DNA from: Nemertoderma westbladi
Taxonomy: Eukaryota; Animalia; Xenacoelomorpha
Assembly: GCA_032718475.1 (NCBI GenBank)
Contig: JAUCBJ010007863.1
Span: 62,001-126,000, forward strand
Length of the DNA stretch: 64,000 nucleotides
Direction of reading: 5' to 3'
In this document: positions 1 through 64,000 of the stretch, piece after piece
How the letters are laid out: every line of letters starts with the position of its first letter
Numbering within the stretch: the stretch's first letter is position 1
Position numbers and translations under genes: made by a program
Notes under the pieces: generated by a model
What the model was told of the DNA's origin: nothing
Database searches by the model: none
Seen by the model: only the letters and a program-made list of their open reading frames with translations

Positions 1-87
1 TTTCCTTTCTCTCTGCGTTTTTCCTCCCGCTCTGGTCATTTTTCCGCGTAATTCTTTTCCCCCCTTGTTTACAGTCTGTTTTACCCC

Positions 88-160
88 AGCCCTAGCTCAG
101 TCGGTAAAGCGTTGGAAATTATATGTAGTAGGTATTGAGTTCGAATCCTAGTAGGTGCGA
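88..160 (+). other. tRNA-like Pol III A/B box sequence (SINE head or pseudo-tRNA)
   Basis: TAGCTCAGTCGGTA and GAGTTCGAATCC at tRNA-like spacing; no convincing cloverleaf. Confidence 0.4.
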
Positions 161-1849
161 ATTATTTTTGTGCAGAATTTCAACTCATTTAAATTAACCG
201 CTACAAATTAAATTGCATTTGCCTGTACCTAGATTAACCAATGGGACTGTAGTTATTAGATAGTAACCAATGTCGTGCAAGTTATATATTCGCTGGACCA
301 ATAGTTATCTTTAAAAACCTATTAGAACTCATAGAACAATCGAGAATTTTCTCGATTGATTGCAGCACAAATTTGCTATAAAAGGTGCGATTTCGTTCAT
401 TAGTTAACACAGTTGCAGACCGTTATTCTCACTTACATCCATTAGTTATTTCAGATTACATTGTATACATTATTATAATTGTTGGTGATCTGTAATAAAG
501 TCAGAATTATCGCTATATCTGCCCTTTTTCTATCATGTTTTACCACGGTGAACTTAACTGAGGGACAGGATGGCAGGCTAAACATCGGGCCACAGCAATG
601 AACGGGAACATCTGAGGAATGTAGACAGGAGACAACCCGCAATATCATTCTTAGTTATTCGCCCATCGCCTGAAAGGTTAGACAGCGTTCAATGCCTTGC
701 TATCTAAGTGTAAGACCAAAGATCGAAGGTAGAGGTAGTGACATGCTGTGCGCCAAAAATTACATCTAGGGACCGTACTGTCTTAATTCAGAGAAAACCC
801 ACAGTAGACCTTCATATTCCTACGGGGGGAGAGGAGAGGAGCTCAGGCAGAGATACTAGTACACAGATAGGACGCAGGCACACCGGTACAAGGCATACAC
901 ATTGGTAGGGTGCAGCAAACTGTACGCCTAACTCTTGCTAAGTACAGGTGCGTCTGTGACTGTTTGTAGTACAACGGTGTCCATTGCATTAGAACTTGTA
1001 GGCCAGAAGGGTTACTGTGTTTTTACCTGAATTAGGATTGTACCGTTCAGGCGGTAGGGCAGTTTACAACTAGGCGCAAATAAATTGAGGCTATTTAGGG
1101 ATACTAACATCTACCGTGTCCCCGCCAACATTCTGTTAGGAAGTTGCTGTGCCCATCTAAGCAACTAAAATTCTAGATAAGAACACCAGGCTAGCTATTA
1201 GTACCTGTACGCCTACTGTAGTAAACTAACACATTTCTTCTTAGTATTAGGGACCTGGTAAATTAAATTGCCGAATTCTGGGCGTAGTATTAACCTTATG
1301 CCTGAATTTGAGTCCTGGAAATACACAAAAGGGGGAGGAGCCTTATCATTCGTGAGTATTGGACCTACAAGTTATAAAATTAGAACATTTGCAAAATGTA
1401 CACCGGACCCAGTAATTATATATATGAAGGAGCAAAACTGACTTTGACTGTTTAGAACAAAGACACACGCGCGTTAGAAATTATTTACACCTCAAAATAT
1501 ATAAAATAATTTTTGTCCATACTGTGCTTTGCCCGCTAGTTAGACCTTTCTGCACCTAGCTAGCGTCTCTTTCGCCCAACCATATAAATCACACCGCGGC
1601 AAAGTATACGAGCGCCCTTAGTCCGTCAGTGAGTCAGCCTGATTTAGGATTCGCTGCGCGGGATTTTGTTTTATCGAAGTTTGTCCGTTCGTAGACTGTT
1701 TTCTGCCTCACCGGTTATAAGAGACCGATACTGCAATATATTTTCGCTTACTTGGAGTTTACTGTTTTGGTGAGAAGGTCGGATTAAGATTTGATTCACA
1801 AACTTTACAGTAGGATATTGCAGGGTATTTTGTTACTGTCTCTTCGAAT

Positions 1850-4800
1850 ACGTATAGAAGGTGTTTCCTTTATAAACTAACGTGTAGAAGGTGTTTCCTT
1901 TATAAACTAACGTATAAAAGGTGTTTCCTTTATAAACTAACGTATAGAAGGTGTTTCCTTTATAAACTAACGTATATAAGGTGTTTCCTTTATAAACTAA
2001 CGTGTAGAAGGTGTTTCCTTTATAAACTAACGTGTAGAAGGTGTTTCCTTTATAAACTAACGTATAGAAGGTGTTTCCTTTATAAACTAACGTATATAAG
2101 GTGTTTCCTTTATAAACTAACGTATATAAGGTGTTTCCTTTATAAACTAACGTATAGAAGGTGTTTCCTTTATAAACTAACGTATATAAGGTGTTTCCTT
2201 TATAAACTAACGTATATAAGGTGTTTCCTTTATAAACTAACGTATAGAAGGTGTTTCCATTATAAACTAACTTATAGAAGGTGTTTCCTTTATAAACTAA
2301 CGTATATAAGGTGTTTCCTTTATAAACTAACGTATATAAGGTGTTTCCTTTATAAACTAACGTATAGAAGGTGTTTCCTTTATAAACTAACGTATATAAT
2401 GTGTTTCCTTTATAAACTAACGTATATAAGGTGTTTCCTTTATAAACTAACGTATATAAGGTGTTTCCATTATAAACTAACGTATATAAGGTGTTTCCTT
2501 TATAAACTAACGTATATAATGTGTTTCCTTTATAAACTAACGTATATAAGGTGTTTCCTTTATAAACTAACGTATATAAGGTGTTTCCTTTATAAACTAA
2601 CGTATATAAGGTGTTTCCTTTATAAACTAACGTATATAAGGTGTTTCCTTTATAAACTAACGTATATAAGGTGTTTCCTATATAAACTAACGTATATAAT
2701 GTGTTTCCTTTATAAACTAACGTATATAAGGTGTTTCCTTTATAAACTAACGTATATAAGGTGATCCATTATAAACTAACGTATATAAGGTGTTTCCTTT
2801 ATAAACTAACGTATATAATGTGTTTCCTTTATAAACTAACGTATATAAGGTGTTTCCTTTATAAACTAACGTATAGAAGGTGTGTCCTTTATAAACTAAC
2901 GTATAGAAGGTGTTTCCTTTATAAACTAACGTATAGAAGGTGTTTCCTTTATAAACTAACGTATAGAAGGTGTTTCCTTTATAAACTAACGTATAGAAGG
3001 TGTTTCCTTTATAAACTAACGTATATAAGGTGTTTCCTTTATAAACTAACGTATAGAAGGTGTTTCCATTATAAACTAACGTATATAAGGTGTTTCCTTT
3101 ATAAACTAACGTATATAATGTGTTTCCTTTATAAACTAACGTATATAAGGTGTTTCCTTTATAAACTAACGTATATAAGGTGTTTCCTTTAGAAACTAAC
3201 GTGTATAAGATGTTTCCTTTATAAACTAACGTATAGAAGGTGTTTCCTTTATAGACTAACGTATATAAGGTGTTTCCTTTATTAACTAACGTGTAGAAGG
3301 TGTTTCCTTTATAAACTAACGTGTAGAAGGTGTTTCCTTTATAAACTAACGTATAGAAGGTGTTTCCTTTATAAACTAACGTATATAAGGTGTTTCCTTT
3401 ATAAACTAACGTATAGAAGGTGTTTCCATTATAAACTAACGTATATAAGGTGTTTCCTTTATAAACTAACGTATATAAGGTGTTTCCTTTATAAACTAAC
3501 GTATAGAAGGTGTTTCCATTATAAACTAACGTATAGAAGGTGTTTCCTTTATAAACTAACGTATATAAGGTGTTTCCTTTATAAACTAACGTATATAAGG
3601 TGTTTCCTTTATAAACTAACGTATATAAGGTGTTTCCTTTATAAACTAACGTATATAAGGTGTTTCCTTTATAAACTAACGTATAGAAGGTGTTTCCTTT
3701 ATAAACTAACGTATAGAAGGTGTTTCCTTTATAAACTAACGTATATAAGGTGTTTCCTTTATAAACTAACGTATATAAGGTGTCTCCTTTATAAACTAAC
3801 GTATAAAAGGTGTTTCCTTTATAAACTAACGTATATAAGGTGTTTCCTTTATAAACTAACGTATAGAAGGTGTTTCCATTATAAACTAACGTATAGAAGG
3901 TGTTTCCTTTATAAACTAACGTATATAAGGTGTTTCCTTTATAAACTAACGTATATAAGGTGTTTCCTTTATAAACTAACGTATAGAAGGTGTTTCCTTT
4001 ATAAACTAACGTATATAAGGTGTTTCCTTTATAAACTAACGTATAGAAGGTGTTTCCATTATAAACTAACGTATAGAAGGTGTTTCCTTTATAAACTAAC
4101 GTATATAAGGTGTTTCCTTTATAAACTAACGTATATAAGGTGTTTCCTTTATAAACTAACGTATAGAAGGTGTTTCCTTTATAAACTAGCGTATAGAAGG
4201 TGTTTCCTTTATAAACTAACGTATAGAAGGTGTTTCCTTTATAAACTAACGTATAGAAGGTGTTTCCTTTATAAACTAACGTATAGAAAGTGTTTCCTTT
4301 ATAAACTAACGTATAGAAGGTGTTTCCTTTATAAACTAACGTATAGAAGGTGTTTCCTTTATAAACTAACGTATAGAAGGTGTTTCCTTTATAAACTAAC
4401 GTATAGAAAGTGTTTCCTTTATAAACTAACGTATAGAAGGTGTTTCCTTTATAAACTAACGTATAGAAAGTGTTTCCTTTATAAACTAACGTATAGAAGG
4501 TGTTTCCTTTATAAACTAACGTATAGAAGGTGTTTCCTTTATAAACTAACGTATATAAGGTGTTTCCTTTATAAACTAACGTATAGAAGGTGTTTCCTTT
4601 ATAAACTAACGTATAGAAAGTGTTTCCTTTATAGACTAACGTATAGAAGGTGTTTCCTTTATAAACTAACGTGTAGAAGGTGTTTCCTTTATAAACTAAC
4701 GTATAGAAGGTGTTTCCTTTATAAACTAACGTATATAAGGTGTTTCCTTTATTAACTAACGTGTAGAAGGTGTTTCCTTTATAAACTAACGTATAGAAAG

Positions 4801-5438
4801 TGTTTCCTTTATAAACTAACGTATAGAAGGTGTTTCCTTTATAAACTAACGTATAGAAGGTGTTTCCTTTATAAACTAACGTATAGAAGGTGTTTCCTTT
4901 ATAAACTAACGTATAGAAGGTGTTTCCTTTATAAACTAACGTATAGAAAGTGTTTCCTTTATAAACTAACGTATAGAAGGTGTTTCCTTTATAAACTAAC
5001 GTATAGAAAGTGTTTCCTTTATAAACTAACGTATAGAAGGTGTTTCCTTTATAAACTAACGTATAGAAGGTGTTTCCTTTATAAACTAACGTATATAAGG
5101 TGTTTCCTTTATAAACTAACGTATAGAAGGTGTTTCCTTTATAAACTAACGTATAGAAAGTGTTTCCTTTATAGACTAACGTATAGAAGGTGTTTCCTTT
5201 ATAAACTAACGTGTAGAAGGTGTTTCCTTTATAAACTAACGTATAGAAGGTGTTTCCTTTATAAACTAACGTATATAAGGTGTTTCCTTTATAAACTAAC
5301 GTGTAGAAGGTGTTTCCTTTATAAACTAACGTATAGAAGGTGTTTCCTTTATAAACTAACGTATAGAAGGTGTTTCCTTTATAAACTAACGTATATAAGG
5401 TGTTTCCTTTATAAACTAACGTGTAGAAGGTGTTTCCT
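1850..5438. repeat. 30-bp tandem array (about 119 copies) spanning an ABCA exon end and 5' splice site
   Basis: Unit gtgtttcctttataaactaacgtatagaag. On the minus strand this is exon GAAACACCTTCTAYAC plus GTTAGTTTATAAAG. One 1-bp deletion near 2763. Confidence 0.97.
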
Positions 5439-5652
5439 CCATAGATTCCCGGCGACAGTTCTAACGATGGAAAACTCATTGACTCTCGCAGTCCAGTAAA
5501 GGCCAGAGCAATACAGAGCAGAATAATAGGTAGGAACACCTGACACACTAAACCCTTTACATCTCGGCGGAAGTGGTTCACTTTGAGAGCGAGTAAAGCA
5601 AACAGCTGGCCTCCGGTTGTACATGTCCCCATAGCAACATCAGGCAGTGCAG
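5421..5652 (-). CDS. ABCA: ABCA transporter exon: TM7 and start of ECD2
   Basis: Encodes QLFALLALKVNHFRRDVKGLVCQVFLPIILLCIALAF...FPSLELSPGIYGGNTFYT. Acceptor cttttgttatag, phase compatible with the previous exon. Probable donor AC|GTTAGT at the first array copy; the next exon was not identified in the window. Confidence 0.88.
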
Positions 5653-5770
5653 CTATAACAAAAGGATAGTAATTTATAACCGGTTTATAAGAGGTTATTC
5701 AGTTTATTTCGCTAAAGGTAACTAACTCACACCCTTTTGCTAACCTACTAAATCCAACTAACTAACTCAC

Positions 5771-6023
5771 CACAATGTTTGCTTTCTTTCGTTAGTTTCT
5801 CATTTGATCTATTTGGGGTTTCGCTTTTCGCTTTTTTCGGTTCCGACTCCGACACATTTCTGAAATGAACTTGAGCGCCATCTACCGTGTAGCTGGATGA
5901 ATCGTGTGTCGTAGTCTCCTCTGCCGGTGTCCCATATGACTCATTATCACTAGGCGACCAGTAAATGTTATCAACAGACTGTTTACTGACGGATTTGCCA
6001 TCACCCGAAATTTGAAGAAACAC
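5771..6023 (-). CDS. ABCA: ABCA transporter exon: VFL motif and linker
   Basis: Acceptor tgtgtttag|GTG gives TTMDE|VFLQIS (ABCA TTLEEIFL motif). Donor TGTG|GTGAGT, phase 1. Confidence 0.88.
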
Positions 6024-6135
6024 CTAAACACATACAGGTGATAGTGTAACTGTGTAGCACTGCGAATAACCAATTATATTTGTTACTTTAAAAAACTGTA
6101 ATCATAAAAAACAAATGAAAAATTATGGTAAAAAA

Positions 6136-7255
6136 TAGGGGTGTGCCGGATATCCGACCGGGCCGGAATTCCGGCCGGATTTTGAGAAAAAAATCCGGTT
6201 CCGGCTCCGGCCGGATTTCAATTTTTTTGGCCGGATTTAAATTTCCACGAATTGTTGACAAAATTTACAATTTATCTACATGCTAAATGTAGATGCTTGT
6301 ATTTAGTTTTCACATGCTTGTATTTGGTTGGGCTCAGCCTCACTAACACTTAATATATAATAAATAGTACATATATGGCCACTCATATACTAATTATAAC
6401 TAGTCAATAATTATTATATTGTCCCAGCCATCGCGCAAGCTTTGATGTTTGGTCTAGCTTTGTCCTAGCTTGTTGGAGCATCTAGCTTGTTGATGAGCGT
6501 AGATGGTTTGTTATAAATTGATATTAAGCTTACCACCGTGAATGACCAGTTTATATATTCAAAAATTCGACAGGCAATTTTGAAACTCTTAGTAAATCCC
6601 ATTTAACTCAGAGAGTATAAAAAAACTACAGCTACTGTATTACTTCGTTCTATTTTTCAATTTAAACTTTATTTATCAAATCAATCCATTACCATTATAT
6701 TAAATATGAAATCGGCGTAGGTTGGTAAAAAAAATATTAGTTTCTCTTAACGATCCAGAAGTCGACGAGAGCGGTTCTCATCAAATACATTACCAGCCTC
6801 TACAAATATTCGCCCGGAATAAATTGAAGACGCTGGAGATATTAAATATATATACATGTACAAGTATTTGTAAATTAGGAAATTATTCCTTATTTGCAGC
6901 CCACCAACGTAAAACGCTCTTCTCATCCCGTTTAGTTTGGATAATTGACATATACTTACTTATCTACTTCTGAATTCTTATTCAAGTCGAAGTCCTTATC
7001 ATCATGACATTGCTTATAAGTATCCAGCACGTTATCTATCGTTGCAGGAACTTACGCCCAAAGGACCAAATGGTACCCTCCCTCCCTCCAGTTCTGTTCA
7101 TGCATAAAGGTACCACCATATAGCTGATTCAAGGAAAAAGTGGTGATATATAAAAAAAATCCGGCTTGGCCGGAATTCCGACCGGATTTTTTTTACAAAT
7201 CCGGCTCCGGCTCTGGTCTAGCCGGTTTGAAAATAGTAAATCCAGAACATCCCTA
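6136..7255. mobile_element. Non-autonomous hAT DNA transposon (MITE)
   Basis: Imperfect TIRs TAGGGGTGTGCCGGAT...ATCCAGAACATCCCTA, 8-bp TSD GTAAAAAA (6128-6135 and 7256-7263), subterminal CCGG-rich motifs, no transposase ORF. Confidence 0.88.
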
Positions 7256-10200
7256 GTAAAAAAGTGTTCGCGGTATTTCACTTTATCATAACGCGAGGTA
7301 CATATTTTTTGGATTTATTTTTTATGAATATGCCAATATCAGTAGTGGGTGCGGTAACATAAAATTCGGGCATATTTGATAGACTAGGGGCGATTTATGG
7401 GCGAAAATTGAGGTGACTTACGGGGCGCGGGTATCATATCAGATATTTAAGGGCCAGGGGTGGGAGGCAAAATCAAGCAATACTTTCAGCTGTCAGGGTT
7501 GCCTGATAGTTATTTAGGCCTAGACAACCTCCTTCTACTTTGGTAGTTGGTATCCCGCTAGGCCTGGGTACAAGGACTGCCCTTAGCAGTTCCTGGTCAT
7601 CGGTGGCGATTACGAGCCTGAAAAGGATTTGGAAAGCTTAGCTGATTGCGCCACGGATTTGCGACGGGAATTGACAGATCCTTAGCGGTCCCCAGTGCGT
7701 TGGCTATGACTGAGCCTGAAAGGGACTCGGGCGGAGTCTTCGCAATGGGGACTTGCAAAGGATCGACTGACCGGATGGAAAGGAAGGGTTCGATGAGGAC
7801 TGACTTCCTGGCGTGGGTTCCATGACTGGCGTTAGTAGGAGCCTGAAAAGGATTTGGAAAGCTCCGACAGTTGGGACTCACAACAGGCCGACAGACCCCT
7901 AGCTAAGCCGACTGCTTTCCTGATGACCGAACCCGCTAGGGTTTGGGAAGGGTGGGATGGACATGCGTCAGGGTCGAAAGACAGAGGACCGGACTCTACT
8001 GGCCTACTGACTATTCGGAGCAGCTTCTCGGCTACCAATTCAATTACAAGCCTGAAAAAGATTCGGAAAGCTTAGGTGGTTCGGACCCTGCAATGAACCG
8101 ACAGATCCCCAGCTAAGCCGTTCCGCTTTCCTGATGACCGATCCCGTCAGGGTTCAGGAAGGGTGGGGCGGACATGCGAAGGATCGACCGACACTGACAC
8201 TATGGTACCGGGACTAGGACAGAGGGAAAATGGGGAATATTAGTTAGGTCAAAATCTGAAAGCGAACAGTGGGTAATTAAATAACTTACTGTATATTTAC
8301 AAATATATTTATATATTTGTGTATTATTGTGAATAATTGGTATATTGGTGTGGGGAAGCCCAAATTATTCTCAATCAGAGTTCAAGTTACATTAAAGATT
8401 ATATCCAACCAATGAAACTTTTTCTCTACCCGCAATTCTGCATCTCAGGTAATATCCTTCTCCACTCCCAATATCCGGTGACTGGCCGGGATAAAGAGGT
8501 TTGAAAATTCCGCCTCCAGCATCGGTGTTTTCCCCCCTGGTGTTGGGAATAACGGCAACAAAATTGAGAATAATACGCAGTCAACTTCAACTGGTGGAAG
8601 TTGGGAATTCAACAGACAAGTATTCTTCAAACTCTCTCTGTGCTTAACCAGCACCCACTACGAGGAAACTCTGGTATTTGATTTGAGACAAAGCCATGGT
8701 TTAATAAACTCACAAACTCAATCCAAACTGTCTATAACTCGTAGTCGGCAGATCATTGACAGAGAGTCGTTAACAGGGAATGGAAGTATCGATCACACCT
8801 ATTGATATAATCCAAGTTGAACCAGGAATCTGGCACATCGAAGTTGAGGTACAGGGTACCAACGTGGGACGATTTAGAATTACTGTCCGGGTAGTTCAAG
8901 CCGAATACGAAACGTATGACAAGCTGTTTTACGACATGGCATACTTGGCGATAAACGAAGCGCTAGAGTAATGAAGGATAACGCCTATGACACTGAAGGG
9001 GTAGAACCTCACACAGACTCAGACACCGACGAGGTCCCAAATATAAAAAAACATGGCCTGTCGGTTTGGCGCTCTCAAGGGCGGGGTCACTTGGGCCTAG
9101 AACCGCATCGAGAAACAACTAGGGGAGTCAAGATCCCCCTCAGCGATATACAAACTCAGCTACAAAAAATCAGGAATATCCTCCAACGATACGAACGAAT
9201 AATACAAGCATACCAGGAACTCATTCCCGCAACCGATCTGGAGAACTACCCCAGAATGGAGGAACATACTGCACACTTGGAAGAGTTCCGTAAACAACAT
9301 CGGAGGACCCTCAGCCTCATGAGAGGTTACGAGGAACAATATTACAAAAGGACTAAAAAGGCGGACATGGAATCAGTGCGGACCTCCGGTACCAGAACAT
9401 TGGTTCCGAGAAAGAAGACTGGGTCCTCGAGGCACCAGCACTCCAGCGCCAGGAGCGAGATATCCGGATCAGCGTGTAGTTCCCAAGGGAGTGAACCCCT
9501 CCCAGTTACGGGAACAGAGAGCATGGGCCCTTAAAGCACGGATGGAAGATGAATACGTCCAATTCCAAATCGAACAGGATGTACTAGCAGAAGAAAGACA
9601 TAAACAGGAAACTGAACAACAGGTCGAAATGCGTAAACAGGAGGTTGAACAACGTAAACAAGAGGCCGAAATGCATAAACAGGAGGCCAAACGACAGGCC
9701 AAACAACGTAAACAAGAGGCCGAAATGCGTAAACAAAATGCCGAAGCCCAAGCACTCCTTATTCACAAAAAGAATGCGGATATCGCCAAACTCGCAGACT
9801 ATGAGGCCGCACTCATTGAAAGAGACCATCAACTGTACGAGGATTGGGAGAAGGGCTTAGAACAGGAATATGAACCAATCCCAGTTCCGGAATTGGAGAA
9901 GTCATTTACACCACCGGCAGTAAAACCTCCGAAACCCGAGTTCCCGCCGGTCATTCGGTCCACACTCTCGGCGCAAGCCCCGGTTTTCCACCCCCCACCG
10001 GTCACACTTAAGAACGAGGAACCTTACTTCCCTTCCAATCCTACGGCACCGAGCGTCCACAAGTACGAGCTTGAAAGGGACTCGGAACGTGACGCCACCC
10101 CTCGATCCACTAATCCATTCACGTCCACCCCGAAAATCTGCAACCGCGTTGTTATTAAAACTCTACCTCTTATTATTGATCCATCATGTATGGGAGAGAA

Positions 10201-10658
10201 CATTAGTAATTACGGACCTCCTAGTCATTCCAGTTCGGACGACGGCGGCATTATACGAGGCTTGGAGAACCATCTGGCTATGCCCAAGATAGAAATCCGT
10301 ACCTTTGAGGGTGACCCCATCGACTACCTCGGATTTAAAAAATGGTTCTTCACTCAAATGGGATCGACGGACATTACCGATGCGCAAAAACTGGTATATT
10401 TGTCTCAGTATTTGGGTGACAAACCACGCCGTATTGTTCGGTGCTTCGAAGGAGGATCCCACGAGGCGTATCACGATGCATGGAAAACGATGCATGGCAA
10501 CATTGGAACCATAATTAACAAGACGCTTGAAAAACTAATACAAGATGCTGGATCCCTACGAGACCCACAGAATATACAAGAGTTTTCGGACTCAATGAAG
10601 GATGCTTATTATACTTTGAAACCAGTAAACAAAGAAGAACAAGTAAATAACATCTTAA

Positions 10659-12082
10659 CCCTATTACCACTGGGGTGTTTTGACCATTAGCACCACTGGG
10701 GGGGGGGGGGCCGATTCGGCCCACCCACTATATTTTTGTAGTCGTCCAATGAAATCCTACAAAATTTGGGCTGTTGGTGAAACAACTATAGATGAACACT
10801 ACCAAACCTTAAAAAGTTAAAATTTCATAAGCATGGACTCATAATTTTGATGAAAAATAAAAGTAGTCCCAGGACAAAATTACAAAATTTTTCGTTTTCT
10901 AAAAACTAATAGTGTGGCAGTGTTGGCTAGATTTAGTAGGTTTTTCAAGACGCTGAATCGAATGTGATTATATTCCACTTCCAAAAATTGAAGTGGATGC
11001 TATTTTTCGTGCACCTAAGAAGTGGGCGTGGCACTTCAAATTTTGAAAAATTAGATATTCAGAAAATGCCCTTAATTTTTTTATTTCAACGCATCTTTAT
11101 GGGTTTTCTGGGCCGCTGAATCGATTGAAAGTAATATAGAAGCCTGAAGACTGAGTGGTTCGCCATTTTTGGTGCACCAAAATTAGGGCGTGGCACTTCA
11201 AATTTTGAAAAATACGAGATTCGGAAAATAAACCAAAATTGAAATTTTAACGAATTTATATAGGTTTTCCAGACCGCTGAATCGATTGAAAGTAATATAG
11301 AAGCCTGAAGACTTAGAAGTTAGCCATTTTTTGAAATCAAAACTTTAGTGTTTTTTCCGAATAAAGTAATTTTGAAAATTTGAAGTGCCACGCCCTAATT
11401 TTGGTGCACCGAAAATTACGTACACAAAGGATTTGAGGCTTCTATATTACTTTCAATCGATTCAGCGCTCCAGAAAACCTATAAAATTAATTTGAAATCA
11501 AAACTTTAGTGAATTTTCCGAATCTCGTATTTTTCAAAATTTGAAGTGCCACGCCCTAATTTTGGTGCACCAAAAATGGCGAACCACTAAGTCTTCAGGC
11601 TTCTATACTACTTTTAATCGATTCAGCGCTCCAGAAAACCAATAAAAATGCTTCGAAATCAGAACTTTAGTAAATTTTCCGAATAAAGTAATTTTGAAAT
11701 TTTAAAGTGCCACGCCCTAAATTTGGTGCTCCAAAAATGACGTACCACTACACTTACATACTTGTATAGAGCATTAGAGTGATCCAAACCAATAAAAATA
11801 AATAAAAATAGCCCAAACATAAATAATTACTAAATCACGAATGACTTTGTAAAATTCGAAAATTTCAAAAAATTTGGTGCTGGAGACCAAATTTTGAGGT
11901 GGCACCCACATCGAAAAGTAGAAATCCAATTGCAACGGCGTTTTTTGCAAAAGATGCGGCATTAAATTTGGCTAATTCTCACAAAAAATTGGGCCGGTAC
12001 GTAATGTGGTTGCATAGTTACAGCAACTAAAAACTAGGAAGGGGCCGATTCGCCCCCCCCCCCCCTCCCAGTGGTAATAGGG
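10659..12082. mobile_element. Non-autonomous piggyBac-type DNA transposon
   Basis: Perfect 16-bp TIR CCCTATTACCACTGGG/CCCAGTGGTAATAGGG, TTAA TSD (10655-10658 and 12083-12086), internal repeats of about 160 bp in both orientations. Interrupts the E0 gag. Confidence 0.93.
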
Positions 12083-12153
12083 TTAAACCTCCAACAAATT
12101 GCCCGGAAATTTCCCAGATGGCTACAAAGTAAATGGGCATATAAATGTGTAGA

Positions 12154-15100
12154 TGTGAGCGGATTCAATTCCGCCCACCATCCCATAAAGTTGGGAAAGG
12201 GCACCATTTAGCAATATTGGGGATACGAGGTTAATCCCCAATTAACCTCATATCACACACCCAATAAACGGGTACAACAAACCCCAAAGAACCACACAAA
12301 GGAGGTAAGGGGTCAAACCTCTTGGGAGAGGGAAAGTAACAGCAGCGGGGGGCAAGCACCCCCACAGAGGTGAGAGGCGAGAAGTGGGATAACAGCCAAT
12401 GAGGACAGGGGGGAGAGTATCCACTGGACGAAGGCCGTAGTAGTGTACTAATCATATACATATATATTGTCCTGCTACCGGTCGGTTGTTCAGTTTACTC
12501 AGTCATTGTCATTAGTGCAGTTAGGTGACATTTTCGTACCATCACCGCCGTCACCACCACTACCGGTACAATGTTATTTATCATACTTACATATATATTT
12601 CTTGCTACTATATTATATTTGCGTGAGTCAATAATATCAGAACAACAGCAACAACTAACTATCTTTTCACAACGAGCGGCGATGCGTAACGAGAACAAAC
12701 CGGTCGGGATCCCATGATCCCATCACAGTACTAAAATCAGACAACTGCTAAAGCTGTGACTGCCAGCCACCATCAAAGACTAAAGGATGAGCGAAGCCCG
12801 AAATCTAGAGGGAGAGACGACACCGCCGCGGACCTCGGACGATACGAACGAAACGATCCGCGAGGCCGCGACGCGACGGTATCGACCCGCAACGCCGGAC
12901 TCGCCGGAAAGGAACGATCCGGTAGCCCAAGCGGAGGGCAGCTGTCTACCACAACGGGAGGAGGAGTTGACGCACGACGGCGCTCGTAGTACCGATGTCT
13001 CCAGCCAGCCACAGGCCGAGGGCGATGGATGGCCCACCGGAACGGCGACGGTGGGGCCGCCGGTACGACACCAAACCAGGAGGGGAGGAGGAGAGGTCGG
13101 CAACGAGGACATCGGAACCAGTGACCGGCTCTGACGAGCCTACAACGCAACAAAGAAGCAACTTAAGGAGGCCAGGGAAGGAGTAAAGATAGACCAAGGG
13201 AAGTTGAGTCGGCGACTAGGTGAGTCGAATAAACATTTTACATACCTAGTTCGCTTCGGACAGGGAGAACTAGCCAGTGAGAGAGCGAGGGGGGTCGCCA
13301 ACAAACTATTTGAACTGTGGCGATCCGGGATTATGGAGCCCCAAGTTGTGTACATAGGGCCGTATTTAGTGGATGCTAGGGGAATTAAATTGGTGGGTTG
13401 GGCAGACCCGCACAAGGGCAAATCCGAGATTAACCCCGAGGATTCGGTCTCGTCGGTTAGCAAGGGCCCCAGAAAGCGGGGGAAAGTTAGTAGGACAGAG
13501 AGGCGACAGGAGTCCGTCGCAACCGACAAGTCCGCTACATCCTCCGCAAAAGTAAGAAGGGTGTTAGAAATAGATCTGGCTTGTCAGTTGGATATGGTGG
13601 CGCTAGACCAGAAAGAGTTAGAGAGGCAGTTGGAAGAGGGAGCTGCGTTGCTAGAGAAAGAGAGAGAGTTGGCGAGGGAGTGTAAAGAGAGAGCCGAGAG
13701 GGTGGCCAGGAACTGTAGGGAGCAAGAAGAGAGGGAGAAAGAGGAGCGCAAAGAGCGAGAAGGGTGATGGAGAAAGAGGAGTGCAAAGAGCGAGAAGAGA
13801 GGGAGAAAGAGGAGCGCAAAGAGCGAGAAACGAGAGAAAGAAATGAACGTAGAGAGCGGGTGGCGAGAGAAACAGAGTTAGCAAACAGAGTTTGCGAGAG
13901 GATAGGGAGAGAGAGAGAACGGGAAAGTGTGTGTGAGATGATATGCACGCCCGGCTGAGGGGGCTTATGCAATACCAGGCCAAACAATAGCGCCGACTAG
14001 AACTGGCACAGTTGGGGCTATCAGAGAGTGAGGCTGGCTCGGGTAGTGTTTACGAGGAGCCAGAAGTTATGGAAACCTTTGTTAATACCCCACTTACAGG
14101 GACCAGACGACAGACCCAAGACTGGTGTAACCGTAAGGCGGGGGGGAGGGGGGGGGGGGGGTAATAACAATACAGTAGAAAACGTTAATATTAATAGTAC
14201 CATAGTAGATAACCCTAATCAAACTTTCATTGCAGGAAATAATATTTTGCCCGATAATAGTAATTTAAATCCGAACGATCCTAATTTAAATGTAGAAAAT
14301 AATTCAAATAATCTAGATTCGAATATATAAAATAATTCAAATAATTTAAATTTAAATACGCAAATAATCTAAATAATAATCTTAATTCAAACGAACAAAA
14401 TAAACCCAATTCTAACCAAAATATACAGAATAATTTAAATAATAACCCGAATTCAGCACAGAATAATCCTAATAATTTAAATAATTTAGAAAATAACATT
14501 GATACTGGTGCTAATAATGTAAACGCAACAAATCTAGGTGGCCCGGCAAATGAGAGCCTGGTAGGCCACGCAGCTAATACGCAGGGAGTAGCGGGGTTGA
14601 GTCAACCCGACGGGGGCCTGGTAGGCCACATAGTTAGGCAGGAAGTAGCGGGGTTGAGTCCACCCTACGGGGGCCTGGTAGGCCACGTAGTTAGGCAGGG
14701 TGTAGCGGGGTTGAGTCAACCCGACGGGGGCCTAGTAGGCCACACAGTAGTAGAGGGAGAGGTGAGGGTGAATAGACCCAGTCACAGTAGAGATAGTGCA
14801 TCGACTAGAGAGGGGCGTAGAAGCTAAGTGAGAGATAGTGAAGTGATAGGTGGCGAGTGGGGGCTACAGGAGCCCCACAACGAGGGATTAGCGGCGAGGG
14901 GGGGGGGGGGGTGGGCAGAGAGTACCCCACAGGCGTCAGCGGATAATGGGCGGGGCGAATTAGGTGGACCGCAGCACCCGGCGATGGAGAACAGTAGGGG
15001 AATTACGAATATCCCCAGCGGCGTGCGACTGGGTAGAGAGAGAGAGGTTGGCGTCGCGAGAGGGCGAGCGACGAGACGTCGAGCCCAGTCAGAAGAGGGA

Positions 15101-18100
15101 AGAAGAACAGTGGAGTTTAACCGGGAGGTCGATGATAGATCTCACGAGCAGGGACACTACACTGCAGAAAGAAGAAGAGAAGAGTGTAGAAGAAGTGTCG
15201 TTGCAAGCGACAGGAGAGCGAGGACGGATAGCCAGCCGTCAGTCGTAGAGATGGAGTTGGAGAGTCAGTGGGGTCGAACTCCGGGAGATTGCCGTCGCCC
15301 CGGAGAGACGCGACCTGACAAGGTGTACTATACACCGAGAGAGGGCTATAGGGTGTACCGGTACGAGGACGAGAACAGTAGAGGGGATCGAAGAGAAACT
15401 TCCCGACGGGATATAGCTGCCGGTCGAGGATACGGTAGCCACGGGGAGGACTTCTTGGATTATTCGAGAAGGTTAAACTTTAATCCCGAGCGACACATAC
15501 AGACTGCAGGACATACTGTAGGCCTTACTGCACATACTATAGGCCATGCTGGGAGAGATAATGTAGGCGATAGGGCAGCACGCACGAGGGGATTAAACCC
15601 GGAAGTCGCAGAGTACATACCGGTAGGTAGCCCAGAAGTGGATAGGCCTATACCGGTACCAGCACAACAGTATGACTATAGCACACAGGGACATAACATA
15701 TACCCGGTTAAGGGGGATATTGTGGATAGGCAATATAAACAACCAACAACAAATATATGCAAATACCTGGTTGAGGGGGATTTTGCAGATAGGTGTATGG
15801 GCCCCAATATATTAACATCAACCCCAGTACCAAACATAACACCGGTGGGGGGGGGGGGGGGGGGGGCAGGGTGACATTTCCCCAATACAATATACGCAAT
15901 ATAGACAACCAAGAACAAGAAGGATTCGACAAAGAGAGTGGGGTGGAAGGTAGGACGAGCTAGAGGGGGGAAGATGGTAGGGTGCCTGATGGAGGAGTGG
16001 CCCTTAGGTTGCTGAGTGGTCCAATAGGTTGGACAGAAAAGGGTACGGACGCGCCGACGTGAAGGTGTAGGTAGTTAAAAGAGAAACATACGCACTGAGG
16101 TAAACTGAGGGCGTCACGTGTGGGTATGCAAAGGGGGTATGTACGAATATCGTTGGTTATCAGAAGTGGGATAACCAATTAGAGTATGGAGAGGGAGAAA
16201 CCTGTGGGCATTGAGGACATCAGGCAACCAGAAACGAAGAGGATTAGAGGAAGAGAGTGGGGCGGAAAGTGAGGTGAGCTGGAGGAGGAAGATGTGAGAG
16301 ATGAGAAGGGTACAGGGGATGCGTTGAACTAAGTAGGGCACGGGCGTGATGACGTGTTTGATGCAAGAGCAGGAAGAAGTTAGTGGAGTTAGTTGAGTTA
16401 GTAAGAGTTAGTAGTAGAGTTAGTTCAGTTAGTAGAGAGTTAGTAGAGTTAGTAAGAGTTAGTAGTTGTTCACATAATTAACATACCCACTTTGCCGGCA
16501 CTCAGAGCGTCACGTGCAGGCGAGGAGACGTAAAGGGGATAATATGTAAAGGTAGGTGTAGAGGAAACAAGATGTAAAGGTAGGTGTAGAGGAGATAAGA
16601 TGTAGATAGAGTAGAGGAAGTAGATGTAGAGATAGATGTAGAGGAAGTAGATAGAGGCGGGAGAGATGCGTGATGAAGGGGGTGGCCCATAAGTTGTTGA
16701 GTGGTCCAGTGGGTTGGACGAAAAGGGTACGGATGTGCTGGGGGGTGTGCGTGAGGGTGTGGGTGGTTAAACGTTACATTCTGCCTAGGTTAACATGTGC
16801 TCCTAGGGTAACTTAGCATACGCACCTTTGACGGCACTGAGGGTGTCACGTACGGGATTGAGGGGGATCATGTATACATTACCATAGTTGAAAGGGTGCC
16901 ATGTAGTAGAGTAGTAGAGGCGGGTACATAGGGTGCCAGGTAGTAGAGTAGTAGAGGCGGGCACATAGGGTGCCAGGTAGTAGAGTAGTAGGGGCGGGCA
17001 CATAGGGTGTCAGGTAGTAGAGTAGTAGAGACGGGCACATAGGGTGCCAGGTAGTAGAGTAGTAGAGAGGGCACAAAGTGAGGGGGGTATGTATGCATGC
17101 TATTGCCAAGGAGTAAGGAAAGTGCGAAATGTGTGGGCGCTGAGGTCTTCAAGTATCGAGCAGAAAGAGGGTAGGTAGTACCGTTAGTTAGGGAGTAAGA
17201 GGGTATGTGGTACCGTTAGCTAGGGGAGTTAGTAAGAGTAGTAAGAGGGTACATAGTACCGTTAGCTAGAGGAGTTAGTAAGAGTACTAAGAGGGTACGT
17301 AGTACCGTTAGCTAGAGGAGTTAGTAAGAGTAGTAGGAGGGTACGTAGTACCGTTAGCTAGAGGAGTTAGTAAGAGTAGTAAGAGGGTACGTAGTACCGT
17401 TAGCTAGAGGAGTTAGTAAGAGTTAGGGAGGTAGAGAGGTAGTAAGAGGTAGAGAGTCAGTAGAGTTAGGGAGTTAGTAGAATTAGTAGAGCTAGTAGAG
17501 GTAGAGAGTTAGTAGAGTTAGTAGAAGTAGAGAGTTAGTAGAGCTAGTGGAGTTAGTAGAGTTAGCAGTAAGAGAGTAGAGAGCACAACACATCGTAGAA
17601 ATAGTAGCTAGAAAGGTAGATAGGATAGCACAGAACAGATCAACACAGAACAGAAATAAAACAAAATTGAAATAAAATTAAGAATATCAGGATCACCTCC
17701 GAACTATAGAAGAGCCTTCAAGGTGGCCTTTGAAGGTCTGGTAGACCACCTGGGGCTGAAGGGCGAGTCAGTGTCATACAACAGCCGGCATCTAGTAGAC
17801 AGGGAGGTGGATACACATATCACGTGGGAGAAGTTGAATTGAAGGGAAGCGACTGGAAGAAGTCGCCAGGCGAGAATGGGGGAGAGAGAGAATGAAGCGC
17901 GTTATGTAGACGAGCATATAATATAATATATATAATAATAATAATTATAATCTTATAATAATTATAATAATTCGTATATATATTATACAGTATGTACCGT
18001 AGTCAAGCACAACATTTTTCCAATTAGCTACTGGAACTGGGGACTAATTGACTAGGGCGACAGGACGGGACTTAGACGGCGCCCACTAACATGAGCGCAC

Positions 18101-19313
18101 ATGCGTGGGACCCGATAAGTGTGTGGTCATTAAACAAAAGGGCGGAGTTCAGGATTTATTTATTGTGAAAGCTCGTATCCTGCGGGATAAGAATCGTGCA
18201 GATAGGCACTACCGGGATACGAGTAGGAGGGGCACTTGATGGGACCACAGGCGTGAAAATGAGAGGAGTATGAGAGGAGTATGTGAGGAATATGAGAAGA
18301 GTATGAGAATATAGAACGCAGGGGAGTTAGATAGTGGTTGAGTATAGAACGCGTGGAGAGAAGGCAAGTGCAATTCAAGTGTGGGGGGGAGGAGTAAGAG
18401 GTAGAGTGAGGGACAAGGAAGGTCCAAGAATTAGAGTGGAGGAGAGGTTAGAGTCAGTTAGAGCAGAATTAGAGTGGAGAGAGTAGTGGGGAGGTAAAAA
18501 TTGTGTGAGAGAAATCCACAATTGTCTCAACACGGGACGTCAGATGTCTTGGTGTAAAATAGATGAAGTTGCACCAAGAGAGGGTAGCAATATCATACCC
18601 ATAGGGAGCGGCCTGGAAGGCTGGCTCCGAGAAAAAGAGAACTCCACCTCACACCCGATAGTAGATCGGGATCCAGCGGAATTTAAGCGCACTCATTGGT
18701 GATGCTATCTTCTCACCGGGAAGATAGCATGGGGGGGAGTGTGAGCGGATTCAATTCCGCCCACCACCCCATAAAGTTGGGAAAGGGCACCTTTTAGCAA
18801 TATTGGGGATACGAGGTTAATCCCCAATTAACCTCGTATCACACACCCAATAAACGGGGACAACAAACCCCAAAGAGCCACACAAAGGAGGTCAGAGGTC
18901 AAACCTCTTGGGAGAGGGAAAGTAACAGCAGCGGGGGGCAAGCACCCCCACAGAGGTGAGAGGCGAGAAGTGGGATAACAGCCAATGAGGGCAGGGGGGA
19001 GAGTATCCACTGGATGAAGGCCGTAGTTGTGTACTAATCATATACATATATATTGTCCTGCTACCGGTCGGTTGTTCAGTTTACTCAGTCATTGTCATTA
19101 GTGCAGTTAGGTGACATTTTCGTACCGTCACCGCCGTCACCACCACTACCGGTACAACGTTATTTATCATACTTACATATATATTTTTTGCTACTATATT
19201 ATATTTGCGTGAGTCAATAATATCAGAACAACAGCAACAACTAACTATCTTTTCACAACGAGTGGCGACGCGTAACGAGAACAAACCGGTTGGGATCCCC
19301 TGATCCCGTCACA
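12154..19313 (+). mobile_element. Non-autonomous BEL-derived LTR element E1 (internally deleted)
   Basis: 574-bp TG..CA LTRs at 12154-12727 and 18740-19313 (roughly 15-20 mismatches by eye), 5-bp TSD GTAGA, PPT GGGGGGGAG. The 5' gag is homologous to E2/E3 but stops near 15930. No PR or RT. Confidence 0.93.
16895..17420 (+). repeat. 37-bp and 46-bp minisatellites within E1
   Basis: catagggtgccaggtagtagagtagtagaggcgggca (about 4-5 copies) and gtaccgttagctagaggagttagtaagagtagtaagagggtacgta (about 5 copies). Confidence 0.8.
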
Positions 19314-20245
19314 GTAGATCTCAGACGAAGACACCCGGATCGGGATCCTAGTTTTCTCAAAATGTCTGCATTCCTAGATGATATCTACGAGGCCATGAAC
19401 GACTCCATGTTCTCTAAACAGAGTCTCTCCAAGTTGGATGGGATAGAGAGCACTTTTCGGAGCAGGGCACCCACTCCAAAACCGAGATTCCGTCCTCCTC
19501 TGGTAAGTACGATGGCCATCACCATGGCCGAGGATTTGGACGATGAGGATTATGAGGAACCGACATTGGCAGAAGAATGGGCGTGCAATCTGGCAAATTG
19601 GGCGCCAGAGAGGGAAGGCACCACAAACTCCCTTCTATGTCTCTTCTGCGGAGAGAAGCACAAAGTAGAATTCTGCAGAAAGTTTCAGTTCGCAGAACTA
19701 GTTCCGCGCTTAGAGGCAATCATGAAACACCGAGGATGCTTCCGGTGTCTTGGTACAGGCCATTACGTGAGGGACTGTGAACAGAGGTCTTTTTGTGCAG
19801 TTTGCAACAATCTACGACATCACACGCTCTTCCACATTCCTGCAAACTAGTATTTGAGTATCAAGTATTTGAGAGAGATAGGCCATTACTGAACCAGTAC
19901 AGACAATCTTACTAAACGTCACTCATCTACTTGAGCCTTGGCAAGGCACCACCGAGCAAGTGAGCGAGCGAGGAAGTTCGTAATGGCGGAGAGACTTGTT
20001 AAGAAAAGAAAGACGGAGAGGAGTGGAAAGGAGATACTAGTGGACTTCACGCAAAGGCATCCGGAGGAGAAGACGAGGGGATACTACGAGCCGCTAGCGA
20101 AGGGTCACAAAGCGCGAGCGCTACAGGACCACTTCAGGGAGATGCACGAGAGGCAACTGGTCGGGACCTGCGATCCTCGAGCATTTTTGCTACGTAGTGA
20201 AAGGAGATATTCGGGATACCGAAGTATCCAAGAGAACCAACGAGA

Positions 20246-20973
20246 AACGACTGGAGGAGGTTCGTAGAGTCTGTGAACAGGGGAGGATACATGGTCCTAG
20301 ACGACAAAGGGACTGTGGAGGACAAAGAAGGTTCAAGATGAGGGTCGGCGGGATCGGCCAGAACCATACTACTGCATTTGGCTGCGCCAAATGGAGACAT
20401 ATTCCTATTCGATCTAGGAACATACGGCAAGAAGAGCGGGCCAAAGTTAAACCGGTTGCCAAGAGCAGTGCAAGACCTAGTAAAAGAGAAGACAACGGTG
20501 AAGGTGGGATCGGCAATCCACGACGATGCGGAGAGGATCGTCAGACCGGAGCCCCCAACCTCCTGGACATGCAAGTGGTCTACATGGCCATGACAGGGCC
20601 AGACGGGTTGGGATTGGTAGAGAACACAGGACATTGCGGAGCAGTGGCGATGGGTCAGCTCATGGGGCTCGTCTGCCACAAGCCGATGGACTGGGGTAAG
20701 TTCCGGGAGGAGTACAGAGAGGAGCTGGAGTGGGGAGCAAGGCTAGGGAAACAAGAGGTGTATCAGATCCGGAGAGGAGCGATAAAGATATATCAGAAAA
20801 GATATATCCTACAGGAGGATTGGATAATGATAGGTTTACTAAACCTATTTATGGCAGTGGTTATCGGAAGAGAGCCGACAGCGTTTCTGCTATCAGAATC
20901 ACCACTAAACTACAGAAGAGCCTTTAAGGTGGCCTTTGAAGGTCTGGTAGTAAATAAATATTTCTCCATTTGA
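20246..20973 (+). pseudogene. Degenerate DEDDy 3'-5' exonuclease (WRN/EXD2/mut-7/Egl-like)
   Basis: Hand translation: GGYMVLDDKGT (ExoI-like), one stop, RTILLHLAAPNGDIFLFDL, LPRAVQDLVKEKTTVKVGSAIHDDAERI (ExoII-like), then NLLDMQVVY after a frameshift. Confidence 0.65.
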
Positions 20974-23900
20974 CGCAACACCACCGCGGCCGCTATGAGG
21001 GAGGTGAATACCGCGGCCGCTCCTAAAGCCGCAGGCCATCGCTAACTATATAGGTTAACTTGGGATTCTGGGGGACTTTTCGATGAAGGAACTGACCAAT
21101 TTTTTTTATTTTCGCACCAGGGGAGCGGCTCGGAATTCTAAGATATTAGCAACTCTAACATTATTAAATCTAACCCTTCGACGGACACGGCGGACAAAAA
21201 ACCGTCATTTTTTCGACTTTTTTAAAAAATTTTTGAAAGGCGCTCTACAGTGGCTCGAAAAAACCCTAGGTTATTGCTTAGCCGACGCCGGGATACGATA
21301 GAAGGGATTAATTGGTGAATTCGTTTTTTTTTTCAAAAAAGATTACCACGCCTTTTTCCCGAAATTGTCCGTCAAAGTTGAAAAAACGGACAAAATGACT
21401 TTGCAGGATCCGCTATAACTCGGCTAATATTAATCGTACGGGGACGAAAGTAACGCGGTTGTAAAGGGGAAGAGTGGTACTACCTTCGTATCGAATGGGG
21501 GTAAGATATTTATTAAAATTTCGGGTGGAAAAAGGGGCCGTAAATTTGTACGTTTTTGTCCGTCTTTTTTGGAACACTTATTTCCGAAATGTTTAATTCG
21601 ACAACGCGGGTAGGAATCCACTAATTCTTTTATGAAACTCGTAGAAGACCATTGGGGCTACGTTCCTATCGAATGGGGGTACGAAAAATATGTCGGCAAT
21701 AGGGGCCAAAAAGGGCCAGAATTTGTAAAGTAGTTTTTATCGAATAATTTTTTATTTTTAACTTTAGTTGGTTAAGGTACATTCTATGCGGTCAATATCG
21801 ATACGGGGAATTCAAATATGCTATCGGTTTTGCTCCAAGGATGATATTAAAAAAATGAGGGCCAAAATTATAATTTCGCGCTTCAAACTCGCTTCGCGGG
21901 AAATCGTCTAGCTCGAAAACTACTTAACTTACGGGAGATTTGTTTACACAGACTTATATTGCGTTAAATTATCTATCTAACAGCGTTAATTACAGAACTG
22001 GAGCGGCAGACGATCGTGTGAAATATAATATTTATAAAAAGGGACGAAAAAATTTTTTTTTTAACAAATCGCTACTCCATTATAATTTAGCGTATAGCGC
22101 CAAAAATACCTGTAAAAAGTATCAAATTAACTCCGCTATCTTTTATCTTAACATATATAATTAAAATTACGAATTTTAAGGGTCGAAAAATATCGCGTTA
22201 TTTTGGCCCTTTTTTTTAATTTGTTTGGGGCCAAAATATCCCCTTCTCAAAAGATTAAGAAAAAAATTACGGCAAAGAATATACCAATTTTATTGAATTT
22301 GGACCACCAGAACCGAAGTTAGAGCGATTTTAGTGAAAAAATAAAAGTTATTTTTTTGCAAAAAATTAAGAATGGTCAATATTGGATTTCGAACCCGCGA
22401 ACTTAGGTTTCATTAACGTTATTGATAACCACTAGACTATGTGATCAAGTGAATTTGAAATTTTCGAGTGACTATTTTTAAACATCAATAACTTCGGTTC
22501 TACTGGGCCGTTTGATCTGAAACTTTTTTCATTGGATAGAGGATAGATTGTAGTGTGTGAAATGGGAAACAACTTGGGAAAAGGCTTATGTGCACTTTGT
22601 GCAAAATGCACTTAAATAGTGAACATTTTTTCGATATTTCAAACACTATTATTTCCAGTTCTATTCATCGTAGAATGTTATTTTTTGGATTAAAATGTAG
22701 TTTGGAATGATTTCTAACTATAATCGTAACATTTGTTTAACTTTTTATGTCTATAAAGTGACTTAAAATGTCCATGAATATGGTCCAAAATCGCAAATAT
22801 CGAGATTTATTAAATTGGATTTTTGACACTTTTAGCGACTGACACTTGATCATACACCATCGTAGATCGGTAGAGGATAAACATAAGTTTGTTAAATAAG
22901 AGCCACCATTACGATCTGCTAAAGTGCACTTGTACAAATAAGTTTGCAAAAGTGCAAATTTTTAAATAAGGTCAAATTATATAGTATTGGGTTATTTTCT
23001 TTGCAGATACTTTATTTTCATATTAATATGTTGTTTGAACCTTACTGAGCGCATTAGGGATATGCGTACAAATAACCGGCCCTTATGAGGCTTCGATTGG
23101 GTAAATTAATAAAACATAAGGTTGTATAGTATAATATTCTAAAAACCAGTGTGATATTAAATGCACTTAAAACAATAAATAGAGATCAAACAACAAATGG
23201 ACCACACAATTAAAAACTCGCACAATTTTGTACTTATTATATCGCTTCAAATTAATTCAACAGTGGATATTTGGGGGAAGGGGGAAGTTACAGTGTGCAT
23301 TCGGGGGAAGTTTGGTGAACTGCATTTATGCAGTGAATCCAAACTTCCCCCTTTGATATATCATATACTTAAGACATGCTAGGGTGACGGGGAAATATTT
23401 GTTACTGTCACACTTTGCTTCCATTTATCCTATCCTTTATTATTACCCCAGTCAGATAAGAGATAATAAATCAGTAAAAACTAAACTAAACTGTCTTTCA
23501 TGCAAACAAATTTCTAACTAAAGACGGGTGAATGACCATGACCATGGAAATAATTTTAAATATAATTGTATATCAACTATTTGGGGAGGCTTCCAAGTTA
23601 AACCCGAAAACAATTATTTTGTTACATATATAGTAAATAACGTTGTATGTTCTTCTTCCTCTCATAATAAAATATAAATGAAATATCTCAGATCGCTATG
23701 CCCTGTAACATTTCACAACCAAAACATTTAAGTGTGAAAAGTGTAGGCCTACCACACACCGCCCAAACAACCGCAAACGCATAGCCAACAAATTTAACAA
23801 AAGGTTACATACATGTTGGGTTCATGACGAGATGAGTGAAAATTGATCGCGTAATATAAAGTAAAAAATTAAGAGACGGGCTGGCTCTCCTCCACTTTCT

Positions 23901-24563
23901 TACCCAATGGATATGTTGTTGTAATAATCTAATATTGGGGCGGCTTTCTCTCGGTTTGGCCTACCAGTAAATGCGCGATAATTGATGGTAAGTCGCCCCA
24001 TCATTGGTTGATCTATTCTCCGACCAATCCCTATTTTCCCCTGGCCCTATGCTAGCTTCCTCCTGAGATCAGTTAATGTGCTGGTATCTCTCTCTCTCTA
24101 GCAATGTATATTGCCCTCGTGTTTTCGGTATGCGATAATATATTGGTAATATCGCATATCCAATTATGATTTGTAAATCATAACTTTCCCCAGTTTCCGC
24201 TGGATGGTGCAGCGAATTGGATCCGCTAACAATTACTCATTAAATTAATGCAATTAACAGATTATCAGTTCAATCAAATTATTCATTAGGCATTTTCAAG
24301 AGGTTTTCATAATTCTGGGCTGTTTCGTTGTCGCTGAAACATCCGAACCGCGGGGTAACCCCGCAATCCACCCGATACCCATATTGGACTGATTTACGGA
24401 ATACCCTGTTGCTACCGTTTAGAGAAGCTGCCGACGAATCGTCGGAGATGTTGTCGACTGCGGATTTGCCTCTACTGCTCTCGTCGGAGAAGAAGATCTT
24501 GGGTCTCCTCTCCACGAACTAGAGGCCTAATCGCCAAACTCTATATTCTCTCTCTCGCTGGGT

Positions 24564-27500
24564 TCTCCCTACCTACCTCATCCATAGTGGTGTCTCTGAG
24601 ACTGTAGTTAACCACACCCAACTCCTCCAGCCCCCCTACCTACCTCATCCATAGTGGTGTCTCTGAGACTGTAGTTGACCGCACCCAACTCCTCCAGCCC
24701 CCCTACCTACCTCATCCATAGTGGTGTCTCTGAGACTGTAGTTAACCACACCCAACTCCTCCAGCCCCCCTACCTACCTCATCCATAGTGGTGTCTCTGA
24801 GACTGTAGTTAACCACACCCAACTCCTCCAGCCCCCCTACCTACCTCATCCATAGTGGTGTCTCTGAGACTGTAGTTGACCGCACCCAACTCCTCCAGCC
24901 CCCCTACCTACCTCATCCATAGTGGTGTCTCTGAGACTGTAGTTGACCGCACCCAACTCCTCCAGCTCCCCTACCTACCTCATCCATAGTGGTGTCTCTG
25001 AGACTGTAGTTAACCGCACCCAACTCCTCCAGCCCCCCTACCTACCTCAACCATAGTGGTGTCTCTGAGACTGTAGTTGACCGCACCCAACTCCTCCAGC
25101 CCCCCTACCTACCTCATCCATAGCGGTGTCTCTGAGACTGTAGTTAACCGCACCCAACTCCTCCAGCCCCCCTACCTACCTCATCCATAGTGGTGTCTCT
25201 GAGACTGTAGTTGACCGCACCCAACTCCTCCAGCCCCCCTACCTACCTCATCCATAGTGGTGTCTCTGAGACTGTAGTTAACCACACCCAACTCCTCCAG
25301 CCCCCCTACCTACCTCATCCACAGTGGTGTCTCTGAGACTGTAGTTGACCGCACCCAACTCCTCCAGCCCCCCTACCTACCTCATCCATAGTGGTGTCTC
25401 TGAGACTGTAGTTAACCACACCCAACTCCTCCAGCCCCCCTACCTACCTCATCCATAGTAGTGTCTCTGAGACTGTAGTTAACCACACCCAACTCCTCCA
25501 GCCCCCCTACCTACCTCACCCATAGTGGTGTCTCTGAGACTGTAGTTGACCGCACCCAACTCCTCCAGCTCCCCTACCTACCTCATCCATAGTGGTGTCT
25601 CTGAGACTGTAGTTAACCACACCCAACTCCTCCAGCCCCCCTACCTACCTCATCCATAGTGGTGTCTCTGAGACTGTAGTTGACCGCACCCAACTCCTCC
25701 AGCCCCCCTACCTACCTCATCCATAGTGGTGTCTCTGAGACTGTAGTTAACCACACCCAACTCCTCCAGCCCCCCTACCTACCTCATCCATAGTGGTGTC
25801 TCTGAGACTGTAGTTGACCGCACCCAACTCCTCCAGCCCCCCTACCTACCTCATCCATAGTGGTGTCTCTGAGACTGTAGTTAACCACACCCAACTCCTC
25901 CAGCCCCCCTACCTACCTCATCCATAGTGGTGTCTCTGAGACTGTAGTTGACCGCACCCAACTCCTCCAGCCCCCCTACCTACCTCATCCATAGTGGTGT
26001 CTCTGAGACTGTAGTTAACCGCACCCAACTCCTCCAGCCCCCCTACCTACCTCATCCATAGTGGTGTCTCTGAGACTGTAGTTAACCACACCCAACTCCT
26101 CCAGCCCCCCTACCTACCTCATCCACAGTGGTGTCTCTGAGACTGTAGTTGACCGCACCCAACTCCTCCAGCCCCCCTACCTACCTCATCCATAGTGGTG
26201 TCTCTGAGACTGTAGTTGACCGCACCCAACTCCTCCAGCCCCCCTACCTACCTCATCCATAGTGGTGTCTCTGAGACTGTAGTTAACCGCACCCAACTCC
26301 TCCAGCCCCCCTACCTACCTCATCCATAGTGGTGTCTCTGAGACTGTAGTTGACCGCACCCAACTCCTCCAGCCCCCCTACCTACCTCATCCATAGTGGT
26401 GTCTCTGAGACTGTAGTTAACCGCACCCAACTCCTCCAGCCCCCCTACCTACCTCATCCATAGTGGTGTCTCTGAGACTGTAGTTGACCGCACCCAACTC
26501 CTCCAGCCCCCCTACCTACCTCATCCATAGTGGTGTCTCTGAGACTGTAGTTAACCGCACCCAACTCCTCCAGCCCCCCTACCTACCTCATCCATAGTGG
26601 TGTCTCTGAGACTGTAGTTGACCGCACCCAACTCCTCCAGCCCCCCTACCTACCTCATCCATAGTGGTGTCTCTGAGACTGTAGTTAACCGCACCCAACT
26701 CCTCCAGCCCCCCTACCTACCTCATCCATAGTGGTGTCTCTGAGACTGTAGTTGACCGCACCCAACTCCTCCAGCCCCCCTACCTACCTCATCCATAGTG
26801 GTGTCTCTGAGACTGTAGTTAACCGCACCCAACTCCTCCAGCCCCCCTACCTACCTCATCCATAGTGGTGTCTCTGAGACTGTAGTTGACCGCACCCAAC
26901 TCCTCCAGCTCCCCTACCTACCTCATCCATAGTGGTGTCTCTGAGACTGTAGTTAACCGCACCCAACTCCTCCAGCCCCCCTACCTACCTCATCCATAGT
27001 GGTGTCTCTGAGACTGTAGTTAACCGCACCCAACTCCTCCAGCCCCCCTACCTACCTCATCCATAGTGGTGTCTCTGAGACTGTAGTTAACCGCACCCAA
27101 CTCCTCCAGCCCCCCTACCTACCTCATCCATAGTGGTGTCTCTGAGACTGTAGTTGACCGCACCCAACTCCTCCAGCCCCCCTACCTACCTCATCCATAG
27201 TGGTGTCTCTGAGACTGTAGTTGACCGCACCCAACTCCTCCAGCCCCCCTACCTACCTCATCCATAGTGGTGTCTCTGAGACTGTAGTTGACCGCACCCA
27301 ACTCCTCCAGCCCCCCTACCTACCTCATCCATAGTGGTGTCTCTGAGACTGTAGTTGACCGCACCCAACTCCTCCAGCCCCCCTACCTACCTCATCCATA
27401 GTGGTGTCTCTGAGACTGTAGTTAACCGCACCCAACTCCTCCAGCCCCCCTACCTACCTCATCCATAGTGGTGTCTCTGAGACTGTAGTTGACCGCACCC

Positions 27501-30063
27501 AACTCCTCCAGCCCCCCTACCTACCTCATCCATAGTGGTGTCTCTGAGACTGTAGTTGACCGCACCCAACTCCTCCAGCCCCCCTACCTACCTCATCCAT
27601 AGTGGTGTCTCTGAGACTGTAGTTGACCGCACCCAACTCCTCCAGCCCCCCTACCTACCTCATCCATAGTGGTGTCTCTGAGACTGTAGTTGACCGCACC
27701 CAACTCCTCCAGCCCCCCTACCTACCTCATCCATAGTGGTGTCTCTGAGACTGTAGTTGACCGCACCCAACTCCTCCAGCCCCCCTACCTACCTCATCCA
27801 TAGTGGTGTCTCTGAGACTGTAGTTAACCGCACCCAACTCCTCCAGCCCCCCTACCTACCTCATCCATAGTGGTGTCTCTGAGACTGTAGTTGACCGCAC
27901 CCAACTCCTCCAGCCCCCCTACCTACCTCATCCATAGTGGTGTCTCTGAGACTGTAGTTGACCGCACCCAACTCCTCCAGCCCCCCTACCTACCTCATCC
28001 ATAGTGGTGTCTCTGAGACTGTAGTTGACCGCACCCAACTCCTCCAGCCCCCCTACCTACCTCATCCATAGTGGTGTCTCTGAGACTGTAGTTGACCGCA
28101 CCCAACTCCTCCAGCCCCCCTACCTACCTCATCCATAGTGGTGTCTCTGAGACTGTAGTTGACCGCACCCAACTCCTCCAGCCCCCCTACCTACCTCATC
28201 CATAGTGGTGTCTCTGAGACTGTAGTTGACCGCACCCAACTCCTCCAGCCCCCCTACCTACCTCATCCATAGTGGTGTCTCTGAGACTGTAGTTGACCGC
28301 ACCCAACTCCTCCAGCCCCCCTACCTACCTCATCCATAGTGGTGTCTCTGAGACTGTAGTTGACCGCACCCAACTCCTCCAGCCCCCCTACCTACCTCAT
28401 CCATAGTGGTGTCTCTGAGACTGTAGTTAACCGCACCCAACTCCTCCAGCCCCCCTACCTACCTCATCCATAGTGGTGTCTCTGAGACTGTAGTTGACCG
28501 CACCCAACTCCTCCAGCCCCCCTACCTACCTCATCCATAGTGGTGTCTCTGAGACTGTAGTTAACCGCACCCAACTCCTCCAGCCCCCCTACCTACCTCA
28601 TCCATAGTGGTGTCTCTGAGACTGTAGTTGACCGCACCCAACTCCTCCAGCCCCCCTACCTACCTCATCCATAGTGGTGTCTCTGAGACTGTAGTTGACC
28701 GCACCCAACTCCTCCAGCCCCCCTACCTACCTCATCCATAGTGGTGTCTCTGAGACTGTAGTTAACCGCACCCAACTCCTCCAGCCCCCCTACCTACCTC
28801 ATCCATAGTGGTGTCTCTGAGACTGTAGTTAACCGCACCCAACTCCTCCAGCCCCCCTACCTACCTCATCCATAGTGGTGTCTCTGAGACTGTAGTTGAC
28901 CGCACCCAACTCCTCCAGCCCCCCTACCTACCTCATCCATAGTGGTGTCTCTGAGACTGTAGTTGACCGCACCCAACTCCTCCAGCCCCCCTACCTACCT
29001 CATCCATAGTGGTGTCTCTGAGACTGTAGTTGACCGCACCCAACTCCTCCAGCCCCCCTACCTACCTCATCCATAGCGGTGTCTCTGAGACTGTAGTTGA
29101 CCGCACCCAACTCCTCCAGCCCCGCTACCTACCTCATCCATAGTGGTGTCTCTGAGACTGTAGTTAACCACACCCAACTCCTCCAGCCCCCCTACCTACC
29201 TCATCCATAGTGGTGTCTCTGAGACTGTAGTTAACCACACCCAACTCCTCCAGCCCCCCTACCTACCTCATCCACAGTGGTGTCTCTGAGACTGTAGTTG
29301 ACCGCACCCAACTCCTCCAGCCCCCCTACCTACCTCATCCATAGTGGTGTCTCTGAGACTGTAGTTAACCACACCCAACTCCTCCAGCCCCCCTACCTAC
29401 CTCATCCATAGTGGTGTCTCTGAGACTGTAGTTAACCACACCCAACTCCTCCAGCCCCCCTACCTACCTCATCCATAGTGGTGTCTCTGAGACTGTAGTT
29501 GACCGCACCCAACTCCTCCAGCTCCCCTACCTACCTCATCCATAGTGGTGTCTCTGAGACTGTAGTTAACCACACCCAACTCCTCCAGCCCCCCTACCTA
29601 CCTCATCCATAGTGGTGTCTCTGAGACTGTAGTTAACCACACCCAACTCCTCCAGCCCCCCTACCTACCTCATCCATAGTGGTGTCTCTGAGACTGTAGT
29701 TAACCACACCCAACTCCTCCAGCCCCCCTACCTACCTCATCCATAGTGGTGTCTCTGAGACTGTAGTTAACCACACCCAACTCCTCCAGCCCCCCTACCT
29801 ACCTCATCCATAGTGGTGTCTCTGAGACTGTAGTTGACCGCACCCAACTCCTCCAGCCCCCCTACCTACCTCATCCATAGTGGTGTCTCTGAGACTGTAG
29901 TTGACCGCACCCAACTCCTCCAGCTCCCCTACCTACCTCATCCATAGTGGTGTCTCTGAGACTGTAGTTAACCACACCCAACTCCTCCAGCCCCCCTACC
30001 TACCTCATCCATAGTGGTGTCTCTGAGACTGTAGTTAACCACACCCAACTCCTCCAGTCTCCC
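24564..30063. repeat. 67-bp tandem array (82 periods) spanning an ABCA exon end and 5' splice site
   Basis: The unit encodes LEELGVVNYSLRDTTMDE followed by GTAGGTAGGG. Flanking tctccc microhomologies at 24564 and 30058 are 5494 = 82 x 67 bp apart. Confidence 0.97.
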
Positions 30064-30167
30064 ATCGATGTCGTTGATCATTCGAATAAAGTTTGGGTCG
30101 CCGAGTTCAACAGTCGGGAAACTAAACTTTATTTCGGTGTCGCCATTCCGCGGCTCCGGTTTGGCTA
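30004..30167 (-). CDS. ABCA: ABCA transporter exon: R1 regulatory domain
   Basis: Encodes (V)AKPEPRNGDTEIKFSFP...IDGRLEELGVVNYSLRDTTMDE, resembling the ABCA 'LGISSYGISETTLEE' motif. Acceptor gtgtttcag (phase 1; an alternative NAGNAG site lies 3 nt further on), donor GAG|GTAGGT. Confidence 0.9.
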
Positions 30168-30524
30168 CTGAAACACAAACGAAAAGAGAAACTATTTGAA
30201 ATAATTCAAGCAAATTAATTGTAAACAACAAACAAACTATAAATTAAATATATACAAATCTCATAATAATAAATAATATTGTATATTAGTCCAAAACATA
30301 TGGAATTACAAATGTGCACTAACTATTATATTAAAATGACACTAAAATTGAGTATTATATAAATAAATAAATAAAATGTAATTAACTAGTTTGTGTCAGG
30401 TTGGGCTCGGGTGAGGATCTCGAGGTATAGGGCACAGCGAAGACGATTAGTGAACTTGGGCAATGATGGGCAATTCGAGAAGTGGTCCTTTGATGCAGTT
30501 TCGTTGCTCTGCCAGCAGACACAG

Positions 30525-31565
30525 GATAGATAGATAGATTTATTTATACATTATGTAAAAACAATAACAAACACACCAAACAATGTACCGGTATAAAAGT
30601 ATTGACCCCTAAAGCTTTGCAGCTTATTTCCAAGGGGGTCCTTTATGTTACTTGGTTACAAATACAATATTACACTACGCTAACCTACTACTACTACTAG
30701 GTCGAGCGAACTCGGACAGTGGAAATGGGATCCTTCCAGGTTTCCCGATTCTCCATAGTTCAAGTTGTCGCAATTTCGTTTCTCCCAAGTTCAGTATCCC
30801 TTTCAAGTTGATCTATATATGTTATGGCAGGTCGTCCACGACTGCGCTTTCCATGAGTTGGTTGCCAGAGAAGTAGATCGGGTATGACCTCGTCTTTACT
30901 TCGCCAGCAGTGCCCACTGAATCGTAATCTGCGTTCACGGAGGGTGGTTGATACAGGTGGTATTGTACCATAAAGCTCGGCGTTTGTTATGTGTTGTCTC
31001 CAGCTGATGTTTAGGGCTGCCCTTAGTAGTCTTGTGTAGCAACCATCAATTCGTTGTTCAAGTTATTTAGTCAGTGTCCAGGTCTCACCCCCGTATAAAA
31101 ATACACTTTCCACTGTGGCTCGAAAGAACTTAGTCTTCAGGTGCCTGGAGAGATCTGATTTCCTAAAACGCTAACCTAAAACCAATATAAAACGTAATTA
31201 CACTATGTACATGTACAACTTTACCAAGAGCGTGACAATGTCCGACTCAACGATAAAGATGTAATGTACAGAACAATTTATTATAAAACGTAATTATTAC
31301 AGTATAAATAGTAAATAATTAATAAACTAATAACTTACTGTAGGACTATTGTACCTATTTTTACATTGCACACGGAGGTGAGATTTAACTGCAGATTTAA
31401 AAGAATGTTGATTATTTAGGTTTTTAATTTCATTAGGCAGAGCGTTCCAATTTTTAATACCGTTAAAAAAGAAAGTATCAGATTCAAAGGATTTACAATT
31501 CGGGAGGTAGAAGTTTGAAGCACTAGCTCTGCTACTGTACGAGTGTGTATCGCGTAACAGGATTC
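30525..31565 (-). mobile_element. L2/Crack-like LINE 3' fragment
   Basis: HSYSSR...FFFNGIKNWNALPNEIK...SFKSAVKSHL is a CR1/L2-group C-terminus. The 3' UTR ends in aataaa-(tcta)n. Boundaries approximate. Confidence 0.7.
30688..31167 (-). mobile_element. RTE-clade LINE 3' fragment nested in the L2/Crack fragment
   Basis: FFRATVESVFLYGGETWTLT...RRLRFSGHCWR...KRSRGRP, (TAG)n tail, 11-bp TSD ACGCTAACCTA (30677-30687 and 31168-31178). Confidence 0.85.
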
Positions 31566-32043
31566 CAAGGGCCTCCAACATTTGGCGGCAGTGCACAACT
31601 TACTGTAAGATGGTATCCGTTTGATACGAGTTGGCCGGCAGATCGTCGTCTTACACTAGTTAATTTTGAGAGAAAGATTTCGCTGCTGTTAGGGTCATCA
31701 ATAGTAGCTAATATGGAGCTAGATGATGCTGATACCGCACGAGAGCTTCCAGAAGAAAGCTCTGGTACGGTACAAATCTCATAATGGAAACTATCCGAGA
31801 AATAATATTAATGTGGCACTAATATCAACACCAAATAAGTACGTACGTATCAAGTATAGAGGAATATAACATCTATTTATTTTGGCAAATTAAGGGTATT
31901 TATATATTTTGGGGGTTTTTCAGTTATTTTGGTATGGATTATTGGACTTATAATTTGGTGCCAAATATTTTTTTGGCTTGACTTGTAAATGGCTGGATAG
32001 CCAGACTTCCATTTCACCTGAACTTTAATTGCGATCAACACAC

Positions 32044-32260
32044 CTGGTATATAGGAATGTACCAGCATCGTAAGCAGCTGATGTGCAGCGCCCCCTGACG
32101 GTAGGACGTTAAATGTAAGTCTGTAACCGCTACCGAATTTGTGTTTGAGGAACAAAGAGGACCCGACAGTAACTAGGCGACCGCGGTCCAAAACTGCAAT
32201 CCGGTCTCCAATAGCGTCGGCCTCCTCCATGTAGTGGGTCGAGAGAAGGATAGTTCGACC
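32044..32260 (-). CDS. ABCA: ABCA transporter exon: NBD1 H-loop to start of R1
   Basis: Encodes [49 protein letters not shown]...VHSYIP. Acceptor ttttactttatag, donor CCAG|GTGTGT. Joins RYKQ|GRT in frame. Confidence 0.95.
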
Positions 32261-33655
32261 CTATAAAGTAAAATAGTTCGACCCTATAAAGTAAAATAGT
32301 TCGTCCCTATAAAGTAAAATAGTTCGTCCCTATAAAGTAAAATAGTTCGTCCCTATAAAGTAAAATAGTTCGTCCCTATAAAGTAAAATAGTTCGTCCCT
32401 ATAAAGTGAAATAGTTCGTCCCTATAAAGTAAAATAGTTCGTCCCTATAAAGTAAAATAGTTCGTCCCTACAAAGTAAAATAGTTTATCCCTATAAAGTA
32501 AAATAGTTCGTCCCTATAAAGTAAAATAGTTCGTCCCTATAAAGTAAAATAGTTCGTCCCTATAAAGTAAAATAGTTCGTCCCTATAAAGTAAAATAGTT
32601 CGTCCCTATAAAGTAAAATAGTTCGTCCCTATAAAGTAAAATAGTTCGTCCCTATAAAGTGAAATAGTTCGTCCCTATAAAGTAAAATAGTTCGTCCCTA
32701 TAAAGTAAAATAGTTCGTCCCTACAAAGTAAAATAGTTTATCCCTATAAAGTAAAATAGTTCGTCCCTATAAAGTAAAATAGTTCGTCCCTTTAAAGTAA
32801 ATTAGTTCGTCCCTATAAAGTGAAATAGTTCGTCCCTATAAAGTAAAATAGTTCGTCCCTATAAAGTAAAATAGTTCGTCCCTTTAAAGTAAATTAGTTC
32901 GTCCCTATAACGTGAAATAGTTCGTCCCTATAAAGTAAAATAGTTCGTCCCTATAAAGTAAAATAGTTCGTCCCTTTAAAGCAAAATAGTTCGTCCCTAT
33001 AAAGTGAAATAGTTCGTCCCTATAAAGTAAAATAGTTCGTCCCTATAAAGTAAAATAGTTCGTCCCTATAAAGTAAAATAGTTCGTCCCTATAAAGTAAA
33101 ATAGTTCGTCCCTATAAAGTAAAATAGTTCGTCCCTTTAAAGTAAATTAGTTCGTCCCTATAAAGTGAAATAGTTCGTCCCTATAAAGTAAAATAGTTCG
33201 TCCCTATAAAGTAAAATAGTTCGTCCCTTTAAAGCAAAATAGTTTATCCCTATAAAGTAAAATAGTTCGTCCCTATAAAGTAAAATAGTTCGTCCCTTTA
33301 AAGTAAATTAGTTCGTCCCTATAAAGTGAAATAGTTCGTCCCTATAAAGTAAAATAGTTCGTCCCTATAAAGTAAAATAATTCGTCCCTTTAAAGTAAAA
33401 TAGTTCGTCCCTAAAAAAGTAAAATAGTTTGCCCCTATAAAGTAAAATAAATCGTCCCTTTAAAGTAAAAGAGTTCGTCCCTTTAAAGTAAAATAGTTCG
33501 TCCCTTTAAAGTAAAATAGTTCGTCCCTTTAAAGTAAAATAGTTTGCCCTTATAAAGTAAAATAGTTCGTCCCTTTAAAGTAAAATAGTTTGTCCCTATA
33601 AAGAAAAATAGTTCATCCCTTTAAAGTAAAATAGTTCGTCCCTTTAAAGTAAAAT
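32250..33655. repeat. 23-bp tandem array, exon-proximal part (about 61 copies), spanning an ABCA 3' splice site
   Basis: Unit ccctataaagtaaaatagttcgt; minus strand TTTTACTTTATAG|GGACGAACTA matches the real acceptor TTTTACTTTATAG|GGTCGAACTA. Confidence 0.96.
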
Positions 33656-35097
33656 TGTGACGGGATCCGAGAATCCCGGTTTATCCGGTGTTGGTTATGT
33701 ACGCATCCCCGCCGTGTGAGTGAAAAGGAGTTTGTTATTCTTCCAATGTTATTGATAATATAAAATGTGGTATACAATAGCAGCAAGTAGATATAATAAC
33801 AGATAGCAATTGCAGAAACGGTAATATACTAGTAATATGGTGACGGCGGTGACGGTCTTAAACTGTCACCGTACTGCCATGACTGTACTGAGATAACTGG
33901 ATAATAAACTAAACATCAACCGGTAATATACTCTAGGTTGGCCGTATTACTCAGCTGATGCCCTGCTGTCCCCCCATTGGCTAATAACTCACTTCTCACC
34001 CTCCCATCTCCCTGGGAGTGCTTACCCCTGCTGTCACTCTCTCCCTCCCGGAGGTGTAACCTCTGACCCCCGCTGTGTGTGTGTTCCCTTGGGGCCTGTT
34101 GTCCCCGTTTATTGCTTAAAGCCAACTTTGTGTGGGGTGGTTAGCGGAATTGAATACGCTAACACTCCCCCCCATGATATCTTCCCGGTGAGAAGATAGC
34201 ATCCACCTTTAGTGCGCTACAATTCCGCTGGATCCCGATCTACTATCAGGTGTGGGGTGGAATTATTTTCTTCGGAGCCGGCTTTCCAGGCCGCTCCCTA
34301 TGGGTATGATATCGCTACCCCGCCTTGGTACAACTTTACCTATCTTGCACCAAGACATCTGGCGTCCCGTGTAGGGCCGATTGTGGACTCTCACACAATT
34401 TTTGTTTCCCCAACACTCTCACCACTCTAACTCCGCTCTAACTCCGCTCTTACTCTCTCCCCACACCTGAATCGCACTCGCCTGCACTCTCTCTCGCCAG
34501 CAGCTCCTCTCCATACTCCTCTCTACTCTCTACCACTCCCTAAGGCCCTAATCTCTAATGCTACCCCTGTGCTATCATACTATCTAACTCTCTAACTTAC
34601 TAACTACCTACTATCTTCTACCTACTATCTAACTCTCTTACTAACTCTACTAGCTCTAACTAGAACTCGAACTAAAAAACTCTCTAACTCTCTACTAACT
34701 CTAACTCTACTAACTCTCTGACTCCTCTAAGTCTACTCCGCCTACTACTTTCTACGTGGCACTTTCGGTGCCCAAGACCACGCTACTACTACTTCCGTCT
34801 ACATGGCGCTTGCGGTGCCCACAACCCCACTCTACTACTCGTGGCATGTCAATATGCCACACTCCCTATACCGCCGCCGACTTCTAACCTAACCCGGTAC
34901 TACGTACCCTCTACTCCCGTGGTATGTCTATACCACACTCCCTATACCCGCCGCCTTCTAACCTAACTAACTTCTACCTAACTTTCTAACTAACTTTCTG
35001 ACTACTACTTACTGTCTTCTATTAACTACTATCTAACAATCTGACTACTAACTTCTTACTATCTTCTACTAACTTTCTTATTTAATTATTTTATTAT

Positions 35098-37547
35098 TTA
35101 AATAATTATTTGTACGTGGGAAGGGCGTCTCGCCCTCATTCCCACCCCCCTCAGTCCAAAACATTGGACGACTAAACTCTTAAGGTGCCCCTTCTTCCAG
35201 TAGGCACTCTCCCACTGCCCTCCTATACGTCCTCTTACTCTTCGCCACACTTTCTTCGCCAATTCCAACTGACCAGGAATTGGTTCTCCCTCTTCCGCCA
35301 CCCTAAAATCGGGTCTCTCCGCCGCCTTCTTAACTTCCTCGTCTCTTGGCATCAAAATGCCACCTCCCACCTTGTTGTCTCCCGGCGGCAGAATGAAAAG
35401 AAAGTGAAAGAACAGACAAAACAGAACGTACAATAGTAGTCCTATCCCTTTCAATCCTGTCTTCCTTCTCGACTTCCCCCTTGTCGGTATGCCTCTCAAC
35501 CGGACCGGCGTCTCTTCCGGACACTCCTCTGGACACTCCTCTGGACACTCCTCCAGACTATTGTCCTTCTGACACTCCACCGGACACTCCTCCGGTTTGT
35601 CCTCCGGACATCTCTCCGTCCACTCCTCTCCGTCCCCATACCGATACTTGCTGGGAAATCCATTCTCCCCCGCCAACTCTCCTACTGGCACCTCCCTGCC
35701 TGGCTTATCTACTATCTCCGGCTTCTTCTCTTCGTCCTCTGAGTCTAAGGTGCCTGGTAGCATGCACCCTGATGTCTCCGTCACCCTGGATGGAATATTG
35801 GTTTTAACTGGGCCGCTAAGCATCCATCCGAACGGCGTGAGGATCGCCGTTGGATCCCGCTGCCTGTCTTCGCCGAAGACCGTCTGTGTTCTCTCGTGGG
35901 CCGTCGGGCAGTCCATTCCTACTATAATGGATACCTTCCTAACGTCCACCTTTGGTATTGAGAAATCGATACCGTCCAGGAATCTATATTGTTCGACCTC
36001 AATGTTGGTTGGTTGCCTGGCGTTGATATTTATCGATTCTATCACCTGGATGGGGTCGATGGTCGCCCCATAGTCGCATCCTGGTGCAATCGCTGATATC
36101 CTGCACCACCCCGTCCTCATCTCCAGGACCTCATCCTTACTTGAGACGGTAGTTACCGCCATTCTATTTGGCCTCGTCTTTATCCCTATCTCTTCGGCCA
36201 CCCAGTTCTCCACCAGCGTGAAGGCTGCTCCGCTGTCGACCAGCATTAATGTCGTTACTGATCGACCGCCCTCTCCTGATATCTTCACAGGTACTACCCC
36301 GAGTAGTACTTTTCTCTTCTTTCTTGCCACTGTCGTGCTTGTAGCCATTGTTTGGCCTCCAGTCTCGAACTCTTTAACTGCTGTTTCTCTACACTCTCTG
36401 GATCTGTGTCCTTCTACCACACATCGATGACAGTCCGTTTGCGTCTGTGTAGGCTACACGGTCTTCTTTGGGCAACGCTTGCCAGTATTTACAACTCATG
36501 GTCTTATGGGTTCCATCCCGATGTAATTGGCATTCAAATCCTGGATTGTAGCATTCCCTGTATAGTCCCTCACGTATTGTGCGTAGGTTTACATCTACCG
36601 ATTTAGTGTTTTGGTTATCTAGACTCGGCCTACTGGGTATGTTGGGATTGTGTTTATTTGTGGTGTTATTTTCTTTCTGTCCCTGTCACGGTGTGGCCCT
36701 ACTCCCAGCTAACTGTGGGCTTGTAGCCCTCTGTGTGGCCGCGTGTGGTAGTGACTGTCTTACTCTCGGGAATGGATCTGCAGGATTGTGTTCGGGTTTA
36801 GGCCTGTTGTACTCGATCTTTGGTGCCTTCCCCAAACTATCCTCACTATAGACTGGGTCTGTGATCAACTCGGCTTCGTAGTTGAGGAAGTTTGACATTT
36901 CCTCTAGGCCCGGTTCCGCACCCTTCTTCTCTCAAGTGGAGAAAGCGATTTTCCTCCACTTACTGCGCAGCCAGATCGGCAGTGCCTGCGCTATCGTGGT
37001 GATGTTATTAGATGCGTTGAGTTCTTACGGCGCGTCTAGCGTCTTCAACACGATTAACGCCTTCTCGACCTTGTTCGCAAAGGTCGTTATGCTAACGGGG
37101 TTGTCCTGTAGGCCACCCGATGTTATACCTCTCAGGGTTTGCCGGATGATCTTGGCTGGGTGTCCGTATTCCCTGTCTAGCGCCCGCCATGCTGTCGTGA
37201 AGCCACCCTCGATGCCCTGGTACTGCCTCACGATGTCGTATGCTGGGCCTCCTGTATACACTTGTAGATATTTTAGGCACTCCACCTGCGTCAAGTTCTT
37301 ACTTAGTATCTCGTTGCTGTACATGCGCCGAAATTGCAGGTATTCTTCCGGCCTACTCCCATCGAATTTAAACGGTTCCACGGGTTGTAACTCGATCCTG
37401 GTTTTAAATGAATCGATTAACGTGGCCATTCCCATCTCTTGCGCTTCCAATGGGTTCGATGGATGCTGTATAGATTCTCCCGTTGGGTGCGGTCCGCCCG
37501 TCCTATCTGTTGATTTTATTTGAGTTGGATACATCATTGGGGGTAAC
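35098..37547 (-). pseudogene. E2 capsid, Zn knuckle and aspartic protease region (frameshifted)
   Basis: PVEPFKFDGSRPEEYLQF...; TLMLVDSGAAFTLV (protease DSG); SIIVGMD...AILTPFGWMLSG (BEL-type). Confidence 0.85.
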
Positions 37548-40500
37548 CAATGAACCAATGAACCAATGGACCATGTGTTTATTCGACAAAATCGAGGAAG
37601 GTGTACTTTTATATGGCGAAACACATGACATAATTGTAGTAGGTGACTTGAACTCCAGGACGGGGACGGAGCTAGATTATATCGACAGCGACGATTTCAC
37701 TGGAAATAGTTTCTTTGACAATTTACTACCTCCAGATTATATTTATGACTCTGACGATATATGGGGAGGTGTGCAGAAAATTAGAAACAACTGTGATAAA
37801 GTGGTTAACCAATATGGGAGAAGACTATTGCAATTGTGCCGGTCGACTGGTCTTAAGATAATGAATGGACGGGTGGGTGAAGACGCTACCCAAGGACAAT
37901 GCACATACTACTCAGTATCAGGAGCAACAGGATTGGGTAAATCAAATATTGACCTTATGCTAGTTGATACTAAATTATTATGCAACACTGTGGCTTTCAA
38001 GGTTCATGTTGACAGTATGATACCTACAAAACACTGCATGGTAAGCGCAACATTAGCCTGGAAAGCTACAATAAGAGAATGTAATGCCACCCAGGGAAAT
38101 AGTGACAAAAAACATACAAATGACTATAGTACACGGTTCTCATGGAAACAGACAAAAAGTAGTCAGTTCGTGGATCTACTTGGTTCTGACGAATTCAAAG
38201 CCAGCGCAAACAGTCTCTTAGACGACCTCGGAAGTGGCAGTTACACGCAGGAATCTGTCGAAGAAGCAGCCAAGAAGTTAACAGACTGTATACAGACTGT
38301 AGCGGGACAGTTATTTAAAGTGGGGACAAATAACACATGTAAGAGTAGGGATAGTACTAACGACAATAATGAGTGCCTGTGGTTTAATGACGAATGCTTA
38401 GAAAAGCGAACGGCATTTAGGAATGCACTCAATAAGTGGAAGTCTGATCGGACAGTGGCGTCAAAAATCGTTGTATCCCACACCCGTAGTATGTATTGTA
38501 AGACACTGAGACGAGCACGGGCAAATTACAGACGTGACCAGTCACGAAATTTGGAACAGTTAAGTTTGGAGGTAAATGAGACAAGGAAATTTTGGACTCT
38601 ACTGAAAAATTCAACCGGTAACAAAAATAAATCACAACAATCTAAATTATCTCTTGATGACTTCGAAGAACATTTTAGGAACCTATGTTCTGGAACACCA
38701 GAATTTTCGGACATGGGAGTAGATCCACATGTTGACATAGACGTTAATAACAGTAAAAATTTAATGGAAAAGGAACTGTCTCAGCCCTTTACGGAGGATG
38801 AAGTAAATATTGCTATTGACAAACTTAAAAGACACAAAGCCCCGGGAATGGATATGCTACTAAATGAGTTCTTCATTGAAGGTAAAGCAGCCCTTACTCC
38901 ACTAATAACCCCTTTGTTCAATGCTGTGCTCTATTCTGGTAACTTCCCAAGAGCCTGGGCTGCGGCTCTGGTAACGCCAATCTATAAGAATAAAGGTAGT
39001 AAGGATGACGCGGGAAACTACAGAGGGATATCTTTGTTAAGTTGCTTAGGAAAACTATTCACCTCAATTCTAAACTACAGAATTTCCTGGTGGGCAGAAG
39101 GTTTTCAGGTGTTAAACGACTCCCAGGCTGCTTTTCGTGCAGGCTACAGAACAACAGACCATTTGTTTGTGTTAAGTGGGTTGATAAATTATCTCACGTC
39201 TCATGGTAATAAACTGTATTGCGGATTTATAGATTTTCAAAAGGCATTTGACCGTGTGGAACGCGATGCTCTATGGGTGAAACTCAATTGCCTTGGATTT
39301 TCAGGAAAGATATTTCAGGTTATTAAGAGTCTCTATGAAAGTGTGAAGTCGCGAGTGAAATGGAATGGGGGCATATCTGAGGCGTATGACTGCTTTTTGG
39401 GCGTATTGCAAGGGGAATGTTTGTCCCCGGTACTTTTTATTCTTTTTCTCAATGATCTGGAGGCTGAGCTGAGACTTGGCGGTGTGAATGGTATCACCCT
39501 ATCCCACTTGCAGCTATTTCTATTACTTTACGCGGACGATCTGGTACTAATAGCCACCACAGGATCGGACTTACAGAGATCTTTTGATATCTTAGGGGCT
39601 TATTCTGAGTATTGGGGCCTACGGGTTAATCTGGACAAAACAAATGTCGTAGTTTTTCGGAGAGGGGGTTCATTGGCGAGAGGAGACAAATGGTTTTATA
39701 AAGGGGAGAGTGTTGGTGTTGTCTCACAATACAATTATCTGGGAATCACCTTGTCATTTACAGGTAAATTTGCATGCGCCCAAAGAATACTGGCGCAAAA
39801 GGCTGAAAAGGGTTTATTCTCGCTCTATAGGTATTTTATTAAATTCCCAAATTTGTCATTTGCATTGAAGTACAAGCTATTTTCGATATTGATTGCGCCA
39901 ATTTTAAGTTACGGTGCCGATGTTTGGGGATTTCATTCTGCTCCGGCAATTGAGCGTGTTCATTTAGCTTTTTTGAAACGCCTACTTGGAGTAAAACGGA
40001 GCACTCCTGATTTTGCCGTCTACGGGGAAACTGGGGCTGTGCCGCTTTCAGTTTCACGAAAGCTGACAATTGTAAAATTTTGGGTAAGAACTTTGACTCT
40101 CCCGGAGACGAGACTGACTAAACGTATGTATCAGGTACTTTATGAGGATGCACTGCAGGGGTCAGCGACAAACTGGGTTTCAATGGTAAGGGATGTATTA
40201 AATGGCCTGGGCCAAAGTTGGGCATGGGAGTCTCAAAATGTTGGGGATGCCAAATTATTCTTAAATAACGTTAGGGGAGTTTTAATGGATCAATTCATAC
40301 AAGGGTGGTGGGCTGATATATCAAACTCTTCCAAAGGACAATATTACGTTAAAGATAAATTCGGAACAGAAGAATATCTACATTTATTAAAGGACAATAA
40401 TGGCTTACGTCAAACCCTCGCAAGGTTTCGGTGCTCGTCCCACAACTTAGAGATTGAAGTTGGTCGTTGGGATCACAGAGCTGTACAGGATCGGGTGTGT

Positions 40501-40787
40501 AAAATTTGTAACTTAGGGGAAGTAGAACATGAGTACCACTTTCTGCTTGTGTGTCCTGCTTACTCAAATATAAGGCAAACTTATTTACGGCAATATTACA
40601 CTATAAACCCATCGGTATATAAGTTTAAGGCATTACTACGGCGCAAACCAGATTTAAAAAACTTAGCTTTATATCTGAGTAAAGCATTTGCCGTAAGGGA
40701 GCGATTGCTAGCAAGATTATAGTTAATGTGCAATTCAACAATAACATATACGTATGCTTGTTGTCGATTAATAATAATAATAATAAA
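37548..40787 (+). mobile_element. 5'-truncated LINE (RTEX-like) inserted antisense in the E2 gag
   Basis: 6-bp TSD GGTAAC (37542-37547 and 40788-40793), (TAA)n tail; the E2 gag resumes across the insertion. Confidence 0.9.
37566..40722 (+). CDS. LINE ORF2: partial AP endonuclease, reverse transcriptase, C-terminal CCHC finger
   Basis: VVGDLNSRTG, KAPGMD, YRGISLLSCLGKLF, DFQKAFD, GVLQGECLSP, LLYADD, RFRCSSHNLEIEVGRW..CKIC..HFLLVC. Uninterrupted, but the N-terminus is missing. Confidence 0.92.
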
Positions 40788-43700
40788 GGTAACGGCCCCC
40801 TCCATATTTTGACCTGTTCTCGTCCAGGGGGTTCGATGTTCTCACTGCTGTTCGAGTATATTGTTGATATTGTAATGGGGGAATGTCACCCTGCCCCCCC
40901 CCCCCCCCCCCCCACCGGTATGTTTGGTACTGTGGTTGATGTTAATATATTGGGGCCCATACATCTATCTGCAATAACTCTCCCCTCTCCTGGATATATG
41001 TAGTGTCCTTGCATATTATAGACATGCTGCTGTACCGATATAGGCCTACCCACTTCTTGCCTACCTACCGGTATGTACTCTGCGACTTCCGGGTTTAATC
41101 CCGTCGTTCGCGCTACCCTATCGCCCACACTATCTCTCCCAGCATGGCCTATAATAGTATGTGCAGTAAGGCCTACAGTATGCCCTGCAGTCTGCATGTG
41201 CCCTTCCAAACCGAAGTTGAATTCTCTCGAATCTCGAATCTCCCCGCGACTACCGTACTCTCAATCGGCAGCTATATCCCATCGGGAAGTTTCTTTTCGA
41301 TCCCCTCTTCTATTCTCGTCCTCATATTGGTACGTCCTGTACCCCTCTCCTGGCGTGCGGTGCGTTTCTCAGGGGCGATGGCAATCTCCCGAAGTTCGAC
41401 CCCACTGACTGACTAACTCTGTCTCTACTGCCGACGGCTCGCTATCCGTCCTCGCTCTCCGGTTGCTCCTAGCAACGACTCTTCTATTATTATCTTCACT
41501 TCTTCTCTCTTCGACGTCTCGGTTAAACTCTACTAATCTTCTTCTATCTTCGACCTCTTTGTTAAACTCTACTAATCTTCTTCTCTCTTCTGACAGGGCT
41601 CGACTTCTCGTCGCTCGCCCACTCTCGGCGCTAACATCTGACTCTACTCTGTCCAGCTGGACCCTCCTGCGGATACTCGCCATCCCCCTACTATTCTCCG
41701 TCGTCGGGTGCTGCGGTTCACCTAACTTGCCCCGCGCATTATCCGCCGACGCCTGTGGGACATTCTCTGCCCCCCCCCCCTCGTGGTGGGGCGCCCGTAG
41801 CCCCCCCCCCCCGCCACTTCTAACTTCACTATCTCTCACTATACTTCTGCGTCCCTCTTGTCGGACATTCTCTACACCCTTCTCTCGCCACTAATCTTCC
41901 GTGGTGGGGCGCCCGTAGCCCCCCCCCCCCCCCCCCACCCGCTACTTCTAACTTCACTACCTCTTACTTCACTTCTACGTCCCTCTTGTGGGGCGTTCTC
42001 TGCCCCCCCTCTCTCGCCACTGATCTTTTATGGTGGGGCGCCCATAGCCCACCCCCCCCCCCCCACTCGCCACATCTAACTTCACTACCTCTTACTTCAC
42101 TTCTACACCACCCTCTAGTCGACGCACTGTCTCTACTGCGGCTGGGTCTATTCACACCCGCCTCTCTCTCTACTACTGTGTGGCCTACCAGGCCCACCTC
42201 GGGTTGACTCAACCCCGTCGCTCCCTGCCTAACTACGTGGCCTACCAGGCCCCCGTTGGGGTCTCTCGCCCCCGCTACTCCCTGCGCACTAAATGCGTTG
42301 CCTTGCAGGCTACCGTTGGCCGGACTACCTGTGTCTCCTACATTAGTATTAATAGCCCCGTTGTCAATATTATTTGTTAAATCAATTAAATCCTCCAAAT
42401 CAATTAAATTATTTTGCACACCTAAATCAGAAACGGGATTATTATTTAAATTATTTTGTGTATTTAGATTTAAATTATTTGGATTATTTTGAATATTTGA
42501 ATTAATTTTATTATTTGAATTTAAATTTAAATTACCGGGTAAAATATTTCCTGTAATAAAGGGATTAGGGTTATCTACTACGGTACTATTAATATTAACG
42601 TTTTCTAATCTATTGTTATTACCCCCCCCCCCCCCCCGCCCGTACGGTTACACCAGTCTTGGGTCTGTCGTCCGGTCCCTAAGTGGGGTATTAGCAAACG
42701 TTTCTCTCTCTCCATCCTCCCGCAGACTTTGCTCGGCCAACTCTGTCTCTCTCGCAACCCTCTCAAGCCACCTCGCCTCGCGCTCTTTACACTCGCTCGC
42801 CCTTCTCACCTCACGCTCTTTACGCTGACACGCCAGATTTATTTCTAACACCCTTCTTTCTTTCGTGGAGGATGTAGCAGGCTTATCGGTTGCGACGGAC
42901 TCCCGTCGCCCCTCCGTCCTTCTAACTTTCCCCCGCTTTCCAGGGTTCTCGCTGACTGATGAGACCGAATCCTCGGAGTTAACCTCGGATTCGCCCTCGT
43001 GCGGTCCCACCCAACCCAATAACTTAACTCCCCTGGCATCAACTAAGTATGGCCCTACGTACACTACGCTAGGTTCCATACCCCTACATTCCCATAGTTC
43101 AAACAGTTCGCTGGCAACCCCTCTCGCTCTCCCATCAGCTAGTTCTTCCTCCCCAAAGCGCACTAAGCAATCAAAATGTTTATTCGACTCACCTAGCCGC
43201 TTCTCTAGCTTCACCTGATCTAGTTCCCCTCCCTCCTTTGCTTCCTTTATCTGCCTTCTCGTCGCGTTGTAGGCCCGCCTGGTCGCTAACTCCGACGTCC
43301 TTGTCGCCGACATCCTCTCTATCCCTCCGGGTCCGGCGTCGTACCGGCGGCCCCACCGTCACCGTTCCGCTGGGCCGTCCGTCGCCCTCGGCCTGTGGCT
43401 GGCCGGCGAAATCGGCACGTCGACCGCCGTCGTGTGTCGACTTGTCTCTCCTCTCTCTCGACTTGTCTCTCCCTCCTCTCGACTCGTCTCTTCCTCCCTG
43501 TGGTAGACGGCCGCCCTCCGCCTGGGCCGCCGGACCGTCTCTCGTCGACGAATCCGGCCTCGTGGGTTGATACCGTCTCGCCGTGGCCTGGCGGATCGTT
43601 AGGTTGTCGTCCGGGGTCCGCGGCGGTGTCCTCTCTCCTTCTTGACTCATCTTTGTCTCTGGTGGCTGGCAGTCACAGTTTCTCAGGCAGTTCTCAAGAG

Positions 43701-44267
43701 TTTAAGACTGTGACGGGATCCGAGAATCCCAGTTTATCCGGTGTTGTTTATGTACGCGTCCCCGCCGTGTGATTGAAAAGGAGTTTGTTGTTCTTCCAAT
43801 GTTATTGATAATATAAAATGTGGTATACAATAGCAGCAAGTAGATATAATAACAGATAGCAATTGCAGAAACGGTAATATACTAGTAATATGGTGACGGC
43901 GGTGACGGTCTTAAACTGTCACCGTACTGCCATGACTGTACTGAGATAACTGGATAATAAACTAAACATCAACCGGTAATATACTCTAGGTTGGCCGTAT
44001 TACTCAGCTGATGCCCTGCTGTCCCCCCATTGGCTAATAACTCACTTCTCACCCTCCCATCTCCCTGGGAGTGCTTCCCCCCGCTGCTGTCACTCTCTCC
44101 CTCCCGGAGGTGTAACCTCTGACCCCCGCTGTGTGTGTGTTCCCTTGGGGCCTGTTGTCCCCGTTTATTGGGGTGACACGAGGTTGATTGGTAATCAACC
44201 TCGTGCTCCCAATATTGCTTAAAGCCAACTTTGTGTGGGGTGGTTAGCGGAATTGAATACGCTAACA

Positions 44268-46756
44268 AAAATAGTTCGTCCCTATAAAGTAAAATAGTTT
44301 GTCCCTTTAAAGTAAAATAGTTCGTCCCTATAAAGTAAAATAGTTTGCCCCTTAAAGTAAAATAGTTCGTCCCTTTAAAGTAAAATAGTTCGTCTCTTTA
44401 AAGTAAAATAGTTCCTCCCTTTAAAGTAAAATAGTTTGCCCCTATAAAGTAAAATAGTTTATCCCTACAAAGTAAAATAGTTTATCCCTACAAAGTAAAA
44501 TAGTTTATCCCTATAAAGTAAAATAGTTCGTCCCTATAAAGTAAAATAGTTCGTTCCTATAAAGTAAAATAGTTTATCCCTACAAAGTAAAATAGTTTAT
44601 CCCTATAAAGTGAAATAGTTCGTCCCTATAAAGTAAAATAGTTCGTCCCTTTAAAGTAAAATAGTTTGCCCCTATAAAGTAAAATAGTTCGTCCCTTTAA
44701 AGTAAAATAGTTCGTCCCTATAAAGTAAAATAGTTCGTCCCTTTAAAGTAAAATAGTTCGTCCCTATAAAGTAAAATAGTTTGCCCCTATAAAGTAAAAT
44801 AGTTCGTCCCTTTAAAGTAAAATAGTTCGTCCCTTTAAAGTAAAATAGTTCGTCCCTTTAAAGTAAAATAGTTCGTCCCTTTAAAGTAAAATAGTTTGCC
44901 CTCATAAAGTAAAATAGTTCGTCCCTTTAAAGTAAAATAGTTTGTCCCTATAATGAAAAATAGTTCATCCCTTTAAAGTAAAATAGTTCGTCCCTTTAAA
45001 GTAAAATAGTTCGTCCCTTTAAAGTAAAATAGTTCGTCCCTTTAAAGTAAAATAGTTTGCCCTCATAAAGTAAAATAGTTCGTCCCTTTAAAGTAAAATA
45101 GTTTGTCCCTATAAAGAAAAATAGTTCATCCCTTTAAAGTAAAATAGTTCGTCCCTTTAAGGTAAAATAGTTCGTCCCCTTAAAGTAAAATAGTTTGCCC
45201 TCATAAAGTAAAATAGTTCGTCCCTTTAAAGTAAAATAGTTCGTCCCTTTAAAGTAAAATAGTTTGCCCTCATAAAGTAAAATAGTTCGTCCCTTTAAAG
45301 TAAAATAGTTTGTCCCTATAAAGAAAAATAGTTCATCCCTTTAAAGTAAAATAGTTCGTCCCTATAAAGTAAAATAGTTTGCCCCTATAAAGTAAAATAG
45401 TTCGTCCCTTTAAAGTAAAATAGTTCGTCCCTTTAAAGTAAAATAGTTCGTCCCTTTAAAGTAAAATAGTTTGCCCCTATAAAGTAAAATAGTTCGTCCC
45501 TATAAAGTAAAATAGTTTGCCCCTATAAAGTAAAATAGTTCGTCCCTTTAAAGTAAAATAGTTCGTAGCTATAAAGTAAAATAGTTCGTCCCTATAAAGT
45601 AAAATAGTTTGCCCCTATAAAGTAAAATAGTTCGTTCCTTTAAAGTAAAATAGTTTGCCCCTATAAAGTAAAATAGTTCGTCCCTTTAAAGTAAAATAGT
45701 TCGTAGCTATAAAGTAAAATAGTTCGTCCCTATAAAGTAAAATAGTTTGCCCCTATAAAGTAAAATAGTTCGTTCCTTTAAAGTAAAATAGTTCGTAGCT
45801 ATAAAGTAAAATAGTTCGTCCCTTTAAAGTAAAATAGTTTGCCCCTATAAAGTAAAATAGTTCGTCCCTTTAAAGTAAAATAGTTCGTAGCTATAAAGTA
45901 AAATAGTTTGCCCTCATAAAGTAAAATAGTTCGTCCCTTTAAAGTAAAATAGTTCGTCCCTTTAAAGTAAAATAGTTTGCCCCTATAAAGTAAAATAGTT
46001 CGTCCCTATAAAGTAAAATAGTTTGCCCCTATAAAGTAAAATAGTTCGTCCCTTTAAAGTAAAATAGTTCGTAGCTATAAAGTAAAATAGTTCGTCCCTA
46101 TAAAGTAAAATAGTTTGCCCCTATAAAGTAAAATAGTTCGTTCCTTTAAAGTAAAATAGTTCGTAGCTATAAAGTAAAATAGTTCGTCCCTTTAAAGTAA
46201 AATAGTTTGCCCCTATAAAGTAAAATAGTTCGTCCCTATAAAGTAAAATAGTTTGCCCCTATAAAGTCAAATTGTTCGTCCCTTTAAAGTAAAATAGTTC
46301 GTAGCTATAAAGTAAAATAGTTCGTCCCTATAAAGTAAAATAGTTTGCCCCTATAAAGTAAAATAGTTCGTCCCTTTAAAGTAAAATAGTTCGTCCCTTT
46401 AAAGTAAAATAGTTTGCCCCTATAAAGTAAAATAGTTCGTCCCTATAAAGTAAAATAGTTTGCCCCTATAAAGTAAAATAGTTCGTCCCTTTAAAGTAAA
46501 ATAGTTCGTAGCTATAAAGTAAAATAGTTCGTCCCTATAAAGTAAAATAGTTTGCCCCTATAAAGTAAAATAGTTCGTTCCTTTAAAGTAAAATAGTTCG
46601 TAGCTATAAAGTAAAATAGTTCGTCCCTTTAAAGTAAAATAGTTTGCCCCTATAAAGTAAAATAGTTCGTCCCTATAAAGTAAAATAGTTTGTAGCTATA
46701 AAGTAAAATAGATCGTCCCTTTAAAGTAAAATAGTTCGTCCCTATAAAGTAAAATA
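44268..46756. repeat. 23-bp tandem array, distal part (about 108 copies)
   Basis: Same unit continues in register after the LTR insertion. More variants (ccctttaaa, tttgccc, gtagctata) with higher-order repetition. Confidence 0.95.
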
Positions 46757-46979
46757 ATATAAAGAAAAAATATATAAGCTATACTACTAATACTTTTATA
46801 CTATTATACTGTAAAGTAAAATAATATTATGGAATAATATTACGAAAGTGTGCAATAAAAACTTATCAAGCGTACATGTACATGTACAACCCACACTTGT
46901 AACTGGTTCAACGGTTTGTGATGTTTAATTCGATTAATCTGATCACCATATTCTATTTAACCAATATTATTTAACTCAC

Positions 46980-47175
46980 CTGTTTGTAACGAGCGATAAG
47001 ATCCCATATACTCCGTCTCGAGTTGGGATCAACACCAGCAGTCGGTTCGTCTAGAATAATCGTTCGAGAGCCTCCAACGAACGCGATCGCCACGCACAAC
47101 TTTCGTCGCATCCCGCCAGACAGAGCGGAAGTCTTGGCATGTCGAACGGCGTAGAGATCAGTGTCCTTCAATAAA
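46980..47175 (-). CDS. ABCA: ABCA transporter exon: NBD1 signature motif and Walker B
   Basis: Encodes [65 protein letters not shown]; LSGGMxRKL and [10 protein letters not shown] are ABCA-type. Acceptor tttacctttag, donor CAG|GTGAGT, phase 0 end. Paralog not assignable. Confidence 0.95.
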
Positions 47176-47251
47176 CTAAAGGTAAATAATAAAGAAATTA
47201 AAAAATAAACATAACAATAATTAAATAACTGAAAAATGGCGGCGAGGGACC

Positions 47252-50200
47252 ATCTCGTTTATATGCCTAACTATCTCGTTTATATGCCTAACTATCTCGT
47301 TTATATGCCTAACTATCTCGTTTATATGCCTAAATAACTAGTTTATATGCCTAACTAACTAGTTTATATGCCTAATTAACTCGTTTATATACCTAACTAA
47401 CTCGTTTATATGCCTAACTCGCTTACATGCGTAACCAACTCGTTTATATGCCTAACTAACTCGTTTATAGGCCTAACTAACTAGTTTATATGCGTAACTA
47501 ACTCGTTTATATGTTTAACTAACTAGTTTATATGCCTAACTCGCTTACATGCCTAACTAACTCGTTTATATGCCTAAATAACTAGTTTATATGCCTAACA
47601 AACTAGTTTATATGCCTAATTAACTCGTTTATATACCTAACTAACTCGTTTATATGCCTAACTAACTAGTTTATATGCTTAACTAACTAGTTTATATGCC
47701 TAATTAACTCGTTTATATGCCTAACTCGCTTACATGCCTAACTAACTCGTTTATATGCATAAATAACTAGTTTATATGCCTAACTAACTAGTTTATATGC
47801 CTAACTAACTAGTTTATATGCCTAACTCGCTTACATGCCTAACTAACTCGTTTATATGCTTAACTAACTAGTTTATATGCCTAATTAACTCGTTTATATG
47901 CCTAACTAACTAGTTTATATGCTTAACTAACTAGTTTATATGCCTAATTAACTCGTTTATATGCCTAACTCGCTTACATGCCTAACTAACTCGTTTATAT
48001 GCCTAAATAACTAGTTTATATGCCTAACTAACTAGTTTATATGCCTAATTAACTCGTTTATATACCTAACTAACTCGTTTATATGCTTAACTAACTAGTT
48101 TATATGCCTAAATAACTAGTTTATATGCCTAACTAACTCGTTTATATGCTTAGCTAACTAGTTTATATGCCTAAATAACTAGTTTATATGCCTAACTAAC
48201 TAGTTTATATGCCTAATTAACTCGTTTATATACCTAACCAACTCGTTTATATGCCTAACTCGCTTACATGCGTAACCAACTCGTTTATATGCCTAACTAA
48301 CTCGTTTATATGCCTAACTAACTCGTTTATATGCTTAACTAACTAGTTTATATGCCTAAATAACTAGTTTATATGCCTAACTAACTAGTTTATATGCCTA
48401 ATTAACTCGTTTATATACCTAACTAACTCGTTTATATGCCTAACTCGCTTACATGCGTAACCAACTCGTTTATATGCCTAAATAACTCGTTTATATGCCT
48501 AACTAACTCGTTTATAGGCCTAACTAACTAGTTTATATGCCTAACTAACTCGTTTATATGCCTAACTCGCTTACATGCCTAACTAACTCGTTTATATGCC
48601 TAACTAACTAGTTTATATGCCTAATTAACTCGTTTATATACCTAACTAACTCGTTTATATACCTAACTAACTCGTTTATATGCCTAACTAACTCGTTTAT
48701 ATGCCCAACTAACTAGTTTATATGCCTAATTAACTCGTTCATATGCCTAACTAACTCGTTTATAGGCCTAAATAACTAGTTTATATGCCTAACTAACTAG
48801 TTTATATGCCTAATTAACTCGTTTATATACCTAACTAACTCGTTTATATGCCTAACTAACTAGTTTATATGCCTAACTCGCTTACATGCCTAACTAACTC
48901 GTTTATATGCTTAACTAACTAGTTTATATGCCTAATTAACTCGTTTATATGCCTAACTTGCTTACATGCCTAACTAACACGTTTATATGCCTAACTAATT
49001 AGTTTATATGCCTAATTAACTCGTTTATATACCTAACTAACTCGTTTATATGCCTAACTAACTAGTTTATATGCCTAACTCGCTTACATGCCTAACTAAC
49101 TCGTTTATATGCCTAACTAACTAGTTTATATGCCTAATTAACTCGTTTATATACCTAACTAACTCGTTTATATGCCTAACTAACTAGTTTATATGCCTAA
49201 CTCGCTTACATGCCTAACTAACTCGTTTATATGCTTAACTAACTAGTTTATATGCCTAATTAACTCGTTTATATGCCTAACTTGCTTACATGCCTAACTA
49301 ACACGTTTATATGCCTAACTAATTAGTTTATATGCCTAATTAACTCGTTTATATACCTAACTAACTCGTTTATATGCCTAACTAACTAGTTTATATGCCT
49401 AACTAACTAGTTTATATGCCTAACTAACTCGTTTATATGCCTAACTCGCTTACATGCCTAACTAACTCGTTTATATGCCTAACTAACTAGTTTATATGCC
49501 TAATTAACTCGTTTATATACCTAACTAACTCGTTTATATGCCTAACTAACTAGTTTATATGCCTAACTCGCTTACATGCCTAACTAACTCGTTTATATGC
49601 TTAACTAACTTGTTTATATGCCTAATTAACTCGTTTATATGCCTAACTCGCTTACATGCCTAACTAACTCGTTTATATGCCTAAATAACTAGTTTATATG
49701 CCTAACTAACTAGTTTATATGCCTAAATAACTAGTTTATATGCCTAACTAACTAGTTTATATGCCTAATTAACTCGTTTATATACCTAACTAACTCGCTT
49801 ACATGCCTAACTAACTCGTTTATATGCCTAACTAACTAGTTTATATGCCTAATTAACTTGTTTATATGCCTAACTAACTCGTTTATATGCCTAACTAACT
49901 CGTTTATATGCCTAACTAACTAGTTTATATGCCTAACTAACTCGTTTATATGCCTAACTCGCTTACATGCCTAACTAACTCGTTTATATGCCTAACTAAC
50001 TAGTTTATATGCCTAATTAACTCGTTTATATGCCTAACTAACTCGTTTATATGCCTAACTAACTAGTTTATATGCCTAACTCGCTTACATGCCTAACTAA
50101 CTCGTTTATATGCTTAACTAACTTGTTTATATGCCTAATTAACTCGTTTATATGCCTAACTCGCTTACATGCCTAACTAACTCGTTTATATGCCTAAATA

Positions 50201-51571
50201 ACTAGTTTATATGCCTAACTAACTAGTTTATATGCCTAAATAACTCGTTTATATGCCTAACTAACTAGTTTATATGCCTAATTAACTCGTTTATATACCT
50301 AACTAACTCGCTTACATGCCTAACTAACTCGTTTATATGCCTAACTAACTAGTTTATATGCCTAACTAACTAGTTTATATGCTACCTAACTCGCTTACAT
50401 GCCTAACTAACTCGTTTATATGCCTAACTAACTAGTTTATATGCCTAATTAACTCGTTTATATACCTAACTAACTCGCTTACATGCCTAACTAACTAGTT
50501 TATATGCCTAACTAACTAGTTTATATGCCTAACTAACTAGTTTATATGCCTAATTAACTCGTTTATATACCTAACTCGCTTACATGCGTAACCAACTCGT
50601 TTATATGCCTAACTAACTCGTTTATAGGCCTAACTAACTAGTTTATATGCCTAACTAACTGTTTATATGCTAATAACTCGTTTATATGCCTAACTAACTC
50701 GTTTATAGGCCTAACTAACTAGTTTATATGCGTACCTAACTCGCTTACATGCCTAACTAACTCGTTTATATGCTTAACTAACTTGTTTATATGCCTAATT
50801 AACTCGTTTATATGCCTAACTCGCTTACATGCCTAACTAACTCGTTTATATGCCTAAATAACTAGTTTATATGCCTAACTAACAGTTTATATGCCTAAAT
50901 AACTAGTTTATATGCCTAACTAACTAGTTTATATGCCTAATTAACTCGTTTATATACCTAACTAACTCGCTTACATGCCTAACTAACTCGTTTATATGCC
51001 TAAATAACTAGTTTATATACCTAACTAACTAGTTAATATGCGTACCTAACTCGCTTACATGCCTAACTAACTCGTTTATATGCCTAACTAACTAGTTTAT
51101 ATGCCTAATTAACTCGTTTATATACCTAACTAACTCGCTTACATGCCTAACTAACTAGTTTATATGCCTAACTAACTAGTTTATATGCCTAACTAACTAG
51201 TTTATATGCCTAATTAACTCGTTTATATACCTAACTCGCTTACATGCGTAACCAACTCGTTTATATGCCTAACTAACTCGTTTATAGGCCTAACTAACTA
51301 GTTTATATGCGTACCTAACTCGCTTACATGCCTAACTAACTCGTTTATATGCCTAACTAACTAGTTTATATGCCTAATTAACTCGTTTATATACCTAACT
51401 AACTCGCTTACATGCCTAACTAACTCGTTTATATGCCTAAATAACTAGTTTATATGCCTAACTAACTAGTTTATATGCCTAATTAACTCGTTTATATACC
51501 TAACTAACTCGCTTACATGCCTAACTAACTCGTTTATATGCCTAAATAACTAGTTTATATGCCTAACTAAC
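47252..51571. repeat. 21/17-bp mixed tandem array
   Basis: Units tttatatgcctaactaact(c/a)g and cttacatgcctaact..cg with higher-order blocks. Interrupted at 51572 by an LTR. Confidence 0.95.
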
Positions 51572-52460
51572 TGTTAGCTTATTCAATCCCGCTAACACCC
51601 CATAAAGTTATAAGCCGATAAGCAATATTGGGAGCCACGAGATTGGATAATTAACCAACTCGTGCCATCCCAATAAGAGTGGGAAGGAAGCACACAAAGA
51701 GGGTCAGGGGCCAAACCCCTAACCCAGAGAGAATAGGTGGAGTGAACGGGAACACTCCAAAGGGCGCCAACAAGGGTATCAACCAATCAGAGGGGGGAAA
51801 GGCATCGATTAGGTAGAGTAACAAGGCCAACCGTGCAATATAGCCACTTGGCAGTAATAATACCAATTCAGTTATCTCAGTGCAATACCGGTGCTAGTTT
51901 AGGTTATTACATAGTTTTAGATAGGGAAGGACCGGGACTTTAGTTACCGTATCCCGCCTTCCATATACGACAATACTATATCTATATCTATATCCACATA
52001 TCATATTATATACGACAAACAACATCAGAACTCATTCACTCTTTATACACGGCGGGGACGCGTGAACTAAAACCGGATAAACCGGGATCCCTCTTGGATC
52101 CCGTCACAGTAACTAAACCAGCTGCCGCCCTAGATAAACTCAATAACCACTAGCCACCGAAATCTGCAGAAGAGAGATGAGTCGGTCAGGTGACACGACA
52201 CCGACGCGGACCCCGGACGAAGAGCTAACGATCCGCGAGGCCGCAACCAGGCGATACAGGCCCACAACGCCGGACCCATCGGTAACGGGTCATCCGGCAG
52301 TTCAGGACGAGGGGGGCCTGGAACCCGAGGTCGAACCGAGAGAAAGAGAGAGCGAGACGGAGGGAGACGGAGACGAGTCGACACGGACGGGGGTCGACGC
52401 ACCGGTGTCGCCGGCCAGCCACAGGCCGAGGGCGACGAGCGGCCCGCCGAAACGGCGACG

Positions 52461-54258
52461 GTGGGGCCGACGGTGCGGCCCCGGACGCAGAGAGACGAAG
52501 GAGATATCGGTACCGATGTCGCCGGCCAGCCACAGGCCGAGGGCGACGGACGGCCCGCCGGAACGGCGACGGTGGGGCCGCCGGTACGACGTCGGACCCG
52601 GAGAGACGGAAGAAAGATCGGCGACGAGGACGTCGGGGTTTCTGATCGACTCCGACGGGCCTACAACGCGACCCAAAGACTACTAAAGGACGCTAAGAAG
52701 GAAGGGGCGGAGATAGACGAGGTGAGACTGAGGAAACGACTAGGTGAGTCGGATAGACACTTTAATTACCTAATGCGTTTTGGGCAGAGGGAACTAGCCG
52801 AGGAGAGAGCAAAAGGGGTTGCCAGCGAACTGTTTGAACTATGGGAATGTGGGAGTATGGAACCTAGCGTAGCGTCAGTGTACATAGGGCCATACTTGGT
52901 CGATGCCCGGGGAGTAAAATTAGTGGGTTGGAACAGACCTGAGGAGGGCGAATCCGAGGCTGACCCCGCGGATTCGGTCTCGTCGGTCGGAGGGAGTTCC
53001 GGGAGGAGGGGGAAAGCTAGTAGATCGGGAAGGCGGAGGGAATCCTCCACAACCGATAAGTCTGCTACATCCTCCGCAAAAGAAAGACGGGTGAGAGAGA
53101 TAGACGCTAGGTACCGTCTCAATCTAGCAGTGCAAGGTAATAGAGAAGTAGGTAGACGGCTAGAGGAAGGGAGAGTGCTGCTGGAGAGGGAAATGGCGTC
53201 GATTGGAGAGATAAGAGAGAGGGCCGAAAGGGCCGTGAGGAGCCTTAGGGAGTATGATGAAATAGAGTTGAAGGAACAAGAAGAGCGTGTGGCGAGAGAG
53301 AAAAGTGAACGCAGAGAGCGTGAAGCGAAGGAGGAAAGTGAACGCAGAGAGCGTGAAGTGAGGGAGGAGAGTGAGCGTAGAGCGCGTGAGGCGAGGCGAA
53401 GGGAGGGGATTAGGAGAGAGGTGGAATTGGCCAAGCAGACCGAACGGGAGGCTATGGATAAAATAGCAAAAGTGGAGCGTGAGCGAAAAGAATTGGAGAA
53501 ACAGCGAGACAAACTCGTAGAGTATGAAGCTGTACACACGCGTGAGGTGGAACTGGCGCAGATGGGGGAGTCTGAGAGCGAGGCTGGCTCGAGTATTTTT
53601 GAGGAGCCGGGGGCCGTGGATACATTTATTAATACCCCACTTACAGGGACCGCACGACAGACTCAAAACTGGTGTGACCGTACGGGCGGGGGGGGGGGGG
53701 GGGGGGGGGGTAATAATGATAATGGTACAGTAGACGTGGTTAATATTAATAGTACCGTATGGGACAATTCTAATCAAACCTTTATTGCAGGAAATACTTT
53801 ACCTAGTGGTAGTAATTTAAATTTAAATCAGAACATTCCTAATATTAATGTAGAAAATAATTCTAATATTAATGTAGCTAAGCAAAATAATCCAATTAAT
53901 CAAAGTAATAACCCAAATTCGAACTTACAAAATAATTTAAGTAATGCAATAACACAAAATAATCTAAATAACTTAAATAATTCAGCGAGCCCGAATTTAC
54001 AAAATAATTCAGATAGTGTAGTCGCGCAAGATAATTCAAATGATTTTATCTCGAACGAACAAATTAATTCCGTTTCCAATACGGGTGCTATTAATGTAAA
54101 CACGTCGGGCGTGTATGGCCAGACAGACGAGGGCCTGGTAGGCCACGTAGTTGGTAGGCAGGGAATAGCTGGGTTAGGTAGACCCGGCGAGGGCCTGGTA
54201 GGCCACGTAGTTGGTAGGCAGGGAGTAGCTGGGTTAGGTAGACCCAGCGAGGGCCTGG
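52461..54258 (+). pseudogene. E3 gag N-terminal region: coiled coil, poly-Gly, Asn-rich tract, GLVGHVV repeats
   Basis: 628-aa ORF, interrupted by the Gypsy insertion. Homologous to E1 13204-14800 and E2 41964-43313. Confidence 0.75.
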
Positions 54259-57200
54259 TCTTATGTCTCTGTGTCATGAGAAAGTGTCAGTATGTAATAA
54301 TGAACACAGGACGTATATTCTATCAGCTCGGAAGTCTGAGTGTATGATCTATATAATATCTGCCCGACCGGTATGGTATGTATGTATATCTATATGTATA
54401 ATGGACTTAGGTCCTTACACCTTTGTACGGTAATAATAGTCATAAGTATATTCACATCATCCCCCTTTCCCCCGCGATCTGAGTTCGCTGGAGTCATGAT
54501 CGGTTATGGAACGGGGTACGTAGTAGTACTACCAAAACGTACAATAGGTTGATGTCGGCGTGTACTGCGACGTGGTTCTGGTAGTGTGTCAGCTATGGTC
54601 ATCTTTAGCGTTGGTGTTTTGGCTATAGGGTTGGATGGGTTTGCGGTTGGTGGGTTAGTGATGTTAGGGTTGCGGTCGGGGTCATGGTAGAGTCTGAGAA
54701 AACGGCGGTTTCTCCACCACGTGCGACCTGAGGGTAATTTTACTCGGTAGTCGCGTCGTTCCCCAACAGCTACGACGGTTCCAACGTGATTCCATCGTTT
54801 CGTTTTTGGATCTTGGATACGTACAGTAGATCCAATTCGTATTTTTGGGTGGTCATGTGCGTCATGGTTGTAGAGCTCCTCGGTTTTGTGACGAAGTTCT
54901 CCTGCCCTGTGGTCGGCTGCGTCCGACTCATCGCGCCATTGTTGGGCGTAATGGGTGTGGTGGGCAGGAACGCGTGATCGTAGTAGACGACCGAAGACGA
55001 TTTCGTTAGGTGAGCGGCCGTCTGCGCGTGGGGTGTTACGGAGTTCTAGTAAACCTTCCTGGAACTCAGTTGAGCCAGTGTCACAGTGTGGTACTTTTTG
55101 GAGTAGGCGTTTTATGATTTTTACCGTTATCTCCGCATGGCCGTTGCTTGATGGGAAGTGTGGAGTACTGGGACACCACTCCACTCCCCAGCGTTTAAGG
55201 AACTGTTTGAAGGAAGCCGCAGAAAATTGTGGGCCGCCATCAGACTTGAATTTTGTTGGGACACCCAGGTCGACGAACCATTTTCGGGTGACGAAGGCAA
55301 CCTGTTGTGATGATGGGTCGTGTCGAAACTCGTGTACGACTGGGTATCCAGACAATCTGTCTGAGTAAACCAGGAAGTGTTTGCCTCCAATTTGGAATAG
55401 ATCGGAGGAGACGAACTGAAATGGCCGCGTCGGCATTTTGTCAGCCATCAGTGTCTCTTTGGGGAGGCTTGGTAATAGTTCCTGACAAGAATGGCATTGC
55501 GAAACGGTGCGTTCGATGTCTCGTGTAATGCCAGGCCAGTAGACAGTTTGTCTTGCGCGTTGTTTGGTTCGTGTCATCCCCTGGTGGGATGCATGCAATC
55601 TGTCTAAAGTATCCTGTTGATAGATTTTAGGAATAACTATTCTGTCCCCATATAATACAATGTCGTTGTATATCGAAAGGTTATTGCGTATGGACTTGAA
55701 CAGTTTAATGTATGGTGATGCGTTATGTAGACCACTAAAGTCAGTTTTGATCTCCTGGATCAATTCTTGGTACTCGGTGTCATCTAACGCTGCATCACGC
55801 AAATCCTGAATGATTGGGTCGCTTTCCATCACGTTTTCCGTGTTCCCGGAAATGGTTAATGCATTGATTGTGAAAGTGATGTCATCGGGTTCGTCTGGGT
55901 CATCGACTGGTGAGCGGCTAAGGCAGTCCGCTATTCGGTGCTGTTTGCCTTTTTGCCATTCAACCCGGAACTGGTATTGAGATTGAAGTTCAGCCTTCAT
56001 CCGTTGGATTTTGGCGTTTTCGATTTGGTTTATGGTGTAATTATTGAACATGGTGAGCAAAGGCCGGTGGTCGGTTACTACCGTAAATGTTGGTAGGCCC
56101 GCAAGGTACAGTCTGCACCTCTTTATACCATAGTAAATAGCTATGCACTCCAACTCAATAGTAGCATAGCGGCTTTCCGTATCAGTTATAAATCTACTGC
56201 CACAGGCAATAAGTTTCCATTGGTTGTCTTGGCGTTGCAGTAGATCATATCCAAAACCGTTGAGACGGCTGGCATCTGTTTCGAGCCGCGTTTCGGCGTT
56301 GATATCAAACGTGGCGAGGACTGGGGGTTGAACAAGTGCCTGTTTAACTTTGTTGAAGGCCTCCTCGTGGTTAGCCGTCCACATAAAAACGTTTCGTGTT
56401 CGTAGTAGATCTCGAAGTGGTGTAGCGAAGGTACTGATCTCACTAGAAAAACATCCAAGTTGATTTACCAGACCCATGAAACTTCGTAAATCAGTTATGT
56501 TTTGTGGATTATGAAAGTTGGTGATGGCCTTCACTTTGTTGGGGTCGGCCTCCGTCCCATCCTTTGAGATGATATAACCCGCGAATTTCACTCGCGTCTG
56601 AGCGAAATTAAACTTGGCCGGGTTGAGTGTAATTCCAGCCTGTCGACATCGGTCGAGAATTGTTCGGACGCGATCGATGTGTTCATCGATGTTGGTGTCT
56701 TCAACGAGGATGTCATCCACAATCTTGTGGATTTGGGGTATACCATCGAGGGCCAGATCGCCGCGGTAGTTGTAACTATCTCCTGCAGAAATAAAACCCA
56801 TGGGTGCTCTGCAGAAACGGTAACGTCCCCATGGCGTTATAAACGTTGTATAGTCTCGAGATTGTTCGTCGAGTTCGACCTGCCAATAACCCGATTTGGC
56901 ATCCAGGGTCGAGAAAAGGCATGTGCCTGGTGTACGGCCAGATACAACATCGCCTGGTGAACGGGCGTTGTGTATGGTGCGCTTTACTTGACTGTTGAGT
57001 TTTGTTAAATCAACGGTTATACGAATTTCACCAGGTTGGTTGGGTTTTTGGCAAACCACAATTGGGTGGCACCATTCAACAGCACGGTCGCCTGTTCGTT
57101 CTATTATGCCTTTTTGAAGCATATCCTCAATTTCTTTTTTAGTTTTCTCCCGAAACGGATGGGGTATTGGACGGTGCGCGTAGAGGCAGAATGGTTTCGC

Positions 57201-59708
57201 ATCATCCACCAACTCGATCGTCATCGGTGGACCTACCATGGTCCGCAGTTGACCTCTGGTCCCAAAAACATCAGAGTATTCATCGAGAAGTTTCTGTTTT
57301 TCGATCTCGATCGATTGGTTATCATTGGATATGGTGTTGATTGCCGAAGTGGCATGTTGGGTGTCGACGGGTTCGTGTTGGGTGTCGACAGGTTCATGTT
57401 GGGTGTTGACGGGTTCATGTTGGGTACCAACGGGTGCATGTTCAGTGTCAACGGGTGTACATTGGGTGTCGACCGGTGCACGTTGGGTGTTGACGGGTGT
57501 ACATTGGGTGTCGATGGGTGTGTGTTGTATCCCGTCAATGAACTTGGTAATTAGGTGTAGTGGTTTCGGGAATTCGGGGTGGACAATACCCAAACCTTTA
57601 CATGCCGATAATGAAAGGTATACTGCTCCCTTGGATATGTCTGGGCATATGTATACCCAGTCCCTGTGTGTTCTACCACTGATAGTGAGGCTGAGTTCAA
57701 TGCGCCCCTCACATTCGATGGGTGTTCCGTTGGCGCCCTCTAGAGGGTAGTCTGGGTCTGTTAAATCCGTTATGTCCCACTCCTCCAGTATATCGGAACC
57801 AGCTGCTATAACCTGCGCGCCCGTATCGGCAATGCATGATTTATTCCCAATGTAGTCTCCTTTGTAGAAAAGATCTATTGGGACGAGGGGTCTGTAGTGA
57901 GCAGCTGTATATCCGTGTATGTCGGCGATTAGAATAGCGCCGGTGGACTGTGGAGGTTTCGAATATGTTTTACCAAGACATTTCGACGCAAAATGTCCCT
58001 GTTTTCCGCAGTGGTTGCATTTTTTATCGGCCGCCTTGCATGGTTGGTCTGTGGTGTGGGGCCAATTTCCACCGCAATTAATACATTTACCCTGAGATTT
58101 ACAACGTTTGACAGCGTCACGGGCACTGGAAGAAGGTGTTTGTGAACGTTGTTGGGATTTACTGTCCTTATCGCGTTTGTAGCGAGTTTTTGATTTTTGC
58201 GGATAACGTCCCCGTTGTTGGGTTGGTTGTGAAGTGGTGGAATGTTGAACCGCGTTTACTCGATGTTTCAGACGCTGGCCTTCCCTAGCAGCCATCTCCC
58301 GGTTACGGCAGAAATCCACAGTAGCGGCTCGGGAAAATAATGGTCGTTTACCGAAGAGTTCTTCCCGAGTTTCGTCATCCCGTATACCGCAGACAATAAG
58401 GGTTGTTAACCAATCGTCTTTGGACATTGACTCTATTTGTGCGTCGTCTGCCATCTCACAGAGTTTAATGTAAAAGTCGTCAAATTCCTGGCCATCGACT
58501 TGTTTCTGCCGTACGAGTTCGTAGCGATCGACGGCAATGTTTTGATCCGCGCGTAGATAAGTGCGGATCTCGCCCAAGACTTCATGCATTTCCAAGGATG
58601 TATCTTGGTCGATTTCGAGTGTGTACTGTATCCGGTTTAGAAAATCCGGACTGCAGTATGAGAACAGTGTAGCAATCTTGTCAACCCTGGGTTTCTCGTC
58701 GAGTTTGGTGACCCTTGAGTAATTTAACCACGCAGATTCCCAGCGTTTAAACGATTTAAACCGGATCCCCACGTCCAGGATTTGTGGGGGTCGCACAGTT
58801 AGTCTAGCGGTGTTTCCACTATCGGCGGTACCGGTACCGGTATCACGATCATGTAATCGAGGCGGTGTTGAAATGGTTTGCTGGTCCCGGGTTGCCGACT
58901 GTTGTTCCATGAATCGCATAAAACGTTCTTCTCGGCGTTCCTCGTCCTCGCGTCTTTGTGCATCGAGTTGTGCGAGTAACCGGCCCAGGTCGTAGGTAGA
59001 ACCCTGGGTGGAACCCGATGTAGTTGCATCGTCTGTGTCCGTATCTCCGGACAGAGACAGCGATTTAATTAACCGTTTGCGTAGTACGACCGTGGCAGTT
59101 TTCGAATCGTACTCCACGTCTGCGTTGTTGCAGTGTTCAATTAAAGTTGCCCTGGCGAGGCTGTTGATTACCTCCTCGGACAGATTGTAGGTATCCTCCG
59201 GGGAGATAGACATGTTGCCCAATGTTGACCTTGAATGTATGTGGCAACACAGCCAATAATCAAAGTATAAACGCAAATACAGCAATTAGCAGATTAGTAT
59301 ATCCAGTACGGCAGTACGGTTCAGTAGTACAGCAGTACAGGCAGACAGGTATTCCAGTATTCGCCGCGGTGTAGCCGTTGTTGTATGGGGTTTTTTATAT
59401 TAAAAGCCCCGTTTTTTATGTTGCAGTGTTATCAGTTATTGTAAGTTACGTAGGTCATTAGCAAAGCCCATGTAGGGTGGTCAAAGCTAATAGACACAAC
59501 TGCGCCATCTTATGTCTCTGTGTCATGAGAAAGTGTCAGTATGTAATAATGAACACAGGACGTATATTCTATCAGCTCGGAAGTCTGAATGTATGATCTA
59601 TATAATATCTGCCCGACCGGTATGGTATGTATGTATATCTATATGTATAATGGACTTAGGTCCTTACACCCTTATACGGTAATAATAGTCATAAGTATAT
59701 TCACATCA
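54259..59708 (-). mobile_element. Intact Ty3/Gypsy LTR retrotransposon (Mag-like) nested in E3
   Basis: 201-bp LTRs at 54259-54459 and 59508-59708 (about 3 mismatches), 5-bp TSD CCTGG, PBS TGGCGCAG adjacent to the 5' LTR, PPT GGAAAGGGGGA. Confidence 0.95.
54504..59285 (-). CDS. Gypsy Gag-Pol polyprotein (single ORF)
   Basis: Two CCHC knuckles, PR ADTGAQV, RT LDAKSGYWQ and IVDDIL, RNase H ETDAS..IELE, integrase HASH..CHSC with SDLF/SDGGPQF/NGHAE. The likely ATG is at about 59213. Confidence 0.95.
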   Translation of the reverse strand: MLYLRLYFDYWLCCHIHSRSTLGNMSISPEDTYNLSEEVINSLARATLIEHCNNADVEYDSKTATVVLRKRLIKSLSLSGDTDTDDATTSGSTQGSTYDLGRLLAQLDAQRREDEERREERFMRFMEQQSATRDQQTISTPPRLHDRDTGTGTADSGNTARLTVRPPQILDVGIRFKSFKRWESAWLNYSRVTKLDEKPRVDKIATLFSYCSPDFLNRIQYTLEIDQDTSLEMHEVLGEIRTYLRADQNIAVDRYELVRQKQVDGQEFDDFYIKLCEMADDAQIESMSKDDWLTTLIVCGIRDDETREELFGKRPLFSRAATVDFCRNREMAAREGQRLKHRVNAVQHSTTSQPTQQRGRYPQKSKTRYKRDKDSKSQQRSQTPSSSARDAVKRCKSQGKCINCGGNWPHTTDQPCKAADKKCNHCGKQGHFASKCLGKTYSKPPQSTGAILIADIHGYTAAHYRPLVPIDLFYKGDYIGNKSCIADTGAQVIAAGSDILEEWDITDLTDPDYPLEGANGTPIECEGRIELSLTISGRTHRDWVYICPDISKGAVYLSLSACKGLGIVHPEFPKPLHLITKFIDGIQHTPIDTQCTPVNTQRAPVDTQCTPVDTEHAPVGTQHEPVNTQHEPVDTQHEPVDTQHATSAINTISNDNQSIEIEKQKLLDEYSDVFGTRGQLRTMVGPPMTIELVDDAKPFCLYAHRPIPHPFREKTKKEIEDMLQKGIIERTGDRAVEWCHPIVVCQKPNQPGEIRITVDLTKLNSQVKRTIHNARSPGDVVSGRTPGTCLFSTLDAKSGYWQVELDEQSRDYTTFITPWGRYRFCRAPMGFISAGDSYNYRGDLALDGIPQIHKIVDDILVEDTNIDEHIDRVRTILDRCRQAGITLNPAKFNFAQTRVKFAGYIISKDGTEADPNKVKAITNFHNPQNITDLRSFMGLVNQLGCFSSEISTFATPLRDLLRTRNVFMWTANHEEAFNKVKQALVQPPVLATFDINAETRLETDASRLNGFGYDLLQRQDNQWKLIACGSRFITDTESRYATIELECIAIYYGIKRCRLYLAGLPTFTVVTDHRPLLTMFNNYTINQIENAKIQRMKAELQSQYQFRVEWQKGKQHRIADCLSRSPVDDPDEPDDITFTINALTISGNTENVMESDPIIQDLRDAALDDTEYQELIQEIKTDFSGLHNASPYIKLFKSIRNNLSIYNDIVLYGDRIVIPKIYQQDTLDRLHASHQGMTRTKQRARQTVYWPGITRDIERTVSQCHSCQELLPSLPKETLMADKMPTRPFQFVSSDLFQIGGKHFLVYSDRLSGYPVVHEFRHDPSSQQVAFVTRKWFVDLGVPTKFKSDGGPQFSAASFKQFLKRWGVEWCPSTPHFPSSNGHAEITVKIIKRLLQKVPHCDTGSTEFQEGLLELRNTPRADGRSPNEIVFGRLLRSRVPAHHTHYAQQWRDESDAADHRAGELRHKTEELYNHDAHDHPKIRIGSTVRIQDPKTKRWNHVGTVVAVGERRDYRVKLPSGRTWWRNRRFLRLYHDPDRNPNITNPPTANPSNPIAKTPTLKMTIADTLPEPRRSTRRHQPIVRFGSTTTYPVP

Positions 59709-60578
59709 CCTGGTAGGCCACGTAGTTGGTAGGCAGGGAGTGGCTGGGTTAGGTAGACCCAGCGAGGGCCTGGTAGGCCACATAGTTGGTAGGCAGGGAG
59801 TAGAGGGCCTGGTAGGCCACGCAATAGCAGAGGGAGAGGCGGGGGTGAATAGACCCGACCGCGGTAGGGTTGATGTGTCGACTGGAGAGGGATATAGTAG
59901 CGGGGTGAGGAGTAGCGAAGTTAGATGTGGCGAGTGGGGGGGGGGGGGGGGGGGGGGGGCTACGAGAACCCCACAACAGCGAGTTAGCGGCGAAAGGGGG
60001 GGGGGGCAGAGAGTGTCCCACAGCCGTCAGCGGATAATGCGCGGGCCGAAATAGGTAAACCGCAACAACCGGCGACGGAAAGTAATAGGGGGATTGCGAG
60101 TATCCCCAGCGGCGTGCGACCGAGCAGAGAGAGACAGGTTGACGTCGTAAGAGGGCGGACGAAGCGTCGAGCCCGATCAGAAGTGGGAAGAAGAACAGTG
60201 GGGTTTAACCGGGAGGTTGACGAGAGATCTCACGAGCGGGAATACTCCACTGAAAGGAGAAGAAGAGAAGACAGTAGTAGAGGTATCGCCGCGAACGATA
60301 GAAGAGCGAGGACGGATAGCGAGCCGTCGGTAGTTGAGATGAGAACGGAGAGTCAGTGGGGTCGGACTCCGGGAGATTGCCGTCGCCCCGGAGAGATGCG
60401 ACCCGGCGAGGCGCACTACGCGCCGATGGAGGGGTACACGATGTACCGGTACGAAGACGAGAACAGTAGAGGGGGGGGTCGATGAGAAACTTTCCGACGG
60501 AATACACCTATTGATCGAGAATACGGTAGCCGCGGGGAGGATTATTCGAGAAGAATAAACTTCGATCCTGAGCGACAC

Positions 60579-63500
60579 ATGCAGACTGTAGGACATACTG
60601 TAGGCCTTACTGCACATACCATAGGCCATACTGAGAGAGGCAATGTAGGCGATAGGATGGCGTGGACAACGGGATTAAACCCGGAAGTCGCGGAATACAT
60701 ACCGGCGAGTAGGCCAGAAGCTGATAGGCCTATACCGGTACCAGCACAGCAGTATGACTACAGCATGCAGGGACATAACATATACCCAGGGGAGGGGGGA
60801 ATTATTGCGGATAGGTGTATGGGCCCCAACATATTAACATCAACCCCAGTACCAAACATACCGGTGGGGGGGGGACAGGGTGACATTCCCCCATCACAAT
60901 ATCAACAATATACCCCGATAGGGGCAAGAACAACGAGACCCTTGGATGAGAATAGGTCGTGTGATACAGACATATGGAGGGGGCCGCTACCCCCGATGAC
61001 ATACCCAAGTCAGAGAAAGTCAAGAAATAGGACAGACGGAACGCACCAGACAGGAGAAACTATGCAGCACCCATCGAATCCATTGGAAGCGCAGGCGATG
61101 GGGATGGCCACGTTGATCGATGCGTTGAAAACGAGGATCGAGTTACCACCCGTGGAACCATTCAAATTCGATGGGAGCAGGCCGGAAGAATATCTACAGT
61201 TTCGGCGCATGTATAGTAACGAAATACTAACAAAGAACTTGACGCAGGCGGAGTGCCTAAAGTATCTGCAAGTGTACACGGGAGGCCCAGCATACGACAT
61301 CGTGAGGCAATATCAAGGAATAGAGGGCGGCTTCACGACAGCATGGCGGGCACTGGATAGGGAATACGGGCACCCGGCCAAGATCATCAGGCAGACGCTG
61401 AGAGGCATAACATCGGGTGGCCTACAGGATAATCCCGTTAGCATTAAGACGTTCGCTAACAAAGTCGAAAAGGCTCTAATCGTGCTGAAGACGCTAGACG
61501 CGCCGTACGAGCTCAATGCGTCCAACAACATCACCACGATAGCGCAGGCACTACCAAACTGGCTGCGCAACAAGTGGAGGAAAATCGCCTTCTCCACTCG
61601 AGATAAGAAGGGTGCGGAACCGGGTTTAGAAGAAATGTCAAACTTCTTAAACTACGAGGCTGAACTAATAACTGACCCAGTCTATAGCGAAGACAGCCTG
61701 GGAAAGGGACTGAAGACAGACTACCATAGACCGAAACCAGAGCACAACACATCGAACGCATTACCGAGACTCAGGCAATCATTGCCATATGCAGCGACGC
61801 AGGGGACTGCAAGTCCACAGCTAGCCGAGGATAAGACAACATCATGGAACGGACAGGGAAACAATAACAACACGAATAAACATAACCCCAGTACGTCCAA
61901 TAGGCAAAACCCAAACAATAAGAATAGTAGGGACTTTGGTACGAACGCAACTGCGATACGCAATGCACTGTATAAAGAGGGCTACGACCCAAAGAGCAAA
62001 TGCCAGCTACACGCAAATGCGCTTCATCAAACTATGAACTGCAGGTACTGGCAGGCGCTACCTAGGCAAGATCAGATAGACTATGCGTTCAGCAATAAAA
62101 TCTGCTCGCGATGTGTAATGAGTGGACATAGAGCAAGGGAGTGCAAGGAGAAGCCAATGAAATTTGGTCAAAGGAGAGGCCAAACGATGGCGACGAGCAC
62201 AGTAGGGGCGAAGAAGAGAGGAACGGTGCTACTTGGAGTAGTACCAGTACGAGTGATCGGGGAAGGCAATCGATCAGTAACAACACTAATGCTGGTTGAT
62301 AGTGGAGCTGCCTTCACATTAGTCGAGGAATGGGTGGCCGAGGAGATAGGATTGAGAACGAGGCCAAGCAGGATGGCGGTAACAACCATCTCTAGCAAAG
62401 ATGAGATCCTGGAGATGAGAACAGGACGGTGCGCAATTGCAGCAGTGGCACCAGGATGCGACTATGGGGCAACCATCGACCCCATCCAAGTGATAGAGTC
62501 AATTAATATCAATGCCAGGCGGCCAACCAACATCGAGGTCGAGCAGTATAAATTCCTGGACGACATTGACTTCTCAATCCCAGATGTGGACGTTAGGAAG
62601 GTATCCATCATAGTAGGTATGGACTGCCCAACGGCCCACGAAAGAATGCAAACGGTCTTCGGCGAAGACAAGCAGAGCGACCCGGTGGCAATATTAACAC
62701 CATTCGGGTGGACACTGACAGGCCCAATTAAGAGTAATATACCATTCCATGTGTCTGAGAGTTCAGGATGCATGGTGCCAGGAACTGACGAGATAGAGGA
62801 GAGGCCAGAGATGGGCAATAGTGGTAGACAGCTAGAAGTAGAAGCAACACCAAGAGAGTGGGCGGAGGAGAATGGTATGGATGCAGAAGATCTAGAGACG
62901 ATGGGTTGGAATAAGGGTCCCAGCAAGTATCGGTATGGAGATGGAGAAGAGCGGACGGTGGAGTGTCGGGAGGACAAACCGGGGAAGTGTCCGGTGGAGT
63001 GTCCAGAGGAGCGTCCGGAAGAGACGCCGGTCCGGTTGAGAGGCATACCGACCAGGGGGAAGCCGAGTAAGAATACAAGATGGAAAGGGAGAAGATGTGA
63101 GATGATCAGACCAGGGGCAGAGAAGCCCATGAATAAACATATGGTGGACAAAGGAGCCGGGAGAGTAGGAGGCGTGCTGCGTACGCACGCGGAACTGACA
63201 GAGTGCGAGGGGGCATTACATGGGCAGACATCGTGTATACCGAAGGACGAACGGGGGTCGTTGAAGCCTTTAATGCCAGCACACATATTAAGGGGGAGGC
63301 CAGCAGAGGTGGCATCTAAGATTGAGGAGAAGAACAGGGGCGGCATTATACCGCCGGGTGACACGTTGAAGGGTGGCACTTTGCCGCCAAGGGACGACCA
63401 CGAGATCAGAAACATAAATAACAGACAGCATTTGCAAAAACAGGAGAAAAGACCACCTATCGAATTGACAAGGAGAGCGGAGCGAAGAATTAGAGAACCT

Positions 63501-63599
63501 ATAGGGGGGCAGTGGGAGAGTTGCCTGGAGGAGGAATCACCCCTTGGGTCGCTGAGTTGTCCAACAGGTTGGACTGGGATGGAAGAGTTAGATCCGTAA
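60579..63599 (+). CDS. E3 gag capsid, Zn knuckles, aspartic protease and decayed integrase C-terminal remnant
   Basis: 1006-aa ORF: PPVEPFKFDG, CQLH..H..C, CSRC..GH..C, LVDSGA, TPFGWTLTG, then ELTECEGALHGQ..KPLMPAHILRG (resembles the BEL integrase tail). No YxDD RT motif. Confidence 0.85.
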   Translation: MQTVGHTVGLTAHTIGHTERGNVGDRMAWTTGLNPEVAEYIPASRPEADRPIPVPAQQYDYSMQGHNIYPGEGGIIADRCMGPNILTSTPVPNIPVGGGQGDIPPSQYQQYTPIGARTTRPLDENRSCDTDIWRGPLPPMTYPSQRKSRNRTDGTHQTGETMQHPSNPLEAQAMGMATLIDALKTRIELPPVEPFKFDGSRPEEYLQFRRMYSNEILTKNLTQAECLKYLQVYTGGPAYDIVRQYQGIEGGFTTAWRALDREYGHPAKIIRQTLRGITSGGLQDNPVSIKTFANKVEKALIVLKTLDAPYELNASNNITTIAQALPNWLRNKWRKIAFSTRDKKGAEPGLEEMSNFLNYEAELITDPVYSEDSLGKGLKTDYHRPKPEHNTSNALPRLRQSLPYAATQGTASPQLAEDKTTSWNGQGNNNNTNKHNPSTSNRQNPNNKNSRDFGTNATAIRNALYKEGYDPKSKCQLHANALHQTMNCRYWQALPRQDQIDYAFSNKICSRCVMSGHRARECKEKPMKFGQRRGQTMATSTVGAKKRGTVLLGVVPVRVIGEGNRSVTTLMLVDSGAAFTLVEEWVAEEIGLRTRPSRMAVTTISSKDEILEMRTGRCAIAAVAPGCDYGATIDPIQVIESININARRPTNIEVEQYKFLDDIDFSIPDVDVRKVSIIVGMDCPTAHERMQTVFGEDKQSDPVAILTPFGWTLTGPIKSNIPFHVSESSGCMVPGTDEIEERPEMGNSGRQLEVEATPREWAEENGMDAEDLETMGWNKGPSKYRYGDGEERTVECREDKPGKCPVECPEERPEETPVRLRGIPTRGKPSKNTRWKGRRCEMIRPGAEKPMNKHMVDKGAGRVGGVLRTHAELTECEGALHGQTSCIPKDERGSLKPLMPAHILRGRPAEVASKIEEKNRGGIIPPGDTLKGGTLPPRDDHEIRNINNRQHLQKQEKRPPIELTRRAERRIREPIGGQWESCLEEESPLGSLSCPTGWTGMEELDP

Positions 63600-64000
63600 A
63601 AGGTGCGGGCAGAGGTGTTACCTGTCTATTAGAAGGGGCACCTTAGCAGAGTTAGAGAAAAGTTTAGTCGTCCAAGTTTTGGACTGAGGGGGGTGGGATT
63701 GAGGGCGAGACGCCCTTCCCACAAACAAAATAATAAAATAAAATAAAAAAAATAGTACATGGTAGGTATGCAGTTAGTAGGCAGAGAGTTAGTAAGAAGG
63801 TACGTAGTACCTAGTTAGTTAGTTAGTTAGGAGGTACGTAGTACCGCCAGTTAGAGAGTTAGTTAGAGGGTACGTAAGTACTGTTAGTTAGTTAGTTAGT
63901 TAGGAGGTACGTAGTACCGCCAGTTAGAGAGTTAGTTAGAGGGTACGTAAGTACCGTTAGTTAGTCAGAGAGTTAGAGGGTACGTAGTACCGCTAGTTAG

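What the first reader, a model, noticed from the sequence alone, without database searches (positions are those of the whole stretch)
12154..52117. Three BEL-derived LTR elements replace the tRNA PBS with a sequence complementary to their own LTR hairpin loop: candidate self-priming system
Seen: none of E1, E2 or E3 has a TGG-type PBS. The bases directly after the 5' LTR terminal CA are the reverse complement of a segment at a homologous position inside the LTR. E1: GTACTAAAAT (12728-12737) vs ATTTTCGTAC (12530-12539), 9/10. E2 (minus strand): GTCTTAAACT (43708-43699) vs AGTTTAAGAC (43917-43908), 10/10. E3: GTAACTAAA (52109-52117) vs TTTAGTTAC (51939-51947), 9/9. The three sequences differ from one another but pairing is kept, i.e. 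compensatory covariation. Each anti-PBS lies in a hairpin loop (GGTGAC/GTCACC in E2 and the E1 3' LTR; CGGGAC/GT-at-CCCG in E3). Pairing stops exactly at the LTR edge with the polarity needed to prime minus-strand strong-stop DNA, and a GGGAT/ATCCC hairpin is conserved just inside U5. Known: self-priming is described for S. pombe Tf1 and the Tf1/sushi Gypsy group, where the primer is the first 11 nt of the RNA; BEL/Pao elements normally use tRNA. Inference: a tRNA-independent priming mechanism in a BEL lineage, using an internal loop (about 40-70 nt after a putative TCAGT initiator) or the RNA 3' end.
Basis: partly seen in the sequence, partly recalled or inferred. Interest (0 to 1): 0.88.

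Follow-up and report, generated by a model that had tools for sequence, protein, structure and literature searches.

The report
Self-priming signature in BEL/Pao retrotransposons
Three BEL/Pao jumping-gene copies that lack reverse transcriptase have, where a host tRNA normally lands to start DNA copying, a short sequence that pairs with their own terminal repeat, and distant intact relatives show the same pairing with different letters, so this group likely cuts a primer out of its own RNA.

Summary
E1, E2 and E3 are non-autonomous BEL/Pao elements with no TGG PBS. The 9-10 nt after the LTR pair with a site inside the LTR (9/10, 10/10, 9/9). At E1's one mismatch, 45-73% of laid contig depth reads the pairing letter. 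In 12 of 13 autonomous BEL families from metagenome contigs with both LTR ends defined, the PBS pairs over 10-15 nt with its own LTR; swapped PBSs reach 10 nt in 9 of 240 tests. Eight pair only across the junction of a canonical LTR intron; four are contiguous, like E1-E3. The predicted primer end is mostly AC^C. It often lies opposite a one-base bulge in a second stem formed with U5, and upstream of the poly(A) signal. Best reading: the 5' leader is likely cut there and the fragment primes at the PBS, like Tf1 but with an internal primer. Against: the primer:PBS helix is not the predicted equilibrium fold, there are no RNA data, tRNA fragments were not tested, and no autonomous partner was found. 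The scan noted BEL self-priming before on other DNA. Ten literature searches listed no paper on it.

The parts
12154..19313 (+). E1, non-autonomous BEL/Pao-derived LTR element, 7.16 kb; LTRs 12154-12727 and 18740-19313; 5-bp TSD; PPT just before 18740; no Gag core, protease or RT match
12492..12492 (+). putative TSS (A of TCAGT, about 30 nt after a TATA-like run); predicted 5' fragment 48 nt
   Evidence: sequence; inference
12530..12539 (+). E1 anti-PBS (predicted primer 3' end), same letters in both LTRs
12676..12695 (+). E1 U5 partner of anti-PBS plus 3' flank, one-base bulge opposite the predicted cut
12706..12721 (+). E1 U5 inverted repeat (GGGAT/ATCCC hairpin)
12728..12737 (+). E1 PBS, 9/10 complementary; position 12732 varies among family copies
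33656..44267 (-). E2, non-autonomous element with broken Gag (DUF1759) and protease, a nested RT-coding insert (ORF 37474-40722, + strand), inserted in a 23/46-bp satellite; 3' LTR lacks 50 nt in total
43908..43917 (-). E2 anti-PBS; predicted 5' fragment 44 nt from putative TSS at 43951
43746..43766 (-). E2 U5 partner (bulged stem)
43715..43730 (-). E2 U5 inverted repeat
43699..43708 (-). E2 PBS, 10/10 complementary
51572..64000 (+). E3, 5' LTR 51572-52108; Gag-protease ORF 60486-63599; nested Gypsy element 54259-59708; runs off the window; no BEL RT/RNase H/integrase match inside the window
51870..51938 (+). E3 R segment upstream of the anti-PBS, predicted to pair with the leader downstream of the PBS (-39.9 kcal/mol, p 0.002); not significant in E1 and E2
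51939..51947 (+). E3 anti-PBS; predicted 5' fragment 78 nt from putative TSS at 51870
52051..52071 (+). E3 U5 partner (bulged stem)
52084..52102 (+). E3 U5 inverted repeat
52109..52117 (+). E3 PBS, 9/9 complementary

Best explanation
E1-E3 are BEL/Pao-derived elements without reverse transcriptase whose PBS is complementary to a segment of their own LTR, and they likely prime minus-strand DNA with a piece of their own 5' leader, predicted to be cut at a conserved AC^C site. Shown in the sequence: the complementarity, its covariation across copies and families, a second partner for the same segment in U5, and in relatives an intron whose exon-exon junction recreates the segment. Inferred steps: (1) transcription starts at the TCAGT/CAGTT initiator 44-78 nt upstream of the cut. 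(2) In the 5' leader the segment and its 3' flank fold with U5 into a long stem with a one-base bulge opposite AC^C; at the RNA 3' end U5 would be missing and the short local hairpin would form, confining the cut to the 5' copy. (3) An RNase, by analogy with Tf1 the RNase H of a partner element's RT supplied in trans, would cut there. (4) The freed 3' end would move from its imperfect U5 partner to the PBS, probably helped by the Gag zinc knuckles, and be extended through U5. (5) Plus-strand synthesis would copy the primer end back into the PBS each cycle, which would explain Watson-Crick-only covariation. E1-E3 would be the intronless form of a system in which many relatives assemble the same segment by splicing.
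For:: matches of 9, 10 and 9 of 10, beyond shuffles; at E1's single mismatch (12732), 45%, 56% and 73% of contig depth in 3 runs (2 studies) reads the letter that pairs; 12 of 13 autonomous families with LTR ends fixed by the direct repeat pair 10-15 nt with their own LTR (8 across a GT..polypyrimidine-AG junction, 4 contiguous), against 9 of 240 swapped pairs, 7 of them in the LTRs of three sibling families; primer end AC in 18 of 21, next base C in 16 of 21, TGG near the LTR end in 1 of 21; one-base bulge at the predicted cut in 12 of 21 (largest of 68 cells, next 9) and in E1, E2 and E3; anti-PBS+flank:U5 duplex p 0.005 in each of E1-E3 and p<=0.055 in 7 of 9 relatives; canonical poly(A) signal downstream of the cut in 7 of 9; TATA about 140 nt upstream of the donor in 2 of 7 spliced families, pointing to an internal primer; local hairpin versus U5 stem depends on whether U5 is present.
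Against: The anti-PBS:PBS helix has pair probability about 0 in the uncut leader and costs 5-9 kcal/mol when forced. After an in-silico cut the fragment's end still prefers U5 or the local hairpin. The duplex is weak (-3.7, -10.4, -7.3 kcal/mol). E1-E3 have no canonical poly(A) signal after the cut (AATAAT, AATAAC, none), and their AATAAA lies 262-277 nt upstream (AATAAG in E3), so their R/U5 border is uncertain. The outer helix is significant only in E3 (p 0.002; E1 0.65, E2 0.33). One family (L086) shows no signature, and 9 of 21 lack the strict bulge. Nine of the 21 families were found by a scan that used the complementarity itself. The bulge motif may partly reflect shared ancestry. One search showed no variant rows at the anti-PBS, but 8 rows were hidden and contigs give no linkage between the two sites. 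No autonomous partner of E1-E3 was found (best proteins about 30% identical; long branch).
Confidence: 0.6

Rival explanations
1. Self-priming by the 3' copy: the genomic RNA (or its dimer partner) ends, or is cut, at AC^C in the 3' LTR, and that end folds back or acts in trans on the PBS.
For: Same complementarity. In the 3' copy without U5 the segment is displayed in a hairpin loop. E1 and E2 have AATAAA 262-277 nt upstream of the site, which folding could in principle bring near.
Against: In 7 of 9 relatives the poly(A) signal is downstream of the site. The conserved bulged stem needs U5, which a 3' copy would lack. In intron-bearing families a spliced 3' copy would erase the intron from progeny LTRs, yet 12 of 21 keep it.
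Confidence: 0.14
2. The pairing is a regulatory or packaging/dimerisation switch, and priming uses a host tRNA fragment or other small RNA at or near this site.
For: The segment has three alternative partners (local hairpin, U5, PBS), as a switch would. Half-tRNA primers exist in Ty1/copia (PMC6317226, passages). No host tRNA set could be searched.
Against: The PBS differs among E1-E3 and among 21 families, so many different fragments would be needed, each also present in the LTR or at a splice junction. The pairing always begins 0-4 nt from the LTR end (one uncertain 9) and ends mostly in AC. The PBS helix is Watson-Crick only while the U5 stem has wobbles and bulges (although Watson-Crick runs were what was searched for).
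Confidence: 0.15
3. The primer is an LTR-derived short RNA made without a particle-associated cut, for example by host nuclease processing of the R:U5 stem or by premature termination, and supplied in trans, including from solo LTRs.
For: The long bulged stem could be a host nuclease substrate. LTR ends are far more abundant than the PBS side in contigs (depth falls about 27-fold across the LTR end in X1). E1-E3 lack RNase H.
Against: The PBS tracks its own family's LTR rather than a shared primer. No RNA data.
Confidence: 0.08
4. Chance or local duplication without function.
For: The matches are only 9-10 nt in A/T-rich sequence, and the three elements are related.
Against: the match is recreated across splice junctions in 8 families.
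Confidence: 0.03

Closest known systems
Tf1/Tf2 of Schizosaccharomyces pombe and the Tf1/sushi group (Ty3/gypsy), also predicted for the Tcn1 (gypsy) and TAR (copia) lineages
   Same: PBS complementary to the element's own LTR RNA instead of a tRNA; about 10-11 nt; accessory helices around it; a cut is needed to make the 3'-OH (PMC7175516, 10.1101/2022.12.06.519325 and PMC6317226, passages seen).
   Different: Different superfamily (BEL/Pao). The primer segment is predicted internal (44-78 nt after the putative TSS in E1-E3), not the first 11 nt. The accessory stem pairs the primer's own flank with U5 rather than two PBS-adjacent sequences with the LTR as in the 'pretzel'. In relatives the segment is split by an intron.
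Belpaoviridae / BEL-Pao as described by ICTV (PMC8742986, whole text read)
   Same: LTRs, PPT, DUF1759 Gag with zinc knuckles, aspartic protease; closest proteins are full BEL polyproteins with Peptidase_A17 and DUF5641.
   Different: The profile gives an 18-nt PBS for tRNA-Arg or tRNA-Gly; none is present here or in 20 of 21 relatives. E1-E3 lack RT, RNase H and integrase.
Half-tRNA priming in Ty1/copia (Osser, Bryco, Bianca; PMC6317226, passages)
   Same: PBS without TGG; primer 3' end made by cleavage.
   Different: There the PBS is constant within a lineage and host-derived; here it varies with each family's LTR.
C. elegans Cer7 (BEL type), reported to carry its own tRNA-like primer (recalled; one search did not confirm)
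   Same: Element-encoded primer in a BEL element.
   Different: No tRNA-like sequence here; the primer lies in the LTR.

Membership tests
BEL/Pao (Belpaoviridae) | TG...CA LTRs, 5-bp TSD, PPT | tested here: met
   (E1 and E2; E3 5' LTR only)
BEL/Pao (Belpaoviridae) | BEL-type Gag (DUF1759) and protease | tested here: met
   for E2 and E3; E1 is linked by DNA similarity only
BEL/Pao (Belpaoviridae) | RT, RNase H, integrase (autonomy; RT-based placement) | tested here: not met
   tblastn of 6 BEL polyproteins finds only Gag/protease in the window; E3 continues beyond the window
BEL/Pao (Belpaoviridae) | 18-nt PBS for the 3' end of tRNA-Arg or tRNA-Gly | tested here: not met
   no TGG in the first 8 post-LTR bases of E1-E3; feature from PMC8742986
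Tf1/sushi self-primers | PBS complementary to own LTR RNA | tested here: met
Tf1/sushi self-primers | primer is the first 11 nt of the mRNA | tested here: inconclusive
   promoter motifs put the segment's end 44-78 nt after the putative TSS; TSS not mapped (no RNA run)
Tf1/sushi self-primers | three-duplex 'pretzel' with two PBS-adjacent helices | tested here: not met
   predicted accessory helices have another topology; prediction only
Tf1/sushi self-primers | Ty3/gypsy chromovirus ancestry | tested here: not met
   proteins are BEL type
Tf1/sushi self-primers | RNase H cleavage makes the primer | not testable with these tools
   needs biochemistry
Half-tRNA-primed elements | PBS matches an internal host tRNA fragment | not testable with these tools
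   no host genome, no tRNA in the window
Splice-junction BEL primers (earlier scan notes; relatives here) | canonical LTR intron whose junction recreates the anti-PBS | tested here: not met
   E1 none; E2 12 nt and E3 10 nt only with weak sites (6 of 15 pyrimidines, non-consensus donors)

The most novel reading that the evidence does not exclude
A large branch of BEL/Pao elements, from E1-E3 to at least 20 autonomous families in other animals, has dropped tRNA priming. It uses an internal self-primer marked by a bulged R:U5 stem, cut at AC^C and handed over to the PBS. In many families the primer exists only after host splicing of an LTR intron, which would make the spliceosome a licensing step for reverse transcription. 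Intronless forms such as E1-E3 would have arisen more than once and would restrict the cut to the 5' copy by an RNA switch.
Probability: 0.4. Interest if true: 0.9.

Novelty: new variant of a known kind. Interest (0 to 1): 0.75.

Why it matters
The reference description of BEL/Pao says tRNA-primed and calls replication poorly understood. If right, self-priming is not confined to Tf1/sushi and a few plant lineages but is common in a third LTR superfamily, with a different geometry: an internal primer, a bulged stem marking the cut, and splicing-assembled primers in relatives. It gives exact, testable positions for a primer end, would explain BEL elements annotated without a PBS, and bears on how PBS-based priming evolved.

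Tried and rejected
No whole genome is held, so no genome-wide copy survey or host tRNA test was possible. The search for homologous proteins gave nothing at E<=1e-20. Viral-contig scans found no relatives. No RNA holder was listed, which is no evidence on expression. Read laying showed no molecule ends because only contigs were laid. A splice-junction primer in E1-E3 was tested and not supported. A cut by the spliceosome at C|GT was considered and rejected: poor donor, and the end would be mispaired. No Rfam family, so no known ribozyme or tRNA, reached threshold; ARAGORN found none. The degenerate LTR-like piece at 24241 has no recognisable end or PBS. The Gag-protease tree cannot place E2/E3 (long branch; L084 and L086 left out). 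Earlier-note look-ups by sequence, place and 'bulge' words returned nothing. Primary Tf1 papers were not held. Literature searches listed no paper on BEL self-priming; subscription journals, Repbase notes and bioRxiv supplements were not searchable, so prior description is not excluded.

Full report
1. What is in the window. Self-comparison gives three related LTR elements. E1 (12154-19313, +) has 574-nt LTRs with 18 mismatches and TSD GTAGA. E2 (44267-33656, minus) has LTRs of 559 and 509 nt, 6 mismatches and TSD ATTTT; it sits in a satellite and holds a nested RT-coding insert. E3 starts at 51572, holds a nested Gypsy element and runs off the window. E1 and E2 have the same PPT. E2 and E3 encode DUF1759 Gag and an aspartic protease. 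The best of 2848 protein hits are about 25-31% identical, and all 10 long ones scanned carry Peptidase_A17 and DUF5641, i.e. they are BEL/Pao polyproteins. The only named cluster of 10 looked up is from sea urchins, too distant to say anything about the host. tblastn with 6 of these proteins finds no BEL RT, RNase H or integrase in the window. The elements are therefore non-autonomous as far as the window shows. Contigs of organism A show a high-copy, diverse family.

2. The observation. The post-LTR 10-mer matches one LTR site at 9, 10 and 9 positions, and the next-best sites at 7. Shuffles reach this in 3.1%, 0 of 2000 and 1.9%. The PBSs differ at 6 of 10 positions. Laying three DNA runs (two studies) on E1 12500-12790 tested a prediction: at the one mismatched PBS position, 45%, 56% and 73% of contig depth reads the letter that pairs with the LTR. 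No variant row was listed at the anti-PBS, but 8 rows were hidden and contigs give no linkage. Rows at neighbouring PBS positions show further subfamilies whose LTR partner I could not see.

3. Relatives. An alignment of five BEL polyproteins retrieved 80 of 476 confirmed metagenome loci and 7 genome-collection loci, in 63 families at 80% identity. In 13 families both LTR ends could be fixed from the direct repeat; L058 ends in TA and the L071 and L086 boundaries are uncertain. Earlier scan notes gave the lead to test splice junctions. Eight families pair 10-15 nt only across the junction of a GT..polypyrimidine-AG intron in the LTR (L013 11, L030 11, L031 13, L048 15, L049 12, L058 11, L060 11, L076 10). 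Four pair contiguously (L024 11, L062 10, L071 12, L084 11). L086 gives 9, not above background. With PBSs swapped between the 16 elements, 9 of 240 tests reach 10, 7 of them in the LTRs of the sibling families L030, L031 and L049; own PBSs reach 10 in 13 of 16 (E3 9; E1 5 because this test counts unbroken runs). A scan of 55 loci that used the complementarity to find the LTR end added 9 families. These are selected positives, and many loci lacked the needed upstream DNA. Among the 21 positive families the pairing ends in AC in 18 and is followed by C in 16; the offset is 0 in 2, 2-4 in 18 and 9 in 1; TGG occurs near the LTR end only in L076. Spliced and contiguous types are interleaved on an RT-RNase H tree (5 changes, 2 forced, not more clustered than shuffles). 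E2 and E3 fall on a long branch, and their partner was not found. E1-E3 themselves are contiguous: no canonical intron improves the match.

4. Folding. From the putative initiator to the leader, all three are predicted to form a long stem in which the anti-PBS and its 3' flank pair with a U5 segment, followed by the GGGAT/ATCCC hairpin. This duplex beats shuffles in E1-E3 (p 0.005 each, the floor of 200 shuffles) and reaches p<=0.055 in 7 of 9 relatives. The U5 strand has a one-base bulge opposite the predicted primer end in E1, E2, E3 and 12 of 21 families; this is the largest of 68 shift-by-bulge cells, the next being 9. Shared ancestry may inflate it. Against the model, the anti-PBS:PBS helix is not the equilibrium fold before or after an in-silico cut, so a chaperoned exchange has to be assumed. 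A helix between upstream R and the post-PBS leader is significant only in E3.

5. Where the primer lies in the RNA. In E1-E3 a TATA-like run lies about 30 nt before a conserved CAGTT(A/T)(T/A)CTCAG, which would give 5' fragments of 48, 44 and 78 nt. This is inference from motifs. In relatives, AATAAA or ATTAAA lies 13-97 nt after the predicted cut in 7 of 9, and a TATA lies about 140 nt before the donor in 2 of 7 spliced families; in L030 the only TATA match is inside the intron. This favours an internal segment of R in the 5' copy over either the cap end or the 3' end. E1-E3 lack a canonical signal at that place, so for them the point is weaker.

6. Mechanism. I commit (0.6) to cleavage of the 5' leader at AC^C, hand-over of the fragment's end from U5 to the PBS, and extension by an RT supplied in trans. 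Some form of element-derived primer has about 0.8. Copying of the primer into the PBS in each cycle, standard for LTR elements (own knowledge), would account for the tight covariation. Rivals are priming by the 3' copy (0.14), a structural switch with tRNA-fragment priming (0.15), a trans-acting short LTR RNA (0.08) and chance (0.03).

7. Known systems. Tf1 uses its first 11 bases, cut by RNase H between bases 11 and 12 (PMC7175516, passages), within a three-duplex 'pretzel' (10.1101/2022.12.06.519325, passages). Self-priming is also predicted for the Tcn1 and TAR lineages (PMC6317226, passages). The ICTV profile describes BEL/Pao as primed by tRNA-Arg or tRNA-Gly (PMC8742986, whole text). Word searches in PMC3118150 and PMC554778 found no PBS or tRNA mention; passages of PMC3601003 and PMC8220671 added nothing on BEL priming. 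E1-E3 appear to work like Tf1 but are not members of the Tf1/sushi group. Ten library searches (listings only) showed no paper on BEL self-priming, with the coverage limits noted. Seven earlier notes of this scan report the idea in other genomes. They are leads, not support; the splice-junction claim was retested here on different DNA.

8. Verdict. The feature is real and belongs to a clade-wide pattern. It is a new variant of a known kind, with the chemistry untested. Interest 0.75.

Noticed in passing
window 54259-59708 (minus strand): Gypsy element nested in E3, LTRs 201 nt and 98.5% identical, intact pol ORF. Its LTR is followed directly by TGGCGCAG, a normal TGG-type PBS (tRNA-Ser-like by recall): an in-window contrast to E1-E3.
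   Followed up: partly
window about 8900-10690, 12080-12153, 19319-21000: An older BEL-like gag element interrupted by a DNA transposon with terminal inverted repeats (about 10690-12080) and by E1; no LTRs recognised.
   Followed up: partly
window 15900-18740, 34165-35100, 63600-64000: Where pol would be, E1-E3 carry long purine/T-rich tandem-repeat tracts almost free of C; about 300 nt before the PPT are 84% identical between E1 and E2, a likely cis signal.
   Followed up: no
window 32250-33655, 44268-46756, 47254-51572: E2 sits inside a 23/46-bp satellite and E3 starts at the edge of a 21-bp satellite; 30-bp and 67-bp arrays lie nearby.
   Followed up: no
window 24241 to about 23830 (minus strand): Degenerate LTR-like fragment related to the E family, with no recognisable 3' end.
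   Followed up: partly
window 12222-12256 and homologues: A conserved U3 hairpin followed by CCCAATAAA; E2's 3' LTR has lost the hairpin but kept AATAAA.
   Followed up: no
L081-L087: Seven contigs of bacterial MAGs in the genome collection encode BEL polyproteins, likely animal DNA binned in by mistake.
   Followed up: no
L087 5148-5402: Two tRNA-like genes (Thr, Ser) called by ARAGORN inside the span of a BEL match.
   Followed up: no
L013, L030, L031, L048, L049, L058, L060, L076 and L021, L055, L056, L077: Canonical introns of 76-305 nt inside BEL LTRs whose exon-exon junction is the PBS complement. Spliced and contiguous types are interleaved on an RT tree (5 changes, 2 forced by starred branches).
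   Followed up: yes
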